A DNA stretch of 64,000 bases from Elusimicrobia bacterium GWF2_62_30 (GTDB lineage: Bacteria > Elusimicrobiota > Elusimicrobia > Elusimicrobiales > UBA9959). The notes beneath the pieces are model-generated. The model was not told the DNA's origin. It saw only the letters and a list, made by a program, of their open reading frames with translations, and did not search any database. The translations under genes and the position numbers were made by a program. Below, one piece after another: positions 1 to 64,000 of the stretch; positions within the stretch are counted from its first letter, which is position 1, and each line of letters begins with the position of its first letter. The stretch spans positions 21 to 64,020 of the forward strand of contig MGUK01000085.1 of NCBI GenBank assembly GCA_001799995.1. Reading direction: 5' to 3'.

Positions 1-2066
1 TCACGCGCATAACTTCCGGCGGCGACTGGAACGGCAATACGGTAGGCGTGGGTTACGGCGGCACGGGCATGACCTCCGGTACGCAGTGGGGCATGCCATA
101 TTTCTCCGCCGCCGCTGCGATGGGCTCCATAAGCGCAGGCACCGCTGGCCAAGCGCTGTTGGCCGGCGGGACCAGTGCCCCTTCATGGGGCACGCTAAGC
201 GCTTCTTACGGCGGCACCGGGCAGACTGGCGGCTACGCGGTGGGTGATATCCTCTACGCGTCCGGCGCCGGCACCCTTTCCAAGCTAAGCGATGTTATCA
301 CCGGGAACGTCCTCCTTTCAGGCGGCGTTACTACGGCCCCCTTCTACGGCAAGGTGGGGCTGACCTCGCACGTCAGCGGCGTGCTCGCAATAATTAACGG
401 CGGCACTAATTCCAGCACCGCGCTCACCGCTAGCGCCGTCATGGTCTCCAACGGCTCGGCGATAATCCAGGGCCCGCAGGGCACCACGGCCACTGTACTC
501 CACGGCAACGCGGGGGGGCAGCCCAGTTACGGACAGGTGCAACTGGCCGCCGCTTCCGCCGAGGTCAGCGGCATCCTGCCCATGGCCAACGGCGGGACAG
601 GCCTCTCGGGCGTGACCGGCATCCTTTATGGAACCGGCAGCAACCCGCTTTCCCAGGCTGTCGGGACCGCGAACACTATAGCCAAATGGACCACGGCTAA
701 TTACGTTGGGAACAGCAACCTGACCGATAACGGCACACAGGTGGTCTCAGCCGTCGGCTTTACCTCCCTGTCCAGCGGCACGTTCCGAGCCAGCGGCGCG
801 GCGCAGTACAGCCTGGAAACTGCTTCCGGTATTTATATAACGGCCGGGACCTTCAGAATGCCTAACGGCGCTGTGGATGGTTATGTACTGGGCACCGACG
901 CCACCGGGAAGGCCACCTGGAAATCCGTGGGCGCCGGCGGCGTGGGCGACGACTGGGGCGACCAGGTCGTGATACTTAATGCCAACGGCACTCTTTCCGG
1001 CAGCGGTATCAACAGCGATAAACTCGGCATAAACCTTGGCAACACAAATACCTGGACCGGTGTGCAGACTTTCAGCAACGGCCTCAGCGGCGCGCTTAAC
1101 GGCAACGCTACCACAGCCACCACGGCCACGAACCTCGATGGCGGCGGCAGCTATTCCTTCCCGTACCAAAGCGCCGCCGACACCACGGCGATGCTTGCCG
1201 CCGGCACCGCCGGCTACCTGCTGCAGACCAACAACACCGGCTCGGCGCCCACCTGGGTGCAGGCAACCGACACGAGCGTGATCAATACCATAGTTAAGCG
1301 CAACGGCTCCGGTAACTTCACCGCCGCTACCATCACCGCAACAAGCTTTGCCGGCGCGCTCAACGGCAACGCCAATACGGCCACGACAGCGACTACGGCG
1401 ACCAATATCGCAGGCGGCGGAAACTACTCCTTCCCATACCAGAGCGCGGCCGGTACAACGGCAATGCTGGCCGCGGGTACTGCCGGGTACCTGCTGCAGA
1501 CGAATAACACAGGTTCGCTGCCGACCTGGGTGCAGGCAACCGACACGAGCGTAATCAATACCATTGTTAAACGTAACGGCTCCGGTAACTTCACCGCCGC
1601 TACCATTACCGCGACCAGCTTTGCCGGCGCGCTCAACGGCAACGCCAATACGGCTACTACGGCCACCACTGCGACCAATATTGCCGGCGGAGCCGCGTAT
1701 TCTGTCCCGTACCAAACAAGCGGCGGCGCGACGGCGATGCTTGCCGCCGGCACTGACGGCTACGTTTTGACGACACATGGCGCGGGTACCATTCTCAGCT
1801 GGGCGGCAATAAATGTTGACCTGACAAGCGAAGTGTCAGGACAGTTACCGGTCGGCTCCGGCGGAACGGGGGTGGGCGGTTTTAATCCTGACGCGGTCTT
1901 GGTCGCGGATGCTACCGGCAACGGCATGACCGTTGGAGTAACCGGATTGTCGCCGGCTTCGCCGGTTACGTTTCAGGTCGTGGGGTCCACGATCACATCG
2001 ACGTGTTACAACCTGACTTTCGATCACGGTATACTTACGACAAAAACTACGGTGGCCTGTCAGTGA
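1..2066 (+). CDS. Repeat-rich secreted or tail-fibre-like protein, C-terminal part (5' end lies outside the window)
   Basis: Frame 3 is open from nt 3, with no stop before the GTG at 48 used by the track, through to TGA 2064-2066. The protein is Gly/Thr/Ala-rich with recurring GGTG modules (YGGTG, INGGT, MANGGTG, GSGGTG) like phage tail-fibre or adhesin repeats. It has 2.6 tandem units of about 90 aa and is followed by a strong terminator. Confidence 0.6.
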   Translation, partial: TRITSGGDWNGNTVGVGYGGTGMTSGTQWGMPYFSAAAAMGSISAGTAGQALLAGGTSAPSWGTLSASYGGTGQTGGYAVGDILYASGAGTLSKLSDVITGNVLLSGGVTTAPFYGKVGLTSHVSGVLAIINGGTNSSTALTASAVMVSNGSAIIQGPQGTTATVLHGNAGGQPSYGQVQLAAASAEVSGILPMANGGTGLSGVTGILYGTGSNPLSQAVGTANTIAKWTTANYVGNSNLTDNGTQVVSAVGFTSLSSGTFRASGAAQYSLETASGIYITAGTFRMPNGAVDGYVLGTDATGKATWKSVGAGGVGDDWGDQVVILNANGTLSGSGINSDKLGINLGNTNTWTGVQTFSNGLSGALNGNATTATTATNLDGGGSYSFPYQSAADTTAMLAAGTAGYLLQTNNTGSAPTWVQATDTSVINTIVKRNGSGNFTAATITATSFAGALNGNANTATTATTATNIAGGGNYSFPYQSAAGTTAMLAAGTAGYLLQTNNTGSLPTWVQATDTSVINTIVKRNGSGNFTAATITATSFAGALNGNANTATTATTATNIAGGAAYSVPYQTSGGATAMLAAGTDGYVLTTHGAGTILSWAAINVDLTSEVSGQLPVGSGGTGVGGFNPDAVLVADATGNGMTVGVTGLSPASPVTFQVVGSTITSTCYNLTFDHGILTTKTTVACQ
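1089..1790 (+). repeat. In-frame tandem repeat inside the tail-fibre-like gene (units of 264 and 273 nt plus a partial third)
   Basis: The unit start ggcgcgct(t/c)aacggcaacgc occurs at 1089, 1353 and 1626. The protein units read NGNA..TATTATN..GG.YSFPYQSAA.TTAMLAAGTAGYLLQTNNTGS.PTWVQATDTSVINTIVKRNGSGNFTAATITATSFAGAL. Confidence 0.9.
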
Positions 2067-2079
2067 CCTGTGATTATCC

Positions 2080-2214
2080 CCAGGGTCTTTGCGGTGAGGC
2101 AGGAGCGGGCTTTGGCGGAACCGGCGGCGGCCAGTTGAAGGGTAGCGTTAAGTAGTTCTGAAAGTTTCAGCGCCATCAAAAGGGCGGTTTCCCTAAGGAA
2201 GCCGCCCTTTTTTT
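2080..2214 (-). pseudogene. Degenerate second copy of the waaA 3' coding end (relic fragment)
   Basis: Aligns by eye to 3215-3364 inside waaA. Perfect blocks are agttctgaaagtttcagcgccat (2154-2176 = 3304-3326), aggaagccgcccttt (2196-2210 = 3346-3360) and gggctttggcgga (2107-2119 = 3251-3263), with a 6-nt in-frame indel between blocks. The minus-strand translation KGGFLRETALLMALKLSELLNATLQLAAAGSAKA parallels WaaA KGGFLTGTAPAMALKLSELLNAPAQLQAACANSAKA. No start codon is present. Confidence 0.6.
2178..2214. terminator. Bidirectional rho-independent terminator between the tail-fibre-like gene and the minus-strand array
   Basis: Stem aaaagggcggtttcc / ggaagccgccctttt (one G-T wobble) with a 4-nt loop. 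T7 follows on the plus strand and an A-tract/T-run lies on the other side. Confidence 0.7.
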
Positions 2215-2215
2215 A

Positions 2216-3193
2216 CTACTGTGCTAGATAGAAGGGCGAGAGGGCGCCGGTTTCGTCGAGGGTGTGGGGGGTGGCGGAGTAGCCGCCTTCCAGGGCGGGG
2301 TCCATTTCAAAAATATAAAAGGCCGAGCTGAGCTTCTGCAGGCGATCGGCCGGGTTGGCGGAGAAGCGCCGGCCGGTGGCCGGCATTACGCATTGGCCGT
2401 CGGCGGCGCGGCAATGGGCGGCGTAAAGCTCTTTGCGGATGGCGTAGCTGTAGGGCCGGTTCATGGCGGTGCCGGAGATGATCTGCCGCACCGGCAGGCC
2501 GTCGCTCTGGTCCCACACTAAATGTTCGTGGCCGCATACGTAGGCGGCGGCGTTCCCGTCGGCCAGCGCGGAGCCCAGTTCCTTCCTGAACGATGCGTTG
2601 GGCCTGGCCATGGCCGAGGCCAGCGGCACGTGGCCGAAAACGAAACGCAGGCCAGAAGCCCCGGCCAGGTCCTTCTTCAGCCAGGCGAGCTGCTCGGCGG
2701 AGATGTCCTGGTCGGTTATCGACAGCAGCGTGAAATGCGCGCCGCCGTGGTCGAAAGAATAATAATGCGGCGGCTTGCCCTTCAGGTCCAGGCCGGCCAG
2801 CCCCGGGCTGAAATCCGCCCAGGCCGCTTTGTAGGCCTGGCGGTGGGCGCTGGTATAGGAATCATGGTTGCCGGGGATGGGCGCCACGGGTATGCCGGCC
2901 TCGCGCAGCGGCTCCAGGGCCTTCTTTACGCTGCCCCACCATTTGCCGGCCGCCTCCGCGGAAAACCCGTCGTCGGGGTTGCCGCGGGTAAGGTCGCCGG
3001 TGAGGATGACCAGGTCCGGCTTCTCGGCCGCCAGGCGGGCTATGGCGTTCTTAAGGAAAGGGCCCACGCTCTGGGCCGGGTCAGCCTGCTTGCCTACGTG
3101 TATATCCGAGAGCACGGCAAACTTCCAGCCGGCCTCGGCTTGCCCGGCGGCGAGGTAAGATAGCAACATTATGGCGGCTAAAAAGTATTTCAT
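2216..3193 (-). CDS. Secreted metallophosphoesterase (calcineurin-like)
   Basis: Signal peptide MKYFLAAIMLLSYLAAGQAEA. Ordered motifs LSDIHVG (DxH), LTGDLT (GD), PGNHDS (GNHD) and CGHEHL (GHxH). Confidence 0.85.
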   Translation of the reverse strand: MKYFLAAIMLLSYLAAGQAEAGWKFAVLSDIHVGKQADPAQSVGPFLKNAIARLAAEKPDLVILTGDLTRGNPDDGFSAEAAGKWWGSVKKALEPLREAGIPVAPIPGNHDSYTSAHRQAYKAAWADFSPGLAGLDLKGKPPHYYSFDHGGAHFTLLSITDQDISAEQLAWLKKDLAGASGLRFVFGHVPLASAMARPNASFRKELGSALADGNAAAYVCGHEHLVWDQSDGLPVRQIISGTAMNRPYSYAIRKELYAAHCRAADGQCVMPATGRRFSANPADRLQKLSSAFYIFEMDPALEGGYSATPHTLDETGALSPFYLAQ

Positions 3194-3197
3194 ATCT

Positions 3198-4454
3198 TTA
3201 CCGGGAAAGCGCCGCCAGGGTCCTGGCGGTGGCGCCTTTGAGGGAGGAGAGGGCTTTGGCGGAGTTGGCGCAGGCGGCCTGCAGTTGAGCGGGAGCGTTG
3301 AGCAGTTCTGAAAGTTTCAGCGCCATGGCAGGGGCGGTTCCCGTGAGGAAGCCGCCCTTTTCCTTCAGCAGGGATTCCCCGGCCTGCCGGGCGTTGCGGT
3401 AGTTGGGGCCGAAGAGTACTGGTTTGGAATAGAGCGCCGGTTCCAGCAGGTTATGCCCGCCGGTGTCGTCGAGGGTACCGCCTACGAAGCAGACGGCGGA
3501 GACGGCGTAGAAGGCCTGCAGCAGGCCCATCGCGTCCACTATGACGCAGTCGCGCCCGGTTTCCCGGGTGCTCCACTTGGTGTACTCCACGCAGCGCTCC
3601 CGCAGGGCAGCTTCGGTCTCCGCCAGGCGTTCAGGGTGGCGGGGGACAAGCGCCAGCTTAAGACCGGGCACGGTCTTTTTAGCCTCAAGAAAAGCGTCGG
3701 CCAGCAGCGGCTCTTCCGCGGGGTGGGTGCTGCCGGCGGTGAACAGCGGGCAGCCTTCCCAGCCCGCGGCTTTCAAAAATTCCTTTACTTTGTCGGCGCC
3801 GGCGCCGGAAGCCCCGAGCTGGTCGTGTTTGAGGTTGCCGGTGACCGTTACCTTGTCCGCCAGGCCGGGGAGGCTGCGGAAGCGCAGCGCGTCGGCCTCG
3901 CTCTGCGCCAGCACTTGTTTTACGCCGGAGAACATAAGCCGGGAAAGCGGCCCCAGCGCGCGGTAAAGCGCCAGCGTGCCGGGGGAGATGCGGGCGTTGG
4001 CGAGATAGACCGGCACCCCCGCCCTGGCCGCCGCTATGAACATGGCCGGCCAGATCTCGGTCTCTATCACCACCAGCATGCGCGGCCGGTGGCGTGTTAT
4101 AAAGCGTTTGACCAGCGGGTAGAAATCGAGCGGCGCAAAACGCGCGCCGGGGGTAAGCCGGGAGGCTTCGGCCCTGCCCGAAGAGGTGGACGCGGTTATC
4201 AAGAGCGGCGCTTTCTCCGCGGCTGCCAGCTCCGGGGCCAGCTTCGAGATGGCCTTCACCTCGCCCATGGAGGCGGTGTGCAGCCAGACCGGGGCGCCTG
4301 CCACCGGCAGAACCGCCAGGGCCAGGCGTTCGCCCAGCTCGCCGCCCAGGCTTTTCATCAGGGAGCGGCGGGGGGAAAGCAGGAAATACAGGGCGTAAAG
4401 CGCCGCTATGACGGGCGCGAGCAGGCTGTAGAGGAGCAGGAGCAGGTATCCCAT
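3198..4454 (-). CDS. waaA: 3-deoxy-D-manno-octulosonic acid (Kdo) transferase
   Basis: N-terminal membrane anchor. VWLHTASMGEV and GGTLDDTGGHNLLEPA match the conserved KdtA/WaaA signature regions. Length is 418 aa. Confidence 0.85.
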   Translation of the reverse strand: MGYLLLLLYSLLAPVIAALYALYFLLSPRRSLMKSLGGELGERLALAVLPVAGAPVWLHTASMGEVKAISKLAPELAAAEKAPLLITASTSSGRAEASRLTPGARFAPLDFYPLVKRFITRHRPRMLVVIETEIWPAMFIAAARAGVPVYLANARISPGTLALYRALGPLSRLMFSGVKQVLAQSEADALRFRSLPGLADKVTVTGNLKHDQLGASGAGADKVKEFLKAAGWEGCPLFTAGSTHPAEEPLLADAFLEAKKTVPGLKLALVPRHPERLAETEAALRERCVEYTKWSTRETGRDCVIVDAMGLLQAFYAVSAVCFVGGTLDDTGGHNLLEPALYSKPVLFGPNYRNARQAGESLLKEKGGFLTGTAPAMALKLSELLNAPAQLQAACANSAKALSSLKGATARTLAALSR

Positions 4455-4472
4455 TGTGGGGGGCGCGCCGGG

Positions 4473-5105
4473 CTATTTCTTGGAGGCCGACGCGCTTTTC
4501 TTCTTTTTGCGGGAAAGCCAGGGCAGGGCGAACACCGCCGAATACTTGGGCGAGAAGGCGCCGGTGTCGAAAGAGACGCCTATCTTGTCCGCCTCGAGCC
4601 TGGCGCAGAGGGCTTTTATCAGTTCGTTCTCGTAAAGGGGCACGGAGGTGGCTTCCTGCGGCTGGGATTCCTGCTCCGGGCAGGAGGAGATGTAGATGGC
4701 GGGGGACAGTTCGAACCCTTCGGGCTCAGCTTCGCGCAGCGCCAGCCCCGTGGTTACGCCCACCGCGGTATTCAGGAAGATCTGCGCCGCTATCCGGTTA
4801 AGGCGCTTGTGGGTGTCGTCCGCCGCGGCGTCCACCTTCGCTTCGAAGGGGGCGCCCAGCGTAAGGATACCCGCCGTCAGCGGGGAGGGGGTATCGCCGT
4901 TGATGCGCATGGCCAGGGCGTCTTCCGGCGCCAGGTATTCAAAGACCAGGGCCGGCTCCAGCGCCGTGGCCAGGCCCGACGCGTATTCGCGCATGGCGGC
5001 TTCGTCGTCGAGCCCTATGCCGGCCAGGTCCAGCTTGTGCTTGCGCGCGCGGCGCAGCACCTCGTAGGAGTAGACCTGGATCTTGAAGTTCTTTATCTTG
5101 CGCAC
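4473..5105 (-). CDS. Hypothetical protein (210 aa) with a Lys-rich C-terminus
   Basis: Clean ORF packed between secF and waaA on the same strand. I recognise no motif with confidence. Confidence 0.6.
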   Translation of the reverse strand: MRKIKNFKIQVYSYEVLRRARKHKLDLAGIGLDDEAAMREYASGLATALEPALVFEYLAPEDALAMRINGDTPSPLTAGILTLGAPFEAKVDAAADDTHKRLNRIAAQIFLNTAVGVTTGLALREAEPEGFELSPAIYISSCPEQESQPQEATSVPLYENELIKALCARLEADKIGVSFDTGAFSPKYSAVFALPWLSRKKKKSASASKK

Positions 5106-5141
5106 ATCGGCTCCAGAACTGATAACGGCTTTCTTCCCGGC

Positions 5142-6038
5142 TTATTTCCTGTGGCCTTTGCCCTCCCACTGGTAAACCAGCGGGGTGGCAATGGCGATGG
5201 TGGAGTAGGTGCCGCAGATGCTGCCGACGAGCATGGCGAAGGCGAAGTTGTTGATGACCTCGCCGCCGAACACGAAGAGTATCAGCACGACGCCCAGCAC
5301 GGTGAGGTTGGTGATCAGCGTGCGCGACAGCGTCTCGTTCACGCTGGTGTTGGCCAGCTGCCCCAGCGGCATCTTGGGGAAGATCCTCATATTCTCGCGC
5401 ATGCGGTCGAAGATGACGATGGTGTCGTTGATGGAGTAACCGGCTATGGTCAAGAGGGCCGCCACTATGACCAGGTCTATCTCCCGGTTGGTGATGGACA
5501 TGGCGCCCATGACCACCGCCACGTCGTGGAAGATGGCCAGCACGCCCGCCGCGCCCCAGGTGGGGTTGGAGAAGCGGAAGGCCACGTAAACGATGATGCC
5601 GAAGAAGGACAGGATGATGGCGAACAGGGCCTTCTTAGCCAGGTCGCGGCCCACCACGGGCCCGACGTAGTCCTGCTTCTCCTCGTTGAACTTGTTCCCG
5701 GGCAGGTTGGCCGTGAGGCTGGAGATTATCTTGTCGGCTGTCTCCCTGGCGTTCTCCTGGGAACCCTTTACCTTGATCTGGTAGGAGTTCCGGTCGGAGA
5801 GGCTCTGGATGACCGCATCGAGGCCGCCTTTGCTCATGGCCCCGCGGATCTCGGCCGTGGTAACGGGCTGCTCGAAGCGCAGCTGCAGCAGCGTGCCGCC
5901 GGTGAAGTCCAGCCCCAGGTTCAGGCCTTTGATGGACATGGAGAGCAGGCCCGCGCCTATCACCACCGCCGAAATGGCGAAGAAGATATGGCGCTTGGCC
6001 ATAAAGTTAATGTTCGTTTTCTTAATGAGTATCATCAT
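5142..6038 (-). CDS. secF: Protein translocase subunit SecF
   Basis: N-terminal GLNLGLDFTGGT and the multi-TM C-terminal half typical of SecF. An ATGA overlap links it to secD. Confidence 0.9.
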   Translation of the reverse strand: MMILIKKTNINFMAKRHIFFAISAVVIGAGLLSMSIKGLNLGLDFTGGTLLQLRFEQPVTTAEIRGAMSKGGLDAVIQSLSDRNSYQIKVKGSQENARETADKIISSLTANLPGNKFNEEKQDYVGPVVGRDLAKKALFAIILSFFGIIVYVAFRFSNPTWGAAGVLAIFHDVAVVMGAMSITNREIDLVIVAALLTIAGYSINDTIVIFDRMRENMRIFPKMPLGQLANTSVNETLSRTLITNLTVLGVVLILFVFGGEVINNFAFAMLVGSICGTYSTIAIATPLVYQWEGKGHRK

Positions 6039-7468
6039 ATGCTGAGCTCCTTGGGATTGGAGGTGAGCCAGAATTCATAAATGACCCTGGTCACGAAAAC
6101 AGAGGTGAACATACCGAGCAGCAGGCCGATGGTGAGCGTGACGGCGAAGCCCTTCACCGGGCCGGAGCCGAACTGGAAGAGGAAGATTGCCGCTATCCAG
6201 GTGGTCACGTTGGAGTCCAGGATGGCGCTCCAGGCCTTGTCGTAGGCGGTGGGGATGATCATCGCCACCGGCTTGGACAGGGCCATTTCTTCGCGCATGC
6301 GCTCGAGGATAAGCACGTTGGCGTCGATGGCCATTGCCAGCGACAGGATCATGCCGGCGATGCCCGGCAGGGTCAGCGTGGCGCCGAAGTAGCTCATCGC
6401 GGCCAAGAGCAGCACAAAGTTCAGGGCCAGGGCGATGTCGGCTACCAGGCCGCCCGCCTTGTAATAGACCACCATGAAGATGACGACCAGGATGAAGCCG
6501 ATGCCGGCCGCGGAGACGCCTTTCTTGATGGAGTCTTCGCCCAGCTCCGGTCCCACCACACGCTTCTCGATGATGTTGACCGGCGCCGGCAGGGCGCCGG
6601 CGCGCAGGATGATGGCCAGGTTGCGGGCCTCTTCCATGGTAAAGGAGCCTTCGATCACGCCGGAGCCGCCGCCGATGCGGGTCTTGATGACGGGCGCGGA
6701 GTGGACCACGCCGTCAAGCACGATGGCCAGGTATTTGCCGACGTTGGCGCCGGTGAAGTTCTCGAAGATCTTGCCGCCTTCCTTGTTGAAGGTGAAGTCG
6801 ATGTTGGGCGTGCCGAACTGCTGGTCGGTGGCCACGCGGGCGTTCTCGAGGAAGGCGCCGGTGACGGGGACGCTGTCGAACAGCACGTAGTAGCGGGTCC
6901 GCTCGCCTTCCGGGCCGGGAGCGGCCTTGAACAGGCCCGAGCCCTTGGGCAGCAGCTTGGCTATTTCGGGCGTAGGCGTGCCGTCCTTGTTCAGCGGGGG
7001 GGCGTCCATGTTTTCGGCCTTGGTCATCACGGCCTGCGCGTCGCTGGAATCGTTCACCAGGCGGAACTCGAGCAGGGCGGTCTTGCCGATGAGGTTCTCG
7101 GCTTCTTCGGTATTGGAGATGCCGGGCAGGTCCACCGAGATCCAGTGGTCGCCCTGGCGGGCTATGGGGGTTTCACCCACGCCGTACTGGTCCACGCGGT
7201 TGCGGATGATCTCTATGGCGCGGGCCATGGCGTCGTTGAGCTGTTCTTTCTTATCGAGCTTGTTCACGTCCAGCTCCAGCAGCAGGTGGGTGCCGCCGCG
7301 CAGGTCCAGGCCCAGGTTGAGGATGCGCGTGGGGCGCATGCGCATGGCCTCGGTCTTGGCCCTCTCGTCGTTGGTCTTGGTGTACCACTCTATGCCGGGG
7401 TACAGCAGCCAGAATGAAAGGATGAGGAGGCCCAGGACGGTGCCTATCTTCCAGTGTAATTTAGTCAT
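6035..7468 (-). CDS. secD: Protein translocase subunit SecD
   Basis: LGLDLRGG motif, periplasmic domain, and a C-terminal six-TM block homologous to SecF. Located directly upstream of secF. Confidence 0.9.
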   Translation of the reverse strand: MTKLHWKIGTVLGLLILSFWLLYPGIEWYTKTNDERAKTEAMRMRPTRILNLGLDLRGGTHLLLELDVNKLDKKEQLNDAMARAIEIIRNRVDQYGVGETPIARQGDHWISVDLPGISNTEEAENLIGKTALLEFRLVNDSSDAQAVMTKAENMDAPPLNKDGTPTPEIAKLLPKGSGLFKAAPGPEGERTRYYVLFDSVPVTGAFLENARVATDQQFGTPNIDFTFNKEGGKIFENFTGANVGKYLAIVLDGVVHSAPVIKTRIGGGSGVIEGSFTMEEARNLAIILRAGALPAPVNIIEKRVVGPELGEDSIKKGVSAAGIGFILVVIFMVVYYKAGGLVADIALALNFVLLLAAMSYFGATLTLPGIAGMILSLAMAIDANVLILERMREEMALSKPVAMIIPTAYDKAWSAILDSNVTTWIAAIFLFQFGSGPVKGFAVTLTIGLLLGMFTSVFVTRVIYEFWLTSNPKELSI

Positions 7469-7546
7469 TGCCGATGCTCCTTGTTCGTGTCCGTTTTGCC
7501 TGCGGCGGCGCGGCTAACCCGCGCGGGCCGCGCCGAAAAACCTGTT

Positions 7547-7822
7547 TTACTTGGCCGGGGGCAGGATGGCGCCGATGGCGCTGCGGGTGAATAGGGCTTT
7601 TACGCCCTTGGCGATCTCCACTTCCACTTCGTCGCCTTTTATCCCGGCTATCTGCCCGATCATGCCGCCGCGGGTGACCACTTTGTCGCCGGCTTTGAGG
7701 GCGTCGAGCATGGCTTTGGTTTCTTTGAGCTGCTTCTGCTGGGGTCTGATGAGCAGGAAATAGAAGATAGCCGCTACGGCTATGAAAGGTACCAGCTGCA
7801 TTATGGCCGCGTTCTGGTTCAT
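7547..7822 (-). CDS. yajC: Preprotein translocase subunit YajC
   Basis: 91 aa with a single N-terminal TM. FYFLLIRPQQKQ and GDKVVTRGGMIG are typical YajC motifs. GGAGGA RBS upstream. Confidence 0.9.
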   Translation of the reverse strand: MNQNAAIMQLVPFIAVAAIFYFLLIRPQQKQLKETKAMLDALKAGDKVVTRGGMIGQIAGIKGDEVEVEIAKGVKALFTRSAIGAILPPAK

Positions 7823-7853
7823 GTGTCCTCCGTCGTCAAATGTTGCAGTGATT

Positions 7854-7862
7854 ATTCTAACA
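7854..7862 (-). promoter_or_regulatory. Extended -10 promoter element (TGTTAGAAT) for yajC-secDF
   Basis: The minus strand reads tttgTTAGAATaatc inside the only AT-rich stretch upstream of yajC. The -35 is poor (ATGATA at 17 nt). Confidence 0.4.
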
Positions 7863-7908
7863 AATTTTTAAATATATATCATTGAGTTTCCACAGTTCCA
7901 GCGCTGTC

Positions 7909-8049
7909 GCGTCATGGCGACGCGTGGACCGGGTTAGCAAAACCTTCCGACGACTGAGCCTTGCGTAAGCGGCGAAGGAGGAGGATGAGCGACGGCCACG
8001 GTGCTGGCCGAGCGCGTTTTGCGTTCCGGTCCACACGGCACCATGACGC
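7909..8049. repeat. Long imperfect inverted repeat (35/34-nt arms, 72-nt spacer), a candidate structured RNA or MITE-like element
   Basis: The arm gcgtcatggcgacgcgtggaccgggttagcaaaac (7909-7943) faces gttttgcgttccggtccacacggcaccatgacgc (8016-8049). About 28 positions pair. Two of the three point mismatches become G-U wobbles only in a minus-strand transcript. Confidence 0.6.
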
Positions 8050-8067
8050 AGGGGATCTAGGGGGCTT

Positions 8068-10098
8068 TTAACGATTAGGGGCGGGGGCGAGGCGGGGGTT
8101 GAGGCGGATGGCGAGGGCGTAATGGGCGGCGGCGCCGGCTTTGTCGCCGGAGGCGGCCAGGAGCTGGGCCAGGTTGAAGTGGGCCTCGGCGAACTGCGGG
8201 TTCAGCTCCAGCGCGGCCAGGTAATGCCGCGCCGCCTCGTCCCTGTTGCCGCCGCTGGCCAGCGCCAGCGCCATGTTGTAGTGGGCTTTAGTGTTGCGCG
8301 GGTCCAGCTTCAGCGCTATTGAACAGTGGGCTATCCCATCCTCAAGCCGGCCCTGCGCCGCCAGCATGGCGCAAAGGTTGGTGTGGGCGTCGGCGTATTG
8401 CGGGTCTATGCGGACGGCCTCCGTGAAGTGGCCCGCGGCCCTGGCAAGCTCGCCCAGCGCGGCCAGCAGGGTGCCGGCGTTGTAATGCGCGCCCGCGAAC
8501 CCGGGATCGCCCTTGATAGCCTGCTCGTAGTAGAACAGGGCCGGGCCGGTCTTGCCCTGCTTTTCAAACAGCAGCCCCAGATTGTAACCGGCCCGCGCGA
8601 ACCGCGGGTCCAGGCGGAGGGCCTCGGCGTAATGCTCCGCGGCCTCGGGATTGAGCCCTTTTTCCTCGTAGTATTTGCCCAGGTTGTAATGCGCGCCCGG
8701 GTAAGCGGGATTCAGGCGCAGCGCTTCCTCGAAGTGGCCGAAGGCTTCCTGCGCGCGGCCCAGGGCCAGCAATTCCGTCCCGAGATTATTGTGGGCCAGG
8801 TCTATCCCCGGGTCCAGCGCCAGGACGCGGTTCCAGAGCGTTTCCGAATCGCGCCAGACCTTTATCTGCGCGTTCGTGCTCCAGGCCAGCGCCAGCAGCA
8901 CCGCGCAGGCGGCTGCGGAGCTTAGCCCGCGGTATTTCCCTTCAGCGGCCCGCCAGGCCGCCAGGAACCCCGCCCCGGCAAGCAGCGCGAAGGACAGGCA
9001 GGAAAGATAAGTGTAGCGGTCGGCCGCCGCCTGCGCGCCGAACTTTACTATACCCATGACCGGCGCCAGCGTGACCAGGTAGAAGGCCCACGCCGCGGCC
9101 CCGGCGGGCCAGCGCCCGCGCAGGAAGAACAGCGCCGCGGTCACGATTATGAAGGAAAGGCCGCCGAAAAGATAGACCGGCAGGGCGCCCCCTGAAAGTT
9201 GGTAGAGCGGGGACAGGTTCAGCGGCAGCGCCGTTTTAGCGGCGTAGAGCATGGTGGAGTACAGCGAATGCAACGCCCGGTCGCCCAGGCCGAACTCGCC
9301 GAACGAGCGCAGCGCCGAGCCCTGCGCGGCGTAGCCCGCCGCGGCGAAAAGCGCGCCCAGGACCAGGTAGGGCAACTTCTCGCGCCAGACCGGCCTTGCC
9401 TGGGGTGAGAACCAAAGCTTCGGCTGCGGCGGGAGCCTGCGCAGCGGGTACAGGTCCAGCAGCAGCAGCGCGGCCGGGAGCGTTACCGTAATGCCCTTGG
9501 AGAGCAGCGCCAGGACAAAAGCCGCCAGCGACAGGCCCAGGCTTGCGGGCCGGGTCTGCCCCGCGGCGGCAGCGCGGGCGCGGACGTACCAATATATGGA
9601 AAGGAGATAGAAAAGTCCCGAGAGCACATCGCGTCTTTCCGTAACCCAGGCCACGGATTCCACGCGCAGCGGGTGGAGGGAGAAGAAGAGCGCGGCGAAA
9701 GCGGCAGAGAACAGCAGCCCGCGGCCGGCCTCTTTTTCCGGCCGCGCCGCCCGCAGGAGCTCCGCGCAGAGCAGGAAAAAAACGGAGGCGCCGGCGGCGT
9801 GCAGCAGGATATTGGTCAGGTGGTAGCCGTGCGGGTTCATCCCCCACAGGGCATGGTCCAGCGCGTAGGTGAGCCAGCTCAGCGGCTGGTACAGCCCCAT
9901 GTGGAAAGTGGTGAACATCCACTTCAGGTTCTGCCAGCCGAAGCCGCGGTAATGCCTGTTGTCGAGCAGGGCGCCGAGGTCGTCCCAGTTGACGAAGCCG
10001 TTCTTGATGGCCGGGGCGAAAACGACGAACGTGGCGGCGGCCACGCCCAGGGCCAGGGCCGCGCGCAGGTTTTTTTTATCCGCGAACATTTCCTTCAT
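8068..10098 (-). CDS. Polytopic membrane protein with C-terminal TPR repeats (TMTC / GT39-like architecture)
   Basis: The N-terminal 400 aa or so contain many hydrophobic segments. The C-terminal half holds serial 34-aa TPR units (AHYNLG..YEEKG, AGYNLGLLFEKQG, AHFNLAQLLAASG). Confidence 0.7.
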   Translation of the reverse strand: MKEMFADKKNLRAALALGVAAATFVVFAPAIKNGFVNWDDLGALLDNRHYRGFGWQNLKWMFTTFHMGLYQPLSWLTYALDHALWGMNPHGYHLTNILLHAAGASVFFLLCAELLRAARPEKEAGRGLLFSAAFAALFFSLHPLRVESVAWVTERRDVLSGLFYLLSIYWYVRARAAAAGQTRPASLGLSLAAFVLALLSKGITVTLPAALLLLDLYPLRRLPPQPKLWFSPQARPVWREKLPYLVLGALFAAAGYAAQGSALRSFGEFGLGDRALHSLYSTMLYAAKTALPLNLSPLYQLSGGALPVYLFGGLSFIIVTAALFFLRGRWPAGAAAWAFYLVTLAPVMGIVKFGAQAAADRYTYLSCLSFALLAGAGFLAAWRAAEGKYRGLSSAAACAVLLALAWSTNAQIKVWRDSETLWNRVLALDPGIDLAHNNLGTELLALGRAQEAFGHFEEALRLNPAYPGAHYNLGKYYEEKGLNPEAAEHYAEALRLDPRFARAGYNLGLLFEKQGKTGPALFYYEQAIKGDPGFAGAHYNAGTLLAALGELARAAGHFTEAVRIDPQYADAHTNLCAMLAAQGRLEDGIAHCSIALKLDPRNTKAHYNMALALASGGNRDEAARHYLAALELNPQFAEAHFNLAQLLAASGDKAGAAAHYALAIRLNPRLAPAPNR

Positions 10099-10112
10099 AG
10101 CTCTCCGCCGCT

Positions 10113-11249
10113 TTACTCCTTGGGCAGGTAGGCCTCCCTGAACGCCTTTTTCGCCTGGCGAACGGTGCCGGAGGCGACGGCCTGCCTGATGGCCTTGGTC
10201 TGGTTTATAAGGAAGCGGATATTGTGGATGGAAATAAGCTGGCTTACCAGCAGCTCTTTGGCCTTGTAGAGATGCGAGAGGTAGCCGCGCGAGTAGTTGC
10301 GGCAGCAGATGCAGTCGCAGAGCGGGTCGAGGGGGGAGTCGTCGTTCTTGAACGGCGCGTTCTTGATGTAGAGCTTGCCGCCTGAGGTCAGGGCCTGGCC
10401 GTTGCGCGCGTTGCGCGTGGGCAGCACGCAGTCGAACATGTCCACGCCCAGCTCGGCGGCGTCCCAGATATCCTCGGGCGAGCCCAGGCCCATGAAATAC
10501 CTCGGCTTGTCCTTGGGCAGGTGTTCCACGGCCGCGGCCAGCGCCTCTATCATCTGCGCCTTGCTCTCGCCCACGGAAAGGCCGCCTATGGCGAAGCCGT
10601 CGGGGTTCAGGTCGGTCATGTGCTTGGCCGCCTCGGCGCGGAGGTCGTTGTAGATGGAGCCCTGGACTATGCCGAACAGCTGGGGCCGCTTGGCGGGGTC
10701 CATGTGGCGGGTCTTCTCGGTGAAATGAGTTTTCGCCCGCCGCGCCCAGTTCATGGTTTTCTTAAGGGCGTCCTCGGCGTCGCGCCGGGGGGCGGGGTTC
10801 TTTACGCAGACGTCGAGGCAGGTCCAGATGGACGAGCCGATGGCGGCCTGGTAATCTATTACTTTTTCCGGCGTGAAGAAATGCGGGCTGCCGTCGATAT
10901 GCGAGGCGAAATGCACGCCCGTGTCGGTGATCTTGCGCAGGCGGCTCAGGCTGTAGACCTGGAAGCCGCCGGAATCGGTCAGGATAGGGCCGGGGTGGTT
11001 CATGAAACCGTTAAGCCCGCCGAAGCGCTCGAGCGTGTCGAGGCCTGGGCGCAGGTAGAGGTGGTAGGTGTTGGACAGCATGCATTCCACGCCCAGCTCG
11101 GACAGGTCCCGCTGCGACACCGCCTTCACGGTGCCCTGGGTGGCCACCGGCATGAAGACGGGGGTGTGCACCAGCCCGCGCGGGGTTTTAACGACCGCCG
11201 CCCGCGCCGCGGTCTCGGTGTCGGCTTTCAGTATCTCAAAATGATCCAT
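10113..11249 (-). CDS. tgt: Queuine tRNA-ribosyltransferase (tRNA-guanine transglycosylase)
   Basis: LTDSGGFQV, the GLSVGE motif and the zinc site CDCICC...H. Confidence 0.9.
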   Translation of the reverse strand: MDHFEILKADTETAARAAVVKTPRGLVHTPVFMPVATQGTVKAVSQRDLSELGVECMLSNTYHLYLRPGLDTLERFGGLNGFMNHPGPILTDSGGFQVYSLSRLRKITDTGVHFASHIDGSPHFFTPEKVIDYQAAIGSSIWTCLDVCVKNPAPRRDAEDALKKTMNWARRAKTHFTEKTRHMDPAKRPQLFGIVQGSIYNDLRAEAAKHMTDLNPDGFAIGGLSVGESKAQMIEALAAAVEHLPKDKPRYFMGLGSPEDIWDAAELGVDMFDCVLPTRNARNGQALTSGGKLYIKNAPFKNDDSPLDPLCDCICCRNYSRGYLSHLYKAKELLVSQLISIHNIRFLINQTKAIRQAVASGTVRQAKKAFREAYLPKE

Positions 11250-11258
11250 AGTGTTTCC

Positions 11259-12305
11259 TCATATTATAAGCATCGAATCGCCGTACGAGTAGAACCTGTA
11301 GCGTTCGCTCACGGCGCGCTGGTAGGCCTTGAAAAGGAGTTCGCGCCCGGCGAAGGCGGCCGTCATATAGAGCGGCGCCGAATCGGGCACGTGCAGGTTG
11401 GTGATAAAGGCGCCGGCGGCGCGGAACTTGTAGCCGGGGCGGATGAACAGGCCGGCCCGGCCGCGCCCGGGGCGCAGGGTCCCGTCTTCGCCGGAGAAAG
11501 TCTCCAGCGTGCGCATGGAAGAGGTGCCGACCGCTATTACCCTCCCGCCGGCGGCGCGGTGGGCGTTTATGGCTTCGGCGGCCGCGGCGGTCACTTCGCA
11601 TTCCTCTTCCATCATGACGTGGGCGGCGGGGTCCTGCGCGCGGACCATGCGGAAGGTGCCCCACCCGATGTGCAGCGTGACGAAGGCCGTCTTAACTCCC
11701 GCCGCCTTCAGGCCGGAAAAAAGCTCCGGCGTAAAATGGAAGCCGGCCGTGGGGGCGGCGATGGAGCCGGGCTCCTCGGCGTAAACCGTCTGGTATTTAT
11801 CTTCGTCCGGCGGCGCGCCGGCATTGCGGCGCTGCCTGGCTTTCAGGATGTACTGCGGCAGCGGCACCGCCCCGTGGGCCGCCAGGTAAGCCTCGTCGAG
11901 GGGCGCGGAAAAACTGAAGTTGTAGCTGCCGTCCGGGTTGAGCCCGAGGCAGCGGGCCTGCACCCCGCCGGGGCAGTTCAGCGCCTGGTCCGGGCGCACC
12001 TTGCGGCAGAGGGCCGTCCAGGAGGTCCGGTCGGGGCCGAGCGGGGCCATCAGGAGTATTTCGCAGCGGCCGCCGGTGAGCTTGGCGGCTTCAAGGCGCG
12101 CCTTCCACACCCGGCTGCGGTTGAGGACCAGCAGATCGCGGGAAGTAAGCAGGGCGGCGAGGTCCGAGAACCTGCGGCTGGCCAGGGCGCCGTCCGCGCG
12201 GTTGACCACCAGCAGGCGCGAAGAATCCCTGGGCTCGGCCGGCCTGTCCGCTATGAGCGGCTCTATTTCCAGCGCGGAAAATTCGCTTAAGGCTTCTTCG
12301 TTCAT
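11259..12305 (-). CDS. queA: S-adenosylmethionine:tRNA ribosyltransferase-isomerase
   Basis: Homology begins at MNEEALSEF..., with the ATG at 12305-12303. TLHIGWGTF and VIAVGTSSMRTLE are QueA-like. The 126-aa N-terminal extension in the track ORF is Arg/Pro-rich junk that overlaps the upstream gene. Confidence 0.85.
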   Translation of the reverse strand: MNEEALSEFSALEIEPLIADRPAEPRDSSRLLVVNRADGALASRRFSDLAALLTSRDLLVLNRSRVWKARLEAAKLTGGRCEILLMAPLGPDRTSWTALCRKVRPDQALNCPGGVQARCLGLNPDGSYNFSFSAPLDEAYLAAHGAVPLPQYILKARQRRNAGAPPDEDKYQTVYAEEPGSIAAPTAGFHFTPELFSGLKAAGVKTAFVTLHIGWGTFRMVRAQDPAAHVMMEEECEVTAAAAEAINAHRAAGGRVIAVGTSSMRTLETFSGEDGTLRPGRGRAGLFIRPGYKFRAAGAFITNLHVPDSAPLYMTAAFAGRELLFKAYQRAVSERYRFYSYGDSMLII

Positions 12306-13444
12306 TAAAGGTCCTCTATGGAGGCGCCGGGGTAATAGTAGCGGAGTATCTTGCGGTAGCCCCTGCCTTTGTTCGCCATGGTCTTGGCGCCTTCCTGGCA
12401 CATGCCCACGCCGTGGCCCCAGCCGCGGCCGCGGAACTCGTAGCCGCCGTTCACCGGGGTAACGCGGGTTATAAAAGTGCTCCTGAATTCGTAGGAGCCG
12501 AAATGGGCCCTCATTTCCTTGGTCAAAGCGGTTTCGCTGCCCCTGTCGGTGGAGATCTTGTAGGAAAGGGTCCGGCCGGAACGGTCCTTTTTTAGCGGCT
12601 TGAGCCCGGTGACCTTCAGCGCCATCGAGCCCCGCTTCTGTATGAACGCAAGCAGGTCTTTGGCGGGAACGAAATAGTCCCACTTGGAATGGCGCGAGGC
12701 GGAACAGAAGGGGTCGGCGACGCCGTAAAGCGGCTTGATCACCTCTTCGCCCCAGGCCGAGTTCACGCTGGCCGTGTGGCCCCCGCAGCAGGAATGGAAG
12801 AAGGCGGTTACCAGCTTGCGTTTGTACCTGAGGACTTCGCCGCGGGTGGAGTCGACCGCCTCTTTAATGCGCGAATTTATGCCGGAGTAGCCCTTGTACA
12901 CCTGCATCTCCACGCCGTCGGTGATATCGTAATCGGCGGAGGGTTTGAGCTGCTTCAGCGCGTAAGTGCGCGAAGCCACCGCCTGCGCCTTCAGCGCTTC
13001 CAGCGGCCAGTCCGGGCTCATCTCGGCGGGGAGGACGCCGCAGAGGTAATCCTCGATCGAAAGGGCCTCTATAATGTCTATGCGGTCGTCGCCGGAGGCC
13101 CTGATGATTATGTCGCCTTTATAAAGCCGTCCGCCAAGACGGATGCGCTCTCCGCCGTCGGCGGCGAGCAGCTTTACCGGGGAGGACAGCTGCTGTCCCG
13201 CTACCATGATAGAGTTGCCGGACGAGCGCACCTCGTAGTCGGAGTCGCCGAGGAGCTGGTACTTGTCGCCCGTCTTGACCTCCAGGATATACAGCTTGGC
13301 CGAGGTCCTGATCTTGAGCGAGGCGGAGCCCCGGGTTATAGCCACCCTGATGCGCTGCTGCTCCGCCGCCAGCGCCTGAGCCGGGAAAAGCGGCGACGCC
13401 GGGACGCGAAGAAGAAGCAGCGGCAGCAGTAGTCGTATCATCAA
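12305..13444 (-). CDS. SpoIID/LytB domain protein (peptidoglycan lytic-enzyme family)
   Basis: Signal peptide and the FHSCCGGHT signature of the SpoIID domain. Confidence 0.8.
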   Translation of the reverse strand: MMIRLLLPLLLLRVPASPLFPAQALAAEQQRIRVAITRGSASLKIRTSAKLYILEVKTGDKYQLLGDSDYEVRSSGNSIMVAGQQLSSPVKLLAADGGERIRLGGRLYKGDIIIRASGDDRIDIIEALSIEDYLCGVLPAEMSPDWPLEALKAQAVASRTYALKQLKPSADYDITDGVEMQVYKGYSGINSRIKEAVDSTRGEVLRYKRKLVTAFFHSCCGGHTASVNSAWGEEVIKPLYGVADPFCSASRHSKWDYFVPAKDLLAFIQKRGSMALKVTGLKPLKKDRSGRTLSYKISTDRGSETALTKEMRAHFGSYEFRSTFITRVTPVNGGYEFRGRGWGHGVGMCQEGAKTMANKGRGYRKILRYYYPGASIEDL

Positions 13445-13474
13445 TGAAAACTATCCTAAACTGCAGGATTCAGG

Positions 13475-14500
<1,026 letters not shown>

Positions 14501-14504
14501 GTCT

Positions 14505-15113
14505 TTATTTGGAGGAAAGGCGGCGCAGCGCCAGCCTGATTATCACTTCGGCGCCGGCCAGCGGACCGGCTTGCGCGGAGGCTTCCTCGAGGGCGGTCCG
14601 GGCTTCCGCCGCGCGGAAGCCCAGCGCGGTCAGCGCGCTCATGGCCTGCGTGTAAGCGGCCGTCGAAGTCCCGGCGGCCGCCGCGGGCCCGTACTGCCCG
14701 GCGGGGAGCTTGTCCTTCAGCGCGGAGATGAGCTTGTCGGCCGTTTTGGCCGTGAAACCGAAAATGGCGGTGAGCTTTTTCGGGTCCCTGTCGGCCACGG
14801 CCTGCGCGAAGTCCGCCATGGAGCGGACCGCTTTGCCGAGGTAGTCCAGGGCTTTCTTGGCGCCGGTGTTGGGCACGGCGTCGCGCAGCAGGTCGAAGAG
14901 CTTTTTCTCGTCGGGAGAGCGGAAGCCGTACAGCGCGGTGCCGCCGTACATGCTTATGGATTCGGCCAGAAATACTTCCACGATGGCGCCCTCCGGGCCG
15001 AGCGCCTCCAGCGAAGGCGCGCAGAAAAAAACTTCGTAGCCAAGGCCGCCGGTCTCGATAATGGCGCTCTCTTCGCCCTTGGAGACTATGCTGCCGCGCA
15101 GGTAGGCTAGCAT
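14505..15113 (-). CDS. ruvA: Holliday junction DNA helicase RuvA
   Basis: [10 protein letters not shown]...GGLGYEV N-terminus. Size and position between ruvC and ruvB fit RuvA. Confidence 0.9.
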
Positions 15114-15625
15114 GCGGCCCTCTGCCTGGCTTTGGCGATGGCTTTGGCCACCGGGGCCAGGCGCAGGTGGCAGAGCGCGGCGGCCATGGCGTCGGCCACG
15201 TCGTCCGGCTCCGGGACGGAGGCCAGTTTAAGGGTAAGCTGGACCATGCGCTGCATCTGTTTCTTCTCGGCGCTGCCGCTGCCGGAAATGGTCTTCTTTA
15301 TGGTGCGGGGATTATAGGGATAGATGGGCAGCCCGGCTTTTTCGCAGGCCAGCAGGATAACGCCGCGCGCGTGTGTGGTGTTAGCCTGCGTATCCGCTCT
15401 TTTGGAAAAGAAAACCTCTTCGATGGCGGCTTCGTCGGGGGCGTGGCGGGCTATGTGCCCGGCCAGCTCGTCGAAGATGGCGGCGAGACGTTTCTCGAGC
15501 GCCAGCTTCGAGGACGTGTGGATAAGGCCGGAAGCGGCAAGGACCGGGGCGGCGGCGCCGTTCTTTTCGAGGACGGCCCAGCCGGTCCTGTCCAGTCCGG
15601 GGTCGATGCCGAGTATCCTCATCAA
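15107..15625 (-). CDS. ruvC: Crossover junction endodeoxyribonuclease RuvC
   Basis: MRILGIDPGL catalytic Asp motif. 172 aa. Overlaps ruvA by 7 nt. Confidence 0.9.
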   Translation of the reverse strand: MMRILGIDPGLDRTGWAVLEKNGAAAPVLAASGLIHTSSKLALEKRLAAIFDELAGHIARHAPDEAAIEEVFFSKRADTQANTTHARGVILLACEKAGLPIYPYNPRTIKKTISGSGSAEKKQMQRMVQLTLKLASVPEPDDVADAMAAALCHLRLAPVAKAIAKARQRAAC

Positions 15626-15628
15626 TAA

Positions 15629-16384
15629 TTACTTTTCCAGTTTCATCAGCACCGCGTCGGGGATGTTGAAGTTGGAGTAGACCTTCTGCACGTCGTCGTG
15701 GTCTTCCAGGGCGTCCACCAGCCTCAGCACCTGCTCGGCCTTGTCTTCGCCGATATTAACTTCGTTCTTCGGAAGCATGGTGACTTCCGCGGAAACAAGG
15801 GGGACCTTCTTTTCCTCGAGCTTGGCCTTCACGGAGTCGAATTCCTGCGGGGAGGTGATGATCTCGTACTCGTCGAAATCGGCGGGGGAGCGGAAATCGT
15901 CCGCGCCTATCTCCAGCGCCAGGTTCATCAGCTCTTCTTCCTTGGCGTCGGCCTTCTTCACGGCGATATAGCCCTTCTGCTCGAACATCCAGCCGACGCA
16001 GCCGGTGGAACCCATGTTGCCGCCGTGGGTGTCGAGGATCTTGCGGATCTCGCTGGCGGCGCGGTTCTTGCTGTCGGTGGTGATATTGATGATGATGGCG
16101 ATGCCGCCGGGGCCGTAGCCTTCGTACACGATCTCTTCGTAGACCACGCCGGGTTCCTGGCCCGTGCCGCGCCTTACGGCGCGCTTCACGTTCTCAAGGG
16201 GCATGTTGCTGGCTTTCGCGTCCTCTATTACTTTACGCAGGCGGGGGTTCTCTTCGGGCTTGCCGCCGCCCATCTTCGCGGCGATGGTTATTTCCTTGAT
16301 GATCTTGGTCCAGACCTTGCCTTTCTTCGCGTCGGTCAACGCTTTTTTGTGTTTAATTCCGGCCCAGTGTGAATGTCCACCCAT
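15629..16384 (-). CDS. yebC: YebC/PmpR family DNA-binding transcriptional regulator
   Basis: MGGHSHWAGIKHKKA N-terminus and 251 aa, in the classic position upstream of ruvC. Confidence 0.9.
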   Translation of the reverse strand: MGGHSHWAGIKHKKALTDAKKGKVWTKIIKEITIAAKMGGGKPEENPRLRKVIEDAKASNMPLENVKRAVRRGTGQEPGVVYEEIVYEGYGPGGIAIIINITTDSKNRAASEIRKILDTHGGNMGSTGCVGWMFEQKGYIAVKKADAKEEELMNLALEIGADDFRSPADFDEYEIITSPQEFDSVKAKLEEKKVPLVSAEVTMLPKNEVNIGEDKAEQVLRLVDALEDHDDVQKVYSNFNIPDAVLMKLEK

Positions 16385-16516
16385 GATCAGACTCCTTGAA
16401 AATCGCCTTCAATCTTTTTAAAAAATCCGCCGGCAGTATTTGCCCGACGAAATAAATTCTATAATAATATAGGCGGTTTAACAACCGTAAGCCCGCGCGA
16501 TGCGGGCGCGCAGCCG

Positions 16517-16590
16517 GCCCCCTTAGCTCAACTGGATAGAGCGTCCGCCTTCGAAGCGGCAGGTTGGTGGTTCGAGTCCGCCAGGGGGCA
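16517..16590 (+). tRNA. tRNA-Arg (anticodon TCG), CCA not encoded
   Basis: Hand-folded cloverleaf. Acceptor GCCCCCT/AGGGGGC plus discriminator A. D arm GCTC-AACTGGATA-GAGC. Anticodon arm TCCGC-CTTCGAA-GCGGC. Variable loop AGGTT. T arm GGTGG-TTCGAGT-CCGCC. Confidence 0.85.
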
Positions 16591-16783
16591 CTCAATTCGG
16601 GGCGGTCCAAAATATTGGACCGCAGACTATGGATGGACAGTGCTTCCCGTCTCGCGTGCCGCATAGCGGCACCCCGCCAGGGGGCACTCAATTCGGGGCG
16701 GTCCAAAATATTGGACCGCAGACTATGGATGGACAACGCCTCTCGTCTCGCGTGCCGCATAGCGGCACCCCGCCAGGGGGCAC
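16578..16783 (+). repeat. Two 96-bp tandem units, each ending in a copy of the tRNA-Arg 3' end
   Basis: ccgccagggggcac occurs at 16578, 16674 and 16770, a period of exactly 96. Units 16591-16686 and 16687-16782 differ by only 4 transitions, all within one 8-nt patch. Confidence 0.95.
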
Positions 16784-16859
16784 GAGTTTTTTGGCGGTCG
16801 TTTCCGTAATCTTTTTGTAACTTAATCGCAATCATGCCGCAAAGGATATTATCTAAACT

Positions 16860-17972
16860 ATGTCGATGAAGCGCGCCGCATTGTCTTTGCTTTTCCTGTT
16901 CGCCTCAGCGGCGTACGGCGCGCCGGCGGAGGCGCAGCCCGCCGAGAGGCAGTCGCTGCGGGAGGTGGGGAAAAAGGCGCTGGAGACCGTAGCCCTGCAC
17001 GTAAAGGACAGGGATTCGGAAGTGCGCGCGAAGGCCGCCGAAGTGCTGGGGCAGGCCGGCAACAAAGCGGCGGCCGGGATCCTGGAGGCTATGCTGCAGG
17101 ACAGGGATAAATATGTCCGGATAGCGGCGGCCCGCGCGCTCTGGGAACTTGGGATCTCTACCGGGCTTAAGACGGTTTACGCTATAATCAACGATGTCCC
17201 GGCGCGGGGGACCGTAGTCAACTCTCCGCTGGTGGAGCTTAAGATGATCTCGCAGAACAAGATAAGGGAGAACGCCCTGGAGGCCCTGGTCTATATGCGC
17301 AGGGAAAAGGCGACGGACGTCCTGTACAAGCTCAAGAACGACGACTACGGCGCGATACGCGACGCCGCGGCCAGGGAGCTGGCGGGGCTGGGCGGCAGCG
17401 AGGAGCTGGAGCAGTTCACCGGCGCTCTTTCTTCGGAAGACGAAGCCGTGCGCTACCAGAGCGCCACCGCGCTCGCCAAGATCTGCGCGGCCGGCGCGGT
17501 GCGCAGCCTGACGGAACTGCTCGGCGCCGAGAAAGCGGTCAGGGTGCGCGTAGCCGCCCTGGAGGCGATAGGCTGCAGCGCGGAAAAAAAGAACTCTTTG
17601 GCGGAACTGATGAAACTTTCGGAGGACGCCAATCCCACGATAAAATTTAAGGCGGTTGCGGCGCTGGGCGGCATAAAGGATGAAAAGGTCAAGGCCAGGT
17701 TCGAGGCGATCTCCGCGGAGACCACCGACATCCGCCTGAAGCTGGCGGCCCAGAAGGGGCTGATCCTGTCCGGCGGCAAGGGGGACGTCCGCGCGGCCCA
17801 GAGCGGGCTCGACGCCATAAGCCCGGAGGTGCGCCTCGAGGCCCTGGACCTGCTCGCGCATTTTTCTCTCGAGGAGTCACGGGGCCCGCTGGCGAAAGCG
17901 CTCGAGGACGAGAATCCCAAGGTTAAATTGACCGCAGCATTGCAGATCATCAAAAGGTTTTCGCTAAAATGA
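16860..17972 (+). CDS. Secreted HEAT-repeat protein
   Basis: Signal peptide MSMKRAALSLLFLFASAAYGAPAEA. Repeated D.D..VR..AA.ALG units are characteristic of HEAT/PBS-lyase repeats. Confidence 0.75.
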   Translation: MSMKRAALSLLFLFASAAYGAPAEAQPAERQSLREVGKKALETVALHVKDRDSEVRAKAAEVLGQAGNKAAAGILEAMLQDRDKYVRIAAARALWELGISTGLKTVYAIINDVPARGTVVNSPLVELKMISQNKIRENALEALVYMRREKATDVLYKLKNDDYGAIRDAAARELAGLGGSEELEQFTGALSSEDEAVRYQSATALAKICAAGAVRSLTELLGAEKAVRVRVAALEAIGCSAEKKNSLAELMKLSEDANPTIKFKAVAALGGIKDEKVKARFEAISAETTDIRLKLAAQKGLILSGGKGDVRAAQSGLDAISPEVRLEALDLLAHFSLEESRGPLAKALEDENPKVKLTAALQIIKRFSLK

Positions 17973-20900
17973 AACGCATAACCCCCACAACTCTTTTCCT
18001 GGCTGCCGCTTTTTTCACGGCGGGCGCGGCTCCCCTGTGCGCCGCCGGCCCCCGGCAGAAATCCATGCAGCCGGCGGATTCCATGCGCACCGTGCGCAAA
18101 GAGCCTTCCGCCGCGGACCGTTCGGCTTTCCATAAGTTCGCGCTCAAGCACGGCAAGACCTGGAAGGTCCGGTATAACCCGCGCACGGCGCTCCCGGAAG
18201 CCCTCACCGGCGGCCGTACCCCGCGCTATCCCGGGTCCCCGGAGCAGGCCGCTTCGGCCTTCATGAACGAGAACAAGGACCTGCTCAAGATAGAGCCCTC
18301 CGCCCTGCGCCTGGCGAACAGCAAGAAATTCCTGGGGATGACCCATATCCAGTACCAGCAGTATTACAACGGTATTCCCGTGGAATTCTCCTACGCCCGC
18401 GCGCATATTTCGGCGGCGGGGGAGATCTCCGGCTACCAGGCCCGGTTCGAGCCCGGTATCGATATCAATATTATTCCTTCTATAACGGCCGAGCAGGCGC
18501 GGCAGGCCGCCGCCGTCGATATCGGGCGGCCGTTCAGGGTCACAGGCACGGAACTGGTCATCTTCCCGGACGAAGCGGCCGGCGCTCCGAAGCTGGCCTG
18601 GAAGGTGCGCGGCACCTCCGGGGGCTACTGGATCTATTACGTCGACGCCGCGAACGGCGCCCTGCTGCTGAAATACGACGATACGCGCCGCGTAGCGGTG
18701 TGCAACGGCACGGCCTACAACGTTATGGGGCGGTCTTCCGCCACCGTGTACGCCATTTCTCCTTTATCCACCGGCGACGCGAGCCCCGGCGTGCTGCAGA
18801 CCACCTGGGAGCTGCCCATAAGCACGGTGATCGCCAACCAGTATTTCTGGGTGGGCGGCCCTTCCACCTACACGGCGACCAACGCCGACGGGGACTACTG
18901 CATCAACGGGGTTAACGGGAAAGTGTACTCCGCTTTCAAGGGGCCGTATTTCTCGGTCACCAACGCCAGGGGGCTCAGCGCGCATTTCGACAACGGCGGC
19001 GGCAAGTGGCGGGTTTACAACCACAACCCGTGGGTAGGCAGCGGGGCGTATGTGAACGGGCAGGACACGGTGTATACCGCGGTCGTTCCCTCCAGCGATT
19101 ACGTTTCCCTGGGCGTATTCATGAAGGCGGTCCCGTATTTCGACTCTTTCTCCGTGGGCGCGATGGACGAATACGGCACGGTCAATAACGATGACGTGGT
19201 CCAGGTCAGGAACGACCTGCTGGGCGGCAATAATACCGTCGCCAGCTATATCGCCCATCACACGCAGCCTTTTCACGGCGCTTCGGTGGAAAGTTCCACC
19301 TACAGCCTGCGGCTGCTGGCCGACGGCGCCGACACGGCCGGCGGGTTCATGATAAAGCAGTCCAGCTACATGTACCTCCCGTCCGCCAACAACCCCTGGG
19401 AGACCAGCAATATTACGGGTTCCGTGGTCTGGTCCACCAGCAGCGCCAATGTTTATCTCGACGCCCGGCCCAACCATACCGACGGCCTGGCCGAGGTCAA
19501 CGCCTTTTACCACCTGGACAGGGCGCGCAATTTCTTCGAGACGATGAACAAGAACCCCTATGACGGCACGCCCAAGCCGGTGAACCTGGACAAGCGGGTG
19601 CCGGTGATGGTGCACGCCAGCGGCAGCCCCGATAATATTCCTTATGCCGGGATGTTGAACGCCTATTACGACCTGGTGAACGATAATATCGTGATCGGCG
19701 ACGGTCCCACGGACCTGAACCTGAACTACAGGTCGTTCGCCCTGGACGGGACGGTGGTGCGCCATGAGTACGTCCACCTGGCCATAAACCGCATCTACCC
19801 GATCATCAACTACGGGGAATTCGGCGCCCTGAGCGAGGCCCTGGCCGACTATTTTTCCCTGGCCTCGTTCTGGAGGGAAGGCCGGCCGCTCTCCATACTG
19901 GGCAATTTCCTGGGTTCCGGTTCGCGCGATATCGACGCGCCCCTCACCTCCTCGCCGAATTTCAAGAAGATCCCCGACCATTGGAACGGCGAGGTCCATG
20001 ACGACGCCATGATTATTTCCGAGGCCATGTACACACTGCGCAACGGCGGCGCCAATTCCCTGGGCACCATCCCTTCCGGGACCTTCTCCGGCCTGCCGGT
20101 GGCCGACGTGATCTTCTGGTCGGCGCTCTTCTATTTCCCCGACAACTTCACCAACTTTTACGACGCGGCCGTCGACGCCTGCAAACAGCTGGAGACGCTG
20201 GCGGCCGGCAGCTGCGGCGGCGCCGGGTCTCCGAACGTCTCGCTGATCACCACCGCGTTCGGCGCCCACGGCATTCCGGTGCCCGGCACGGCGGGCGACG
20301 CGTACGAAACGGCCTCGAACGACGGGCTTTGCGAGAATAACAACGGACCGGAGTGCGCGGCGGAACTGTCCGGGCTTACCTCCATTTCGGCTACGATCTA
20401 TCCGGCCGTGGACGTGGACTACTATTCGCTGCCGATAGCCGCTGGCAACGTTTACGCCACGCTGACCCTGCCGCCCGCCGCGAACGACGGGGAATACAAG
20501 GCCTACGGCATGTACCTCTTCGATTCCAAGCGCGACATAGTCTATGACGCAGAAGGCAACGAGGTTTCCGCCGTGCCGGTCATAAACGATTACGGCGGCT
20601 ATTGCCCCGCCTCCGGGGACTGCATTACTCTTTCCCCGTCCGTCAGCTTCTATTATCCTTCCGCGTCCGCCGGCAGGTATTACCTGGTCGTTTCGGGCGG
20701 TCCCACGGAGAATTACAGTAATTCCGTGGTCAAATCCACCATGCCGTATACCCTGAGCCTGTCCTACGGGCAGAAGGGCGCGGTGGAAGCGTACCTGGAC
20801 GCCGGTTCCACCGTGGACAACGACAGGATCTCGTTCATGGCGCCGCACGAGAAATTCTCGATGAGCATGGCCCCGTCCTCTCATACACTGCAGACGGCCG

Positions 20901-21487
20901 AGGTGCTCTTCAACTACGCGCAGCTGCGCGACCACAACGGCACGGCGCTGGCGCTGGCCAGGACCGATATCGCCAACGGCCTGCTCCGGGTAGTGGGCAG
21001 CACCATCGATAACGACTACACCGACAGCCTGGGCCGTACCATGATCACCGGCACGCTGGGCGTCCAGCCGGGTTTCGCCCTGCGTTATCCCGGCGTGGGG
21101 ACCGTCACCGTCGAGGTCTTTGGCTCCAACCATATGGGGAAGATAGTTTCGCTCGGCCAGTCCGGCCTTATCAATCTGTCGACCAACAGGACGACAATGA
21201 CCACCTACAACAACCTCATGGGCGACCCGGCGAAGGTCCCGCATGCGTCCGCCAACGCTATAATCAAATATGAACTGCAGGCCGCGGGTTCCCTGACGAT
21301 AAAGATCTACACCCAGGCGGGCTCCCTGGTCAAGACCGTTTACGACGGGCCGGCCCCGGCGGGCAAGGGGACTTTGAACTGGGACGGGACTAATTCCAAC
21401 GGGAAAAAAGCCGCCAGCGGGATCTATTTCGTGAAGGCCAAGGGCGCGGGGCTGGACAAGACGGATAAGATAGCCATCGTGAGATGA
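17969..21487 (+). CDS. Secreted thermolysin-type (HEXXH+E) zinc metalloprotease with propeptide, PPC-like domain and a FlgD-Ig / T9SS-type C-terminal sorting-like domain
   Basis: Has a signal peptide and FTP/PepSY-like propeptide regions. HEYVH lies at nt 19763-19777, with the third-ligand Glu in GALSEALAD 20 residues after the second His, the same spacing as thermolysin. A DVDYYSL pre-peptidase-type domain is present. The last 75 aa or so (SLTIKIYTQAGSLVKTVYDG...NWDGTNSNGKKAASGIYFVKAKG...KIAIVR) match the FlgD-Ig / Por sorting tail pattern. Confidence 0.75.
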   Translation: MKRITPTTLFLAAAFFTAGAAPLCAAGPRQKSMQPADSMRTVRKEPSAADRSAFHKFALKHGKTWKVRYNPRTALPEALTGGRTPRYPGSPEQAASAFMNENKDLLKIEPSALRLANSKKFLGMTHIQYQQYYNGIPVEFSYARAHISAAGEISGYQARFEPGIDINIIPSITAEQARQAAAVDIGRPFRVTGTELVIFPDEAAGAPKLAWKVRGTSGGYWIYYVDAANGALLLKYDDTRRVAVCNGTAYNVMGRSSATVYAISPLSTGDASPGVLQTTWELPISTVIANQYFWVGGPSTYTATNADGDYCINGVNGKVYSAFKGPYFSVTNARGLSAHFDNGGGKWRVYNHNPWVGSGAYVNGQDTVYTAVVPSSDYVSLGVFMKAVPYFDSFSVGAMDEYGTVNNDDVVQVRNDLLGGNNTVASYIAHHTQPFHGASVESSTYSLRLLADGADTAGGFMIKQSSYMYLPSANNPWETSNITGSVVWSTSSANVYLDARPNHTDGLAEVNAFYHLDRARNFFETMNKNPYDGTPKPVNLDKRVPVMVHASGSPDNIPYAGMLNAYYDLVNDNIVIGDGPTDLNLNYRSFALDGTVVRHEYVHLAINRIYPIINYGEFGALSEALADYFSLASFWREGRPLSILGNFLGSGSRDIDAPLTSSPNFKKIPDHWNGEVHDDAMIISEAMYTLRNGGANSLGTIPSGTFSGLPVADVIFWSALFYFPDNFTNFYDAAVDACKQLETLAAGSCGGAGSPNVSLITTAFGAHGIPVPGTAGDAYETASNDGLCENNNGPECAAELSGLTSISATIYPAVDVDYYSLPIAAGNVYATLTLPPAANDGEYKAYGMYLFDSKRDIVYDAEGNEVSAVPVINDYGGYCPASGDCITLSPSVSFYYPSASAGRYYLVVSGGPTENYSNSVVKSTMPYTLSLSYGQKGAVEAYLDAGSTVDNDRISFMAPHEKFSMSMAPSSHTLQTAEVLFNYAQLRDHNGTALALARTDIANGLLRVVGSTIDNDYTDSLGRTMITGTLGVQPGFALRYPGVGTVTVEVFGSNHMGKIVSLGQSGLINLSTNRTTMTTYNNLMGDPAKVPHASANAIIKYELQAAGSLTIKIYTQAGSLVKTVYDGPAPAGKGTLNWDGTNSNGKKAASGIYFVKAKGAGLDKTDKIAIVR

Positions 21488-22692
21488 AGAATAAATTTAT
21501 GAAAGCAGGGACCATGAACGGAGGTCGTCTTAAAATGGCGCGGGGCGCGGCGGCGCTGTGCTGCCTTGCCGCGCTCCTTCTCTGCGCGCCGCCGGCCTTT
21601 GCGGGCGGGGGGGGCGCCGCCGGCCTCCAGATACTCAAGTCGGATATCAGCCCGCGCGCCATGGGTATGGCCGGGGCCTTTACCGCGGTCTCCGACGACA
21701 TTTATTCCATGACTTACAATCCCGCCGGGCTGGGGCAGCTCCACTTCCCGGAGGCTTCGGCCATGTACCTGTCCGGGTTCGAGGATTCGACCCTTAATTT
21801 CCTGGCGGTAGGCGTGCCCCTGCCCATAAAAGGCCTGGGCGGGCTCGCAAAGCCGGTAGCCGGCATTTCCCTGCTCACCTCCGACGCCGGCTCTTTCACC
21901 CAGCGCACGATAAACGGCGACGGGACCGTCACCTCGGGGTCCTACGACGCGCAGAAAGACCTGGCGCTTACGTTCAGCTACGGCGAAAAAGTGTTTTCCG
22001 GCGAAGTGAACCTAGAGGCCTATAAGCCCAAGCTCGACACTTACGTGGGCATGAGCGCCAAATACCTCCGGTCCACCATACTGGAGGAGTATACCGCCAG
22101 CGGCTTTGCGGCCGATTTCGGCTGCCTGGTGCTGGACGCAGAGCACGGGCTGTCGATGGGCGTTTCCCTGTCCAATATGGGCAGCGGCCTCAAATACGTC
22201 TCGGCGAACACCAAGCTGCCCACGATACTGCGCCTTGGCCTGTCCTACCAGCACGCCACCATAATGGACCAGGCCATCATCCTGGCCGCCGACGGGGATT
22301 TCTACACGACCGAAGGCCAGCAAAGCTACCGCGTCGGCCTGGAATACCACTTCGAGAAGATCTTCAACCTGCGCCTCGGCTACAGGGCGGAGAACGACAA
22401 TCCCGGGATGACCGTCGGCATGGGCCTGCGCTATGACGACATGTCCCTGGACCTGGGCATGGCCGCCGCCAGCGAGGTCTATAACGCCTCTCAGCTCTCG
22501 TTCACCTATAAATTCTCGGGCATAAAAGTGAAACAGTACGAACGCAAACTGAAATATAAGGACGTGGAACCCTCGAAGGCCGGCAAGCCCGCCAAGGAAG
22601 CGCCGCAAAAGGCCGCGCCCAGGAAAACCGCCCCCAAACAGGATTACCCGCAGGAAAAGAAAAAAGACTCCGACCTTTTCATGATCTTCTGA
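21484..22692 (+). CDS. PorV/PorQ-family-like outer-membrane beta-barrel protein
   Basis: An ATGA overlap links it to the protease gene. It has a signal peptide, and the N-terminal LQILKSDISPRAMGMAGAFTAVSDDIYSMTYNPAGLG resembles the PorV-family signature as I remember it. Alternating beta-strand pattern with aromatic-rich segments. The Lys/Pro-rich tail is unusual. Confidence 0.5.
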   Translation: MKNKFMKAGTMNGGRLKMARGAAALCCLAALLLCAPPAFAGGGGAAGLQILKSDISPRAMGMAGAFTAVSDDIYSMTYNPAGLGQLHFPEASAMYLSGFEDSTLNFLAVGVPLPIKGLGGLAKPVAGISLLTSDAGSFTQRTINGDGTVTSGSYDAQKDLALTFSYGEKVFSGEVNLEAYKPKLDTYVGMSAKYLRSTILEEYTASGFAADFGCLVLDAEHGLSMGVSLSNMGSGLKYVSANTKLPTILRLGLSYQHATIMDQAIILAADGDFYTTEGQQSYRVGLEYHFEKIFNLRLGYRAENDNPGMTVGMGLRYDDMSLDLGMAAASEVYNASQLSFTYKFSGIKVKQYERKLKYKDVEPSKAGKPAKEAPQKAAPRKTAPKQDYPQEKKKDSDLFMIF

Positions 22693-22747
22693 CCGCAACC
22701 CCGGTAAACCGCGCGGTTTCCGGCGGCCTCCGGGCTACCCGTCGTCA

Positions 22748-22776
22748 TTGACACCCGGTACCTTTGTTTATACAAT
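22748..22776 (+). promoter_or_regulatory. Near-consensus sigma70-type promoter for the lipoprotein pair
   Basis: TTGACA (22748-22753), a 17-nt spacer, then TACAAT (22771-22776). AGGAGG RBS at 22803-22808 and ATG at 22816. Confidence 0.6.
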
Positions 22777-22815
22777 TTAAAGCGAAGTTCCAGAGGGTTC
22801 CAGGAGGTTTTTATT

Positions 22816-23265
22816 ATGAAAAAAATATGGCTTGCGGTATTAGCCGCTTTTGTGGTCGCGGGCTGCTCTTCGGCCCCGGATAAAGGCACCGTTTCCGGCT
22901 CCGGAGAGGTCGAGCGGGAATGGGTGGAAGAGGGCATAACCAAGAATTTCGTTTTCGCGCGCGGCATGGGCGCGGCGGACCAGACGCTGGATAACAAAAC
23001 CCAGCGCATGGCTACCTCCCGCAACGCGTCCATCGTGAACGCCCAATACAACATGCTGTCCTTCCTCAAAGGCGTGAACCTCGAGGGCGGCGTCACCGTC
23101 GAAAAGGCGATAGAGACCGACTCCGTGCTGGCCACCAAGATAAATTCCGTCATCAAGGGCGCCCAGGTAGTGCGCACCGAGTGGACCAACGACGACGGCT
23201 GCATAGTCATCCTGCGCCTGCCGAAGAAGGCCCTTAAGGAAGCCGGCGTTAAACTGGCCGAGTAA
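22816..23265 (+). CDS. LPP20-family lipoprotein
   Basis: Lipobox VVAGC at the end of the signal peptide. The FARGMGAAD...A...A...L..FLKGV.LEGG....D.V....I..VIKGAQVV pattern resembles LPP20/FlgP-type lipoproteins. Confidence 0.55.
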   Translation: MKKIWLAVLAAFVVAGCSSAPDKGTVSGSGEVEREWVEEGITKNFVFARGMGAADQTLDNKTQRMATSRNASIVNAQYNMLSFLKGVNLEGGVTVEKAIETDSVLATKINSVIKGAQVVRTEWTNDDGCIVILRLPKKALKEAGVKLAE

Positions 23266-23276
23266 GCCTTAACTCG

Positions 23277-24332
23277 ATGCAACGTCTTTCCCGCATACTG
23301 ATGGCGGCGGCTTTTATTGCCGCCGCGGGCTGCGCCGGCGGCCAGAAGAGCCGGCTGAACCCCGCCTACGACACGGAAGTGGTCGAGGCGGAGGGGATGT
23401 CCCCTATAGTGGACGGCGACAAAGAAGGCGCCAAGAAGACCGCCCTGCAGGAAGCGATGAAAAGCGCTTTAGGCCTGGTGGTCGGCGTGTACGTGTCGCA
23501 GGACGCCATGGTCTCGAAGTCCATCCTTATAGACGAGAACATCACCTCGCAGACCGAAGGGTATATCGAAAAGTACGAAGTGCTCAAGGAGCGCGTGGAC
23601 GGGGAGTTCTACAAGACCCGCATCCGCGCGCATGTGCGCAAAGAGGACCTGGCCGCCAAGCTGCGCACGCTGGAAAGCGAGCCGCAGAAGCTGGGCAACC
23701 CGGTCATAGGGTTCGATATTGCCGAGGCCGCGGACTCGAAGCCGCAGCAGACCAATTACGCCGAGCTGGAGCTGAAGAACCGCTTCACCGAGGCCGGCTT
23801 CATAACGGGCGAGAAGGACAAGGCCGATATCGTGGTCAAGGGAGAGGCGCAGACCTCTTTCAATACCAGGGAAGGCCTTGGGGGCTTCGTTTCCTACCGC
23901 GCGGGCGTTTCGCTGGCGGCGGTTAAGACCGGCTCCAGGGAGACCCTCGCTTCCGCGCAGGAATCCGCGGGCGGGATGGACCTTAACGACCCGGCGGCGG
24001 CCAGGACCTCCATCATCAACGCGGCCAAGAAGGCCGCTGACACGCTGAAGGACCGCATCCTGAAATCCCTCAGGGAGAAATCCATAGTCAGGCTGAACCT
24101 GGCCAACGTCGCGACCATGAACGACCTGAGCGATTTCACCAAGATACTGCGCAACATCCCCGCTGTGCGCGCCTCCTGGGTGCGCGGCTACAGCGGCGGG
24201 ACCGCCGTGCTGGACGTGGCGATGCATAAAGGCTCCGCTTCGGACCTTTCCCAGCTCCTGATGAAGAACACAAAGCGGCCGGTGAAGATAAACCGGACTT
24301 CTTCGTACGACCTGGACGCTGAGCTTCAGTAA
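23277..24332 (+). CDS. Lipoprotein of unknown function (N-terminal LPP20/FlgT_N-like module suspected)
   Basis: Lipobox AAAGC. VEAEGMSPIVDGDKEGAKKTALQEAMKSALGLVVG resembles the same small alpha/beta module. I see no other recognisable motif. Confidence 0.5.
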   Translation: MQRLSRILMAAAFIAAAGCAGGQKSRLNPAYDTEVVEAEGMSPIVDGDKEGAKKTALQEAMKSALGLVVGVYVSQDAMVSKSILIDENITSQTEGYIEKYEVLKERVDGEFYKTRIRAHVRKEDLAAKLRTLESEPQKLGNPVIGFDIAEAADSKPQQTNYAELELKNRFTEAGFITGEKDKADIVVKGEAQTSFNTREGLGGFVSYRAGVSLAAVKTGSRETLASAQESAGGMDLNDPAAARTSIINAAKKAADTLKDRILKSLREKSIVRLNLANVATMNDLSDFTKILRNIPAVRASWVRGYSGGTAVLDVAMHKGSASDLSQLLMKNTKRPVKINRTSSYDLDAELQ

Positions 24333-24351
24333 CCCTCACCCTGGTAAAGAA

Positions 24352-24389
24352 GAGAGGCTGCGAATATTTCGCAGCCTCTTTTCTTTTTT
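24352..24389. terminator. Rho-independent terminator between convergent genes
   Basis: Stem gagaggctgcgaa / ttcgcagcctctt with a 3-nt loop, followed by ttttcttttttg. Confidence 0.7.
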
Positions 24390-24408
24390 GCCCGGAGCCG
24401 CTCCGGAG

Positions 24409-25143
24409 CTAGCGCTTGTCGAGCTTTTCCTGCCTGCGCTTTTCCAGGGCGTCCAGTTTCGTCTGCTGGCGGTTTATATAATCGTCCACGAAGCCGTCCC
24501 GCTCGTCCATGCGCTTGCGCAGCGCTTCCACCCGGCCCCTAAGCTTCTCATATCGCCGTTTCTCTACCTGCATGAGCCTGGAGAGCCGGTTCTGGACGGC
24601 CACTTCGCCGCCGGCGGCGGCAGAGGCCTCGCTGCCGGCCAGCAGTTCCTTTTCCTGCCCGTCGGGGCCCGACACGGCCATAACTCCCTCGAACAGCCCC
24701 ACGTTGGTCTCGCCGGTGGAGGACACCATCACCGCGAAATCCGTGCCGCGCACGGCGCAGACGGAGACCGGAGTGTGCACGGAGAATTTAGATTTGAACT
24801 TCTTTAACTTGGCCGCGAGCCACAGGGCCTTGCCGCGCAGCAGCTTGAATATGTAGGTCCGGCCCTCTGGCGTTATCTTGAGCTCGTCGAAGGAGGTTTC
24901 CGTGCCGGGATCGACCTTCAGGAAGGTGCCGTCCTTGAAGATCAGCTCGCAGCTGGCCTTGTCGCCGGTCTTCAGCCTGTACCCTTCGGCCACCGGCATC
25001 CCCTTGGCGGCCGGGAGCCAGGCGGTTTCGCCGGTCTTCATCAGCTGGACGTCTCCTGATAGGGCATAAACGCAGGCCGTCGCGCCCGCGGAGGCGGAAA
25101 GCGGGAAGGCGATAAAGCTTAGTGTCAGCAGCAGTTTGAACAT
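24409..25143 (-). CDS. FecR-domain protein, secreted, with a C-terminal coiled-coil
   Basis: Signal peptide. GDVQLMKTGETAWLPAAKGMPVAEGYRLKTGDKASCELIFKDGTFLKV is a typical FecR beta-domain pattern. The tail is charged and heptad-like. Confidence 0.65.
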   Translation of the reverse strand: MFKLLLTLSFIAFPLSASAGATACVYALSGDVQLMKTGETAWLPAAKGMPVAEGYRLKTGDKASCELIFKDGTFLKVDPGTETSFDELKITPEGRTYIFKLLRGKALWLAAKLKKFKSKFSVHTPVSVCAVRGTDFAVMVSSTGETNVGLFEGVMAVSGPDGQEKELLAGSEASAAAGGEVAVQNRLSRLMQVEKRRYEKLRGRVEALRKRMDERDGFVDDYINRQQTKLDALEKRRQEKLDKR

Positions 25144-25212
25144 GGCGCACCCCTTGAACTCGTCTTGTACTTATAAATATACAATATACGGCAAATATTA
25201 TAAAATCGAGTT

Positions 25213-25869
25213 ATGTATTTCTTCCGCCTGCGCGTCATAAACACTATCCTCTTCCTGGTCGTAGGCGTCTTTATAGGTTTCATCCTTAAGGGACGGGTGA
25301 ACCCGCCCCCCGTCGCCTCCGCCGCGCCGCGCTACCAGCCGGCTTACGAAGCGGTCCCGGTCAAGCCGGAGGCGGAGGCCGTAGAGGCGGAGGAGGAAGA
25401 ACTGCCGCCCGAGCCGGAAAAAGCCGCCGGTCCGCGCCGCGCGGCGGCGCCCGCTCCCGCCCGGGAAGAAGAGGACGCGGAGCTTTCCATTGAAGCGGAT
25501 ACCCCCGCGCCGCCCGGCGCCCGGCGCCAGCCGGTTTTTTTAAGCGTGGAGCCGGCCGCCTTCTTCAAGGGGGCCGCCGGCTACGCCGGCCGCGACCTGG
25601 AGATGACGCTGCAGCTGATAACGGTGAAAAAGGCCGCGGGCGGCTGGCGCCTTAACTTCGTCTATACCTTCCCGGACAAGACCATCGATTATCTCTACCT
25701 CGACGATACGTCGACGCTGGGGACCAGCCCCGACCTGCGCATAGGTTATGTTTATAACGTCAGGTTCCGCTGCGAGCGCGGCGATCTGTCCGACGGGAAC
25801 ACCCTTTCCTTCATAGAGCCCACCGGGGATAAAGCCAACTGGGCTACCGGCCTGAGCGCCATAGAGTGA
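25213..25869 (+). CDS. Hypothetical membrane-anchored protein with a Pro/Ala/Glu-rich linker
   Basis: One N-terminal TM (INTILFLVVGVFIGFIL), a low-complexity acidic/Pro region, then a globular C-terminus. No family recognised. Confidence 0.55.
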   Translation: MYFFRLRVINTILFLVVGVFIGFILKGRVNPPPVASAAPRYQPAYEAVPVKPEAEAVEAEEEELPPEPEKAAGPRRAAAPAPAREEEDAELSIEADTPAPPGARRQPVFLSVEPAAFFKGAAGYAGRDLEMTLQLITVKKAAGGWRLNFVYTFPDKTIDYLYLDDTSTLGTSPDLRIGYVYNVRFRCERGDLSDGNTLSFIEPTGDKANWATGLSAIE

Positions 25870-25881
25870 TCCGCCGGCACC

Positions 25882-26775
25882 ATGTCATATTTCTTCATAA
25901 TCAACCCTAATGCCGGCAAAAGGCATTCCGGAATAAAGGACCGCCTGGAGAAGTATTTTTCCGGCCGCAAGCTGCGCTTCGAGGCCGAGTTCACGCGCGC
26001 TCGCGGGCACGCCAGCGAGCTGGCCGCCAGGGCCGTGATCGCCGGGTTTACCAGGGTGGTAGCGGTAGGCGGGGACGGCACCATCCGGGAGACCGCTTCG
26101 GCGCTTATCGGCAAAGACGCGGCGCTCGGCATCCTTCCCTGCGGTTCCGGCAACGGCCTGGCGCGCAATCTCTACATGCCTCTTTCCTTCGACGCGGCGC
26201 TCAAGGGCCTCCTGGAGTGGCCCGTGCGGGCCATAGACGCGGGGCTGGCCAACGGGCACCCGTTCTTCTGCGCCGCCGGGGTGGGGCTGGACGCCGAAGT
26301 CGCCCACGACTTCAATTCCCGCAGCCACAGCCGCGGGATCTTCCCTTATGTCTGGCATGCCGCTAAGCGCATCTTCTTTTACCGGCCGCAGCCGCTTACC
26401 GCGCGCCTGGACGGCAAGCGCCTGGAGCTTGAGTCCCTGCTGCTCGCCGCCGCCCTCAACGGCATGCAGTACGGCGGCGGGGCCCGGATGGCCCCCGGCG
26501 CCTATCTCGACGACGGGCAGCTGGATTTCTGTACGGTCAAAAAGGCCTCCCTCCTCAAGCTCCTGGCCGTCCTGCCGGCCCTTTTCAACGGCAAGCTCCC
26601 GCGGCATCCCCGGATCTATTCCGCCACCAGGGCCAGGCTGATAGAGCTCGACTGCGGCCGGGGGACCTGGTACCACCTCGACGGCGAAGACCTCTTTTCC
26701 GAAGACGGCATAATAAAGATCAGCATCCTGCCGTCGGCGCTTAAAGTCGTAGCCCCGAAGCCCTGCAATGTCTGA
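25882..26775 (+). CDS. Diacylglycerol-kinase-family lipid kinase (YegS/BmrU type)
   Basis: MSYFFIINPNAGK start, the VAVGGDGT motif and LPCGSGNGLAR. Confidence 0.85.
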   Translation: MSYFFIINPNAGKRHSGIKDRLEKYFSGRKLRFEAEFTRARGHASELAARAVIAGFTRVVAVGGDGTIRETASALIGKDAALGILPCGSGNGLARNLYMPLSFDAALKGLLEWPVRAIDAGLANGHPFFCAAGVGLDAEVAHDFNSRSHSRGIFPYVWHAAKRIFFYRPQPLTARLDGKRLELESLLLAAALNGMQYGGGARMAPGAYLDDGQLDFCTVKKASLLKLLAVLPALFNGKLPRHPRIYSATRARLIELDCGRGTWYHLDGEDLFSEDGIIKISILPSALKVVAPKPCNV

Positions 26776-27808
26776 AACCCGCCGGCCCGCGTTACTTAAA
26801 ACCCTCTGTCGTGAGGCCGTTCTTTATGAAAAAGCCCCTGGCGGCAAGGTCCGCTGCCTTGCCTGCGCGCACCGCTGCCTGGTGGCGCCCGGGGGCAGCG
26901 GGCGCTGCGCCGTACGCTTTAACGACGGGGGAAGCCTTAAAGCACCTTGGGGCTATGTTTCAGGGGCCGCGCCCGATCCTATAGAGAAGAAACCTTTCTT
27001 CCACGTGCTGCCGGGCGCCCGCACCCTTTCTTTCGGGATGTTCGGGTGCAATTTCACCTGCGATTTCTGCCAGAACAGCGCTATCTCCGGCTTCCGGGGG
27101 CAGGCGCTCTCGCCCATCGCGGCGGAGCCGGAGGCCCTGGCGGCAGAAGCCGCGGCCCTCGGGGCGAAAGTCGTGGTTTCCACGTATAACGAGCCGCTGA
27201 TAACCGCCGAATGGGCGGCCGCCGTCTTTGCCGCCGCAAAGGGCCGCGGCCTGCGCACCGCTTTCGTTTCTAACGGCTACGCGACGCCGGAAGCGGCCGC
27301 TTTCCTGCGCCCGGCGCTGGACCTCTGGAAGGTCGACCTCAAAACTTTCTCGCCGGAGAACTACAGGAAGGCCTGCGGAGCGGAGCTGGCGGCCGTCAGG
27401 ACGGGGTTGGAACTGATCGCCGCCGCCGGTTTCTGGCTTGAGGTCGTGACGCTGCTCATCCCGGGCTTCAACGATTCCGGCGAAGAGATCGGCGAGATGG
27501 CCGGCTACCTGGCCGGGCTGTCCCGCGATATCCCCTGGCATCTTACCGCTTTCCACCCAGACTACCTGCGGACCGCGGCACCGCCTACGCCGGCGGCGAC
27601 GCTGCTGCGCGCGAGGGAGATAGCCCTGAAGAAGGGCCTCCGGTATGTCTATTGCGGCAATAGCCCCGGCACCGGCTGCGAAAACACGGTCTGCCCGGCC
27701 TGTTCCCGGACGCTGGTGGAAAGGCGGGGCTTTTCGGTGAAGGCCTCTGTTATAGGAGCCGGGGGGAAATGTCCCTGCGGCGAAAAAATACCGGGGATCT
27801 GGAACTGA
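26768..27808 (+). CDS. AmmeMemoRadiSam-system-type radical SAM enzyme
   Basis: DPIEKKPFFHVLPGARTLSFGMFGCNFTCDFCQN (CxxxCxxC) and an N-terminal Cys cluster CLACAHRC. Overlaps the kinase gene by 8 nt. Confidence 0.8.
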   Translation: MSETRRPALLKTLCREAVLYEKAPGGKVRCLACAHRCLVAPGGSGRCAVRFNDGGSLKAPWGYVSGAAPDPIEKKPFFHVLPGARTLSFGMFGCNFTCDFCQNSAISGFRGQALSPIAAEPEALAAEAAALGAKVVVSTYNEPLITAEWAAAVFAAAKGRGLRTAFVSNGYATPEAAAFLRPALDLWKVDLKTFSPENYRKACGAELAAVRTGLELIAAAGFWLEVVTLLIPGFNDSGEEIGEMAGYLAGLSRDIPWHLTAFHPDYLRTAAPPTPAATLLRAREIALKKGLRYVYCGNSPGTGCENTVCPACSRTLVERRGFSVKASVIGAGGKCPCGEKIPGIWN

Positions 27809-28279
27809 TCAGAGGAAAAAGCGGGAGACCGAAGGCGGCCACGGGTTCTCGCCGGGGTGCCCGGAGAGCGCGGCCGCACCGCCCAGGATACAGGCCAGCA
27901 TTACCGGCAGCCCGGAGAGGGCGTAGAGCCCCAGGCCCGAAGAAGCGGCGAAGCGCCAGAAGAACAAGCCGCAGAACAGCGCCGTGTACAGCAGCGCCCC
28001 GCCGAGCCAGCGCCGCCCCATCCCCGAGAAGGACATTAAGCTGACAAGCAGGTACTGCGCCGCCGCGGAAAGGGCCGACGCCAGCGCGAAAGCGCCGGAA
28101 TCCCGGAGCGCGGGGGGCAGCCGGTAAAGATTCTCGGCGCCGAGGGCGAGGGCGGCCAGGAAGAACAGGGCTTTGACGGCGGCAAGCGAGACCAGCAGGA
28201 TCAGCGTCGTGAACAACATGGACAGGGTGAAGTACCCCGAGAAGGCCAGCACCAGGATCGACTCCTTATTTCTTGTCAT
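27809..28279 (-). CDS. Hypothetical small integral membrane protein
   Basis: 156 aa with 4-5 hydrophobic helices. Overlaps the era stop by 14 nt on the same strand. No homology recognised. Confidence 0.5.
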   Translation of the reverse strand: MTRNKESILVLAFSGYFTLSMLFTTLILLVSLAAVKALFFLAALALGAENLYRLPPALRDSGAFALASALSAAAQYLLVSLMSFSGMGRRWLGGALLYTALFCGLFFWRFAASSGLGLYALSGLPVMLACILGGAAALSGHPGENPWPPSVSRFFL

Positions 28280-29180
28280 AAAAACCGATCTCGCGCAGGA
28301 ACTGCATATTATCCTGCCAGCCGGGCGTGACCTTTACCCGGAGGTGCAGCTCCACGGGCCTGCCGAGAAAAGCGACTATCGCCTTCTGTGATCTCTCACG
28401 GAGCTCCTTTATCGAACGGCCGGCCTTGCCGATGATTATCGGCTTCTGCCCCTCGCGGGAAACATGCACCACCGCGTGCACTTCGTCGGAGCGGCCTTTG
28501 GTCTCGGAGAAGTATTCGATCTCCACCGCCGAGGAATAAGGCACCTCCTGCGAATAGATCTTGAAGATCTGCTCGCGTATTATTTCCGCGGCGTAGAACC
28601 GCTCCCAGCGGTCGGTCAGCTGGTCCTGCGGATAGTAAGCGGGATGCTCCGGCAGCGCTTCCTTTATCGCCAGGCGCAGTTCTTTAACCCCTGTACCGGA
28701 AAGCGCCGAAATATTGAAAACTTTGCTAACCGGGAGCATGGCCGAGTAGAAGTCCGTCGCCTCCTTGACGCGCTCCGGGGACTTTTCCTTGTCCAGCTTG
28801 TTCACGACCAGGTAAAGCGGGCAGCGGATATTCTTCAGCGGCTGGAAAAGCGGTATTTTGCTCTCGGGGGGGAGGCCGGGCTCGACGATAAGGATGCAGA
28901 CGTCTCCCTCTTCGCCGGCGGCCCGCCTTATGGCGTTCTCCATGCTTTTTTCGAACAGGTTGCGGCTGTGCAGGAAACCGGGCGTGTCGACGAAGACCGC
29001 CTGGAAATCGGCGGCGTTGAGGATGCCCAGGATGTTGTTGCGGGTGGTCTGCGGCTTGTCCGAGATTATGGAAAGGCGCGTGCCGCAGAAGGCGTTCATC
29101 AGCGTGGACTTGCCGGCGTTCGGCAGGCCGGTGATGGGCACGAACCCGGCCCGGAATCCTTTAGGTGTTGTATCTGTCAC
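28266..29180 (-). CDS. era: GTPase Era
   Basis: G1 GLPNAGKSTL, G3 DTPG, G4 NKLD and a C-terminal KH domain (IIGKAGRSIKEL). Confidence 0.95.
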   Translation of the reverse strand: MTDTTPKGFRAGFVPITGLPNAGKSTLMNAFCGTRLSIISDKPQTTRNNILGILNAADFQAVFVDTPGFLHSRNLFEKSMENAIRRAAGEEGDVCILIVEPGLPPESKIPLFQPLKNIRCPLYLVVNKLDKEKSPERVKEATDFYSAMLPVSKVFNISALSGTGVKELRLAIKEALPEHPAYYPQDQLTDRWERFYAAEIIREQIFKIYSQEVPYSSAVEIEYFSETKGRSDEVHAVVHVSREGQKPIIIGKAGRSIKELRERSQKAIVAFLGRPVELHLRVKVTPGWQDNMQFLREIGFYDKK

Positions 29181-29233
29181 GTTATACCTTCGGCCCGGGG
29201 AACGACCGCGAAGCCGTTCCCCTGCCGCCGCGG

Positions 29234-29683
29234 TTACTTCAGGCAGATGGGGTTCGCCCAGATCGGAAGCTGGGTGACTTTGTCCTGCTTGCGCACTTTG
29301 ATGTCCCCGGTGAGTTCCTGCATGAAGACCTCGCAGCTGAACACCCGCGTGCCGGCCATAAGGTGGCCGCCCAGCGCTTTGCCTTCGCTGTCGGAGAGGA
29401 GCACGTGCGCGTGCACCATGGGCTTGTCATCGAAAAGGCTGATGTTGCCGCAGAGGGAAAGTATCTCCATCTCTTTTTCTACGTTGTGTTTGATGTACTT
29501 CTTGGCTTTCTGGTCGTAGATGCCGAACGTCGCCCGCTCCACCGCGCCGATGGCGTTGATAAGGCCGCAGCGCACCTGGTGATGGTGACTGAACTGCTGT
29601 ATGGCCTGCAGCAGATCTTCCCCCTTGAAGATGCTGAATAAAAAGGTCCTTCCCGTAAGATAAGGCTTTTCCTGAACTTGCAT
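29234..29683 (-). CDS. PPC (DUF296) domain protein
   Basis: GNISLFDDKPMVHAHVLLSDSEGKALGGHLMAGTRVFSCEVFMQEL matches the PPC/DUF296 core pattern. Confidence 0.7.
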   Translation of the reverse strand: MQVQEKPYLTGRTFLFSIFKGEDLLQAIQQFSHHHQVRCGLINAIGAVERATFGIYDQKAKKYIKHNVEKEMEILSLCGNISLFDDKPMVHAHVLLSDSEGKALGGHLMAGTRVFSCEVFMQELTGDIKVRKQDKVTQLPIWANPICLK

Positions 29684-29703
29684 ATCGTCCCTCCGTTGCT
29701 ATG

Positions 29704-32085
29704 CTATTGCGCGGTTACCGCCGCTTCCGCGTATTCACTGACGGCTCTCCACTGCGCGGCGCCGTCCAACCCCGCTTCTTTAAGTACGTCGTCCGCCCGG
29801 CCCGAGCACAGGTAGCGCCCGTTCCTGAACGGGTGCAGCGTGCGCGCGCGCCCCTCGTCGGAGCGCACCCAGTATTCCATCGTGGCCGGGGTAAAATCGG
29901 TTATGCCCATGGCTTTCATCGCCAGGCTCTCGGGGTAGATCCTGCGCCGTTCCTCGTCGTCTAGCAGCTCGAACAATTCCCTGCTGGCCACATAGAACAC
30001 GTTGAGGTTCAGGCCGGCTTCCTTTATGCGGGGAAGCACTTCCCTCATGAATTCGCCGGCAACCCCGCTGCCCTGCAGCACAATGGTGCCGTGGGACATG
30101 CCGCGTTTAGCTTTGATCAGCGGGTACAGCCCTTTTACGGCTTTAGAGGCCGGCGCCAGCCCGAGCGCGGCGCGGTCCGGAGCCTTTTCAGCGGGCCTGG
30201 GCACGAACGGGGCGATCACGGCGGGACGCTTCGCCAGCGCCGCGGCCAGGAGCGGCCAGATCTCTCCGGGTTCCCAGGGCGTAAGCGTTATCATGGCGCC
30301 CTTCGGGAAATTGCCTTCCAGGAGCTGCAGGGCCTGAGGGTCCGCGTGGGTCGGACCGTCCTCGCCGGTCTTTATGCCCGCGTGCGCGTTGATCATTATG
30401 AACGGGTCGAAAGGCTTGCCGTCGAGCGCCCGGCGCGCCTGCTGGCCGATGGCGTGCAGGCGGGCGGGGAGATGCTCCAGGGGGGCGAGGAAAGCCGCGT
30501 AAGAACAGGAGATACCGATATGGGAGCCGAAAGCGGACAGGCCGGACATGATAGCGCCCATGGCGTCCTCGCAGATCCCGCCGGCCGCGTAAAGGCGGGA
30601 ACGGGGATTGGAGACCGAATTGTAAAAGGAATCCCCGAAACCTTTTCCCACGGCGGCCACGCCGGTGGAGGAGCAAAGGTCCGCGGAGGAGGTCATTATG
30701 GCTCCGCCGGTCAGGCGGTTTATGTGGCCCAAGGCGCCGGCCAGCGTCTCGCGCATGAAAACGTCGCCGGCGGGCACGGGCTCAATAGCGGCCGGGGGGG
30801 AGGCCGGGTCGAGCGAGTACGCTTTTTGCGGGTCCGGCGCGCCTTCCCGGCTTTTCCTGCCGGCCGAGGCCAGGCGCGCCCAGGCCTCGTCGGTCTTCTT
30901 CAGGGCGAAAGCGGCGACCGCCGGGGAATTCTCCACGGCTTTGCGCACGGCCATGAGGGTTTCAAGGAAACATTCTTCGCTCTCGGAGGCGGAAGCCCTG
31001 GCCGGACAGCGCGGAACCTTGACGGCGAACTTCGCCTCTAATTCGGCCAGGGAAGCGTGGTAGCCTTCGGAGCCGAAGGCGTGTCCGGCGCCATGGGAGA
31101 CCCGGCCTTCGATCCCGTATTTCCAGCCTTTCGTCGTCCGGTAGATTATCGCCGAGGGCTGGCGGTTGTCCGTAGAGCTGCGTATAAAACTTTGGGCGGC
31201 CAGTATCTGGAAGAAGTCGTGGCCGTTCGGCACGTAGACTACGTTCCAGTCATGCAGATAGGCGAGTTCGGCGGGGGTCCACTGCACGTACTCCCCCGGC
31301 TTGAGGTTCTCGGGGCAGACATTATCGGAATCTATAGAGGACTGGTTCCAGTCCAGGTGCATTACCAGGTTGGAAAGCTGGGCCGTGGCGGCCGAGGCCA
31401 GCACTTCTGACACGCGCCCGGCGGTGAGCCCGCCTTCGCCTTCCAGGAAATTCACGCGCGGGGCTTCGGGGGCGTACAGGTCCAGCGCCGCCAGCGCCAG
31501 CCCGGCCGCGGAGCCCGCCCCTACGCCCGAAGCTCCCGTGGCTACGGGGACAAAAGGGATAAGGGGGGTCGGGTGGCCGTCGAGGTTCTTTGCGTTGAGC
31601 CGGGTGAACGTTTCCGAAGCGGCAGCGGGGCTGCGGCGGAAACCGAGCAGGTCCTCCAGGCGCAGCCTGTATTTCTCCTGCGGCATATTAGCCGAACCAG
31701 CGGCGCGCAGGAGCTCGTCGCGCAGGGCCCAGAGGGCGTAGAGCCCCAGGGCCTTATGCCCGGCCGCGTAGAGAAGGACGTCGTTCTCTTTTTTCCACGG
31801 GTTGAAGAAGTCGTAATCCAGGGAGGAGAAAAGCAGCGCCTGGGCTATGCGCCCGGAGGAGATGCTGCCGCCGGGATGTCCGGAGACGGGCGCGAAATTA
31901 TAGAGCACCGAGCAGAGCGCCCGGTAAAGGACGTCCAGGTCCTCCAGCGCTTTTATCTCGCTGTCGTCGGCCTTGAACTGCGACGCCATGATGATATCCG
32001 ACACGTCGTAATAGGAGGCGCGCCGGGGGCCCAACGCGAATTTTGAAGGCTTTACGCCGTTGAAGTTTATACCAGCTTCCATCAT
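29704..32085 (-). CDS. Transketolase-family thiamine-diphosphate enzyme, unusually long form (793 aa)
   Basis: SGHPGGSISSGR (TK GHPGG motif), GEGGLTAGRVSE...LDWNQSSID (TPP-binding region) and TGEDGPTH (Pyr domain). Confidence 0.7.
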   Translation of the reverse strand: MMEAGINFNGVKPSKFALGPRRASYYDVSDIIMASQFKADDSEIKALEDLDVLYRALCSVLYNFAPVSGHPGGSISSGRIAQALLFSSLDYDFFNPWKKENDVLLYAAGHKALGLYALWALRDELLRAAGSANMPQEKYRLRLEDLLGFRRSPAAASETFTRLNAKNLDGHPTPLIPFVPVATGASGVGAGSAAGLALAALDLYAPEAPRVNFLEGEGGLTAGRVSEVLASAATAQLSNLVMHLDWNQSSIDSDNVCPENLKPGEYVQWTPAELAYLHDWNVVYVPNGHDFFQILAAQSFIRSSTDNRQPSAIIYRTTKGWKYGIEGRVSHGAGHAFGSEGYHASLAELEAKFAVKVPRCPARASASESEECFLETLMAVRKAVENSPAVAAFALKKTDEAWARLASAGRKSREGAPDPQKAYSLDPASPPAAIEPVPAGDVFMRETLAGALGHINRLTGGAIMTSSADLCSSTGVAAVGKGFGDSFYNSVSNPRSRLYAAGGICEDAMGAIMSGLSAFGSHIGISCSYAAFLAPLEHLPARLHAIGQQARRALDGKPFDPFIMINAHAGIKTGEDGPTHADPQALQLLEGNFPKGAMITLTPWEPGEIWPLLAAALAKRPAVIAPFVPRPAEKAPDRAALGLAPASKAVKGLYPLIKAKRGMSHGTIVLQGSGVAGEFMREVLPRIKEAGLNLNVFYVASRELFELLDDEERRRIYPESLAMKAMGITDFTPATMEYWVRSDEGRARTLHPFRNGRYLCSGRADDVLKEAGLDGAAQWRAVSEYAEAAVTAQ

Positions 32086-32188
32086 GGTGTATCAAAACGC
32101 CGCGCGGGAGGAGGCCCCCGTCAAACCCGGCGTAAAAACGCCTAATGACATATTTTAGCAAATTAGGAGCGCGCCTCCCCGGGCAGTT

Positions 32189-32216
32189 TTGCATCGGCGC
32201 GCGTAAATAATATAAT
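32189..32216 (+). promoter_or_regulatory. Sigma70-type promoter for fba
   Basis: TTGCAT (32189-32194), a 16-nt spacer, then TATAAT (32211-32216). GGAGGA RBS at 32238-32243. Confidence 0.55.
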
Positions 32217-32248
32217 CTTTGGGAGAGACAACGCACACGGAGGACGCC

Positions 32249-33244
32249 ATGACCGCTACCGCAACGCAGCCCGTTTCCTATAAAGAGCTCGGTTTCGTCA
32301 ACACACGCGAAATGTTCAAGAACGCGATGAAGGGCGGCTACGCCGTCCCGGCCTATAATTTCAACAACATGGAACAGCTGCAGGCCATACTGACCGCCTG
32401 CGTGCAGTCCCGCTCCCCCGTAATCCTGCAGCTCTCCAAGGGCGCGCGCGATTACGCCAACGCCACGCTGCTGCGCTGGATGGGCCGCGGCGCGATGGAG
32501 ATGATCAAGGAATTCAAGGAAGGCCCCGTGCCGGTGGCGCTGCACCTCGACCACGGCGACACCTTCGAGCTGTGCAAGAGCTGCATCGACAACGGCTTCT
32601 CCTCCGTCATGATAGACGGCTCCAGCAAGTCTTACGAGGATAACATAACGCTCACCAAGCAGGTGGTGGAATACGCGCACAAATTCGACGTAACGGTAGA
32701 AGGCGAGCTCGGCGTGCTGGCCGGCATCGAGGACGAAGTGGCCCACGAGCATTCCAACTACACCGACCCCGCGCAGGTGGAGGATTTCGTAAAAAAGACC
32801 GGCGTGGACTCGCTGGCCATCTCCATCGGCACCAGCCACGGCGCCTTCAAATTCAAGGTGAAGCCCGGCGAGAGCGCGCCGCCGCTCCGCTTCGACATCC
32901 TGGAGGAATGCGAGAAGCGCATCCCCGGCTTCCCGATAGTGCTGCACGGCGCCTCCTCGGTGCTGACCGAATATATCGACATGATCAACAAGTACGGCGG
33001 CAAGATGGAGAACGCCGTGGGCGTGTCGGCCGACCAGCTGCGCCGCGCCGCCAAGTCGGCCGTCTGCAAGATAAACATCGACTCCGACGGCCGCCTGGTG
33101 ATGACCGCGCTGATCCGCAAGGTCTTCTCCGAGAAGCCCACGGAATTCGACCCGCGCAAATACCTCGGCCCGGCGCGCGACGCCCTGATAAAGATGTACG
33201 CGGACAAGAACGTGAACGTGCTCGGTTCGGCCGGCCGGGTATAA
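32249..33244 (+). CDS. fba: Class II fructose-1,6-bisphosphate aldolase
   Basis: GYAVPAYNFNNMEQLQAIL, LHLDHG and HGASS motifs. I chose the ATG at 32249 (GGAGGA RBS) rather than the TTG at 32219 in the track. Confidence 0.9.
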   Translation: MTATATQPVSYKELGFVNTREMFKNAMKGGYAVPAYNFNNMEQLQAILTACVQSRSPVILQLSKGARDYANATLLRWMGRGAMEMIKEFKEGPVPVALHLDHGDTFELCKSCIDNGFSSVMIDGSSKSYEDNITLTKQVVEYAHKFDVTVEGELGVLAGIEDEVAHEHSNYTDPAQVEDFVKKTGVDSLAISIGTSHGAFKFKVKPGESAPPLRFDILEECEKRIPGFPIVLHGASSVLTEYIDMINKYGGKMENAVGVSADQLRRAAKSAVCKINIDSDGRLVMTALIRKVFSEKPTEFDPRKYLGPARDALIKMYADKNVNVLGSAGRV

Positions 33245-33269
33245 GAGCTGCCGGTCCCGGCGGCGGAGA

Positions 33270-33309
33270 AGAGGTCAGAGGTCCGGGGAACTCCCAGCCT
33301 CTGACCTCT
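33270..33309 (+). terminator. Strong hairpin after fba (terminator or attenuator, weak T-run)
   Basis: Perfect 12-bp stem agaggtcagagg / cctctgacctct with a 16-nt loop that can pair further. Only tgaattt follows it. Confidence 0.4.
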
Positions 33310-33315
33310 GAATTT

Positions 33316-34575
33316 ATGGCGGAAAAAGAATACGATGTCCTGGTAGTCGGCGCCGGCGCTTCCGGCCTGGCCGCGGCCATAGCCGCGGCGGAGGGCGGGG
33401 CGTCCGTGCTGGCGCTGGACAAGAACCACGTGCCGGGCCGCAAGCTGCTCTCCACGGGCTCGGGCAAATGCAATTTTTCCAACCTGGCCGTTACCCCGGT
33501 GAGGTATCACGGCGCCGCGCCCGGGTTCCTGGAAAAGGCCTTCGCCGCGCTCCCGCCCCGCGAGGTCCATGCTTTCTTCGACGGGCTGGGGCTGCTGCGC
33601 GCCGAAAAGGAGAACGGCCGTCTTTTTCCCAGGTCAATGAAGGCGCAGGACGTGGTTAATTCCCTGCTTAACAGGCTCGAGGCCCTGAAGGTCCCCGTTG
33701 CCCCGCTTACCGAAGTCACCGCCATAAAGCGGGCTAAGGGCCTTTTCAGCGTCGAGGCGGTTACAGTCGCGCCTAAATGGGACAAGAAAGCGCAGGCCGG
33801 CGGTAGAAAGACCTATACGGCCGGACGCGTGATACTTGCCGCCGGCGGCGCGGCCTACCCGCAGATAGGCGGGGGGGACAAGGGGTACGTTCTTCTCAAG
33901 AGCCTCGGGCATTCCGTCTCCGCGCCTTGCCCGGCCATAGCGCCTCTCAAGGTCAGGGAAACCCTGGTGCGCGGGCTGGACGGGGTCCGGCTGGACGCGG
34001 GGCTCTGTCTGAGGGTCGGAGAAAAGAAAGTCTCGGAGGCGTGCGGCGAGATACTTTTCACCGCCTACGGCGTTTCCGGGCCGGCGGCCCTGGACCTGAG
34101 CCGCGATGCCCTTTCCGCGTTAAGCCGCGGGCCGGTTGTTCTTGAAGCCGATTTTTTCCCGGACTACACCGCGGCGCGGCTCAAGGCCCTCCTTTCCTCC
34201 CGCGCGGCGCTTTTTTCCGGGAGACCTTTCCGTCATTTCGCCTGCGGCCTGCTCAACGAGAAAGTAGTCCGCGCCGCCGCGGAGCGCTGCGGCATCGGCT
34301 GGGAGCTGCCCGCCGGGCCCGGCATTGAAAAGCTCGCCGCCGTCCTCAAGTCTTTTACCCTCGAAGTCACGGGCTCCCTGGGGTTCGAGGACGCCATGGT
34401 CTCTTCCGGCGGCTGCTCCTGCGCGGAGATCGACCCCGCCACTTTCGGCTCGAAACTTGTGGCAGGCCTGTACGTAACGGGGGAACTCCTGGATATCGAC
34501 GGGGATTCCGGCGGTTTCAACCTGCACCTGGCCTGGACGTCGGGACTTCTGGCGGGGCGGCACGCGGCAAAATAA
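33316..34575 (+). CDS. NAD(P)/FAD-dependent oxidoreductase, HI0933/BaiN-like family
   Basis: Starts MAEKEYDVLVVGAGASGLAAAI (GxGxxG) with the GKCNFSN motif. The ATG at 33316 is chosen because the upstream 136 codons of the track ORF overlap fba in another frame. Confidence 0.8.
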   Translation: MAEKEYDVLVVGAGASGLAAAIAAAEGGASVLALDKNHVPGRKLLSTGSGKCNFSNLAVTPVRYHGAAPGFLEKAFAALPPREVHAFFDGLGLLRAEKENGRLFPRSMKAQDVVNSLLNRLEALKVPVAPLTEVTAIKRAKGLFSVEAVTVAPKWDKKAQAGGRKTYTAGRVILAAGGAAYPQIGGGDKGYVLLKSLGHSVSAPCPAIAPLKVRETLVRGLDGVRLDAGLCLRVGEKKVSEACGEILFTAYGVSGPAALDLSRDALSALSRGPVVLEADFFPDYTAARLKALLSSRAALFSGRPFRHFACGLLNEKVVRAAAERCGIGWELPAGPGIEKLAAVLKSFTLEVTGSLGFEDAMVSSGGCSCAEIDPATFGSKLVAGLYVTGELLDIDGDSGGFNLHLAWTSGLLAGRHAAK

Positions 34576-34585
34576 ACCGGCCCCC

Positions 34586-34628
34586 AAAAAAGAAAAGGCC
34601 GCGCTGCTTGCGCGGCCTTTTCTTTTTA
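34586..34628. terminator. Bidirectional rho-independent terminator
   Basis: Perfect 13-bp stem gaaaaggccgcgc / gcgcggccttttc with a 5-nt loop. An A6 tract lies upstream and T5 downstream. Confidence 0.8.
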
Positions 34629-34640
34629 TCTAACCGCGCC

Positions 34641-35660
34641 CTAACTGAACAGGCCGTTGGAAAGCAGGTAAACCAGGGCCGAGATAGCGGCGGAGCCGGG
34701 GATGGTAAGCACCCAGGCCCAGATTATCTGCCCGGCCACGCCCCAGCGCACCGCGCTGAAACGCTTCATGGTGCCGACGCCCATGATCGCGCCGGTTATG
34801 GTATGGGTGGTGCTCACCGGAATACCAAGGCCGGAAGCCAGGTACAGCGTAGCCGCCGCTCCGGATTCCGCGCAGAAGCCGTCCACCGGCTTGAGCTTGG
34901 AGATCTTGTGCCCCAGCGTCTTGACTATGCGCCACCCGCCGAACATCGTGCCGAGCCCCATCGCCGCGTAACAGAGGGCCGCAACCCACTTAGGGATGTC
35001 GAATTCGGTGCCGGAAGTGCCGCCGCTAAGGTAGCCGGCGCTGACCAGCAAGCCGGCTATTATGCCCATGGTTTTCTGGGCGTCGTTGCCGCCGTGCCCC
35101 AGGCTGTAAGCCGCCGCGGAGAGAAGCTGCCCCTTCCTGAAAAGGTGGTCTACCTTGCTGGGGATGGAACGCGAAAAAAGGCGGTATACGATAACTCCCG
35201 AAATAAGGCCCAGCAGCATGCCCATCAGCGGGGAGATGACTATGAACGCCACTACTTTGATTATCCCGGACATCACCAGCACCTTGGTGGAGCCGGCCTT
35301 GACCACGGCCGCGCCGGCCAGGGCGCCTATCAGCGCGTGGGAGGAGCTGGACGGCAGGCCGAAGTACCAGGTAAGGACGTTCCAGGAACAGGCCCCGACG
35401 AGCGTGCCGAAGATGACGTGGCTGTCTATCACGGAAATGTCCACTATGCCCTTTCCTATCGTCTTGGCCACGGAGTGGTCGAAGATAAAAAAGGCGACGA
35501 CGTTGAAGAAAGCAGCCCAGATGACCGCCTGCCGGGGAGAAAGCACCCGGGTGGACACTATGGTGGCTATCGAATTGGCGGCGTCGTGGAAACCGTTCAG
35601 GAAGTCGAAGACCAGCGCGAGAGCTATCAGGCCTATTACGACCAGCAGGTGGTTATCCAT
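34641..35660 (-). CDS. Inorganic phosphate transporter, PiT family
   Basis: NGFHDAANSIAT and a second GGNDAQKTMG motif. About 10 TM segments. Confidence 0.9.
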   Translation of the reverse strand: MDNHLLVVIGLIALALVFDFLNGFHDAANSIATIVSTRVLSPRQAVIWAAFFNVVAFFIFDHSVAKTIGKGIVDISVIDSHVIFGTLVGACSWNVLTWYFGLPSSSSHALIGALAGAAVVKAGSTKVLVMSGIIKVVAFIVISPLMGMLLGLISGVIVYRLFSRSIPSKVDHLFRKGQLLSAAAYSLGHGGNDAQKTMGIIAGLLVSAGYLSGGTSGTEFDIPKWVAALCYAAMGLGTMFGGWRIVKTLGHKISKLKPVDGFCAESGAAATLYLASGLGIPVSTTHTITGAIMGVGTMKRFSAVRWGVAGQIIWAWVLTIPGSAAISALVYLLSNGLFS

Positions 35661-36279
35661 GCTTCACCAGTATGGCCTCGATGACCTTGGCCACGTGCTC
35701 GCAGGTGTCGAGGGTGCCTTCCGCCACTTCATAGATCTCTTTCCACTTTATGACCATGATGGGGTCCTTCTCGGTCTCGAAAAGGTGGCTGATGGCTCTT
35801 TCGCGGATCTGGTCCCCCAGGTTCTCCAGGCGGTTGACCTCTATGCAGTGATCCAGCACCCGGCGCGCGCGCTTGGTGTCGTGCAGATGCTTGACGGCGT
35901 TGGACAGGGCCAGCGCCGACTGGTCTATCGTATCGGCGAACTGGATCATGTTCTCCTCGTTGGCGTTCAGCTTGTAGAGCCTGATGCGGTTGGCCATCGA
36001 GTTGATCATGTCCAGGATGTCGTCGAGCGTGTTGGCGAGGGCGTAGATGTCCTCCCGGTCGATAGGGGTGATGAAGGTGCGGTTGAGCATATCCACTATC
36101 TCGTGGGCGAGAGTGTCGCCTTCATGCTCGAAGTCCTTTATTTTCTTTACCGTTTCCTCGTCGAAAGCGCCTTTTTTTACCGAGTGCTTGAAGCAGTCAG
36201 CCGCCTTTACGATATTTTCCGCCTGCAGGTTGAGGTAGTCGAAGAATTTTACTTCTTTAGGGAGGAAATTTATGGACAT
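35653..36279 (-). CDS. DUF47 / PhoU-like phosphate transport regulator partner of PiT
   Basis: MSINFLPKEVKFFDYL start at ATG 36279, with GGAG 7 nt upstream. The helical-bundle pattern is typical of the TIGR00153-type family. Overlaps PiT by 8 nt. Confidence 0.8.
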   Translation of the reverse strand: MSINFLPKEVKFFDYLNLQAENIVKAADCFKHSVKKGAFDEETVKKIKDFEHEGDTLAHEIVDMLNRTFITPIDREDIYALANTLDDILDMINSMANRIRLYKLNANEENMIQFADTIDQSALALSNAVKHLHDTKRARRVLDHCIEVNRLENLGDQIRERAISHLFETEKDPIMVIKWKEIYEVAEGTLDTCEHVAKVIEAILVKHG

Positions 36280-36325
36280 TTGGTTTCTCCTGGCAGGCGG
36301 CCGCGGTAGCGCGGGGCGCGCTGTC

Positions 36326-36353
36326 TTGAACATTCTGCTCTTTTAATTATATC
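36326..36353 (+). promoter_or_regulatory. Candidate promoter for pepT
   Basis: TTGAAC (36326-36331), a 16-nt spacer, then TATATC (36348-36353). GGAGGA RBS at 36381-36386. Confidence 0.35.
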
Positions 36354-36391
36354 CTTTTGTGACCAGGCAGGCAATTTTACGGAGGAACCCC

Positions 36392-37624
36392 ATGGACTTT
36401 AAAAATTCGCTGTATAAACGTCTCGAGCGGTACGCCAAAGTAGATACGCAGAGCGACGACAGTTCTACCACTTTCCCGTCCACTAAAAAACAGCTTATCC
36501 TCCTGAAAATGCTGGCCGCGGAGTTGAAGGCCATCGGCGCCAAAAACGTAAAAATGGATAAGCACGGCTATGTGACCGCCCTTATCCCCGCCACCGTGAA
36601 GGGGAAAAAGCCGGCGATAGGTTTTCTCGCCCACGTGGATACGGCGCCTGACGCTTCCGGCAAAGGCGTAAAACCGCAGGTGCACCGCGGCTGGAAGGGC
36701 GGCGATATCGTCATCAGCCGCAAACTGGGCGTGATCCTTAACACGAAGAACTGCCCCGAGCTGGCCGGCTGCAAGGGCGAGGACATCGTGACCGCCTCCG
36801 GAGATACCCTGCTGGGCGCCGACAACAAGGCCGGCCTGGCCATAATAATGACGGGCGCGGAATACCTGCTCAAGCACCCTGAGCTCCCGCACGGTCCGCT
36901 GAAGATAGGCTTTACCCCCGACGAGGAAGTGGGGCAGGGCGTGAAATATTTCGACGTGAAGGCTTTCGGGGCGGATTTCGCCTACACCTTCGACGGCGAC
37001 GTGGCCGGCGCCGTGGAAGTGGAAACCTTCAACGCGGACGGCGTGAAGATCGCCATAAAAGGGAAGAGCGTGCATCCCGGTACCGCCAAGGACGCCATGG
37101 CCAACGCGGGCCGCATCGCGGCCGACATCGTCGCGTCCTGGCCGGAGAGCCGCCTGCCCGAGACCACTTCCGGCCGCGACGGGTTCATCATGTTCACCGA
37201 TATAAAAGGCGGCGTGGAGAAAGCCGAGCTCTCCGGCATAGCCCGCGAACATGACCTTGCGAAACTAAAAGGGCTGGAGCGGCATCTCGAGGCTATCGTG
37301 GCGGAGAAGCGCCTTAAATACCCGCTTGCCGAAATAAAACTGGAATTCCGCGAGCAGTACCGGAACATGGGGCCGGTAATTAAGAAATACCCCGAGGTCC
37401 TCGAAAACCTGCTTTCCGCCGTAAAGGAAGCGGGACTTACCCCGCACATCAAGCCCGTGCGCGGCGGCACCGACGGCGCCCGGCTTTCCTTCATGGGGCT
37501 GCCCACGCCGAACGTGTTTACCGGGGGCTACAACTATCATGGCCGTTACGAATGGGTTTCCCTGGACGGAATGAACAAAGCCGCCGAAGTTATGCTTAAC
37601 CTGGCCCGGAGATGGGGCAGGTAA
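36392..37624 (+). CDS. pepT: Peptidase T (tripeptide aminopeptidase, M20B)
   Basis: MDFKNSLYKRLERYAKVDTQSDDSS...PSTKKQ...GFLAHVDTAPD is a typical PepT N-terminus. The ATG at 36392 has a GGAGGA RBS. Confidence 0.9.
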   Translation: MDFKNSLYKRLERYAKVDTQSDDSSTTFPSTKKQLILLKMLAAELKAIGAKNVKMDKHGYVTALIPATVKGKKPAIGFLAHVDTAPDASGKGVKPQVHRGWKGGDIVISRKLGVILNTKNCPELAGCKGEDIVTASGDTLLGADNKAGLAIIMTGAEYLLKHPELPHGPLKIGFTPDEEVGQGVKYFDVKAFGADFAYTFDGDVAGAVEVETFNADGVKIAIKGKSVHPGTAKDAMANAGRIAADIVASWPESRLPETTSGRDGFIMFTDIKGGVEKAELSGIAREHDLAKLKGLERHLEAIVAEKRLKYPLAEIKLEFREQYRNMGPVIKKYPEVLENLLSAVKEAGLTPHIKPVRGGTDGARLSFMGLPTPNVFTGGYNYHGRYEWVSLDGMNKAAEVMLNLARRWGR

Positions 37625-37645
37625 GCCGCGCGGCAGGCGAGATGT

Positions 37646-37669
37646 AAAAGCCGGTCAGGGCTGGCTTTT
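37646..37669. terminator. Hairpin shared by convergent pepT and oleD ends (possible bidirectional terminator)
   Basis: aaaagccgg-tcaggg-ctggctttt forms a 9-bp stem including one G-T. A/T tracts form the stem ends. It overlaps the oleD stop codon. Confidence 0.35.
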
Positions 37670-38647
37670 AAACCACGCCGCCAGGCGTTCCATGCCTGTT
37701 TCTATGTTTACCAGGGGCGCGTAATCCAGGTCCCGCCGGGCGGCGGAGATGTTGAACCAGTGGGCGGTGGTCAGCTGCTGCACTACAAAGCGCGTAAGCG
37801 GGGGTTCGCTGCCGGTCCCGGCCAGCTTCCAGGCGGCTTCCAGCCCGGCCGCCGCGGCATAGGCCAGCGCGTACGGAATGGCCTTGGCGACGGGCGCGGC
37901 CCCGGCCGCATTCAATATCATGTTCACGATATCCCAGTTGGGGCGGGGGTCGCCCTGGGAAATGAAATACGCCCGGCCGGCGCAGGGCGCGCCGGGGGAA
38001 AGCCTTTCCGCGGCCAGCCAGTGGGCGTTAGCCGCGTCGTCTATATAGGTGGTATCGATCAGCTTGTTGAAGGCGCCGATGCGCCGCAGCCGGCCGGCTT
38101 TCCCGCGCGCCACGATAGTGGCTATCATGTGGTCGCGGCCCGGGCCCCAGATAAGGTGCGGCCTGAGCGCCGCCGTGGCCAGGGCCGGCGAATTGGCGGC
38201 GAGCACCAGCTTCTCCGCCTCGGCCTTGGTCTTGGCGTAATAAGAATCGAAGCTGGCGGGGTACGGCGCTCTTTCATCCCAGCCGTCCACGTCGCCGCCC
38301 GGGTAGATGACGCTGGGTGTGCTGGTGAAAACGAAACGGGCGACGCCGGCCGACTTCGCCGCCTCCAGCAGGTTTGCCGTGCCCAGGACGTTCGTCCTGT
38401 AAAAATCCCGGTAGCGGCCCCACATGCCGACCTTGGCCGCCGCGTGAAAAACGGTATCGCAGCCCCGGCAGGCTTCTACCGCCGAAGCCCGGTCGGCGAG
38501 GTCGCCGCGGACGCATTCCACGCCCAGCGCGGCCAGGCGGGGGTAGTCCCCGCGCGAGAAGCTGCGCACGGAAACGCCCTTCGACATGAGGAGCTGCGCG
38601 ATGGCGCCGCCGAGGAAGCCGCCGCCGCCCGTGACCAGGGCCTTCAT
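37655..38647 (-). CDS. oleD: OleD-type NAD(P)H-dependent 2-alkyl-3-ketoalkanoate reductase (3-beta-HSD/SDR family)
   Basis: MKALVTGGGGFLGGAI Rossmann start and the AAKVGMWG...NVLGT...FTSTPSV pattern. An ATGA overlap links it to oleC. It is the last gene of the oleABCD order. Confidence 0.8.
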   Translation of the reverse strand: MKALVTGGGGFLGGAIAQLLMSKGVSVRSFSRGDYPRLAALGVECVRGDLADRASAVEACRGCDTVFHAAAKVGMWGRYRDFYRTNVLGTANLLEAAKSAGVARFVFTSTPSVIYPGGDVDGWDERAPYPASFDSYYAKTKAEAEKLVLAANSPALATAALRPHLIWGPGRDHMIATIVARGKAGRLRRIGAFNKLIDTTYIDDAANAHWLAAERLSPGAPCAGRAYFISQGDPRPNWDIVNMILNAAGAAPVAKAIPYALAYAAAAGLEAAWKLAGTGSEPPLTRFVVQQLTTAHWFNISAARRDLDYAPLVNIETGMERLAAWFKSQP

Positions 38648-40266
38648 CGCCGCGCCCCTGCGGCTCCGATCTTTTCAGCGGCAAGGAGCGCGAGCTTTTC
38701 GCGCGAGATCTTGGCGTTGTGCCGTATGTCCACGGGGAACCCGGGATGGTACAGGATGGTGCGTATGCTCTTCGTGCGCTCGTCGGCGGCTCCAAGGGCC
38801 CTCAGTTCGGCGGTGAGGACTTCGTCCGGGGATACTCCCTTTTCCAGTTCCACGAACAGCACCGGGGTGAGGTTCCCCGCGGGCCCCGCGCCCGTCAGCG
38901 CGCTGCGGCGCACTTTAGGATGAGCGTTGAAAACGGCTTCGCAGGGGATGGTGAAAAGCGTCGCGTCCGCCGTAACTACCCGGTGGCTCTTGCGGCCGCA
39001 GAACCACAGCCGCCCGCCGGCGTCCCGCCAGCCGGTATCGCCCATGCGGTGATAGACTTCGCCCGCCGGGCCGTAGATCTTGGCCAGGGCCGTGCTTTCC
39101 GGCCTGCCGAAATATTCGCGCGAGACCACGGGGCCCTTTACGGTTATCTCCCCGATCTCGCCGTCCTTTACCAGCAGGTCGTCGGACCAGCGCTGCACCG
39201 GCTCGTCGGAGATCTTAATGATAAAGGTTTCCATTCCTTCCCAGGTGTGCCCGACGCAGATGCCCGGCTGCCCCGGGGTGAGCGCGGCCAGTTCGGCGCC
39301 GGAGATGCAGGAGACCGGCAGCGCCTCGGTGGCGCCGTAAGGGGTATAAACCTGGGTGTCAGGCGGCAGCATCGTCTTCATGCGCGCGATCACGGCGGGG
39401 GAGACCGGCGCGCCGCACGAAATGACGCGGCGCAGCGACGGCAGCTGCGTGCCTTTCTTTTCTCCGTAGCGGCTGAGGGTGTCCAGCAGGGCCGGGGAAC
39501 CGAACAACTGCACGGCGCCGTGTTCGTTGATCAGGCCTGAGAGCATGGCCGGGTCCACCGCCGCCGGCCTGGTAAAATCCATTTTGGGTATAACTATGGT
39601 AAGCCCCAGCGCTACGTCGAAAAGCGCGAAGAGGGGGAAAGTGGGCACTGAGTTAAAACCGGGCTCTATTTTAAAATGCTGCTTGAGCATCCCGGCTTGC
39701 GCGGCGAAGACGGAATGGGTGTACACCGCGCCCTTCGGGGAGCCGGTGCTGCCGGAAGTGAACAGTATCGCAGCCGTTTCGGGTGTGGTTTCCGCCGCCG
39801 GCACGGGGGTGCCTGCCCCCAGCCTGCGGATATCCTCCAGGGTGTACCCGCCCCAGAACCATCTTTTCCCTACGGTGACCAGGATCCGCAGCGATCCCCG
39901 GGCCCAGCGCAGGACCAGCCTGGCCGCGTGCGCCCTGGAGATACCGACAAAAGCTTCGGGGCGGGCTTCCTCGAGGCAGGCGCGCATGTTCCTGGCGCCT
40001 ATGCCCGGGTCGATGAGCACTATCACGGCGCCGGCGCGGAAAAGGGCGAAGGTAAGGGCCACGAACTCTATGGAAGGCGTCACCAGGAGGGCTACGCGCA
40101 TTCCCGGGGTTATGCCTGTTTTCGCGAGGCCGCCTGCCAGCAGGGAGATCTCCGCTTCCAGCCCTTCGAAGGAGATGGCGCGCGGGCCGTCTATTATGGC
40201 GGTGCGGCCGCCCAGGGCCGCCGCGCACAACGACATTAGCTCCGAGATATTGCGGATGTCCGGCAT
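38644..40266 (-). CDS. oleC: OleC-type olefin beta-lactone synthetase (AMP-dependent ligase superfamily)
   Basis: FTSGSTGSPKG AMP motif, plus the OleC-typical TFPLFALFDVALG and KMDFTRPAAVDP. Confidence 0.85.
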   Translation of the reverse strand: MPDIRNISELMSLCAAALGGRTAIIDGPRAISFEGLEAEISLLAGGLAKTGITPGMRVALLVTPSIEFVALTFALFRAGAVIVLIDPGIGARNMRACLEEARPEAFVGISRAHAARLVLRWARGSLRILVTVGKRWFWGGYTLEDIRRLGAGTPVPAAETTPETAAILFTSGSTGSPKGAVYTHSVFAAQAGMLKQHFKIEPGFNSVPTFPLFALFDVALGLTIVIPKMDFTRPAAVDPAMLSGLINEHGAVQLFGSPALLDTLSRYGEKKGTQLPSLRRVISCGAPVSPAVIARMKTMLPPDTQVYTPYGATEALPVSCISGAELAALTPGQPGICVGHTWEGMETFIIKISDEPVQRWSDDLLVKDGEIGEITVKGPVVSREYFGRPESTALAKIYGPAGEVYHRMGDTGWRDAGGRLWFCGRKSHRVVTADATLFTIPCEAVFNAHPKVRRSALTGAGPAGNLTPVLFVELEKGVSPDEVLTAELRALGAADERTKSIRTILYHPGFPVDIRHNAKISREKLALLAAEKIGAAGARR

Positions 40267-40273
40267 AGGAGGG

Positions 40274-41173
40274 TCAGGCCGCGCGCCCGATGAATTCCTT
40301 CACCAGCGGTATGACTTCGGCGGCGGCGTCCTCGAGGATATAATGGCCGCAGTCGGGGAAGACATGGGTTTCGGCCCGCGGGAACCTGCGCTTCCACTCC
40401 TCCAGGAAATGAACGTCGAAAACGAAATCCTTCAGGCCCCAGCAGATGAGCATGGGCAGCGTGGAAAGAGCGGAGAGCTTTTCCTGCGTTTCGAGCACCA
40501 GCGGATAGGCTTTGTCGCCGGGAGCCAGCGGGATATCCTCCACGAAACGCAGCGTAGCGATGCGGTTGCCCCAGCTGTTGTAGGGCGCGGTATAGGCGTC
40601 GCGCAGCCGTGGGCTCATGCGGGCGCGTTTGCAGCCTATCCAGGCCGCGCCGCGCGCGAAAGCGTTGAAGCCTCGGATCAGCCACGCGCCGAGCGGGGTG
40701 CGGCAGAGGCGCAGGGCGGGGGGGAAGGTTTTCCCGGACGGCAGGAAAAAGGCCCCGGTATTGAGAATAACCAGCTTTTCTATCCGTTCCGGGTGCCGCG
40801 CGGCGTAGGCGGTACCTATCATGCCGCCCCAGTCGTGCACCACCAGCGTGATCTTTTCTTTCAAGCCCAGGCCGTCCAGCAGGGCCTCGATATCCTCAAC
40901 CCGGCTTTCAAGTGTGTATTCGTAGCGGTCGTCGCCGGGCTTGTCGGAAAGGCCGCAGCCGATATGATCGGGGACAATGACGCGGCAGCCGCCCCTCAGC
41001 GCCAGGGCCAGGTCGCGGTAATAGAAGGACCAGGAAGGGTTGCCGTGCAGCATGACCACGGTCGGCCCCGAGCCTTCGTCGAGGTAATGCATTTTGAGCC
41101 CGCCCCTGAGGGTGGCGAACTTGCCGCTGAAGGGATAAAGTTCCGGAGTGACTCCGTCAGGAAGGTAGGTCAT
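40274..41173 (-). CDS. oleB: OleB-type beta-lactone decarboxylase (alpha/beta-hydrolase, haloalkane-dehalogenase-like)
   Basis: MHYLDEGSGPTVVMLHGNPSWSFYYRDL, PDHIGCGLSDKP and VVHDWGG. Confidence 0.85.
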   Translation of the reverse strand: MTYLPDGVTPELYPFSGKFATLRGGLKMHYLDEGSGPTVVMLHGNPSWSFYYRDLALALRGGCRVIVPDHIGCGLSDKPGDDRYEYTLESRVEDIEALLDGLGLKEKITLVVHDWGGMIGTAYAARHPERIEKLVILNTGAFFLPSGKTFPPALRLCRTPLGAWLIRGFNAFARGAAWIGCKRARMSPRLRDAYTAPYNSWGNRIATLRFVEDIPLAPGDKAYPLVLETQEKLSALSTLPMLICWGLKDFVFDVHFLEEWKRRFPRAETHVFPDCGHYILEDAAAEVIPLVKEFIGRAA

Positions 41174-41189
41174 AGTTGAAACCGCGTCA

Positions 41190-42206
41190 TTACCATTTAA
41201 GGCCCAGCATTATCGTGTTCAGGCCGCTGCCGATGCCGAGGAAAGCCACGTTGTCGCCGGGGAGCAGGAATTCCCGCTCGTCGGCTATCGCGGCGGAGGA
41301 GGGCAGCGCCACGGTGCCCATGTTCCCCAGGTATTCATACGTGGAGAAATCCCGGCCTTCCGGGATCCCGAGGGCTTCCAGGATGTGCTTCTTGTGGGTT
41401 CCGCCGACCTGGTGACAGATGACCTTATTGAAATCTCCGGCCTTCATCTCCAGTTCCCCGAGCAGGTCCGCCCAGGTGCGCTGGCCCAGCGCCACGCCGT
41501 GCTTGAGCACGGCCGTCGCATCGGTGGACATATGGTCGCGGTGCCAGATGCAGAGCTTGTGATGTTCGCTGGCCGCGCGGTACGCCCCGCCCAGCAGCTT
41601 GTGTTTCTTATGCGTCCCGAAAGAACCGTCCGTCAGCAGTACGGCCACCGCCCCGGACCCGCCGGTAAGCGTGGCTATGGACAGGCGGAAGTTTTCGAAG
41701 CTTTTATCTTTCGTCATCTCCTCTATCATGCTGTCGTTGATCTCGCGGGCGGATTCGCAGGAGACCACCAGCCCGGCCTTTATCTGGCCCAGCTCTATGC
41801 GGTTGGCGACGTCTATCATGCCGTTGAGCACGCCCAGGCAGGCGTTGGAAACGTCGAACACGGCGGTCTCGGGCTTTACGCCCAGAGAGGCGGCTACCGC
41901 CGTGGCGGTCGCCGGCTCGCTGTGTTCGCGGCAGACCCCGGTGTAGAGCAGAGCCCCGAGATCGGCGGCGGAAAGGCCGGCCTGTTCCAGGGCCTTGCGC
42001 GCGGCTCGGGCGGCGCCTTCCGACAGGGCGAAACCGGGGTCCCACCAACGCCGCTCGCGGATGCCGGTCAAAGCCTCGAGCTGGCCGGGGGCTATATGCA
42101 GCCCCGCCATCATGGGGGCGATGCGTTTCTCAAGTTCCGAAGAGGTGACTACATTCGGTCCCAGTTCATAGCCTATCGCGTCCACGAAAACCTTGCTGTA
42201 TTTCAT
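41190..42206 (-). CDS. oleA: OleA-type thiolase (FabH-like head-to-head Claisen condensing enzyme)
   Basis: Homology starts at MKYSKVFVDAIGYELG, with the ATG at 42206-42204. Active-site Cys in DVSNACLG. The ATG overlaps the TGA of the upstream gene (ATGA). The longer track ORF to 42371 is an Arg-rich out-of-frame overlap. Confidence 0.85.
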   Translation of the reverse strand: MKYSKVFVDAIGYELGPNVVTSSELEKRIAPMMAGLHIAPGQLEALTGIRERRWWDPGFALSEGAARAARKALEQAGLSAADLGALLYTGVCREHSEPATATAVAASLGVKPETAVFDVSNACLGVLNGMIDVANRIELGQIKAGLVVSCESAREINDSMIEEMTKDKSFENFRLSIATLTGGSGAVAVLLTDGSFGTHKKHKLLGGAYRAASEHHKLCIWHRDHMSTDATAVLKHGVALGQRTWADLLGELEMKAGDFNKVICHQVGGTHKKHILEALGIPEGRDFSTYEYLGNMGTVALPSSAAIADEREFLLPGDNVAFLGIGSGLNTIMLGLKW

Positions 42207-45200
42207 GTTGTTATCCGTATGCTGAAATCTTTCATCTGGTAGATGACGAGCCCGTCCACGATCAGGAACCCGTCGGCGCGCAGCAGCTTCTTCTCGTCGT
42301 CGGCGCCGGTTAGGTACGCCTCCACGGTGACCAGCTTGTTCTTCGGCACCACCTGGCCGCGGTAGATCCACTGGTGTTTCTCGTTGAGGGCCATAGCTTC
42401 GAAGCGGGCGTTTTCAGGCAGGTCCTTCCACCTGAGCGCGGCGGCCGCTTTCATCAGGTTGATGAAGGATTCCAGCCCGAGCGAACCGGGGCAGACCGGG
42501 TCCTGGTAAAAATGCGCCTTGAAGAACCACTCCGCCGGGTCAACTTTCTTGAGGCCTCTAAGGAAGCCTGCCTTCTTAGGCCCGCCGCCGGGGATATAGG
42601 TTTCCACGGAGTCCAGCATGATCAGCTTTTCGTCGGGAAGGGGGGGCTGGGCCGAAAGAGCGGCCGCCGTCCCGCGGGCAGCTTCTTCGGGGCCGGGGGT
42701 ATAGCGCGCCGCGCCGCGCACGCCCAGCTGCTCCGAGAGCGACTTCTTGGAGAAGAAGCCGAACTGGGTCACGCCTTTATATACGGTGCGGCCTTTGCAA
42801 AGCACTTCCATGTCGTAATCCTGGATGATCATGCCGCCGGACTGGGACACCTTGGTGATCTTCACCTTTGTGGTCAGTATCCCGGAGTCTGGAAAAACTT
42901 CCAGGTACTGCGTGGCCGTACCACCGAGATTCCGGAAGGACAGGTCAGTGGGGCTGGTCAGGGCGCTGCCCAGGTACGCGGCCAGCCAGCCGCAGGGCTG
43001 CAGCGCCACTTCCAGCAGCACGGCGAAAGGCATGGACTTCTGCGCGCCGGACTTAAAATACCATTCTTCCGGAGGCACGTCGTATTCGGCCTCGATGACC
43101 CCGCCCGCGGCAAGTTCCCACTGGCGGCAGTTCTCTATCTTAACAATGCGGTCCAGGAATTTATACGGCGCGCCCGGCAGCCTGGCTATCACGCGTTCCG
43201 AATCGAAAACCTTGTATTTTTCGCCGAAGGCTTCGGACGGCCTGCCTATGGCGAAGGCGGTGATGCTGGCGTCGTCGAAAACAGCTTTCCGGGGGCCGGC
43301 CGGCGCGGGGCTGGAGGCGCCCGCCCACAGGGCTTCTATCTCCTGCTTCCTGGCGCCGCTCATGCGGATGGACATGTTGTGGATATGGATGATGCGCTTG
43401 CCGTCGGCGTACATGAAGGCGTCGGCTATGGCGTAGGGCGTGCCGTCGGCCTGGTAGCCTATTTCTTTGACGATGATCTCGTACATCGCCTTTTTAGTGG
43501 AGGGCAGCACCTGGCCGCGGCATTCGAGCCGGCTGGTCACGCCCGGTACCGGCTCGTACCAGCAGGAGCCTTCTTCCGCCGTCCAGCCAAGGCGCAGCAG
43601 CAGGACCCTGAAAGTGTGCAGGCAGCATTCATACATCAGCGTGCCGGGCATCACGTGGTCGTCGGAGAAATGACAGACCAGGTGCCAGTCGTCGGGGTGG
43701 ATGTCCATCTCGCCCTGCACCAGGCCCAGGCCGTAGCGGCCGCCGCGCGGGGAAAGTTCAAGTATCCGGTCCACCAGGCGCATCTTCCCGGAAGGCAGGC
43801 CGACCGGCTTGGCGAGAGGCAGGTCCGCGAAAGCGGGGCCGAAAGCTTCGGCGTAGCGCCCGGCGCGCAGCGCTTCCAGCTGCGCGTCCGAATAAATTTC
43901 TTTTTCCGCCGCGAAAGGAGCGGGAGGCTGCCAGCCTTCCGGGGCCTTGCCCGGGGCTGAAGCCTGCTCTTCGGCCGTGAGTACCACGCCTTTGCCTTTG
44001 GAGAGTTCCTCTTGCGTGAAGAAGCCGGCGCAGCCTTTCTTCATACTGAGCAGCGGTTGGCCGTCGACGGTGCTCTCGTAGTTGAAGAAGAAAAGCCAGA
44101 TGTCGCCGTTCTGCGCGAAGCGCTCGATATTGATGTCGTAATGGATGGTCTGGCCCGGTTGCGGCAGGCCGCGGTGGAAGGTGACTTCCGCGTCGAGCAG
44201 GCGGTACATCGCCTTGCCCTTGGTCCTGCTGTCGATGCCGAGGTAGCCGCACAGGAACAGGTCCGCCTGTCCCGCTTCTACGGCGATACAGGTGGGGATG
44301 CGGCCGCAGTCCAGATACCAGGCGTCCTGGTGTATATCGTGTTCCGTTACCACGTTCCCGGAGGTCATGGAGGCTGGCTCGCCGCGCACGGAGAGGATGC
44401 GGTCCACCAGCATCAGCGGCTCGTCGGGCAGGCGCACGCGGGTGGGGTAGGTGTCGGCGGAGGCGAACATGGGGCCCAGCACCCTGGCGATGGAGCCTAC
44501 GGCGAATTCCAGGCATTGCTCGCGCGTCATGAACACGGCTGCCTGCCGCTGCGCTTCGCTCCGGGCCGGCAGCGGCGGCGCGGCGGGCGGAGCGGGAACG
44601 GCCCGGGCGGCCGGCGCCGTCCCGCCGGCTTTCAGCAGGGTTTCCTGGAAAGCGATGTTCTTTGCCTGCAGCAGCGAAAAATTATTGGAAAGGCGGAGGA
44701 AAACCTCGTGCGCCTTGGCGCCGGCCGAAGAAGCCGCTGAAAAATTAAGCAGGTAGCCCGGGCCGGGCTGTGCCGCGGAGGGCACGGGCGCCGCCGGGGC
44801 CGGAAGCGCGGGCGCGGGAGCCAGGCGCGGCGGCAGGGACTGCGCAGCCGCGGCCGCGGGGACGGCGGAGCGGCTGACGGCGGGCACGGGGACGCTCTTT
44901 GCTGCCGCCGCCGGCTCCGCGGAAGGCTCCCAGTTGTTCTTCACCGGGGGCGGCACTGAAAGGGGCGCGCGCACGATGTTCTTGACCGGCCCGTGGTCCT
45001 GGTGGGCCGAGGCGAGGGAGCCCTGCCCGTAAAGCGCGGCAAGGTCCGCCGGCGCCCGTTCGGTTATAAGCCGCGCGAGCAGGCGCAGCACCGTTCCCAC
45101 GGCGTTCTGATTCTTTACGCAGGCGGACCGGGCCAGGTGGGGCTGTACACCCAGGATCTTGTCTATCATCCGGGTACAGGAAGCTTGCGGGCCGAGCTCG

Positions 45201-48200
45201 ACGAAAACCCTGGCCCCGTCTTCGTAGGCGCGGCGCACGAGCGAGGGAAAATCCAGGCTGTGCACGGCCTGCGCGACGATGGAATCAGCTGCGTTCTCGC
45301 GGGTAACTTCGTAAGATTTTTTCCAGGCGCCGCTGTAGAAGCGTACGCCGGGGGGCGGCGTGGTGGGGAAAAGGTGGAGGTCGCGGTACTGTTTTTCCAC
45401 GAGTTTGGCGGCCTCGAAGTGGACCGTGGAAACGCCCTGCAGCGGGAGGAAGACGCAGCCGAGGCCTTCCACCAGCGAATTTACGGCTTTGCGGTAGCCG
45501 CCCACCACGCATTCCAGCGGGGCGTTCACTATCAGGAGGGCGGCCCGCTCCGCGCCTTTAAGCGCCATGCGGACATTGTCGGCGGGCCGGTCTATAACGC
45601 CCAGCACCCAGTCCACCTTTTCGTCCTTGGGCAGGTTCCAGAAACGCCGCGCCGCGTCGCAGGGGCCGGCCAGGTCGCTTACGAAAAGGCTGGATTCGTT
45701 TATGCGGCGCAGCATCTCGTCGCGCGCGGTCCAGGTCCTCAGCGCGAAAAGCCCGGCCGTCTCGCCCAGGCTGTAGCCTATAACGAAGGCGGGCTGCACG
45801 CCGAGGGAGCGCACCAGGTCGCTGACCGCGGTGCCGTGCGACACGGAGCCGAAGATCATGGATTTGAAATCCTCTATTATCTCCCTTTCGGTCTCGGCTT
45901 CCCAGCCGGGGGTCCAGAGGAAACGCCAGGGGGCGAAGAAGGCCGGGGCCATCTGGCCGCGCAGGTAGCCGTTCTCGGCGTCCTGGCGGCGCAGTATTTC
46001 CGGCCACTGGACCCAAAGCTCCCTGCCCATGCCGATGTACTGGTTGCCGGAGCCCGGGAAGACAAAAGCTATGTTCTCCGGTTTGGCCTGGCCGGCGGGA
46101 GTATAGAATATCCTTTCACGGAAAAACTGTTTTTCCGGTGCCGCCCGCAGGCCTGAGATTGCGGAGTCGAGCAGCCCGGCAAGCTCCTGCGCGTCCCTGG
46201 CCAGCAGGACGCAGGCGCGTTTCGCGGCAGGGCGGGCGCCGGTGTGGGCGAACCACGCGCGGGCGAGCTTCTCTACGTTTTCAGCGGGGTCCCTGCGGGA
46301 AAGCCAGGCTTTCAGGTCCAGGAGACCGGAGATTACGCCCCGGGCGTCCTCGTCTTCCACCGCGAACAGGGCCTCCGCCCGGGCGCCAAGGGGCTGACGG
46401 CGCTCAAGCGCGGCAAATTCGTCGCCCGCGGCCTGCTCCACGCCCTCCAGCACCACGTGGCCGCAGTTCCCGTCGATGCCGAGGGCGCTGACCCCGGCGC
46501 GCCGCTGGCCTTCCGCCCGGTTGCGCAGCCAGTATTGCGGCTCCACCGGGATATGGAAGCGCTTCCTGGCGCGCGCCAGCCCGGCCAGCGGGTCCACCTT
46601 CAGCATAGGGGGGAGGATTTCCTGGTAAAGCGCCAGGGCGGCCTTTACGACGCCGGCCAGCCCGCAGGCCGGCCCCGCGTGCCCTATCACCGGCTTGACC
46701 GCGCCCAGGGCGCAGGGAAGCTGCGCCGCGGAGATCCCGTAAAAATCGGCCAGCGCCTCGGCTTCGGCGGAGTCTTCCTCGGGAATGCCGCTGCCGTGCG
46801 TTTCCAGGTAGCCTATCGTGGACGGGTCCACCTGGGCCTCGCCGTAAGCCTCGCGCAGCGCGCCGGCATAGGCGGCGGGGGTGGGCGCAGGCTTGTCTAC
46901 CCCGCCGCCGGAGGCGAAGCCCAGCCCCTTGATGACCGCGTAAACCCGGTTCCCGTCGCGGAGGGCGTCGTCCAGGCGCTTGAGTATAAGGGCCGCGGCG
47001 CCTTCACCCGGGACCGTACCCGCCGCTGACTTGTCGAAGGGCCTGGCAGCCGGCGCGAAGGGCGTCAAAGCCTGGGCGGCGAGGAGCGCGCGTGGGTCGC
47101 CGTCGAGCGACACCGCGCCGACGATGGCCGTATCCAGCTCGCCGGAACGCAGCGCGCGCACTCCGGCCTCCAGCGCCCGCAGGCCGGAAGTCTCTTCGCT
47201 CGAAATGGTGAAGCTCGGCCCGCCGACGTGGAATTCACGCGCGATGCGGCTGGCCACGATGCCGCCCAGCGCGCCCATGGTCCGGTTGGCGCTCAGGGCG
47301 GGGCCGGCGGCGTCGCGCAGCCCGGCCAGGAAATCTTTTTCCTGCTTTTCCGAAAGATGCCAGCCGCGCTCGGCGGCGCAGCGGCGCGCGGTCTCGAGCA
47401 GGGACCAGCGGAAATGGAAGTTGGTGGTGTTCAGGTCGAGGCCCAGGCCGATGAAAACCCCGGCGTTCTCAAGCCCCTTTTCGCCGGGCCCGGAGTCCGC
47501 CACGGCCTTGGCGGCCACGTCCAGCATAAGCAGCTGCTGGGGAAGCATCTCTTCCAGCTCTTTCGGAGGGATGCGGTAGGAGTCGGAGGAAGCGCCGGCC
47601 TCGCGCAAATAAAAGCCTTTGGTTTCCAGCCCCGGCAGGCCGCGGCGGCGTTCGTCCGCCAGCGGAGCGGCGGGCATCGGGGTCCCGCCCAGCACAGTTT
47701 CCTGGAATTCGCGGAGCCCGCCAAGGGTCCCGAAGCGGGCTTCCATCCCGACGATAGCTACCGGCACGGGAGCGGCGGCGGCCGCCTTGGGCTGGGCCTT
47801 GCGGGGCAGGGGAGAGAAGGACGACGCGTATTCTTCTACGAGCACATGGGCGTTTATGCCGCCGAAGCCGAAAGCGCTGACCGCGGCGCGGCGCGGCGTC
47901 CTGCTGTCGCGCTGCGCCCAGTCCTCGCATTTGTGCGGGACGCGGAAGGGGCTGGCGGCCAGGGCGATCCTGGGACCGGGCTTGGAGAAATTAGCGGTCG
48001 GCGCTATGGCCTTGTTGCGCAACGACAGGAGCACCTTCATCATGCCCGCCGAGCCGGCGGCCGTAAGCAGGTGCCCGATGTTGGACTTGACCGAGCCGAG
48101 CGCGCACTGCCCCTCGGTCCAGCCCCGCTCGCCCCAGAGCGCTTTGAGGCTTTCCACTTCCACCGGGTCCCCGGTAGGCGTGCCGGTGGCGTGGCACTCG

Positions 48201-49168
48201 ATGAAGTCCACCTGGGAAGGGGAGAGGCGGGCCTGGCGGTAGGCCGCGCGCATGGCGTACAGCTGCCCGGCGGTATTAGGGGCCAGGAGGCTCCCGCCGA
48301 TGTCGTTGGAAAGGCCTATGCCGGTTATAACTCCGTAGATGTTGTCGCCGTCGCGCACCGCGTCGGCCAGGCGCTTGAGCACGAACATGCCGGCGCCCTC
48401 GCCGACCACCAGCCCGTCGGCGGAAGCGTCGAAGGGCGACGGCCGCCCCGAAGGGGAAAGGGCGCGCAGCTGGGAGAAACCCATCTGGGTGTAAAGGCTG
48501 GAAGGGCGCGACACCCCGCCGGTAAGCATCGCGTCGGCGCGGCCCGAGCGCAGCGCGTCCACGGAAAATTTAATGGCGTAAAGCGAGGAGGCGCAGGCGG
48601 CGTCCAGCGTGAAGGTGCCGCCGGCCAGGCCGAGCGCGCGGGCGATGGCCCCGCCGGGAAGGCCGGCCACGCAGCGGTTAAGCGGGTCCGTGCCGGCGCT
48701 CTGCGGCGTGAAGGCTTTGCCCAGGGCCGCTTTCTCGAACGCCGGGAGCAGGGTTTCCCGCGCCAGCGCCGAAACGGAATCGGTGGGCAGGACTATGTTG
48801 CCGATCACCACCCCGGTGCGGGAACGGTCTATCTTTTTGGGCTGGGCGTCGTGAAAGGCCTGCCTGGCGGCGTGCAGGGCCAGGTGGAAGACCGGGTCGA
48901 GTTTTGCAATGAAGGATTCCCGCAGGTCCAGGCCGGAGGCGTCCAGCTTGAAATCCTCTACGAAGCAGGCTTTGATTGAATAGACCTTGTCCGGCGCGCC
49001 CTTCTGCGGGTCGAAGGCGTCGCGGCCGGGCAGCAGCCAGCGTCCCGCCGGGACCTCCTTGGCGGAGCAGGTCCCTTCCGAGATGTTCTTCCAGAAACGC
49101 TCCAGGTCAGGGGCGCCGGGAAAGATGCCGCCGATACCGACGACGGCTATGGGCTGAGGTTCTGTCAT
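42203..49168 (-). CDS. pfaC: PfaC-like PUFA-synthase subunit: KS - CLF - AT - DH(FabA-type) x2
   Basis: KS Cys in TLDAACASS (aa ~192) with HATGT and GH motifs. The second KS-like domain lacks the Cys (FTISSEETSG, aa ~655). AT motif GYSLGE (aa ~1131). Ala/Pro linker at aa ~1400-1540. FabA-type signatures CHFSDDHVMPG (aa ~1832) and AHFYQDPVCPG (aa ~2218). Confidence 0.85.
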   Translation of the reverse strand: MTEPQPIAVVGIGGIFPGAPDLERFWKNISEGTCSAKEVPAGRWLLPGRDAFDPQKGAPDKVYSIKACFVEDFKLDASGLDLRESFIAKLDPVFHLALHAARQAFHDAQPKKIDRSRTGVVIGNIVLPTDSVSALARETLLPAFEKAALGKAFTPQSAGTDPLNRCVAGLPGGAIARALGLAGGTFTLDAACASSLYAIKFSVDALRSGRADAMLTGGVSRPSSLYTQMGFSQLRALSPSGRPSPFDASADGLVVGEGAGMFVLKRLADAVRDGDNIYGVITGIGLSNDIGGSLLAPNTAGQLYAMRAAYRQARLSPSQVDFIECHATGTPTGDPVEVESLKALWGERGWTEGQCALGSVKSNIGHLLTAAGSAGMMKVLLSLRNKAIAPTANFSKPGPRIALAASPFRVPHKCEDWAQRDSRTPRRAAVSAFGFGGINAHVLVEEYASSFSPLPRKAQPKAAAAAPVPVAIVGMEARFGTLGGLREFQETVLGGTPMPAAPLADERRRGLPGLETKGFYLREAGASSDSYRIPPKELEEMLPQQLLMLDVAAKAVADSGPGEKGLENAGVFIGLGLDLNTTNFHFRWSLLETARRCAAERGWHLSEKQEKDFLAGLRDAAGPALSANRTMGALGGIVASRIAREFHVGGPSFTISSEETSGLRALEAGVRALRSGELDTAIVGAVSLDGDPRALLAAQALTPFAPAARPFDKSAAGTVPGEGAAALILKRLDDALRDGNRVYAVIKGLGFASGGGVDKPAPTPAAYAGALREAYGEAQVDPSTIGYLETHGSGIPEEDSAEAEALADFYGISAAQLPCALGAVKPVIGHAGPACGLAGVVKAALALYQEILPPMLKVDPLAGLARARKRFHIPVEPQYWLRNRAEGQRRAGVSALGIDGNCGHVVLEGVEQAAGDEFAALERRQPLGARAEALFAVEDEDARGVISGLLDLKAWLSRRDPAENVEKLARAWFAHTGARPAAKRACVLLARDAQELAGLLDSAISGLRAAPEKQFFRERIFYTPAGQAKPENIAFVFPGSGNQYIGMGRELWVQWPEILRRQDAENGYLRGQMAPAFFAPWRFLWTPGWEAETEREIIEDFKSMIFGSVSHGTAVSDLVRSLGVQPAFVIGYSLGETAGLFALRTWTARDEMLRRINESSLFVSDLAGPCDAARRFWNLPKDEKVDWVLGVIDRPADNVRMALKGAERAALLIVNAPLECVVGGYRKAVNSLVEGLGCVFLPLQGVSTVHFEAAKLVEKQYRDLHLFPTTPPPGVRFYSGAWKKSYEVTRENAADSIVAQAVHSLDFPSLVRRAYEDGARVFVELGPQASCTRMIDKILGVQPHLARSACVKNQNAVGTVLRLLARLITERAPADLAALYGQGSLASAHQDHGPVKNIVRAPLSVPPPVKNNWEPSAEPAAAAKSVPVPAVSRSAVPAAAAAQSLPPRLAPAPALPAPAAPVPSAAQPGPGYLLNFSAASSAGAKAHEVFLRLSNNFSLLQAKNIAFQETLLKAGGTAPAARAVPAPPAAPPLPARSEAQRQAAVFMTREQCLEFAVGSIARVLGPMFASADTYPTRVRLPDEPLMLVDRILSVRGEPASMTSGNVVTEHDIHQDAWYLDCGRIPTCIAVEAGQADLFLCGYLGIDSRTKGKAMYRLLDAEVTFHRGLPQPGQTIHYDINIERFAQNGDIWLFFFNYESTVDGQPLLSMKKGCAGFFTQEELSKGKGVVLTAEEQASAPGKAPEGWQPPAPFAAEKEIYSDAQLEALRAGRYAEAFGPAFADLPLAKPVGLPSGKMRLVDRILELSPRGGRYGLGLVQGEMDIHPDDWHLVCHFSDDHVMPGTLMYECCLHTFRVLLLRLGWTAEEGSCWYEPVPGVTSRLECRGQVLPSTKKAMYEIIVKEIGYQADGTPYAIADAFMYADGKRIIHIHNMSIRMSGARKQEIEALWAGASSPAPAGPRKAVFDDASITAFAIGRPSEAFGEKYKVFDSERVIARLPGAPYKFLDRIVKIENCRQWELAAGGVIEAEYDVPPEEWYFKSGAQKSMPFAVLLEVALQPCGWLAAYLGSALTSPTDLSFRNLGGTATQYLEVFPDSGILTTKVKITKVSQSGGMIIQDYDMEVLCKGRTVYKGVTQFGFFSKKSLSEQLGVRGAARYTPGPEEAARGTAAALSAQPPLPDEKLIMLDSVETYIPGGGPKKAGFLRGLKKVDPAEWFFKAHFYQDPVCPGSLGLESFINLMKAAAALRWKDLPENARFEAMALNEKHQWIYRGQVVPKNKLVTVEAYLTGADDEKKLLRADGFLIVDGLVIYQMKDFSIRITT

Positions 49169-49175
49169 TAAAACC

Positions 49176-52100
49176 TTATTTGAGGCTCAACTCCGTCCTC
49201 CGGAAAGCTTCGTTAAGCGACTTGTCCACCGTGGATTCGTAGCCTTCCAGCCTGGCGACGAGCACGCCGTTCGCGTCCACGAAATCTATATCGGCCCTGG
49301 CGCCGTGGTCCGACGAGGAGGTGACGCGCGCCACGATCCTGACGCCGGCGGCCGGGAAAGCCGCGGCATACTGGCGGTACGAGGCGGCGCTGTTGGGCAG
49401 GGAGCAGGCGCCGGAATTCTCGAACGTCCAGAGTATCATGCCCTGGAAGGCGGCGTCGAGCGCGGCGGGGTCGGCTAGCCAGCGGTCGCGCAGCGGCCGG
49501 CGCAGCCAGGAGGCGGGGGGCAGCGCGGCGGCGGCCTCGAGCACGATGCCCTTCTCTGAAACGCCCGCCACCGAGCGGATGAAGCGCATGTCCTCGCCGT
49601 GAAATAGTATCTCCCGGTAGGCCCGTTCCACCGGCCGGGGGTACGGCTTAAGCGCGAACTCGGGCGCGGCGGCGGCCGGCTTGGGCAGGGAGGGGGCGAG
49701 AAGGATCTCCGCCCCGGAGTGCAGCTCCCCGGCGGGCCCGCGCAGTTCCACGGGAACCGCGAAGAAGCCGTCTTTCTTTACGGCCTTGCCGGCGAGCGCG
49801 GAGATCCTGCGGGTTTCGCCGTTGAGGATGATGCCCTTGTAGATCTTCAGCCCGTTAAAGCCGTGGAACACCAGGCCGGGATTGCCGTGCAGGGCCGCGT
49901 GGGCCAGCCATTCCGTTATCACCGCGGTGGGAACGACGGACTTCCCGTTCATCACGTGCGAGCGCAGCACGGGGCAGTCCTCTACGGAAACCGCCAGTTC
50001 GAAAGCGGTGGAAGCCGCGCGCGGCTGCTGCGTCTCCAGGGGGGGCTGCGCCGGGGCGGTTCCGGCCGGGCCGCCGGCCGGCGCGCGTACGGGGCGGGCA
50101 ATAACGACCACCTCCACGGCGGCGCTGCCGGAGGCGAGTTCGTCTACGAGGAACCGTCCGCCAGCTTTGAGGTCTATTACGCCTACGCCCTCTTTCGCGA
50201 ACAGGGCTTTGAGCCCGTCGTTGACCATGCCGCCGTCCCAGGGGCCCCAGTTGAAGGAGACCACGCGGCAGCCGCCGAGGCGGCGGGCCAGCAGGCGGGC
50301 GGTCTTGTTGAGCGCCTCGTTGGCCATGGCGTAATCGCACTGCCCGGCGCGCCCGAAGCGGGCCGTGGACGAGGAATAAAGGGCCAGCACCTTGAGCTTG
50401 GAGGCATCCAGCGCTTCGAGGAGATTGCGAAGGCCGGACACTTTGGTGTCGAAAACCGAAGCGAACTGCTCGGGGGTTTTGTCCTGGATCAGTTTGTCGG
50501 CCAGCACGCCGGCGCCGTGCACAAGACCGCGCACCGTGCCCAGCTCCTTGTCTATCTTCGAGAGGACCTGCTCAAGGGCCTTGCGGTCGCGTATATCGGC
50601 GGAGTAATAGACCGCCCTGGAACCGGCCGCCTCGAAGCGGTTGAGCTGCGCGCGTATCTCCCTGGCCGCCAGGATGGCGCGGCACTGTTCGCCCGCGGCT
50701 TTCGGGGCCATACCGGGATTGCGGGAAATAAGGGCTTTTTTAATGTCGGCTTCCGTGCGGTGCTGGGAAAGCCAGGGCTCTTCGGCGGGAGGCAGCGGGC
50801 TGCGCCCGAGTATGGCCAGCGCCGGGGAACAGGCCGAAGCGAGAGCCGCTGCCGCTTCCGCGGTCACGCCGCGCGCCCCGCCGGTTATCAGGACCACGTC
50901 GCCCTTCGCGAGCGGGAGGTCCCCGCCTTTTACCTGCTCGGAGCGGCTGAGCAGCACTATCCTGCCGCCGGTTTCGGAAAGGCCCATCTCGACGGGGCCC
51001 TTGAAAAAGAATTCATCGGCTATGGCCTGCGCCACGGAGGCCGTGTGCTGCCAGTCGGAGGCCGCGTCCAGGGCCCGGCAGGAAACTTCCGGCCATTCAT
51101 GGGCCGCGGTCTTGGCCAGGCCGGCCAGCCCGCCGAAAACGGGGTCCTGCTCTGACTTGAGCCCGTCCACGCCGAAAGAACCGTCCAGGCGCGAAACGGT
51201 CATTAGGCAGGCCGCGGAGCTGCCGGCCGCGCCGCGGAGCGCCGGCCCCGCCAGCTGCGCCAGGCGGAACGCGTTCTTAAGGTAAGCCTCGGAATCGGCC
51301 GACCAGAAAGACTTCTTGCCGAGCTTTACGGCGGGGGCTAAGATCATCAGCCCGGACAGCCCTTCCTTCGGGGCCGGTTCTGCATGCGCGAAAGGTATTT
51401 TAAGCGCGCGGAAACCGCGCTCCTCCAGGTTCTTGACCACGGCGGAGGAGAGGGCGGAACCGTCGTCGGTGACCCAGACGGGAAGTTCCCTGCTCGGCGA
51501 TATCTTTTCCCGCGGGGAGGAAGTATCGAAATCCGCGGCCCGCAGGGTTTCGCGGGTTATTTCGTAGTTCCCGGTTTTAACCGGGGCTTCGGTCTTCGCT
51601 TCCTGCGAGGCGGAGGGAGTTCCCGCGGTGAGGAAAGCCGTTACCTGGCGCAGGGTGCGGATGGAGCCGAGCTGCTCCGGCGTGATGCGGGGCGCGGAGG
51701 GCAGCTTTTCCTGCAGTTCCGAAAGTATGGCCACGCGCTTGATCGAATCTATGCCGAGGTCGGACTCCATGTCCATGTCCTGGTTGAGCGACTCCGCCGG
51801 GTAGCCGGTCTGGGAGGAAACTATGGACAGCAGCACGGAACCCGCGTCCTGGCCGGCGGCCCCCGCGGCGGCCGGCCGGGCCGGGGCCTGCGGCATGCCG
51901 GCGGACAGGTAGGAAGTAACCTGGCGCAGGGTGCGGATGGAGCCGAGCTGCTCCGGCGTGATGCGGGGCGCGGAGGGCAGCTTTTCCTGCAGCTCTGAAA
52001 GTATAGCCACGCGCTTGATCGAGTCTATGCCGAGGTCGGACTCCATATCCATGTCCTGGTTGAGGGATTCGGCCGGGTAGCCGGTCTGGGAGGAAACTAT

Positions 52101-55100
52101 GGACAGCAGCACGGAACCCGCGTCCTGGCCGGCGGCCCCCGCGGCGGCCGGCTGGGCCGGGGCCTGCGGCATGCCGGCGGACAGGTAGGAAGTAACCTGG
52201 CGCAGCGTGCGGATGGAGCCGAGCTGCTCCGGCGTGATGCGGGGCGCGGAGGGCAGCTTCTCCTGCAGTTCCGAGAGTATGGCCACGCGCTTGATCGAGT
52301 CTATGCCGAGGTCGGACTCCATGTCCATATCCTGGTTGAGCGACTCCGCCGGGTAGCCGGTCTGGGAGGAAACGATGGACAGCAGCACGGAGCCTACGTC
52401 CACTCCCGGGGCCGCCGCGGGCTGCGGGACCGGCGCCGGCGCGGAGCGAACGGGCTGCGGGGCGAACGCGGGCTGGGCCTGGTAGACCGGCTGCGGCACC
52501 GCGGGGCGGTAAACGGGCGCCCCGGTGAACATCTGCTGCTGCTGGTCTATCAGCGCCTGGAAAGAACGCTGGGCGGCTTCCTGGCCTTCCAGGAACCGGG
52601 CGTGAAGGATGGCGGTCTGCTCCTGCAGTTTCTGGAGCGCGGCCATGCTTTCCTGGGTCACGCGCAAAGCGTCGGAGGCCAGGGCGTGCGCCGGAGCGAA
52701 CGGGACGGCGGCGGCCCGGGCAGGCGCCGCCTGCGCCTGCAGCGTAAGGGCTTTCTTCGGCGCCGAGGGCGGGCGCGGGGACCGGTAATTGGCCCCGGTA
52801 AGCTTTACCGCCAGCTTGGAGATCTTCCTTTCCAGCACGTCCTTAACGCCGGCTTCGCCGCCTTCCCAGGCCGGGAGGTCAAGGCTGAAACCGAGCGAAG
52901 CCAGCCGCGCAAGCGTACGCGCGGCGTCGGTTACCCCGGAGCGCCTGCCCGAACAGGAATCCAGCGCGAAAGCGGTATGCTCGCGGCCTGCAAGGATGGC
53001 GCCGGCAAGGCCGGTAAGCCGCGCCCCCGGTCCCACTTCCAGGAAGACGCGCAGGCCGGCGGCGTACATCTTCTCCACCATGGCCGTGAATTCTACGGGG
53101 GAGGCGAGCTGGGAGGCCAGGATGGCGCGCGCTTTGTCGGGCGCGCCGGGATAGATATCCGCAGTCTTGTTGGCGTAGACAGGGACTTTAGCCGCTGAGA
53201 ATTTAACCTTGTCGAGCGCCGCGGCGAACTCCTTCTGCGCGCCGGCCACCAGCGGGCTGTGGAAAGCGGCCGAGACCTGCAGCGGGACGTTCTTCATCGA
53301 GCGGTTACGGAAGCAGTCGGAAGCGCGCTGTATCTCGGCGGTACCGCCGGAGAGCACGAACTGCGCCGGTGAATTCTTGTTGGCGATGATGAGGTCCAGC
53401 TTCTCCTCCTTCATCACCTTCTCTATATCGGCGAGAGGGGCCTGCACCGCCAGCATGCTGCCGCGGTCGCCTTCGCCGCGGGCCATCAGTTCTCCGCGGG
53501 TGCCGGACAGGCTGAAGAGGGTTTTAACGTCGAAGACGCCCGCCGCGCAGAGGGCGGGCAGTTCGCCGTAGCTGTGCCCGGCGAAAGCTTCGGGAGCGAG
53601 GCCGAAGCCGGCCAGCACGCTGTAAGCGCCGAATTCGGCCGCGCCGAGGGCGGGCTGGGCTATGCGCGTATCCTTCAGGTCGTCGGCCTGTTTCTGCTTG
53701 TCGGCCGGAGTGAAGGCGGGGCGGGGATAGATGTAATCGGAGAGCGGCTTGCCGCCCGGGAATTCCCCGTCGGCGGCCGAGAGGACGTCCAGCGCGGACG
53801 GGAAGCGGCAGGCGAGCTCGCGCTGCATGCCCGCGTACTGCGCGCCCTGGCCGGGGAACAGCACGGCGAGCTTTTCCGGGGCGCCTGAGCCGAAGAATAC
53901 GCCTTCGGGGGTCGCCCAGGACTTGTCGGCGCCCTGCGCGCCCAGTTTGGCCAGGGCGGAATCTATCAGCCTGGCGTGGTCCTGGCCGTCGCGCTCGAGC
54001 ACGAAAGCAAGGCGCGCGGGGTCCGACGGCTTGAAAGCGGCGCGGGAGCGCATGGCCTTCACGCGGACCTCGTCCCAGGCGAGGCCTTTCCAAGAGGCTA
54101 ATTCTTTGCGGAGCGTTCCCGCGTCCGGCCCGGAAAGGGCCGCTACCTGCACGTCGCCGTCCCAGTCGGGGGAAGCCTTGGCGGAGGAATGCTCTTCGAG
54201 GACGGCGTGGAAATTGGAGCCGCCGAAGCCGAGGGCGCTTACGGCCGCGCGGCGCGGGTGGTCCTTCTTCAGCCACGGGCGCAGCTCGGTGTTCAGGTAA
54301 AATGGAGTGGTGCCGGCGGCCAACTGCTTTAAAGGGGTGGTGACCTTTATCGTGGGGGGCAGCGTCTTGTTGTACAGCGAAAGCGCGGCCTTGATCAGGC
54401 CGGCCGACCCGGCGGCGGCCTTGGTGTGGCCCAGCATGGACTTAACCGAGCCCAGCGCGCACCAGGCGCCTTCCTTCCCGGTTCCGCGGAACACTTCCGT
54501 AAGCGCGTCCACTTCCACGCCGTCGCCGACGACGGTGCCGGTACCGTGGGCTTCCACCAGCTCTATGGTGTCAGGGGAAACGCCGGTGGCGGAGTAGGCG
54601 TTGCGCAGCGCGCGCGTCTGGCCCTCGGCGCTGGGCGCGTAAACGGCTTTGCCTTTGCCGTCGGAAGAGGAACCCACGCCCTTGAGCACCGCGTAGATCC
54701 GGTCGCCGTCGCGCTCGGCGTCGGCCAGGCGCTTCATGGCCAGCATGCCCAAGCCCTCGCCCAGCATGGTGCCGTCGGCTGAGGCGTCGAAAGGTTTAAT
54801 GTCCCCGCTGGCGGAAAGCGCGGGGGTCTTGCTGAAGCACATGTACATGAAAATATCGTTGAAGCAGTCCACGCCGCCGGTGATGACCATCGAAGAGCGG
54901 CCGGCCGCCAGTTCGAGGGAGGCCATGTGCAGCGAGGCCAGGGAGCTGCCGCAGGCGGCGTCCACCACGCAGTTGGTGCCGCCGAGGTTGAAGCGGTTGG
55001 CTATGCGGCCGGCCACCACGTTGCCGAGCAGGCCGGGGAAGGAACTTTCCTGCCACGGGACATAGTCTTCCTGCATGCGGGAGATGATCTCTTCCGCGTC

Positions 55101-55583
55101 CTGGCCGGTTATGCCGAACTCGGCCAGGGCCTTGCGCCACTTCGGGTGCCCGAGGCGCGCCCCGAGCGGTATCACCAGCTCCAGCGCGCCGGTAACGCCC
55201 AGGATCACGCTGACGCGGCTGCGGTCGAACTCGCGGCCCTGCCCGTAGCCGGCGTCCTCCAGCGCCATCTTGGCGGCGAGGAGGCCCAGCAGCTGGGCGC
55301 TGTCGGTGGCCTCGAGCGCGTTGGGCGCCAGGCCGAATTCGGACGGGTCGAAATCCACGGGGAGGAGGAAGCCGCCCTTGTGCGCGTAGGTCATGTCCGG
55401 TTTCTTCGGGTTCTTGTCGAAATGGTCTTCGGGAAGCCAGTGTGACGCCGGGACTTCCGTTATGGCATCCACGCCGTTCTTGATGTTGGCCCAGAACCGG
55501 CGGCTGTTCTCCGCTTTGGGGAAAAGGCAGCCTATGCCGACGATGGCGATAGGGGTCAAGGCGGGATTTTCTTTGGCGTTCAT
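49176..55583 (-). CDS. pfaA: PfaA-like PUFA-synthase subunit: KS - MAT - ACP x3 - KR - DH(PKS-type)
   Basis: KS VVDAACGSS (Cys211, codon at 54951-54953) with HGTGT and GHTKAAAG. AT motif GHSYGE (aa ~669). Three LGIDSIK ACP sites (Ser ~1096, 1188, 1280). KR motif LITGGARGVT (aa ~1565). DH motif HVMNGKSVVP (aa ~1876). AAGAGGA RBS upstream. Confidence 0.9.
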   Translation of the reverse strand: MNAKENPALTPIAIVGIGCLFPKAENSRRFWANIKNGVDAITEVPASHWLPEDHFDKNPKKPDMTYAHKGGFLLPVDFDPSEFGLAPNALEATDSAQLLGLLAAKMALEDAGYGQGREFDRSRVSVILGVTGALELVIPLGARLGHPKWRKALAEFGITGQDAEEIISRMQEDYVPWQESSFPGLLGNVVAGRIANRFNLGGTNCVVDAACGSSLASLHMASLELAAGRSSMVITGGVDCFNDIFMYMCFSKTPALSASGDIKPFDASADGTMLGEGLGMLAMKRLADAERDGDRIYAVLKGVGSSSDGKGKAVYAPSAEGQTRALRNAYSATGVSPDTIELVEAHGTGTVVGDGVEVDALTEVFRGTGKEGAWCALGSVKSMLGHTKAAAGSAGLIKAALSLYNKTLPPTIKVTTPLKQLAAGTTPFYLNTELRPWLKKDHPRRAAVSALGFGGSNFHAVLEEHSSAKASPDWDGDVQVAALSGPDAGTLRKELASWKGLAWDEVRVKAMRSRAAFKPSDPARLAFVLERDGQDHARLIDSALAKLGAQGADKSWATPEGVFFGSGAPEKLAVLFPGQGAQYAGMQRELACRFPSALDVLSAADGEFPGGKPLSDYIYPRPAFTPADKQKQADDLKDTRIAQPALGAAEFGAYSVLAGFGLAPEAFAGHSYGELPALCAAGVFDVKTLFSLSGTRGELMARGEGDRGSMLAVQAPLADIEKVMKEEKLDLIIANKNSPAQFVLSGGTAEIQRASDCFRNRSMKNVPLQVSAAFHSPLVAGAQKEFAAALDKVKFSAAKVPVYANKTADIYPGAPDKARAILASQLASPVEFTAMVEKMYAAGLRVFLEVGPGARLTGLAGAILAGREHTAFALDSCSGRRSGVTDAARTLARLASLGFSLDLPAWEGGEAGVKDVLERKISKLAVKLTGANYRSPRPPSAPKKALTLQAQAAPARAAAVPFAPAHALASDALRVTQESMAALQKLQEQTAILHARFLEGQEAAQRSFQALIDQQQQMFTGAPVYRPAVPQPVYQAQPAFAPQPVRSAPAPVPQPAAAPGVDVGSVLLSIVSSQTGYPAESLNQDMDMESDLGIDSIKRVAILSELQEKLPSAPRITPEQLGSIRTLRQVTSYLSAGMPQAPAQPAAAGAAGQDAGSVLLSIVSSQTGYPAESLNQDMDMESDLGIDSIKRVAILSELQEKLPSAPRITPEQLGSIRTLRQVTSYLSAGMPQAPARPAAAGAAGQDAGSVLLSIVSSQTGYPAESLNQDMDMESDLGIDSIKRVAILSELQEKLPSAPRITPEQLGSIRTLRQVTAFLTAGTPSASQEAKTEAPVKTGNYEITRETLRAADFDTSSPREKISPSRELPVWVTDDGSALSSAVVKNLEERGFRALKIPFAHAEPAPKEGLSGLMILAPAVKLGKKSFWSADSEAYLKNAFRLAQLAGPALRGAAGSSAACLMTVSRLDGSFGVDGLKSEQDPVFGGLAGLAKTAAHEWPEVSCRALDAASDWQHTASVAQAIADEFFFKGPVEMGLSETGGRIVLLSRSEQVKGGDLPLAKGDVVLITGGARGVTAEAAAALASACSPALAILGRSPLPPAEEPWLSQHRTEADIKKALISRNPGMAPKAAGEQCRAILAAREIRAQLNRFEAAGSRAVYYSADIRDRKALEQVLSKIDKELGTVRGLVHGAGVLADKLIQDKTPEQFASVFDTKVSGLRNLLEALDASKLKVLALYSSSTARFGRAGQCDYAMANEALNKTARLLARRLGGCRVVSFNWGPWDGGMVNDGLKALFAKEGVGVIDLKAGGRFLVDELASGSAAVEVVVIARPVRAPAGGPAGTAPAQPPLETQQPRAASTAFELAVSVEDCPVLRSHVMNGKSVVPTAVITEWLAHAALHGNPGLVFHGFNGLKIYKGIILNGETRRISALAGKAVKKDGFFAVPVELRGPAGELHSGAEILLAPSLPKPAAAAPEFALKPYPRPVERAYREILFHGEDMRFIRSVAGVSEKGIVLEAAAALPPASWLRRPLRDRWLADPAALDAAFQGMILWTFENSGACSLPNSAASYRQYAAAFPAAGVRIVARVTSSSDHGARADIDFVDANGVLVARLEGYESTVDKSLNEAFRRTELSLK
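51594..52400 (-). repeat. Three tandem near-identical 276-nt ACP-encoding units
   Basis: acctggcgcag(g/c)gtgcggatggagccgagctgctccgg occurs at 51643, 51919 and 52195, a period of exactly 276 nt (92 aa). Confidence 0.95.
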
Positions 55584-55644
55584 GTTGTCCTCTTTTAAGA
55601 CGGCCGCCCGGCGGGCAGGGCCCGCGGTGCGGCGCAGCTGTCGG

Positions 55645-57219
55645 CTAGAATAACGGCGCTAACTGCTCCCTGGTCTGCGGCTCCTGCCGGGCGAGGGCGG
55701 CGTCTACCGCCACTCCCTGGCAGCGCAGCGCGTGCAGGCGGCTGAGCGCCGCCGCGCCGGCCAATAAATTGAAGGCGACCGTGACGGCGTCGCGGGACCG
55801 CGGGGCTTCCAGGAAGGTGCCCTTCGTCCACTCGTTGAAGGCGCCCATCGAGGGGCCGCACCACACCTGGTAATCCAGCTTGCGGGATTCGTCGCCGGCC
55901 AGCGGCCAGCGGGAGGACTGGCTGAGATACCAGCGGAAAACGAGGGCCATCTTGTGTTTCGGGTCGCGCTCGGCGCGCTCCGCCTGGGAAGGCTCCCTGC
56001 GCAGGAAGAATTCGCGCGTGCCGGCCCAGACCTCTTCGAAAGAGGACCTGAAGTAATCCTTCTCCAGGGACGCGCGCAGGTCGGCGGGCAGCTCGGCGAA
56101 GCTGCCGTGCGCGCGGTAGATCTCGAAAAGCTTGTTGGCGCGCATGGCGAACATCGTGCCGCGCTTGAGGACCTGCACCTTCACGCCCATCTCGAACATA
56201 TCGGCCGCGGCCGCCATCGCCACGTCGGACTGGCCGGCCCCCGCCAGCAGCGTCCGGACCAGGTCCGAAGTGCCGGACTCCACGCAGGCCTGGTTCACGG
56301 AACCGGTAACGATATAGGCCGCGCCCATCATGAAGGCCGCGGCCGCGGCTTCGGGCGTAGCTATGCCGCCGCCGGCGCCCACGCGCAGCCCGGAGGGATA
56401 GGCATACTTCTCCTGGGCCCTGTCCTTTACGGCTATGATGGTGGGCAGCAGGTTCACCAGGGGGCGGTTATCCGTGTGGCCGCCGGAATCGGCTTCGGCG
56501 GTGACGTCCTCCGCGACAGGTATCCGGGCCGCGAGTTCCGCCTGCTCCGGGGTCAGTTCGCCGCGCGAGACCAGCTCCCTGAGGAACTTGTCGGCGGGAG
56601 GGGAGAAGAAACGTTCGGCTACCTCGACGCGGGAAACCTTGCCGATAACGCGGTTCGGGGTTTCTATCTCCCCCGCGGAGTTCAGGCGTATGCCGTGGGT
56701 GCGGTAGCGTATCAGCGGCAGGCTCAGGTTTATATAGGCGGAGGCTTCTATCAGCCGGATGCCGCGGCGCAGGCAGAGGTCCACTACGGCGGCCTCCGGG
56801 GCCGGGTCAGAAGGAGTATGGATAAGGTTGATGCCGTAGTTGAACGCTTCGCCGGCCTGGAGGCGGTCTATGGCCTTCTCTATTTCTTCCACGGGCTGCC
56901 CGGCCGCCCCGTAGAAACCGAGCATGCCGGCGCGCCCCAGGGCTTCCGCCAGCTGGGTGGAACTTATCCCGTTGGCCATCGAGCCGCCGACATAGGCGTA
57001 CTTAAGGCCGTGGGCCCGGAGGAAAGCCGGGTCGCCCAGGCTGTAAGGGCGGCAGACCGGGACAAAGGCGTCGGCGGAGGCTATTCCGGGGGTGAAAACG
57101 GGGGCTCCGCCGCTGAACGACAGGGAATAGGGCCTGGAAATATCGCGCAGGCACGAGACCGTCTCAGGCGAATAAGGCAGAAAAAGGGGTAGTTCCGTTA
57201 ATTGAGCTTTAGAGGTCAA
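55645..57219 (-). CDS. pfaD: PfaD-like enoyl reductase (FMN-dependent, nitronate-monooxygenase fold)
   Basis: LKYAYVGGSMANGISSTQLAEALGRAGMLGFYGAAG and the remaining sequence are PfaD-family-like. TTG start at 57219, with GGAG 6 nt upstream. Confidence 0.85.
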   Translation of the reverse strand: MTSKAQLTELPLFLPYSPETVSCLRDISRPYSLSFSGGAPVFTPGIASADAFVPVCRPYSLGDPAFLRAHGLKYAYVGGSMANGISSTQLAEALGRAGMLGFYGAAGQPVEEIEKAIDRLQAGEAFNYGINLIHTPSDPAPEAAVVDLCLRRGIRLIEASAYINLSLPLIRYRTHGIRLNSAGEIETPNRVIGKVSRVEVAERFFSPPADKFLRELVSRGELTPEQAELAARIPVAEDVTAEADSGGHTDNRPLVNLLPTIIAVKDRAQEKYAYPSGLRVGAGGGIATPEAAAAAFMMGAAYIVTGSVNQACVESGTSDLVRTLLAGAGQSDVAMAAAADMFEMGVKVQVLKRGTMFAMRANKLFEIYRAHGSFAELPADLRASLEKDYFRSSFEEVWAGTREFFLRREPSQAERAERDPKHKMALVFRWYLSQSSRWPLAGDESRKLDYQVWCGPSMGAFNEWTKGTFLEAPRSRDAVTVAFNLLAGAAALSRLHALRCQGVAVDAALARQEPQTREQLAPLF

Positions 57220-57371
57220 GAGATTCTCCGTAGTATCAATAGCCGCAGCCGGTCATCAAATTATATATGTTTTCCTTATATGGGGTCTAGCGGAAAACCG
57301 GCAGCCGTTGATTCCAACTCTATAATTTGTTAGAAATGAAGGTAAGAGCTAACGGGCAAAGGGAGAGATCT

Positions 57372-57902
57372 ATGAGAAGAACCGGGATTTTGATGGTTTT
57401 CACGGCGGCGCTTTTTCTTGCGGGGTGCCCCTATAAAGCGGAACACAGGCTGGGAGCCCCGTCAGCCAAAACTTTCGACGAAGGCCTTATCGGCAACTGG
57501 GTATCCTGCGAGCCCGGCAAGGCGGACGCCTGCGCGCACCTCAGCGTCTTCCGGTTCAATGAAGGTGAATACTACGCGGAACTGTCCGGGATAGAGCGCG
57601 AGGGAGCTAACCGGAACATCAGGATAAACACCGACCGCTATAAAGCCTTTATGACGAACATCGGCGTGCCGGGGCTGCTGGACGTCCAGGAGCTGAGCGC
57701 CTCCACCGAACCCAGCAAAGCGCATTTCTACGTTAAAGCCGAACCGGCCGCGGAACACACCATCAAGCTGTCCTATATGTCCGACAATTTCACGAAGGCG
57801 CAGTTCTCCTCTCCCGAGGAGTTTGCGGCGCATCTCAAGGCGAACGACGCGAAGAAGGACTTCTACGAAACGCTGCCCCTGTTCGTGCGGGAGAGGAAAT
57901 AG
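57372..57902 (+). CDS. Hypothetical lipoprotein
   Basis: MRRTGILMVFTAALFLAGC lipobox. I chose the ATG at 57372 (GGGAGAG RBS) over the TTG at 57327 in the track. Confidence 0.6.
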   Translation: MRRTGILMVFTAALFLAGCPYKAEHRLGAPSAKTFDEGLIGNWVSCEPGKADACAHLSVFRFNEGEYYAELSGIEREGANRNIRINTDRYKAFMTNIGVPGLLDVQELSASTEPSKAHFYVKAEPAAEHTIKLSYMSDNFTKAQFSSPEEFAAHLKANDAKKDFYETLPLFVRERK

Positions 57903-57997
57903 CCTTTCCCCGCATTTGCTAGAATATCTTTCCGCGCAGGCCGCGGCACAGCTTCACAGGAGAAACGCAACATGTCTGAACTGCTTATCCTCTTAAC

Positions 57998-59188
57998 ATG
58001 AGAACCTTCATCGCCGTTTCCCCGCAGTACCCGCCCCGCCTTCGCTTTTTCGTGAACAGGCTGAAGGCGCATGGCTTTACGGTCCTGGGCGTGGGAGACG
58101 CCGACTGGGACTCTCTGGACGAAGGCCTGCGCGCCGACCTGACGGAATATTGCCGCGCGGACCTGGCCTGCTATTGCGGCAACGAAGAGCTCGATCCGGG
58201 CCGCTACGCCGGGGTCCGCTCGACGGTGGAGTATCTCGGCAATAAATACGGCAAGCCGGAATACCTGGAGTCTTTCAATGAATGGTGGCTCCCGCTCGAC
58301 GCGGCCCTCCGCCGCGACCTGGATATCCCCGGGCTGACGCCCGACGTTCTCGCCCGCCTGGTGCGGAAGTCGGTTATGAAGGAATGCTTCCGCAGGGCCG
58401 GGGTAACGGTGGTCGAAGGCGCCGTGGTGACCGGGCTGCCGGAAATGCTGGCTTTCCTCGATAAGTGCGGCGGGGATATAGTGGTGAAACCGGACCGCGG
58501 GGTGGGCGCGTCCGATACGCACCGGCTGCGCAGCGCCGCCGAAGCGGAGGCCTTCTACGCCTCCCGCAACCTGGCTTTCCCGTATTATATGGAGAAGTTC
58601 ATCGGCGGGAAGGACCGGGAACTTTTCTCCTTCGACGGCTTTACCGGCGCCGACGGCGAGCCGGTCTTCTTTACCTGCCACCACTACAACGACGGGATAA
58701 TGGAAGTGGTCGGCGGCAACCCGCTGAGCTACTACAACCTGCGCGCCGGCGAGATCCCGCCGGATCTTAAGGCCGCGGGCATGGCCGCGCTGAAAGCTTT
58801 CGGGCTTAAAAAGAACTTCTTCCATATCGAGTTCTTCCGCGTGGGCGGCGTCTGCTTCGGCCTAGAGATCAACGCGCGCCCCCCGGGGGTGCTGACCGTG
58901 GACATGATCAACCACTCAAAAGGCATCGACTGCTGGGACCTTTACGCGCGCATGTGCGCCGGCGAGAAGCTGGACGTAAAACTGCCGCAGGACAAGGTCT
59001 GCGCCTACGCGGCCCGGGTCTTTGACCGGCCCTACCGCCTGTCCCACGACGAGCTGCTTGCCCGCTACGGCAAAGAGATAGTTTTCCACGTGCCGATGGA
59101 CAGCAAGGTGATGGGCGACTACGCCTATCTCGTGCTTACCGGCACCCAGGAGCGGAGAGCCGAGATCCTCGGGCAGATAGCCGCCTGA
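57998..59188 (+). CDS. ATP-grasp domain enzyme (carboxylate-amine/thiol ligase type), substrate unknown
   Basis: The central VVKPDRGVGASD...YYMEKFI...HIEFFRV...GLEINARPPG pattern is typical of ATP-grasp folds. Confidence 0.65.
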   Translation: MRTFIAVSPQYPPRLRFFVNRLKAHGFTVLGVGDADWDSLDEGLRADLTEYCRADLACYCGNEELDPGRYAGVRSTVEYLGNKYGKPEYLESFNEWWLPLDAALRRDLDIPGLTPDVLARLVRKSVMKECFRRAGVTVVEGAVVTGLPEMLAFLDKCGGDIVVKPDRGVGASDTHRLRSAAEAEAFYASRNLAFPYYMEKFIGGKDRELFSFDGFTGADGEPVFFTCHHYNDGIMEVVGGNPLSYYNLRAGEIPPDLKAAGMAALKAFGLKKNFFHIEFFRVGGVCFGLEINARPPGVLTVDMINHSKGIDCWDLYARMCAGEKLDVKLPQDKVCAYAARVFDRPYRLSHDELLARYGKEIVFHVPMDSKVMGDYAYLVLTGTQERRAEILGQIAA

Positions 59189-59234
59189 GAGCGCGGCGAA
59201 TATCACGAACAGGGGAGCTGTGCCCGGTGACGGG

Positions 59235-61166
59235 CTATGGCGCCGAGAAGAACCGGTGCAGGTAGAGGCCGGATTCTTTCGTTTTCCCGCGCCAGGCATA
59301 TTCGACGCGGAGGGAAACGTTGCGGCTTAGCGCATAGGAGCCGCCGGCCGTCCCGGCCCAGAGCGGGCGCCCATCGCCGAAAGGATAAGCGATGTACCGG
59401 GCCTCGCAGAGCAGGCGCAGCGGGCCGTTCCCGGCGAAAGCGCCGGCCTTGAGCCCCGCGCCGGCCCGCCAGCCGGCGTCCAGCGCCGGTCCAAAAGAGC
59501 TGTCCGCGGCGGCCATGGCGTACCAGACCTGGCGCATGGCGCCCTCCAGTTCCATGGCCGCGCCGTAGCCGCCGCTCATATCCCAGACGGCGGCCCGGCC
59601 GCTCCGGCGCCCGGCTTCGTCCGCCTGTTCCACTCCCGCGGAAACTTCCCAGGACCCGCGCCGCGCCCAGTCGTCCCAGGGGGTAATACTGGCAATGCGC
59701 AGAAGGCGCGCCTCTTTCACATAAAAACTGTTATAGCGGTTTTCGTATCTCAGCCGGAAAGTCCCGGTCTCCAGCGCCGAGCCCGGGGCGTAGCCGGCGT
59801 CGCTGTCCAGCAGGTCCTGGCCGGCGATGCGCCCCTGCAACTCGTACGCCGGGCCGTTCTTCAGGCCGACCAGGCCGGCGCCGGCCCGCAGGCTTTCGCT
59901 TGCGCCGTGCGGGGAAGCCGGCTTTTCCGGGCTGCCGGTAAAAACCGCCTGCGCCCCCGCGGAAGAACGCGCTTTCTCCAGGGGGCCCAGCGCTTTGGCG
60001 AAATCCTCCCCGGTCATGCGCCCGGAGTAATGCACCCAGCCCAGGTAGTCCGACGCCGTCTCGAGAATAGCCGCCCTGTGCCAGGCGTTCGTCTCTTCAA
60101 GTTTTTTAAGAGCGGCGGCCTGGTCGCCCCGGACCAGTTCATAAGCGGAAGAGGCTTCGCCGATATACAGCTGCTCGCGCTTCCAGGTTACGGTTTTCCA
60201 TAAAGCCGGCCGCCAGACGGCCGCTGCCCCGGCCGCGTCCGGGATAGCCGCCCTTACGGCGTCCAGCGGGAGCACCCAGGCATGAAAACGGGCCGAGCCG
60301 CGGGAGGTTGGCCGGGCGGCATCAAGCAGCTTCAGCAGCCGCCAGGCGGAATTACGGGTGAAGGGCCTCCAGGAAAAAGAAGTATTCTGGAGTTCCCACA
60401 AGTGGTTGAGCAGCCGCGCTTTTTCTTCCTCGTCCAGTGCGAGGGGGAATTCCCACTGGTCCCTGTCGTCGAGGCCCGCATAGGCCCGGCGCGCGCCGGA
60501 CCAGGGAAGCGCGGAAAAACTGCAGCTATGCGCCCCGGCCGCGGCTTTAAGAACGGACAGAAAAGCGCCTTCGCCGGCGGCGGGGGCGGTACAGCCGATG
60601 ACCGCGTCTCTCTCCTGTCCGGCCGGGCCCTTCAGCCTCAGGAAGAGGTCGCCATGGAAAGCGGCAGAATGTTTAAGGTCTCCGGGCGCGAAGACCAGGC
60701 TGGCGGTTTCGGCGGCGAAGCCGGCTTTCCATTCTTCGAAGGCCGCGCACCGGGGCTGCGGCAAAGCGGAAACAGGGAGCCTGAACTTCTCGCGCAGCCA
60801 GCTGTAGCGCTCAGGGAACCGGCATTCCGGCCCGTTGCCGGGTTCTCCCTCGTAAAAGAAACCGTCTATGGCCGCCTCGAGCTCCAGCCGCGGGCTGATG
60901 GCGCCCCACTTGGCAAGAAAGAACCGCGGGTCCTGCGCGGAGCTGCGGTAGCGGCCGAGCAGGGGCTTGTCATAATACAGCAGGTCGATCCAGTGCTGGT
61001 TTTCCCAGGCCTTCAGTTTAACGGCCGCCTGCCGGATAGCCAGCCGCTGCAGCTCCCGTTCCGGGGTTATGGCGAAGGAGACGGACGGGGCAAGCGCGCC
61101 CGCGGCCAATATAGCGGCAAAAAGAACGAAGAACGCCTTTTTACCCCGGATGCCGTCTTTAGCCAT
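59235..61166 (-). CDS. Secreted DUF4105-like (Lnb N-terminal periplasmic domain-like) protein with a beta-rich C-terminal half
   Basis: Signal peptide. HWIDLLYYDK...DPRFFLA...ECRFPERYSWL resembles the DUF4105 signature as I remember it. The C-terminus ends in an aromatic-rich, OMP-like stretch (YLHRFFSAP). Confidence 0.5.
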   Translation of the reverse strand: MAKDGIRGKKAFFVLFAAILAAGALAPSVSFAITPERELQRLAIRQAAVKLKAWENQHWIDLLYYDKPLLGRYRSSAQDPRFFLAKWGAISPRLELEAAIDGFFYEGEPGNGPECRFPERYSWLREKFRLPVSALPQPRCAAFEEWKAGFAAETASLVFAPGDLKHSAAFHGDLFLRLKGPAGQERDAVIGCTAPAAGEGAFLSVLKAAAGAHSCSFSALPWSGARRAYAGLDDRDQWEFPLALDEEEKARLLNHLWELQNTSFSWRPFTRNSAWRLLKLLDAARPTSRGSARFHAWVLPLDAVRAAIPDAAGAAAVWRPALWKTVTWKREQLYIGEASSAYELVRGDQAAALKKLEETNAWHRAAILETASDYLGWVHYSGRMTGEDFAKALGPLEKARSSAGAQAVFTGSPEKPASPHGASESLRAGAGLVGLKNGPAYELQGRIAGQDLLDSDAGYAPGSALETGTFRLRYENRYNSFYVKEARLLRIASITPWDDWARRGSWEVSAGVEQADEAGRRSGRAAVWDMSGGYGAAMELEGAMRQVWYAMAAADSSFGPALDAGWRAGAGLKAGAFAGNGPLRLLCEARYIAYPFGDGRPLWAGTAGGSYALSRNVSLRVEYAWRGKTKESGLYLHRFFSAP

Positions 61167-61234
61167 ATACTCCCTGCCCTTTATCGCGCGCTAAAAAACT
61201 GATTATACCAAAGTACGGGCTTTGGGGGAGCCGC

Positions 61235-61264
61235 TTAGCCGGCCAAGGGCAAAAATGCTATAAT
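61235..61264 (+). promoter_or_regulatory. Candidate promoter for the PFOR gene (extended -10)
   Basis: TTAGCC (61235-61240), an 18-nt spacer, then TGcTATAAT with TATAAT at 61259-61264. AAGGAGA RBS at 61303-61309. Confidence 0.45.
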
Positions 61265-61320
61265 CAGGTTGTACTCTTCAGATTTTCTGCACTCATAACC
61301 ATAAGGAGAATAGTATATAT

Positions 61321-64000
61321 ATGTCTAAAAACCTGACAGCGATGGACGGAAACACAGCCGCGGCTTTCGTGGCCCACAAAACCAATGAAGTCATAGCCAT
61401 ATACCCCATAACCCCTTCTTCCGTGATGGGAGAGCTCTCGGACGTCTGGTCCGCCCACGGCGACAAGAACATCTGGGGCACCATCCCTTCCGTCATCGAG
61501 ATGCAGTCCGAGGGCGGCGCTTCCGGCGCGGTCCACGGCGCCCTGACCGCCGGCGCGCTCACCACCACTTTCACCTGCTCGCAGGGCCTGCTGCTGATGA
61601 TCCCGAACATGTTCAAGATCGCCGGCGAACTGACCAGCACCGTGTTCCACGTCAGCGCCCGCGAAGTCGCGGCCCACGCCCTCTCCATCTTCGGCGGCCA
61701 CGGCGACGTGATGGCCTGCCGCCAGACCGGCTGGGCGATGCTCGCCTCGGCCAACCCCCAGGAAGCCATGGATTTCGCGATGATCTCCCAGGCCGCCACG
61801 CTCAAGACCCGCGTGCCGTTCCTGCACTTCTTCGACGGCTTCCGCACCAGCCACGAGCTGAACATGGTGGAGCCGCTGTCCGCCGAGGTCATGCGCAGCA
61901 TGGTCAGCGAGAAGCTCATCGCCGAGCACAAGATGCGCGGCCTTAACCCCGAGCACCCCGTGCTCCGCGGCACCGCGCAGAACCCCGACGTGTTCTTCCA
62001 GGGCCGCGAAGCCGGCAACAAGTTCTACGCCGCCGTGCCCACCATGGTCAAAGAGGCCATGGGCCAGTTCGAGAAGCTGACCGGCCGCAAATACAACCTG
62101 TTCGACTACGTCGGCGCCGCCGACGCCGAGAAGGTCGTGGTAGTGATGGCTTCCGGGGCCGACGTCCTGGAGGACACCGTGAACTATCTCGTCTCCAAGG
62201 GCGAGAAGGTGGGCGTACTGAAAGTGCGCCTCTACAGGCCCTACTCTGAAGTTGATTTCATAAAGGCCCTCCCCAAGACCGTTAAATCCATCTCCGTCCT
62301 CGACCGCACCAAGGAGCCGGGCTCCCTGGGCGAACCGCTGTTCCAGGACGTCGTGACCGTCTGCGCCGCCGCTTACAAAGCCGGCCAGCTCAAGGAACTC
62401 CCCGTCATAGTCGGCGGCCGCTACGGCCTCGGCTCCAAGGAGTTCACCCCGGCCATGGCTAAGGCCGTGTTCGAGAACCTGTCCGCCGCCAAGCCGCTCA
62501 ACAGCTTCACCGTGGGCATCAACGACGACGTGACCAACCTCAGCCTGAAGTACGACGAGGGTTTCACCACCGAGCCCGCGGACACCTTCCGCGCGCTGTT
62601 CTTCGGCCTGGGCTCCGACGGCACCGTGGGCGCCAACAAGAACACCATAAAGATCATCAGCGAAGAGACCGGCCAGTTCGCGCAGGGCTACTTCGTGTAC
62701 GACTCCAAGAAAGCCGGCTCGATGACCGCCTCGCACCTGCGCTTCGGGCGTAACTACATCCGCGCGCCGTACCTGGTCTCGAAGGCCCGCTTCATAGGCT
62801 GCCACCAGTTCAGCTTCCTCGAGAAATACGAAATGCTCAACCGCGCCGAAGACAACGGCATCTTCCTGCTCAACAGCCCGTTCCCGGCCGACCAGGTCTG
62901 GGACAAGCTGCCCGTAGAGGTGCAGCATGACATCATCGCCAAAAAGCTGAAGATGTACGTGATCGACGCCTCCAAGATCGCCGAAGCCACCGGCATGGGC
63001 GCGCGCATCAACGTCATCATGCAGACCGCCTTCTTCGGCATCTCCGGCGTCCTCCCCAAGGACGAGGCGATAGCCGCTATCAAGACCTCGATCAAGAAGA
63101 CCTACGCCAAGAAGGGCGACGAAGTGGTCAACCAGAACTACGCCGCCGTCGACCAGACCCTGGCCGCCATCGCGGAAGTGAAGATCGGCAAAGCCGATAG
63201 CAAGATCGTGCGCTCCTGCACCGTGGAGGGCTTCCCGAAGTTCGTGCGCGAGACGCTGTGCGAGATGATAGCGTTCCGCGGCGACGGCCTGCCCGTGAGC
63301 GCCATGCCCGTGGACGGCACCTTCCCTACCGCCACAAGCCAGTACGAGAAGCGCAATATCGCCCTCGAGACCCCGGTCTGGGAGAAAGAGCTGTGCATAC
63401 AGTGCGGCTTCTGTTCCCTGGTCTGCCCGCACGCCGCTATCCGCATCAAGGCCTACGACGGCGCGGAGCTTTCCAAGGCCCCCAAGACCTTCAAGTCCGT
63501 TGACGCCAAGGCCCCGGCCCTGAAAGGCCTCAAGTTCACCGTGCAGACCGCCGTGGAAGACTGCACCGGCTGCGGCGCCTGCGTGTACAGCTGCCCCGGC
63601 AAGGAGCGCAAGGACGGCAAGGAAAGCGGCAAGAAAGCCATCAATCTGGCCCCGCAGCCCCCGCTGCGCGAGACCGAGCGCGAGAACTTCAAGTTCTTCC
63701 TCAGCCTGAAGGACGAGGGTTCATCCAAGGTCAACCGCAACACCGTACAGGGCAGCCAGCTGGTGCGCCCGCTGTTCGAGTTCTCCGGCGCCTGCGCCGG
63801 CTGCGGCGAGACGCCCTATGTAAAGCTGATGACGCAGATGTTCGGCGACCACCTCACCGTGGCCAACGCCACCGGCTGCTCGTCCATCTACGGCGGCAAC
63901 CTGCCCACCACGCCCTATTGCACCCGCGAAGACGGCAAAGGCCCGGCCTGGAGCAACTCGCTGTTCGAGGACAACGCCGAGTTCGGCCTGGGCATGCGCC
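61321..64000 (+). CDS. nifJ: Pyruvate:ferredoxin (flavodoxin) oxidoreductase, N-terminal ~893 codons (3' end outside the window)
   Basis: Hand translation from ATG 61321 gives MSKNLTAMDGNTAAAFVAHKTNEVIAIYPITPSSVMGE...MQSEGGASGAVHGAL...SQGLLLMIPNMFKIAGEL...FFDGFRTSHE. Ferredoxin motifs CIQCGFCSLVCP and CTGCGACVYSCP are present, and GACAGCGETPYVKL...NATGCSSIYGG lies in the same frame. The gene is absent from the ORF track because no stop codon is reached. Confidence 0.9.
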   Translation, partial: MSKNLTAMDGNTAAAFVAHKTNEVIAIYPITPSSVMGELSDVWSAHGDKNIWGTIPSVIEMQSEGGASGAVHGALTAGALTTTFTCSQGLLLMIPNMFKIAGELTSTVFHVSAREVAAHALSIFGGHGDVMACRQTGWAMLASANPQEAMDFAMISQAATLKTRVPFLHFFDGFRTSHELNMVEPLSAEVMRSMVSEKLIAEHKMRGLNPEHPVLRGTAQNPDVFFQGREAGNKFYAAVPTMVKEAMGQFEKLTGRKYNLFDYVGAADAEKVVVVMASGADVLEDTVNYLVSKGEKVGVLKVRLYRPYSEVDFIKALPKTVKSISVLDRTKEPGSLGEPLFQDVVTVCAAAYKAGQLKELPVIVGGRYGLGSKEFTPAMAKAVFENLSAAKPLNSFTVGINDDVTNLSLKYDEGFTTEPADTFRALFFGLGSDGTVGANKNTIKIISEETGQFAQGYFVYDSKKAGSMTASHLRFGRNYIRAPYLVSKARFIGCHQFSFLEKYEMLNRAEDNGIFLLNSPFPADQVWDKLPVEVQHDIIAKKLKMYVIDASKIAEATGMGARINVIMQTAFFGISGVLPKDEAIAAIKTSIKKTYAKKGDEVVNQNYAAVDQTLAAIAEVKIGKADSKIVRSCTVEGFPKFVRETLCEMIAFRGDGLPVSAMPVDGTFPTATSQYEKRNIALETPVWEKELCIQCGFCSLVCPHAAIRIKAYDGAELSKAPKTFKSVDAKAPALKGLKFTVQTAVEDCTGCGACVYSCPGKERKDGKESGKKAINLAPQPPLRETERENFKFFLSLKDEGSSKVNRNTVQGSQLVRPLFEFSGACAGCGETPYVKLMTQMFGDHLTVANATGCSSIYGGNLPTTPYCTREDGKGPAWSNSLFEDNAEFGLGMR

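Follow-up and report, generated by a model that had tools for sequence, protein, structure and literature searches.

Gene content and layout of the locus

The locus described here lies in a 64,000-nucleotide stretch of DNA from Elusimicrobia bacterium GWF2_62_30 (the window), and consists of seven minus-strand genes, read from 57219 to 37655 in the order pfaD, pfaA, a fused pfaB/C (hereafter pfaC), oleA, oleB, oleC and oleD. The first three encode a PUFA synthase enoyl reductase (pfaD, 55645-57219, 524 aa, with a TTG start and GGAGAA ahead of it), a KS-MAT-ACP x3-KR-DH protein (pfaA, 49176-55583, 2135 aa) and a KS-CLF-AT-DH-DH protein (pfaC, 42203-49168, 2321 aa). The other four, which are contiguous and co-directional, encode a head-to-head Claisen-condensing thiolase (oleA, 41190-42206, 338 aa), an alpha/beta-hydrolase of the beta-lactone decarboxylase type (oleB, 40274-41173, 299 aa), a putative AMP-dependent beta-lactone synthetase (oleC, 38644-40266, 540 aa) and a putative NAD(P)H-dependent 2-alkyl-3-oxoalkanoate reductase (oleD, 37655-38647, 330 aa).

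From pfaD to oleD, the gene junctions measure 61, 7, −4, 16, 7 and −4 nt (the last three being those within oleABCD), and the 4-nt overlaps at pfaC/oleA and oleC/oleD both have the form ATGA. The mechanically called oleA ORF begins at 42371, but the family match starts only at residue 56, and the ATG at 42206, which forms the ATGA with the pfaC stop codon, is taken as the oleA start. A preliminary description of this DNA had listed seven co-directional minus-strand genes, a junction range from a 4-nt overlap to a 61-nt gap, and an enzyme or domain assignment for each protein; all the ORFs were found again, the recomputed junctions match exactly, and profile searches (Pfam, NCBIfam/TIGR) agree with this list.

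The Pfa synthase proteins

Both PfaD and PfaA score well above the cutoffs of their family models (TIGR02814, 624.9 bits against 449.25, and TIGR02813, 1534 bits against 1010, respectively). PfaD contains the Pfam domains NMO and FabD_helical_ins, and PfaA contains KS, Acyl_transf_1, three PP-binding, KR and PS-DH domains, with intact active sites (KS Cys211 in DAACGSS, the MAT motif GHSYG and three LGIDS sites on the ACPs). The three near-identical ACP domains are encoded by tandem 276-nt repeats on the minus strand at 51643-52391 (TRF: period 276, 2.7 copies, 95% matches), a repetition which is also visible in the protein.

In PfaC, Pfam identifies two KS domains, one AT and four FabA stretches. 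The KS retains its cysteine (Cys192) while the CLF has a threonine in its place, the AT motif GYSLG is found at 1131, and the DH histidines are at 1833 and 2219. The best solved relative of residues 6-853 is 6RIW (E = 1.8e-127; entry name ORF10), which we take to be the KS-CLF didomain of Moritella marina PfaC, and with 84 bits the AT region falls short of the cutoff (144) of the PfaB model TIGR02816. Of the features by which a Type I secondary-lipid cluster is recognised, the window has a 5' pfaD, the PfaA domain set, and a fused PfaB/C with a Cys-less CLF and two FabA-type DH domains, but no pfaE. A myxobacterial-type Pfa system was also considered and set aside, PfaC being without an AGPAT domain. 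This Pfa synthase is predicted to make a polyunsaturated acyl chain.

The Ole proteins

OleA reaches 470 bits on NF006720 (cutoff 285) and matches over its full length the structure family of 3ROW/4KU5 (E = 3e-53, with a modest HMMER score of 184 bits), which is presumably the OleA of Xanthomonas campestris. When aligned with the best solved structures, C123, E97, H265 and N295 provide the Cys/His/Asn triad and the glutamate (contributed by the partner subunit); all four are invariant in 14 relatives, and we assume that they correspond to C143, E117, H285 and N315 of the X. campestris enzyme. The active-site cysteine is at position 123 in the Shewanella protein as well.

OleB is a Pfam Abhydrolase_1 protein with its catalytic residues intact (Asp114 in HDWGG and His277 in GHY). 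No OleB-specific model was returned from NCBIfam, and the nearest families are haloalkane dehalogenases, with scores below their cutoffs; OleB enzymes are haloalkane-dehalogenase-like, and such sub-cutoff scores are expected of a relative that is not itself a dehalogenase. OleC (PF00501) is above the cutoff of NF006754, with 645 bits, and below that of NF045786, 'olefin beta-lactone synthetase' (607.5 bits over residues 24-531, cutoff 900). No solved relative of OleC was found at E <= 1e-30, and its identity as a beta-lactone synthetase is supported by gene context. OleD (Pfam 3Beta_HSD and Epimerase) has NF042422 as its best-scoring family by a wide margin, with 415 bits over residues 1-326, below the cutoff of 580. 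For both OleC and OleD, the Xanthomonas-type NCBIfam models outscore the Shewanella-type ones.

The preliminary description had left room for a beta-lactone or ketone end product. This is unlikely, since none of OleB, OleC and OleD is missing and the OleB Asp and His are retained; a beta-lactone natural-product (oleACD) cluster was rejected for the same presence of a catalytically equipped OleB.

Conservation of the block

Among the closest OleA relatives (from Elusimicrobia, Desulfuromonadales and Planctomycetota), pfaC immediately precedes oleA in 66 of the 74 informative loci, and in 57 of these the distance is at most 300 nt. Where the sequence reaches far enough downstream (59 relatives), oleA is followed by oleB, oleC and oleD in 51. 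Elusimicrobia MAGs account for about 28 of the 80 closest OleA loci (63-83% OleA identity), and the order pfaD, pfaA, pfaC holds in three close relatives (L082, L086 and L113). The same gene order recurs across at least three phyla, in dozens of genomes, an arrangement far beyond chance, and the synteny search suggested in the preliminary description does recover the layout across all three groups. None of the flanking genes of the window adjoins the block in any relative examined, which indicates that the seven genes form the conserved unit. Recent horizontal transfer was considered and rejected, as the tree groups the OleAs of Elusimicrobia in a clade of their own and the GC content of the block (66.4%, against 62.6% in the surroundings) is in modest excess.

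Transcription signals

The block is preceded by an AT-richer divergent intergenic region (57220-57371), which separates pfaD from a small upstream ORF; its GC content of 42.8%, against 66.4% for the block, bears out what had been noted earlier. The small ORF is on the plus strand and has a signal-peptide-like N-terminus. Within this region there is a sigma-70-like promoter candidate on the minus strand (TAGACC-N18-TATAAT, 57260-57289, 10/12 consensus match). In an alignment of the window with five relatives, TATAAT and the A-rich block preceding it are invariant, TAGACC is nearly so, and the sequences flanking the motif do not align; the TTG start of pfaD and its ribosome binding site are conserved in all six.

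At the other end, a hairpin (37627-37687) covers the stop codon of oleD together with the 30 nt that separate this gene from a convergent M20 peptidase gene (36359-37624, called pepT in the preliminary description), as had been proposed, and is a candidate bidirectional terminator. It has an inner stem, AAAAGCC...GGCUUUU (37645-37670), and an outer stem (37627-37687). The minus-strand fold of 37560-37690 has an energy of -55 kcal/mol (z = -3.35, with none of 200 shuffles as stable), and the plus-strand fold gives z = -1.9. Rfam returned no match in 37000-58000.

Inside the block, terminator-like sites are not above chance (15, against 18.3 +/- 3.6 in shuffles), so that the internal terminators which would have spoken against a single unit do not appear in excess. 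The 61-nt spacer between pfaD and pfaA holds a GC-rich hairpin, which was rejected as a terminator (z = -1.6, without a U-tail, in a spacer whose length is not conserved). Sigma-70-like matches total 5, against 2.2 +/- 1.5 in shuffles, an unconvincing number, and the three of these in and around the ACP-repeat region of pfaA (9/12) were likewise judged unconvincing as internal promoters.

It could be argued that pfaDAC and oleABCD are two adjacent operons, each with its own promoter and linked by position only. In Shewanella the pfa and ole loci are indeed separate, and in P. profundum the ole genes are an operon neighbouring pfa, whereas in the window all are in one block. Moreover, pfaC-oleA spacers range from about 180 nt to several kb in some relatives, and the spacers of about 180-200 nt seen in many Elusimicrobia suggest that an internal promoter may exist within the family. 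The 4-nt overlap in the window does not suggest one, however: here the start codon of oleA overlaps that of the pfaC stop, the consensus scan of the block gave no promoter-like match near this junction, and there is no excess of terminator-like sites, which makes the two-operon arrangement quite improbable for this genome. We therefore prefer the earlier reading of the block as a single transcription unit, which is supported at the sequence level by the short junctions, the conserved promoter-like motif, the terminal hairpin and the chance-level frequency of internal terminator-like sites, and in which the seven genes would be co-transcribed.

Comparison with known systems

The pfa-ole layout has already been described, and what we report is a further, so far unremarked copy of it in the genome of an uncultured groundwater bacterium of the Elusimicrobia. 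The 'Type I' secondary-lipid cluster, with its pfaBC fusion, was defined by Shulse & Allen 2011, who found ole genes 'often linked' to it (PMC3098273), and Yoshida et al. 2016 described a tandem pfaD-A-B-C-oleABCD-pfaE arrangement for Geobacter bemidjiensis, a producer of hentriacontanonaene, C31:9 (PMC4882568). The caveat of the preliminary description, that linked pfa-like and ole loci were already known, is borne out by these two studies. It had also been said that an identical, chemically characterised cluster would remove the novelty, and G. bemidjiensis with its C31:9 is essentially such a case (PMC4882568, PMC3098273). The identity of this hydrocarbon (C31H46 according to PMC3098273) rests on these two secondary sources, and the link between cluster and product in G. 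bemidjiensis is correlative, made without a gene knockout (PMC4882568).

The Type I clusters of Geobacter and the Desulfuromonadales have the same order on one strand (pfaD, pfaA, pfaB/C, oleA-D), the same domains, and a pfaC that abuts oleA. The same layout is seen in the cultured Geomonas edaphica, G. diazotrophica, Trichlorobacter thiogenes and Pelotalea chapellei (L025, L027, L050, L062; at L062 only pfaA-pfaC-oleA-oleB were within reach). The hosts on both sides are anaerobic or from the subsurface, but belong to different phyla, and the Geomonas/Geobacter-type proteins are 47-63% identical to those of the window (PfaA 47% and PfaC 51% to Geomonas).

The systems of Shewanella and Photobacterium are alike in that the Pfa synthase supplies the acyl chains of OleA and the OleBCD chemistry is the same. 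In Shewanella, OleA joins both pathways, and its in vivo substrate was concluded to be the acyl-ACP on the Pfa synthase (PMC6463001). These systems differ in having the order pfaA-D, separate PfaB and PfaC, a pfaE and an accessory thioesterase, pfaT, that contributes to the process (PMC6463001), while the window has a fused PfaB/C and neither pfaE nor pfaT. Their synthase also makes EPA or DHA. The OleABCD system of X. campestris has the same four enzyme families and the same catalytic residues in OleA, but is fed with ordinary fatty acyl substrates by FAS II and has no linked Pfa synthase.

Within the phylum, Shulse & Allen 2011 (PMC3098273) list Elusimicrobium minutum alone, with a Type R cluster that has a pfaA-like multi-ACP synthase. 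Type R is described as one KS-MAT-CLF-ACP(3-6)-KR gene accompanied by a PPTase, and the description includes neither pfaD nor pfaBC nor ole genes (PMC3098273); this different architecture led us to reject it for the window. Our literature search found no paper tying Elusimicrobia to pfa-ole clusters. What sets this cluster apart from the known ones is its phylum and the lack of a PPTase gene in the 64 kb; no new mechanism or new kind of system is revealed.

The missing phosphopantetheinyl transferase

No PPTase (pfaE) was found in the operon or in the whole 64-kb window (by tblastn, a custom PfaE HMM and Pfam searches of all its ORFs), nor any ACPS-family protein in the flanks of the Elusimicrobia relatives examined, whereas the same custom HMM places pfaE right after oleD in 25 Desulfuromonadales-type loci. 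The search covered the window and the flanks of the relatives' loci. The pathway had been called complete, which holds for the oleABCD genes, all of them present, and does not extend to a PPTase for the three ACP domains, absent from the 64 kb.

If the ACPs remained apo for want of a dedicated PPTase, the cluster would be silent or crippled and nothing would be made, which would fit the absence of such a gene where the 25 Desulfuromonadales-type loci have one. We regard this as very improbable, given that all catalytic residues are intact and that the block persists in about 28 Elusimicrobia genomes, with OleA identities of 63-83%, which implies purifying selection. Marine clusters are designated pfaEABCD in the literature, yet a synthase can also be served by a PPTase whose gene lies at another place in the genome, and this is how the ACPs of PfaA are presumably activated.

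Proposed pathway and product

From established knowledge of the Pfa and Ole families, the iterative Pfa synthase would build a methylene-interrupted polyunsaturated acyl chain from malonyl units on the three ACPs of PfaA, using the MAT, KS/CLF, KR, PS-DH and FabA-type DH domains and the PfaD enoyl reductase. OleA would then condense a pair of these chains head to head, which it probably receives straight from the Pfa ACPs. The resulting 2-alkyl-3-keto acid would be reduced by OleD, the OleD product closed to a beta-lactone by OleC, and the beta-lactone decarboxylated by OleB to give a cis-olefin. The product class foreseen in the preliminary description, a polyunsaturated hydrocarbon of very long chain length, holds up, as do the gene and domain assignments, and within this class the product would most likely be an olefin of the C31:9 type.

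The same pathway could nevertheless yield a different molecule, if the synthase released a chain other than 16:4 and the olefin consequently differed from C31:9 in length or double bonds. Chain length is not predictable from sequence alone, PfaA and PfaC have diverged to 47% and 51% identity with Geomonas, and the Elusimicrobia OleAs stand in a separate clade; with only 47-63% identity to the Geomonas/Geobacter-type proteins, chain length and unsaturation are not confidently transferable. On the other hand, such distant hosts as Shewanella and Geobacter both make C31:9, which suggests a conserved product, and we consider a different olefin possible, if on balance the less expected outcome.

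The synthase might also serve two purposes, making mainly an EPA/DHA-like PUFA for membrane phospholipids, with the Ole enzymes taking a side stream of a shorter intermediate. A single Pfa synthase does give EPA as well as the 31:9 hydrocarbon in Shewanella and Photobacterium (PMC6463001), and a dual role has been raised for pfa homologues in general (Shulse & Allen, PMC3098273). In the window, however, translational coupling ties the pfa and ole genes into a block that is conserved as a unit, PfaC lacks the myxobacterial-type AGPAT domain and there is no pfaT-type thioesterase; in addition, no EPA or DHA has been reported from Geobacter, and Yoshida et al. call its pfa/ole metabolites 'largely unknown' beyond C31:9 (PMC4882568). 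A dual purpose is, in our opinion, unlikely.

Altogether, we favour, with a probability of roughly 80%, the reading of the block as a single pfaD-pfaA-pfaBC-oleA-oleB-oleC-oleD operon which would make a polyunsaturated olefin through the combined Pfa and Ole enzymes. More speculatively, free-living groundwater Elusimicrobia may be an unrecognised environmental source of such hydrocarbons, polyunsaturated and very long in chain, in which a translationally coupled, pfaE-less operon may channel chains from the PfaA ACPs to OleA and the olefin may differ from C31:9.

Significance

These results extend a known lipid pathway to the uncultured phylum Elusimicrobia. They also correct the public annotation, since PfaA, PfaC and OleA-D of GWF2_62_30 carry generic names ('hypothetical protein', 'peptide synthase', '3-beta hydroxysteroid dehydrogenase' and similar) in the records. 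These six proteins of the window, and its SecD, match the GWF2_62_30 records at 100% identity. Since the seven genes stay together amid changing neighbours, the block is a compact candidate for making polyunsaturated hydrocarbons in a heterologous host. Finally, the block could be a marker for the hypothesis that polyenes protect anaerobes at oxic-anoxic interfaces (PMC4882568).

Gene content and domain organization

In the ORF list of the window, positions 57219 to 37655 are tiled by seven minus-strand ORFs, and profile searches place all seven in the Pfa plus Ole content that the preliminary description had assigned to them. In transcription order, these are pfaD (57219-55645; PfaD family TIGR02814, 625 bits, cutoff 449), pfaA (55583-49176; PfaA family TIGR02813, 1534 bits, cutoff 1010), pfaC (49168-42203), oleA (42206-41190; NF006720, 470 bits, cutoff 285), oleB (41173-40274; a haloalkane-dehalogenase-like alpha/beta hydrolase), oleC (40266-38644; top specific family NF045786, “olefin beta-lactone synthetase”, 607 bits) and oleD (38647-37655; top family NF042422, “2-alkyl-3-oxoalkanoate reductase”, 415 bits). 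Pfam resolves pfaA into KS, acyltransferase, three PP-binding, KR and PS-DH domains, while pfaC holds two KS-type domains, an acyltransferase and four FabA-type stretches. For oleA, the mechanical ORF start is at 42371, and the first residue covered by the family match is 56; at 42206 there is an ATG that shares the sequence ATGA with the stop codon of pfaC. With the start set at this ATG, the recomputed gene junctions are 61, 7, −4, 16, 7 and −4 nt, in agreement with the range originally stated; genes, domains and junctions all match the earlier observation.

The three ACP domains of pfaA are encoded by 276-nt tandem repeats (51643-52391) that are 95% identical. A 2043-aa PfaA from a second assembly, a member of the same 90% cluster, is shorter by exactly one 92-aa ACP unit; therefore, collapse of the repeats during short-read assembly may have influenced the count of three, or this number may differ within the population.

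Catalytic residues and structural matches

The active-site cysteine is present in the KS of PfaA (Cys211, in DAAC211GSS) and in the first KS of PfaC (Cys192), and the second KS-like domain of PfaC has a Thr at this position, as expected of a chain-length factor. Over its first 850 residues, PfaC matches PDB entry 6RIW (ORF10) with E = 1.8e-127, a structure which we take to be the Moritella marina PfaC KS-CLF didomain. The MAT motif is GHSYG, that of the PfaC acyltransferase is GYSLG, and LGIDS occurs in each of the three ACPs. Two FabA/FabZ-type catalytic histidines, H1833 and H2219, also occur in PfaC, and a pseudo-domain precedes each of them. The full length of OleA aligns with the 3ROW/4KU5 structure group (presumably Xanthomonas campestris OleA), and the protein keeps C123, E97, H265 and N295, which are invariant across 14 relatives and which we assume to correspond to C143, E117, H285 and N315 of the tagged crystal construct. 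OleB retains Asp114 and His277.

Conservation of the seven-gene block

The nearest OleA relatives are from Elusimicrobia MAGs (63-83% identity), followed by Geomonas, Geobacter and other Desulfuromonadales (59-63%), and then by Planctomycetota. The C-terminus of pfaC lies directly upstream of oleA, on the same strand, in 66 of the 74 OleA-centred loci whose upstream sequence reaches far enough (within 300 nt in 57 of them), and oleB, oleC and oleD lie downstream in 51 of the 59 that extend far enough on that side. In the pfaD-centred loci, close relatives have the order pfaD, pfaA, pfaC. We take the seven-gene block to be the conserved unit, because the window's flanking genes adjoin it in no relative, among both OleA- and pfaD-centred loci. 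By neighbour-joining, the OleAs of Elusimicrobia fall in a clade separate from those of Desulfuromonadales and Planctomycetota, and the block is not obviously a recent transfer.

Several variants were seen among the relatives' loci (L-numbers). One (L112, Ga0070734_10000070, 26-11428) has the order pfaA, pfaC, oleA and then pfaD, instead of pfaD first. Several Geobacter-type genomes keep pfaC-oleA-oleB together but have the ole block split or interrupted beyond oleB; L043, L046, L059 and L062 have no oleC/oleD within 10 kb, and in L039, L058, L068 and L069 an insert of 1.5-4.7 kb separates oleB from oleC. The pfaC/oleA junction, a 4-nt overlap in the window (42203-42206), is a gap of ~180-200 nt in many Elusimicrobia relatives (L002, L004, L005, L013-L016, L019; near 9800-10001) and of 1.5-6 kb in L021, L022 and L029; the tightness of this coupling differs within the phylum.

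Transcription signals

The spacer upstream of pfaD (57220-57371) has 42.8% GC, versus 66.4% across the block, and contains TAGACC-18-TATAAT (57289-57260). When the 290 nt 5′ of pfaD were aligned for the window and five relatives (PfaD identity 74-79%), TATAAT, the A-rich block before it, the ribosome-binding site GGAGAA and the TTG start were conserved and the −35-like TAGACC nearly so, with unalignable flanks. Terminator-like sites are not enriched in the block (15 versus 18.3 ± 3.6 in shuffled sequence), and a 3′-end hairpin (minus-strand fold, z = −3.35) takes in the stop codon of oleD together with the 30 nt that separate this gene from the convergent M20 peptidase gene. Given the promoter-like motif, the lack of terminator enrichment and this hairpin, co-transcription as one operon is a well-supported prediction. 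An Rfam search of the operon region gave no match. The pfaD/pfaA spacer (55584-55644; 18 to 121 nt in relatives) contains a GC-rich hairpin without U-tail, which is non-significant (z = −1.6).

Genomic surroundings

PfaA, PfaC, OleA-D and, on the far side of the window, SecD are 100% identical to the Elusimicrobia bacterium GWF2_62_30 MAG records, in which names are generic (for instance hypothetical protein, 3-oxoacyl-ACP synthase III, alpha/beta hydrolase, peptide synthase, 3-beta hydroxysteroid dehydrogenase); a groundwater-metagenome contig also carries an identical OleA. No mobile-element gene lies near the cluster. Housekeeping genes occupy 2216-16384 (Kdo transferase, secF-secD-yajC, tgt, queA, a SpoIID-like gene, ruvB-ruvA-ruvC and a YebC-family regulator). 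The 1172-aa product of a plus-strand gene (17969-21487) combines a fungalysin/thermolysin propeptide motif with a PepSY domain and, at its C-terminus, a FlgD Ig-like domain; the neighbours of this gene are a HEAT-repeat protein gene and ORFs without family match. Immediately upstream of the operon, the ORFs at 57327-57902 and 57998-59188 (plus strand) and 61264-63432 (minus strand) match no Pfam family and stand beside the cluster in no relative; the last (722 aa) may not correspond to a true gene in this form, because its coding score is poor (15, versus >100 in neighbours).

Relation to known systems

Shulse and Allen (2011, PMC3098273) defined 20 types of pfa-like cluster, of which Type I, with a pfaBC fusion, was found in Geobacter, Desulfuromonas, Pelobacter and Gemmata; they proposed that Type I supplies olefin precursors, since the C31H46 of G. 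bemidjiensis is the same as that of Shewanella. The sole Elusimicrobia entry in that survey is an unrelated Type R cluster, from Elusimicrobium minutum (PMC3098273), and our literature search found no paper tying Elusimicrobia to a pfa-ole cluster. For Shewanella, Allemann et al. (2019, PMC6463001) showed that the two pathways are linked by OleA; in their conclusion, this enzyme acts in vivo on acyl-ACP carried by the Pfa synthase. Such a substrate would fit both the absence of a pfaT-type hot-dog thioesterase from the window and the pfaC/oleA coupling seen there.

Whereas 25 Desulfuromonadales-type loci have the Sfp-type PPTase gene pfaE immediately after oleD (e.g. L025, 14570-15262; also L027, L041, L061 and L078), with the Geomonas copy matching PF01648 and PF22624, no PPTase gene follows oleD in the window or in any Elusimicrobia or Planctomycetota locus fetched. 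The ACPS family also had no match among the ORFs of the whole 64-kb window, and we infer that the ACP-activating enzyme is encoded elsewhere in the genome.

The reading of the block as a pfa-ole operon for a polyunsaturated hydrocarbon with a very long chain is supported, the most likely product being a C31:9-type polyene, although this is predicted and sequence cannot fix the product. The preliminary description rightly cautioned that the class is already known; by its own measure, most of the novelty is gone because the published Geobacter case (Yoshida et al. 2016, PMC4882568) has the same architecture with a chemically identified hydrocarbon. What is left as new is the lineage, the version without pfaE and the annotation gap.

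Follow-up and report, generated by a model that had tools for sequence, protein, structure and literature searches.

The locus is of a known type: genes for a "secondary lipid" synthase resembling PUFA synthases stand in physical linkage with those of the Ole pathway to head-to-head olefins. It lies in a stretch of 64,000 nucleotides (the window) from a groundwater Elusimicrobiota MAG which is 84% complete. The adjacency of pfaBC and oleA is kept across phyla; the stop/start overlap between them is not, nor are any accessory genes. Taken as a whole, the locus is very probably best explained as a known kind of pfa-ole operon with an ordinary overlap, in which acyl chains would be handed directly from ACP to OleA and the phosphopantetheinyl transferase (PPTase) would act in trans.

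The operon and its predicted pathway

Seven genes are arranged in the order pfaD-pfaA-pfaBC-oleA-oleB-oleC-oleD (Table 1), separated, from pfaD to oleD, by gaps of 61, 7, -4, 16, 7 and -4 nt. The 61-nt pfaD/pfaA gap holds a Shine-Dalgarno-like AGAGGA ahead of pfaA. The ORFs upstream of pfaD (57.2-59.2 kb) gave no family matches, so no hidden PPTase or thioesterase was found there.

Table 1. Coordinates of the operon genes and of the pfaBC/oleA overlap within the window
Feature	Position	Strand	Basis
pfaD-like enoyl reductase, first operon gene	55645..57219	-	Pfam NMO + FabD_helical_ins
pfaA-like subunit, 2135 aa: KS, AT (GHSYG), three ACPs, KR, PS-DH	49176..55583	-	Pfam + motif scan
pfaBC-like fused subunit, 2321 aa: KS, KS-like (CLF), AT, four FabA-like repeats	42203..49168	-	Pfam + motif scan
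ATGA stop/start overlap, 4 nt	42203..42206	-	pfaBC TGA 42205-42203, oleA ATG 42206-42204
oleA, head-to-head condensing thiolase, 338 aa	41190..42206	-	NF006720, 470.8 bits
oleB, alpha/beta hydrolase related to haloalkane dehalogenases (beta-lactone decarboxylase class)	40274..41173	-	Pfam Abhydrolase_1
oleC, AMP-binding beta-lactone synthetase class, not acyl-CoA ligase	38644..40266	-	NF045786, NF006754
oleD, NAD(P)H-dependent 2-alkyl-3-oxoalkanoate reductase class	37655..38647	-	NF042422

The synthase is of the Pfa secondary lipid type. PfaA has the architecture KS-MAT-tandem ACP-KR(-DH), its three PP-binding domains bearing LGIDS at residues 1092, 1184 and 1276; PfaC and PfaB functions are present in the fused subunit, and PfaD is an enoyl reductase. 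PfaBC possesses two KS-family stretches, only the first of which has a DAAC(A) active-site motif, and its AT motif (GYSLG, residue 1131) is PfaB-type.

OleA matches the family NF006720/PRK09258 over its full length and above the curated cut-off. It is also related to Xanthomonas campestris OleA [3e-53, 3ROW], Cys123 being aligned with the catalytic Cys. Of the thiolase active-site residues, the Glu base (Glu97), Cys123 and His265 show no variation across 29 diverse homologues, and Asn295 is almost as constant. The genes oleB, oleC and oleD follow directly downstream. The top NCBIfam matches of OleB are haloalkane dehalogenases. OleC scores 607.5 bits against NF045786 (olefin beta-lactone synthetase), under the 900-bit equivalog cut-off, and 645 bits against NF006754, over its cut-off, while OleD reaches 415 bits against NF042422, under the 580-bit cut-off; the sub-cut-off matches of these two proteins are nonetheless their best specific ones.

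On these assignments the Pfa-like synthase would assemble polyunsaturated acyl chains on PfaA, at its three tandem ACPs, and OleA would condense two of them. Reduction of the product by OleD, closure of a beta-lactone by OleC and decarboxylation by OleB would then lead to a long-chain polyolefin. Both this product and the form in which OleA receives its substrate (ACP versus CoA) we infer from sequence.

The pfaBC/oleA junction

The minus strand reads ...ACAACATGAAATAC... across the junction. This direct reading, together with contigs from two samples, bears out the overlap of the oleA ATG with the pfaBC TGA given in the preliminary description. Logan contig X1, from the probable source sample (groundwater), covers 41700-42382, and X4, from a second groundwater sample of the same study, covers 41780-42285, each with 0 differences across the junction; since both bridge it unchanged, it is no assembly artefact. 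The ATG was accepted as the start of oleA because NF006720 aligned over its full length (1-338/338) on the 338-aa product, scoring 470.8 bits where the cut-off is 285, and because close OleA homologues all begin MKY. The GTG at 42371, previously given as an outer coordinate, is simply the first in-frame start of a mechanical ORF. A second ATGA overlap occurs in the same operon, between the oleC TGA and the oleD ATG (38644-38647). Furthermore, nearly all OleA orthologues start ATGA(A/G), and a TGA in the +1 frame is therefore always there. The pfaBC/oleA overlap is ordinary, with nothing special about it.

In all 21 same-genus loci with both genes on one contig pfaBC immediately precedes oleA. 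The same holds for 65 of 80 loci across phyla, gathered with an 11-sequence OleA alignment as query and representing Elusimicrobia, Desulfuromonadales, Planctomycetes, Verrucomicrobia, Acidobacteria, Beta/Gammaproteobacteria and Riflebacteria. The overlap, present at the junction described here, is not conserved among these orthologous loci: the 4-nt form occurs in 4 of the 21 same-genus loci (absent from 17) and in 12 of the 65 cross-phylum loci (absent from 53). The remaining junctions of the 65 have gaps of -1 or -11 (n=5), 0-30 (n=15), 31-300 (n=28) and >300 nt (n=5). Nowhere in these loci does a gene for a thioesterase, ligase or PPTase interrupt the junction; the insertions seen encode PAP2, an IS200 transposase and an oxidoreductase of the pyridine-nucleotide type.

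In 15 of the 21 congeners a spacer of 150-224 nt separates the two genes; it is one copy of a structured, dispersed repeat that has a hairpin-plus-T-run. Its fold has 43 predicted pairs, 25 of them with compensatory changes, and a search of Rfam gave no match. Because a covariance model locates the repeat in 40 of the 41 genomes of the genus, GWF2_62_30 included, at 9 to 82 or more copies each, the reading of this spacer as a pfa/ole-specific riboswitch or attenuator was dropped. In a tree of the PfaC tail plus OleA, compact junctions fall in at least three separate lineages of the genus, nested among spacer-bearing sisters.

Natural PfaC-OleA fusions were also sought, over a length range of 593-2000 aa, outside which a full-length fusion of about 2650 aa would fall. 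The only candidates were two singletons, P0122 and P0124, in which the PfaC DH region runs into partial OleA segments and the flanking stretches are unalignable; they resemble frameshifted read-throughs and were rejected.

Translational coupling with roughly stoichiometric output had been proposed from the overlap; that such coupling is functionally important is unsupported, since most orthologous loci are without the overlap. In its stronger form, the overlap would be selected because it enforces translational coupling and a fixed PfaBC:OleA stoichiometry in an obligate complex. We consider this very improbable. The overlap is real and only a weak Shine-Dalgarno-like GGA stands ahead of the oleA ATG, but reinitiation coupling alone does not give 1:1 output. 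Likewise, 17 of the 65 loci, drawn from several phyla, have a junction of -4, -1 or -11, with at least three origins in the genus, whereas the other 48 have no overlap and most congeners carry the repeat-filled spacer. Recurrence could also arise free of selection, for OleA begins ATGA and approximately one in three deletions removing the native pfaBC stop would thus end at OleA's TGA. We favour an overlap which probably permits termination-reinitiation but is dispensable, having arisen repeatedly as junctions were compacted, rather than a conserved design. Given the overlaps in 17 of the 65 loci, coupling may be of some selective benefit.

Activation and release of the acyl chain

Profile searches agree with the preliminary description that neither the operon nor the window encodes a PPTase, a thioesterase or an acyl-CoA ligase. 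On the contig (C85) there was no match to the thioesterase families PF03061, PF13279, PF00975 and PF01643, and PF00501 (AMP-binding) matched OleC alone. The accompanying statement that the operon lacks any release function was correct as to a thioesterase and otherwise overstated: PfaBC has a PfaB-type AT, a class reported as terminal acyltransferase/hydrolase (PMC12895367).

The suggestion that trans-acting genes lie elsewhere holds for the PPTase. No match to PF01648 or TIGR00556 was obtained in the whole assembly, yet FabZ was found, and FAS II therefore needs a PPTase. The genes which flank AcpS in genome G024 map to extreme contig ends (C80, 65744 of 65745; C66, 15900 of 15902), which places AcpS in the gap between these contigs. 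An Sfp-type PPTase occurs in 35 of 40 congeners, unlinked to pfa-ole and adjoining a second PfaA-like synthase; this PPTase and second-synthase cluster is missing from the assembly, including the contiguous stretch of C86 that is syntenic to its site. At only one of the 80 loci is an Sfp PPTase present, placed after oleD. The missing activating enzyme is mostly accounted for by gaps in an incomplete assembly, and the PPTase would act in trans, AcpS from the gap and any Sfp-type enzyme from an unlinked or unrecovered gene.

Alternatively, a Sfp/PfaE-type PPTase might be truly lacking, with AcpS alone phosphopantetheinylating the tandem ACPs of PfaA. This is quite unlikely. The assembly, in which neither an Sfp-type match nor, at C86, the synthase neighbourhood of that gene is found, is 84% complete and is without even the essential AcpS. 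The pfa-ole-positive genomes G033 and G064 show a single AcpS-type ACPS match each, and G027 no ACPS match, but all four genomes without an Sfp-type match are at most 90% complete. Furthermore, the Pfa synthases characterised so far require an Sfp/EntD-type PPTase (PMC3098273, PMC5029812).

Elsewhere in the genome there are a fadD-like gene on C68, cut by the contig end, and YbgC/PfaT-class hotdog thioesterases on C26 and C50; these do not track pfa-ole. The C26 enzyme, which matches the Orf6/PfaT structure [1e-14, 3R87/4I45] and has UPF0047 and DUF533 genes as neighbours, was rejected as a pfa-ole accessory, there being no co-occurrence in the genus: it is a core gene (36 of 41 genomes), it is present in genomes that gave neither an oleA nor a PfaC-tail match, and pfa-ole-positive G007 and G008 gave no match to it. 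The thioesterase and ligase pair on C50 belongs, by its neighbours, to a different pathway: its cluster also encodes a glycosyltransferase and a tyrosine ammonia-lyase, and the ligase resembles 4-coumarate-CoA ligase.

Purified OleA enzymes have been characterised with acyl-CoA. The OleA described here might likewise act on acyl-CoA, were the chain first freed from the ACPs of PfaA, through hydrolysis by either the PfaB-type AT or a hotdog thioesterase acting in trans, and then reactivated by a FadD-type ligase. Candidates for each step exist in the GYSLG-bearing AT of PfaBC, the C26 thioesterase and the fadD-like gene, and PfaB homologues hydrolyse long-chain acyl substrates (cited in PMC12895367). 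We nevertheless regard the route as unlikely: none of the 65 pfaBC-oleA loci has a conserved thioesterase or ligase within or beside it, the C26 gene is distributed independently of pfa-ole, and the C50 pair sits in an unrelated cluster. Moreover, fadD-null E. coli carrying pfaA-E and oleA still makes a ketone (31:8) from Pfa products, from which the authors concluded that OleA acts on acyl-ACP in vivo (Allemann 2019, PMC6463001).

Direct use of the ACP-bound chain by OleA is accordingly not a new idea (Allemann et al. 2019, PMC6463001). Conservation of the cluster without a thioesterase or ligase fits it, without being proof. Here OleA most likely draws its substrates straight from the Pfa ACPs, the PfaB-type AT possibly helping, and with such a hand-off a dedicated thioesterase or CoA ligase would be unneeded. 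It is conceivable, though we put it forward with some doubt, that throughout the Pfa-linked OleA clade (at least eight phyla, oleA coming directly after pfaBC) OleA is a trans-acting chain-release enzyme taking both substrates off tandem ACPs, so that neither a thioesterase nor a CoA ligase nor a terminal acyltransferase would be needed, the ACPs here being perhaps primed by AcpS alone.

If OleA truly unloads a Pfa-type synthase, the seven genes would, together with a PPTase, make up a self-sufficient module leading from malonyl-CoA to a long-chain polyolefin, useful for hydrocarbon engineering and as a clean system for thiolase docking on tandem ACPs. Direct unloading having already been published for Shewanella, the contribution of the locus is modest; it adds a pfa-ole operon in a groundwater Elusimicrobiota and a comparative picture across phyla.

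Relationship to known systems

In the myxobacterial PUFA synthases (pfa1 ER, pfa2, pfa3), as in this operon, the ER gene comes first and the third subunit is large and fused. At the end of their Pfa3 an AGPAT-type acyltransferase serves to off-load the chain; the Pfam search revealed none of that kind here, and oleA comes next instead. OleABCD of Xanthomonas campestris (3ROW, 3S21, 4KTI and others) shares the OleA fold family, the catalytic residues and the OleB/C/D set. Its OleA, unlike the one here, uses FAS II-derived acyl chains with no Pfa synthase alongside, and is distant from it (E=3e-53), whereas Pfa-linked OleAs are approximately 60% identical.

In Shewanella/Photobacterium, pfaABCDE and oleABCD reportedly lead to the C31:9 polyolefin (Sukovich 2010; Allemann 2019, PMC6463001). 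A direct uptake of acyl-ACP by OleA is proposed there, as here. The pairing of a Pfa synthase feeding OleA is shared, and the catalytic C123 has the same residue number. Those genera, however, have a free-standing PfaB and encode PfaE within the pfa cluster, often with a linked gene for the PfaT hotdog thioesterase; Shewanella keeps its pfa and ole genes in operons that are not fused, whereas here a single operon stands without a linked PPTase or thioesterase.

The closest counterparts are pfa-like clusters, for which linkage to ole genes is frequent; Geobacter bemidjiensis produces C31:9 (PMC3098273). Linkage of this kind is known (Shulse and Allen 2011), and the fused pfaBC, the three-ACP pfaA and the oleABCD linkage are all shared with the locus described here. 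OleAs of Desulfuromonadales and Planctomycetes, to which ours is the ~60% identical homolog noted above, likewise come from loci with pfaBC followed by oleA. From the clusters of Shulse and Allen (2011) our locus differs in its host phylum, Elusimicrobiota, Elusimicrobium being given only a Type R cluster there, and probably in gene order, pfaD being first in the operon here.

Organisation of the operon and its pfaBC/oleA junction

Seven genes lying in one direction form an operon (see the table), which is bounded downstream by a convergent M20 peptidase gene; the ORFs 5' of pfaD gave no family matches. The gaps between successive genes, from pfaD to oleD, are 61, 7, -4, 16, 7 and -4 nt, a second ATGA stop/start overlap being located between oleC and oleD (38644-38647, minus strand). 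OleA is related to its Xanthomonas campestris homolog [3e-53, 3ROW], with the catalytic cysteine at residue 123. Among 29 diverse OleA homologs Glu97, Cys123 and His265 are fully conserved and Asn295 almost fully, and the closest homologs carry the annotation Elusimicrobia/Elusimicrobiota MAG.

Features of the operon and of related loci (positions are those of the window unless a locus or contig is named)
Feature	Location	Strand	Description
pfaD	55645-57219	minus	pfaD-like enoyl reductase
pfaA	49176-55583	minus	pfaA-like subunit: KS, AT (GHSYG), three ACPs (LGIDS), KR, PS-DH
pfaBC	42203-49168	minus	fused pfaBC-like subunit: KS, CLF, AT (GYSLG), four FabA-like stretches
oleA	41190-42206	minus	NF006720
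oleB	40274-41173	minus	alpha/beta hydrolase
oleC	38644-40266	minus	AMP-binding; best specific match olefin beta-lactone synthetase
oleD	37655-38647	minus	best match 2-alkyl-3-oxoalkanoate reductase
R1 repeat copies between pfaBC and oleA	L012:1337-1466 and 12 other congener loci
Second synthase, Sfp-type PPTase and carboxyltransferase cluster	L051:3207-9172; L053:3270-10300 plus L056:1-3719		congeners G024, G035
C50 cluster	G000:C50:39747-44379 (L001, L007)		histidine/tyrosine ammonia-lyase family enzyme, 4-coumarate-CoA-ligase-like AMP-binding enzyme, YbgC-class hotdog thioesterase, GT2 glycosyltransferase

Read directly, the minus strand at the junction is ACAACATGAAATAC. The 2321-aa ORF upstream ends with a TGA at 42205-42203 and oleA begins with an ATG at 42206-42204, an overlap of 4 nt, as the preliminary description had it. 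Groundwater metagenomes contain the DNA of the window. In two samples of one groundwater study, the probable source (X1) and another (X4), Logan contigs span the junction with 0 differences, so the overlap did not arise in assembly. On sequence grounds we take this ATG to be the true start of oleA, since NCBIfam model NF006720 aligns over positions 1-338 of the 338-aa product (470.8 bits against a cut-off of 285) and since all close homologs begin with MKY. Position 42371, the outer coordinate of the feature as first delimited, is nothing more than the place where the mechanical oleA ORF has its first in-frame GTG. Upstream of the ATG there is only a weak GGA, strong Shine-Dalgarno motifs being missing at most internal junctions of the operon, and translational reinitiation at the pfaBC/oleA ATGA is plausible.

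Conservation of the junction and the repeat in congeneric spacers

Within the genus 23 of 36 genomes gave a match for oleA and 26 of 40 one for the PfaC tail, and pfaBC lies directly 5' of oleA in all 21 loci which carry both genes on one contig. Four of these junctions, our own included, show the ATGA overlap, two have gaps of 7-16 nt and 15 have spacers of 150-224 nt; in a tree of PfaC tail plus OleA the compact junctions occur in at least three separate lineages, nested among spacer-bearing sisters. A cross-phylum set of 80 public-genome loci included 65 with a PfaC-like tail just 5' of oleA, from Elusimicrobia, Desulfuromonadales/Geobacteraceae, Planctomycetes (including Kuenenia), Verrucomicrobia, Acidobacteria, Beta- and Gammaproteobacteria, and Riflebacteria. 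Their gaps are -4 nt (12 loci), -1 or -11 (5), 0-30 (15), 31-300 (28) and >300 (5). In the anammox-related Candidatus Kuenenia stuttgartiensis and related Planctomycetaceae MAGs (L107, L109, L133) pfaBC is followed by oleABCD after 26 nt.

The adjacency of pfaBC and oleA is thus deeply conserved, and the overlap is a recurrent, dispensable variant. Nearly all OleA genes in the cross-phylum loci begin with ATGA(A/G), so that a TGA pre-exists in the +1 frame and about one third of the deletions which remove the native stop would give the exact overlap without selection. That the overlap implies a required stoichiometry is unsupported, given its presence in 4/21 genus and 12/65 cross-phylum loci.

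Two ORFs in which PfaC and OleA seem to be joined (P0122, P0124) resemble frameshifted read-throughs and give no evidence of fusion. In P0121 (652 aa) and P0123 (671 aa), both from metagenomes, an OleA-like thiolase seems to be joined to an OleB-like alpha/beta hydrolase; these could be gene-calling artefacts. Fusions of OleB with OleC are known, those with OleA possibly not.

The spacers of the congeners share a core of ~130 nt with a multi-stem fold (43 predicted pairs, 25 with compensatory changes), ending 3' in a hairpin and a T-run; it has no match in Rfam. In 40 of the 41 genus genomes R1, a covariance model of this core, recognises between 9 and at least 82 sites each; our own has 81, one of them inside the window at 7913-8045 (plus strand) and none at its pfaBC-oleA junction. 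These copies throughout the genomes rule out an element specific to pfa-ole. With nhmmer ~104 matches were obtained in our genome, mostly outside long ORFs. The repeat is present in three of five other sampled genera of the family and was not found in other sampled families of the phylum. The core is a lineage-specific dispersed structured repeat, REP/MITE-like in kind.

Activation and release functions

The assembly (2.91 Mb, 99 contigs, 84.5% complete) includes the window as contig C85. The reported lack of PPTase, thioesterase and acyl-CoA ligase genes in the window held in family searches: thioesterase families PF03061, PF13279, PF00975 and PF01643 gave 0 matches on C85, and OleC is its sole AMP-binding protein. 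The suggested genome-wide search revealed no PPTase (PF01648, TIGR00556). It did reveal hotdog thioesterases on contigs C26 and C50, and a fadD-like gene on C68, truncated by the contig end.

Nothing follows from the missing PPTase. The genome has FabZ and must therefore have FAS II, which in turn requires a PPTase. The neighbours of AcpS in congener G024 have their counterparts here at the terminal bases of contigs C80 (65744 of 65745) and C66 (15900 of 15902), which places AcpS in an assembly gap. PF01648 matches occur in 38 of 40 genus genomes, usually two, one AcpS-like and one Sfp-like. The latter gene (~220 aa; 35/40 genomes, with or without pfa-ole) lies, in all four genomes examined, directly 3' of a second PfaA-like synthase (~2800 aa; KS-AT-KS/CLF-ACP-KR-DH), with a carboxyltransferase as a further neighbour. 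This cluster resembles the 'Type R' that Shulse & Allen (PMC3098273) described for Elusimicrobium; it is found neither at the syntenic, contiguous site on C86 (~27.3 kb) nor elsewhere in our assembly. The absence of a PPTase most likely reflects assembly incompleteness and encoding in trans.

The C26 thioesterase, of the YbgC/FadM class, matches the Orf6/PfaT structure [1e-14], and YbgC better. It is a core gene (36/41 genus genomes) which also occurs in genomes that gave no match for oleA or the PfaC tail, and it was not detected in pfa-ole-positive G007 and G008; on these grounds it was rejected as a dedicated partner. The C50 cluster may direct synthesis of an aryl-derived secondary metabolite or chromophore and is unrelated to pfa-ole.

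Chain transfer to OleA and comparison with known clusters

The operon was also said to lack any release function. It has no thioesterase, but the statement is too strong, since the AT embedded in PfaBC carries the GYSxG motif of PfaB, which has been described as a terminal acyltransferase and for which hydrolase/off-loading activity is reported (PMC12895367). No conserved thioesterase, ligase or PPTase was found in or next to the 65 junction loci. Genes inserted at the junction are rare (PAP2, pyridine-nucleotide oxidoreductase, IS200 transposase), and one locus has an Sfp PPTase 3' of oleD. Lack of thioesterase and ligase is typical of the whole pfa-ole class and fits, as circumstantial support, direct use of acyl-ACP by OleA. 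That OleA takes the ACP-bound chain directly is an already published hypothesis, based on the work of Allemann et al. (PMC6463001), in which pfaA-E plus oleA gave a 31:8 ketone in fadD-null Escherichia coli. They also found EPA lowered even by catalytically dead OleA, and assigned an accessory role, that of a type II thioesterase, to the linked hotdog protein PfaT.

The preliminary description was correct in its observation and partly right in its interpretation. Shulse & Allen (PMC3098273) reported that ole genes accompany pfa-like clusters in which pfaBC is fused, often in linkage, and that Geobacter bemidjiensis makes a C31:9 polyolefin. The junction described here is an ordinary compact-operon overlap, and the operon is a new Elusimicrobiota case of this known pfa-ole cluster type.
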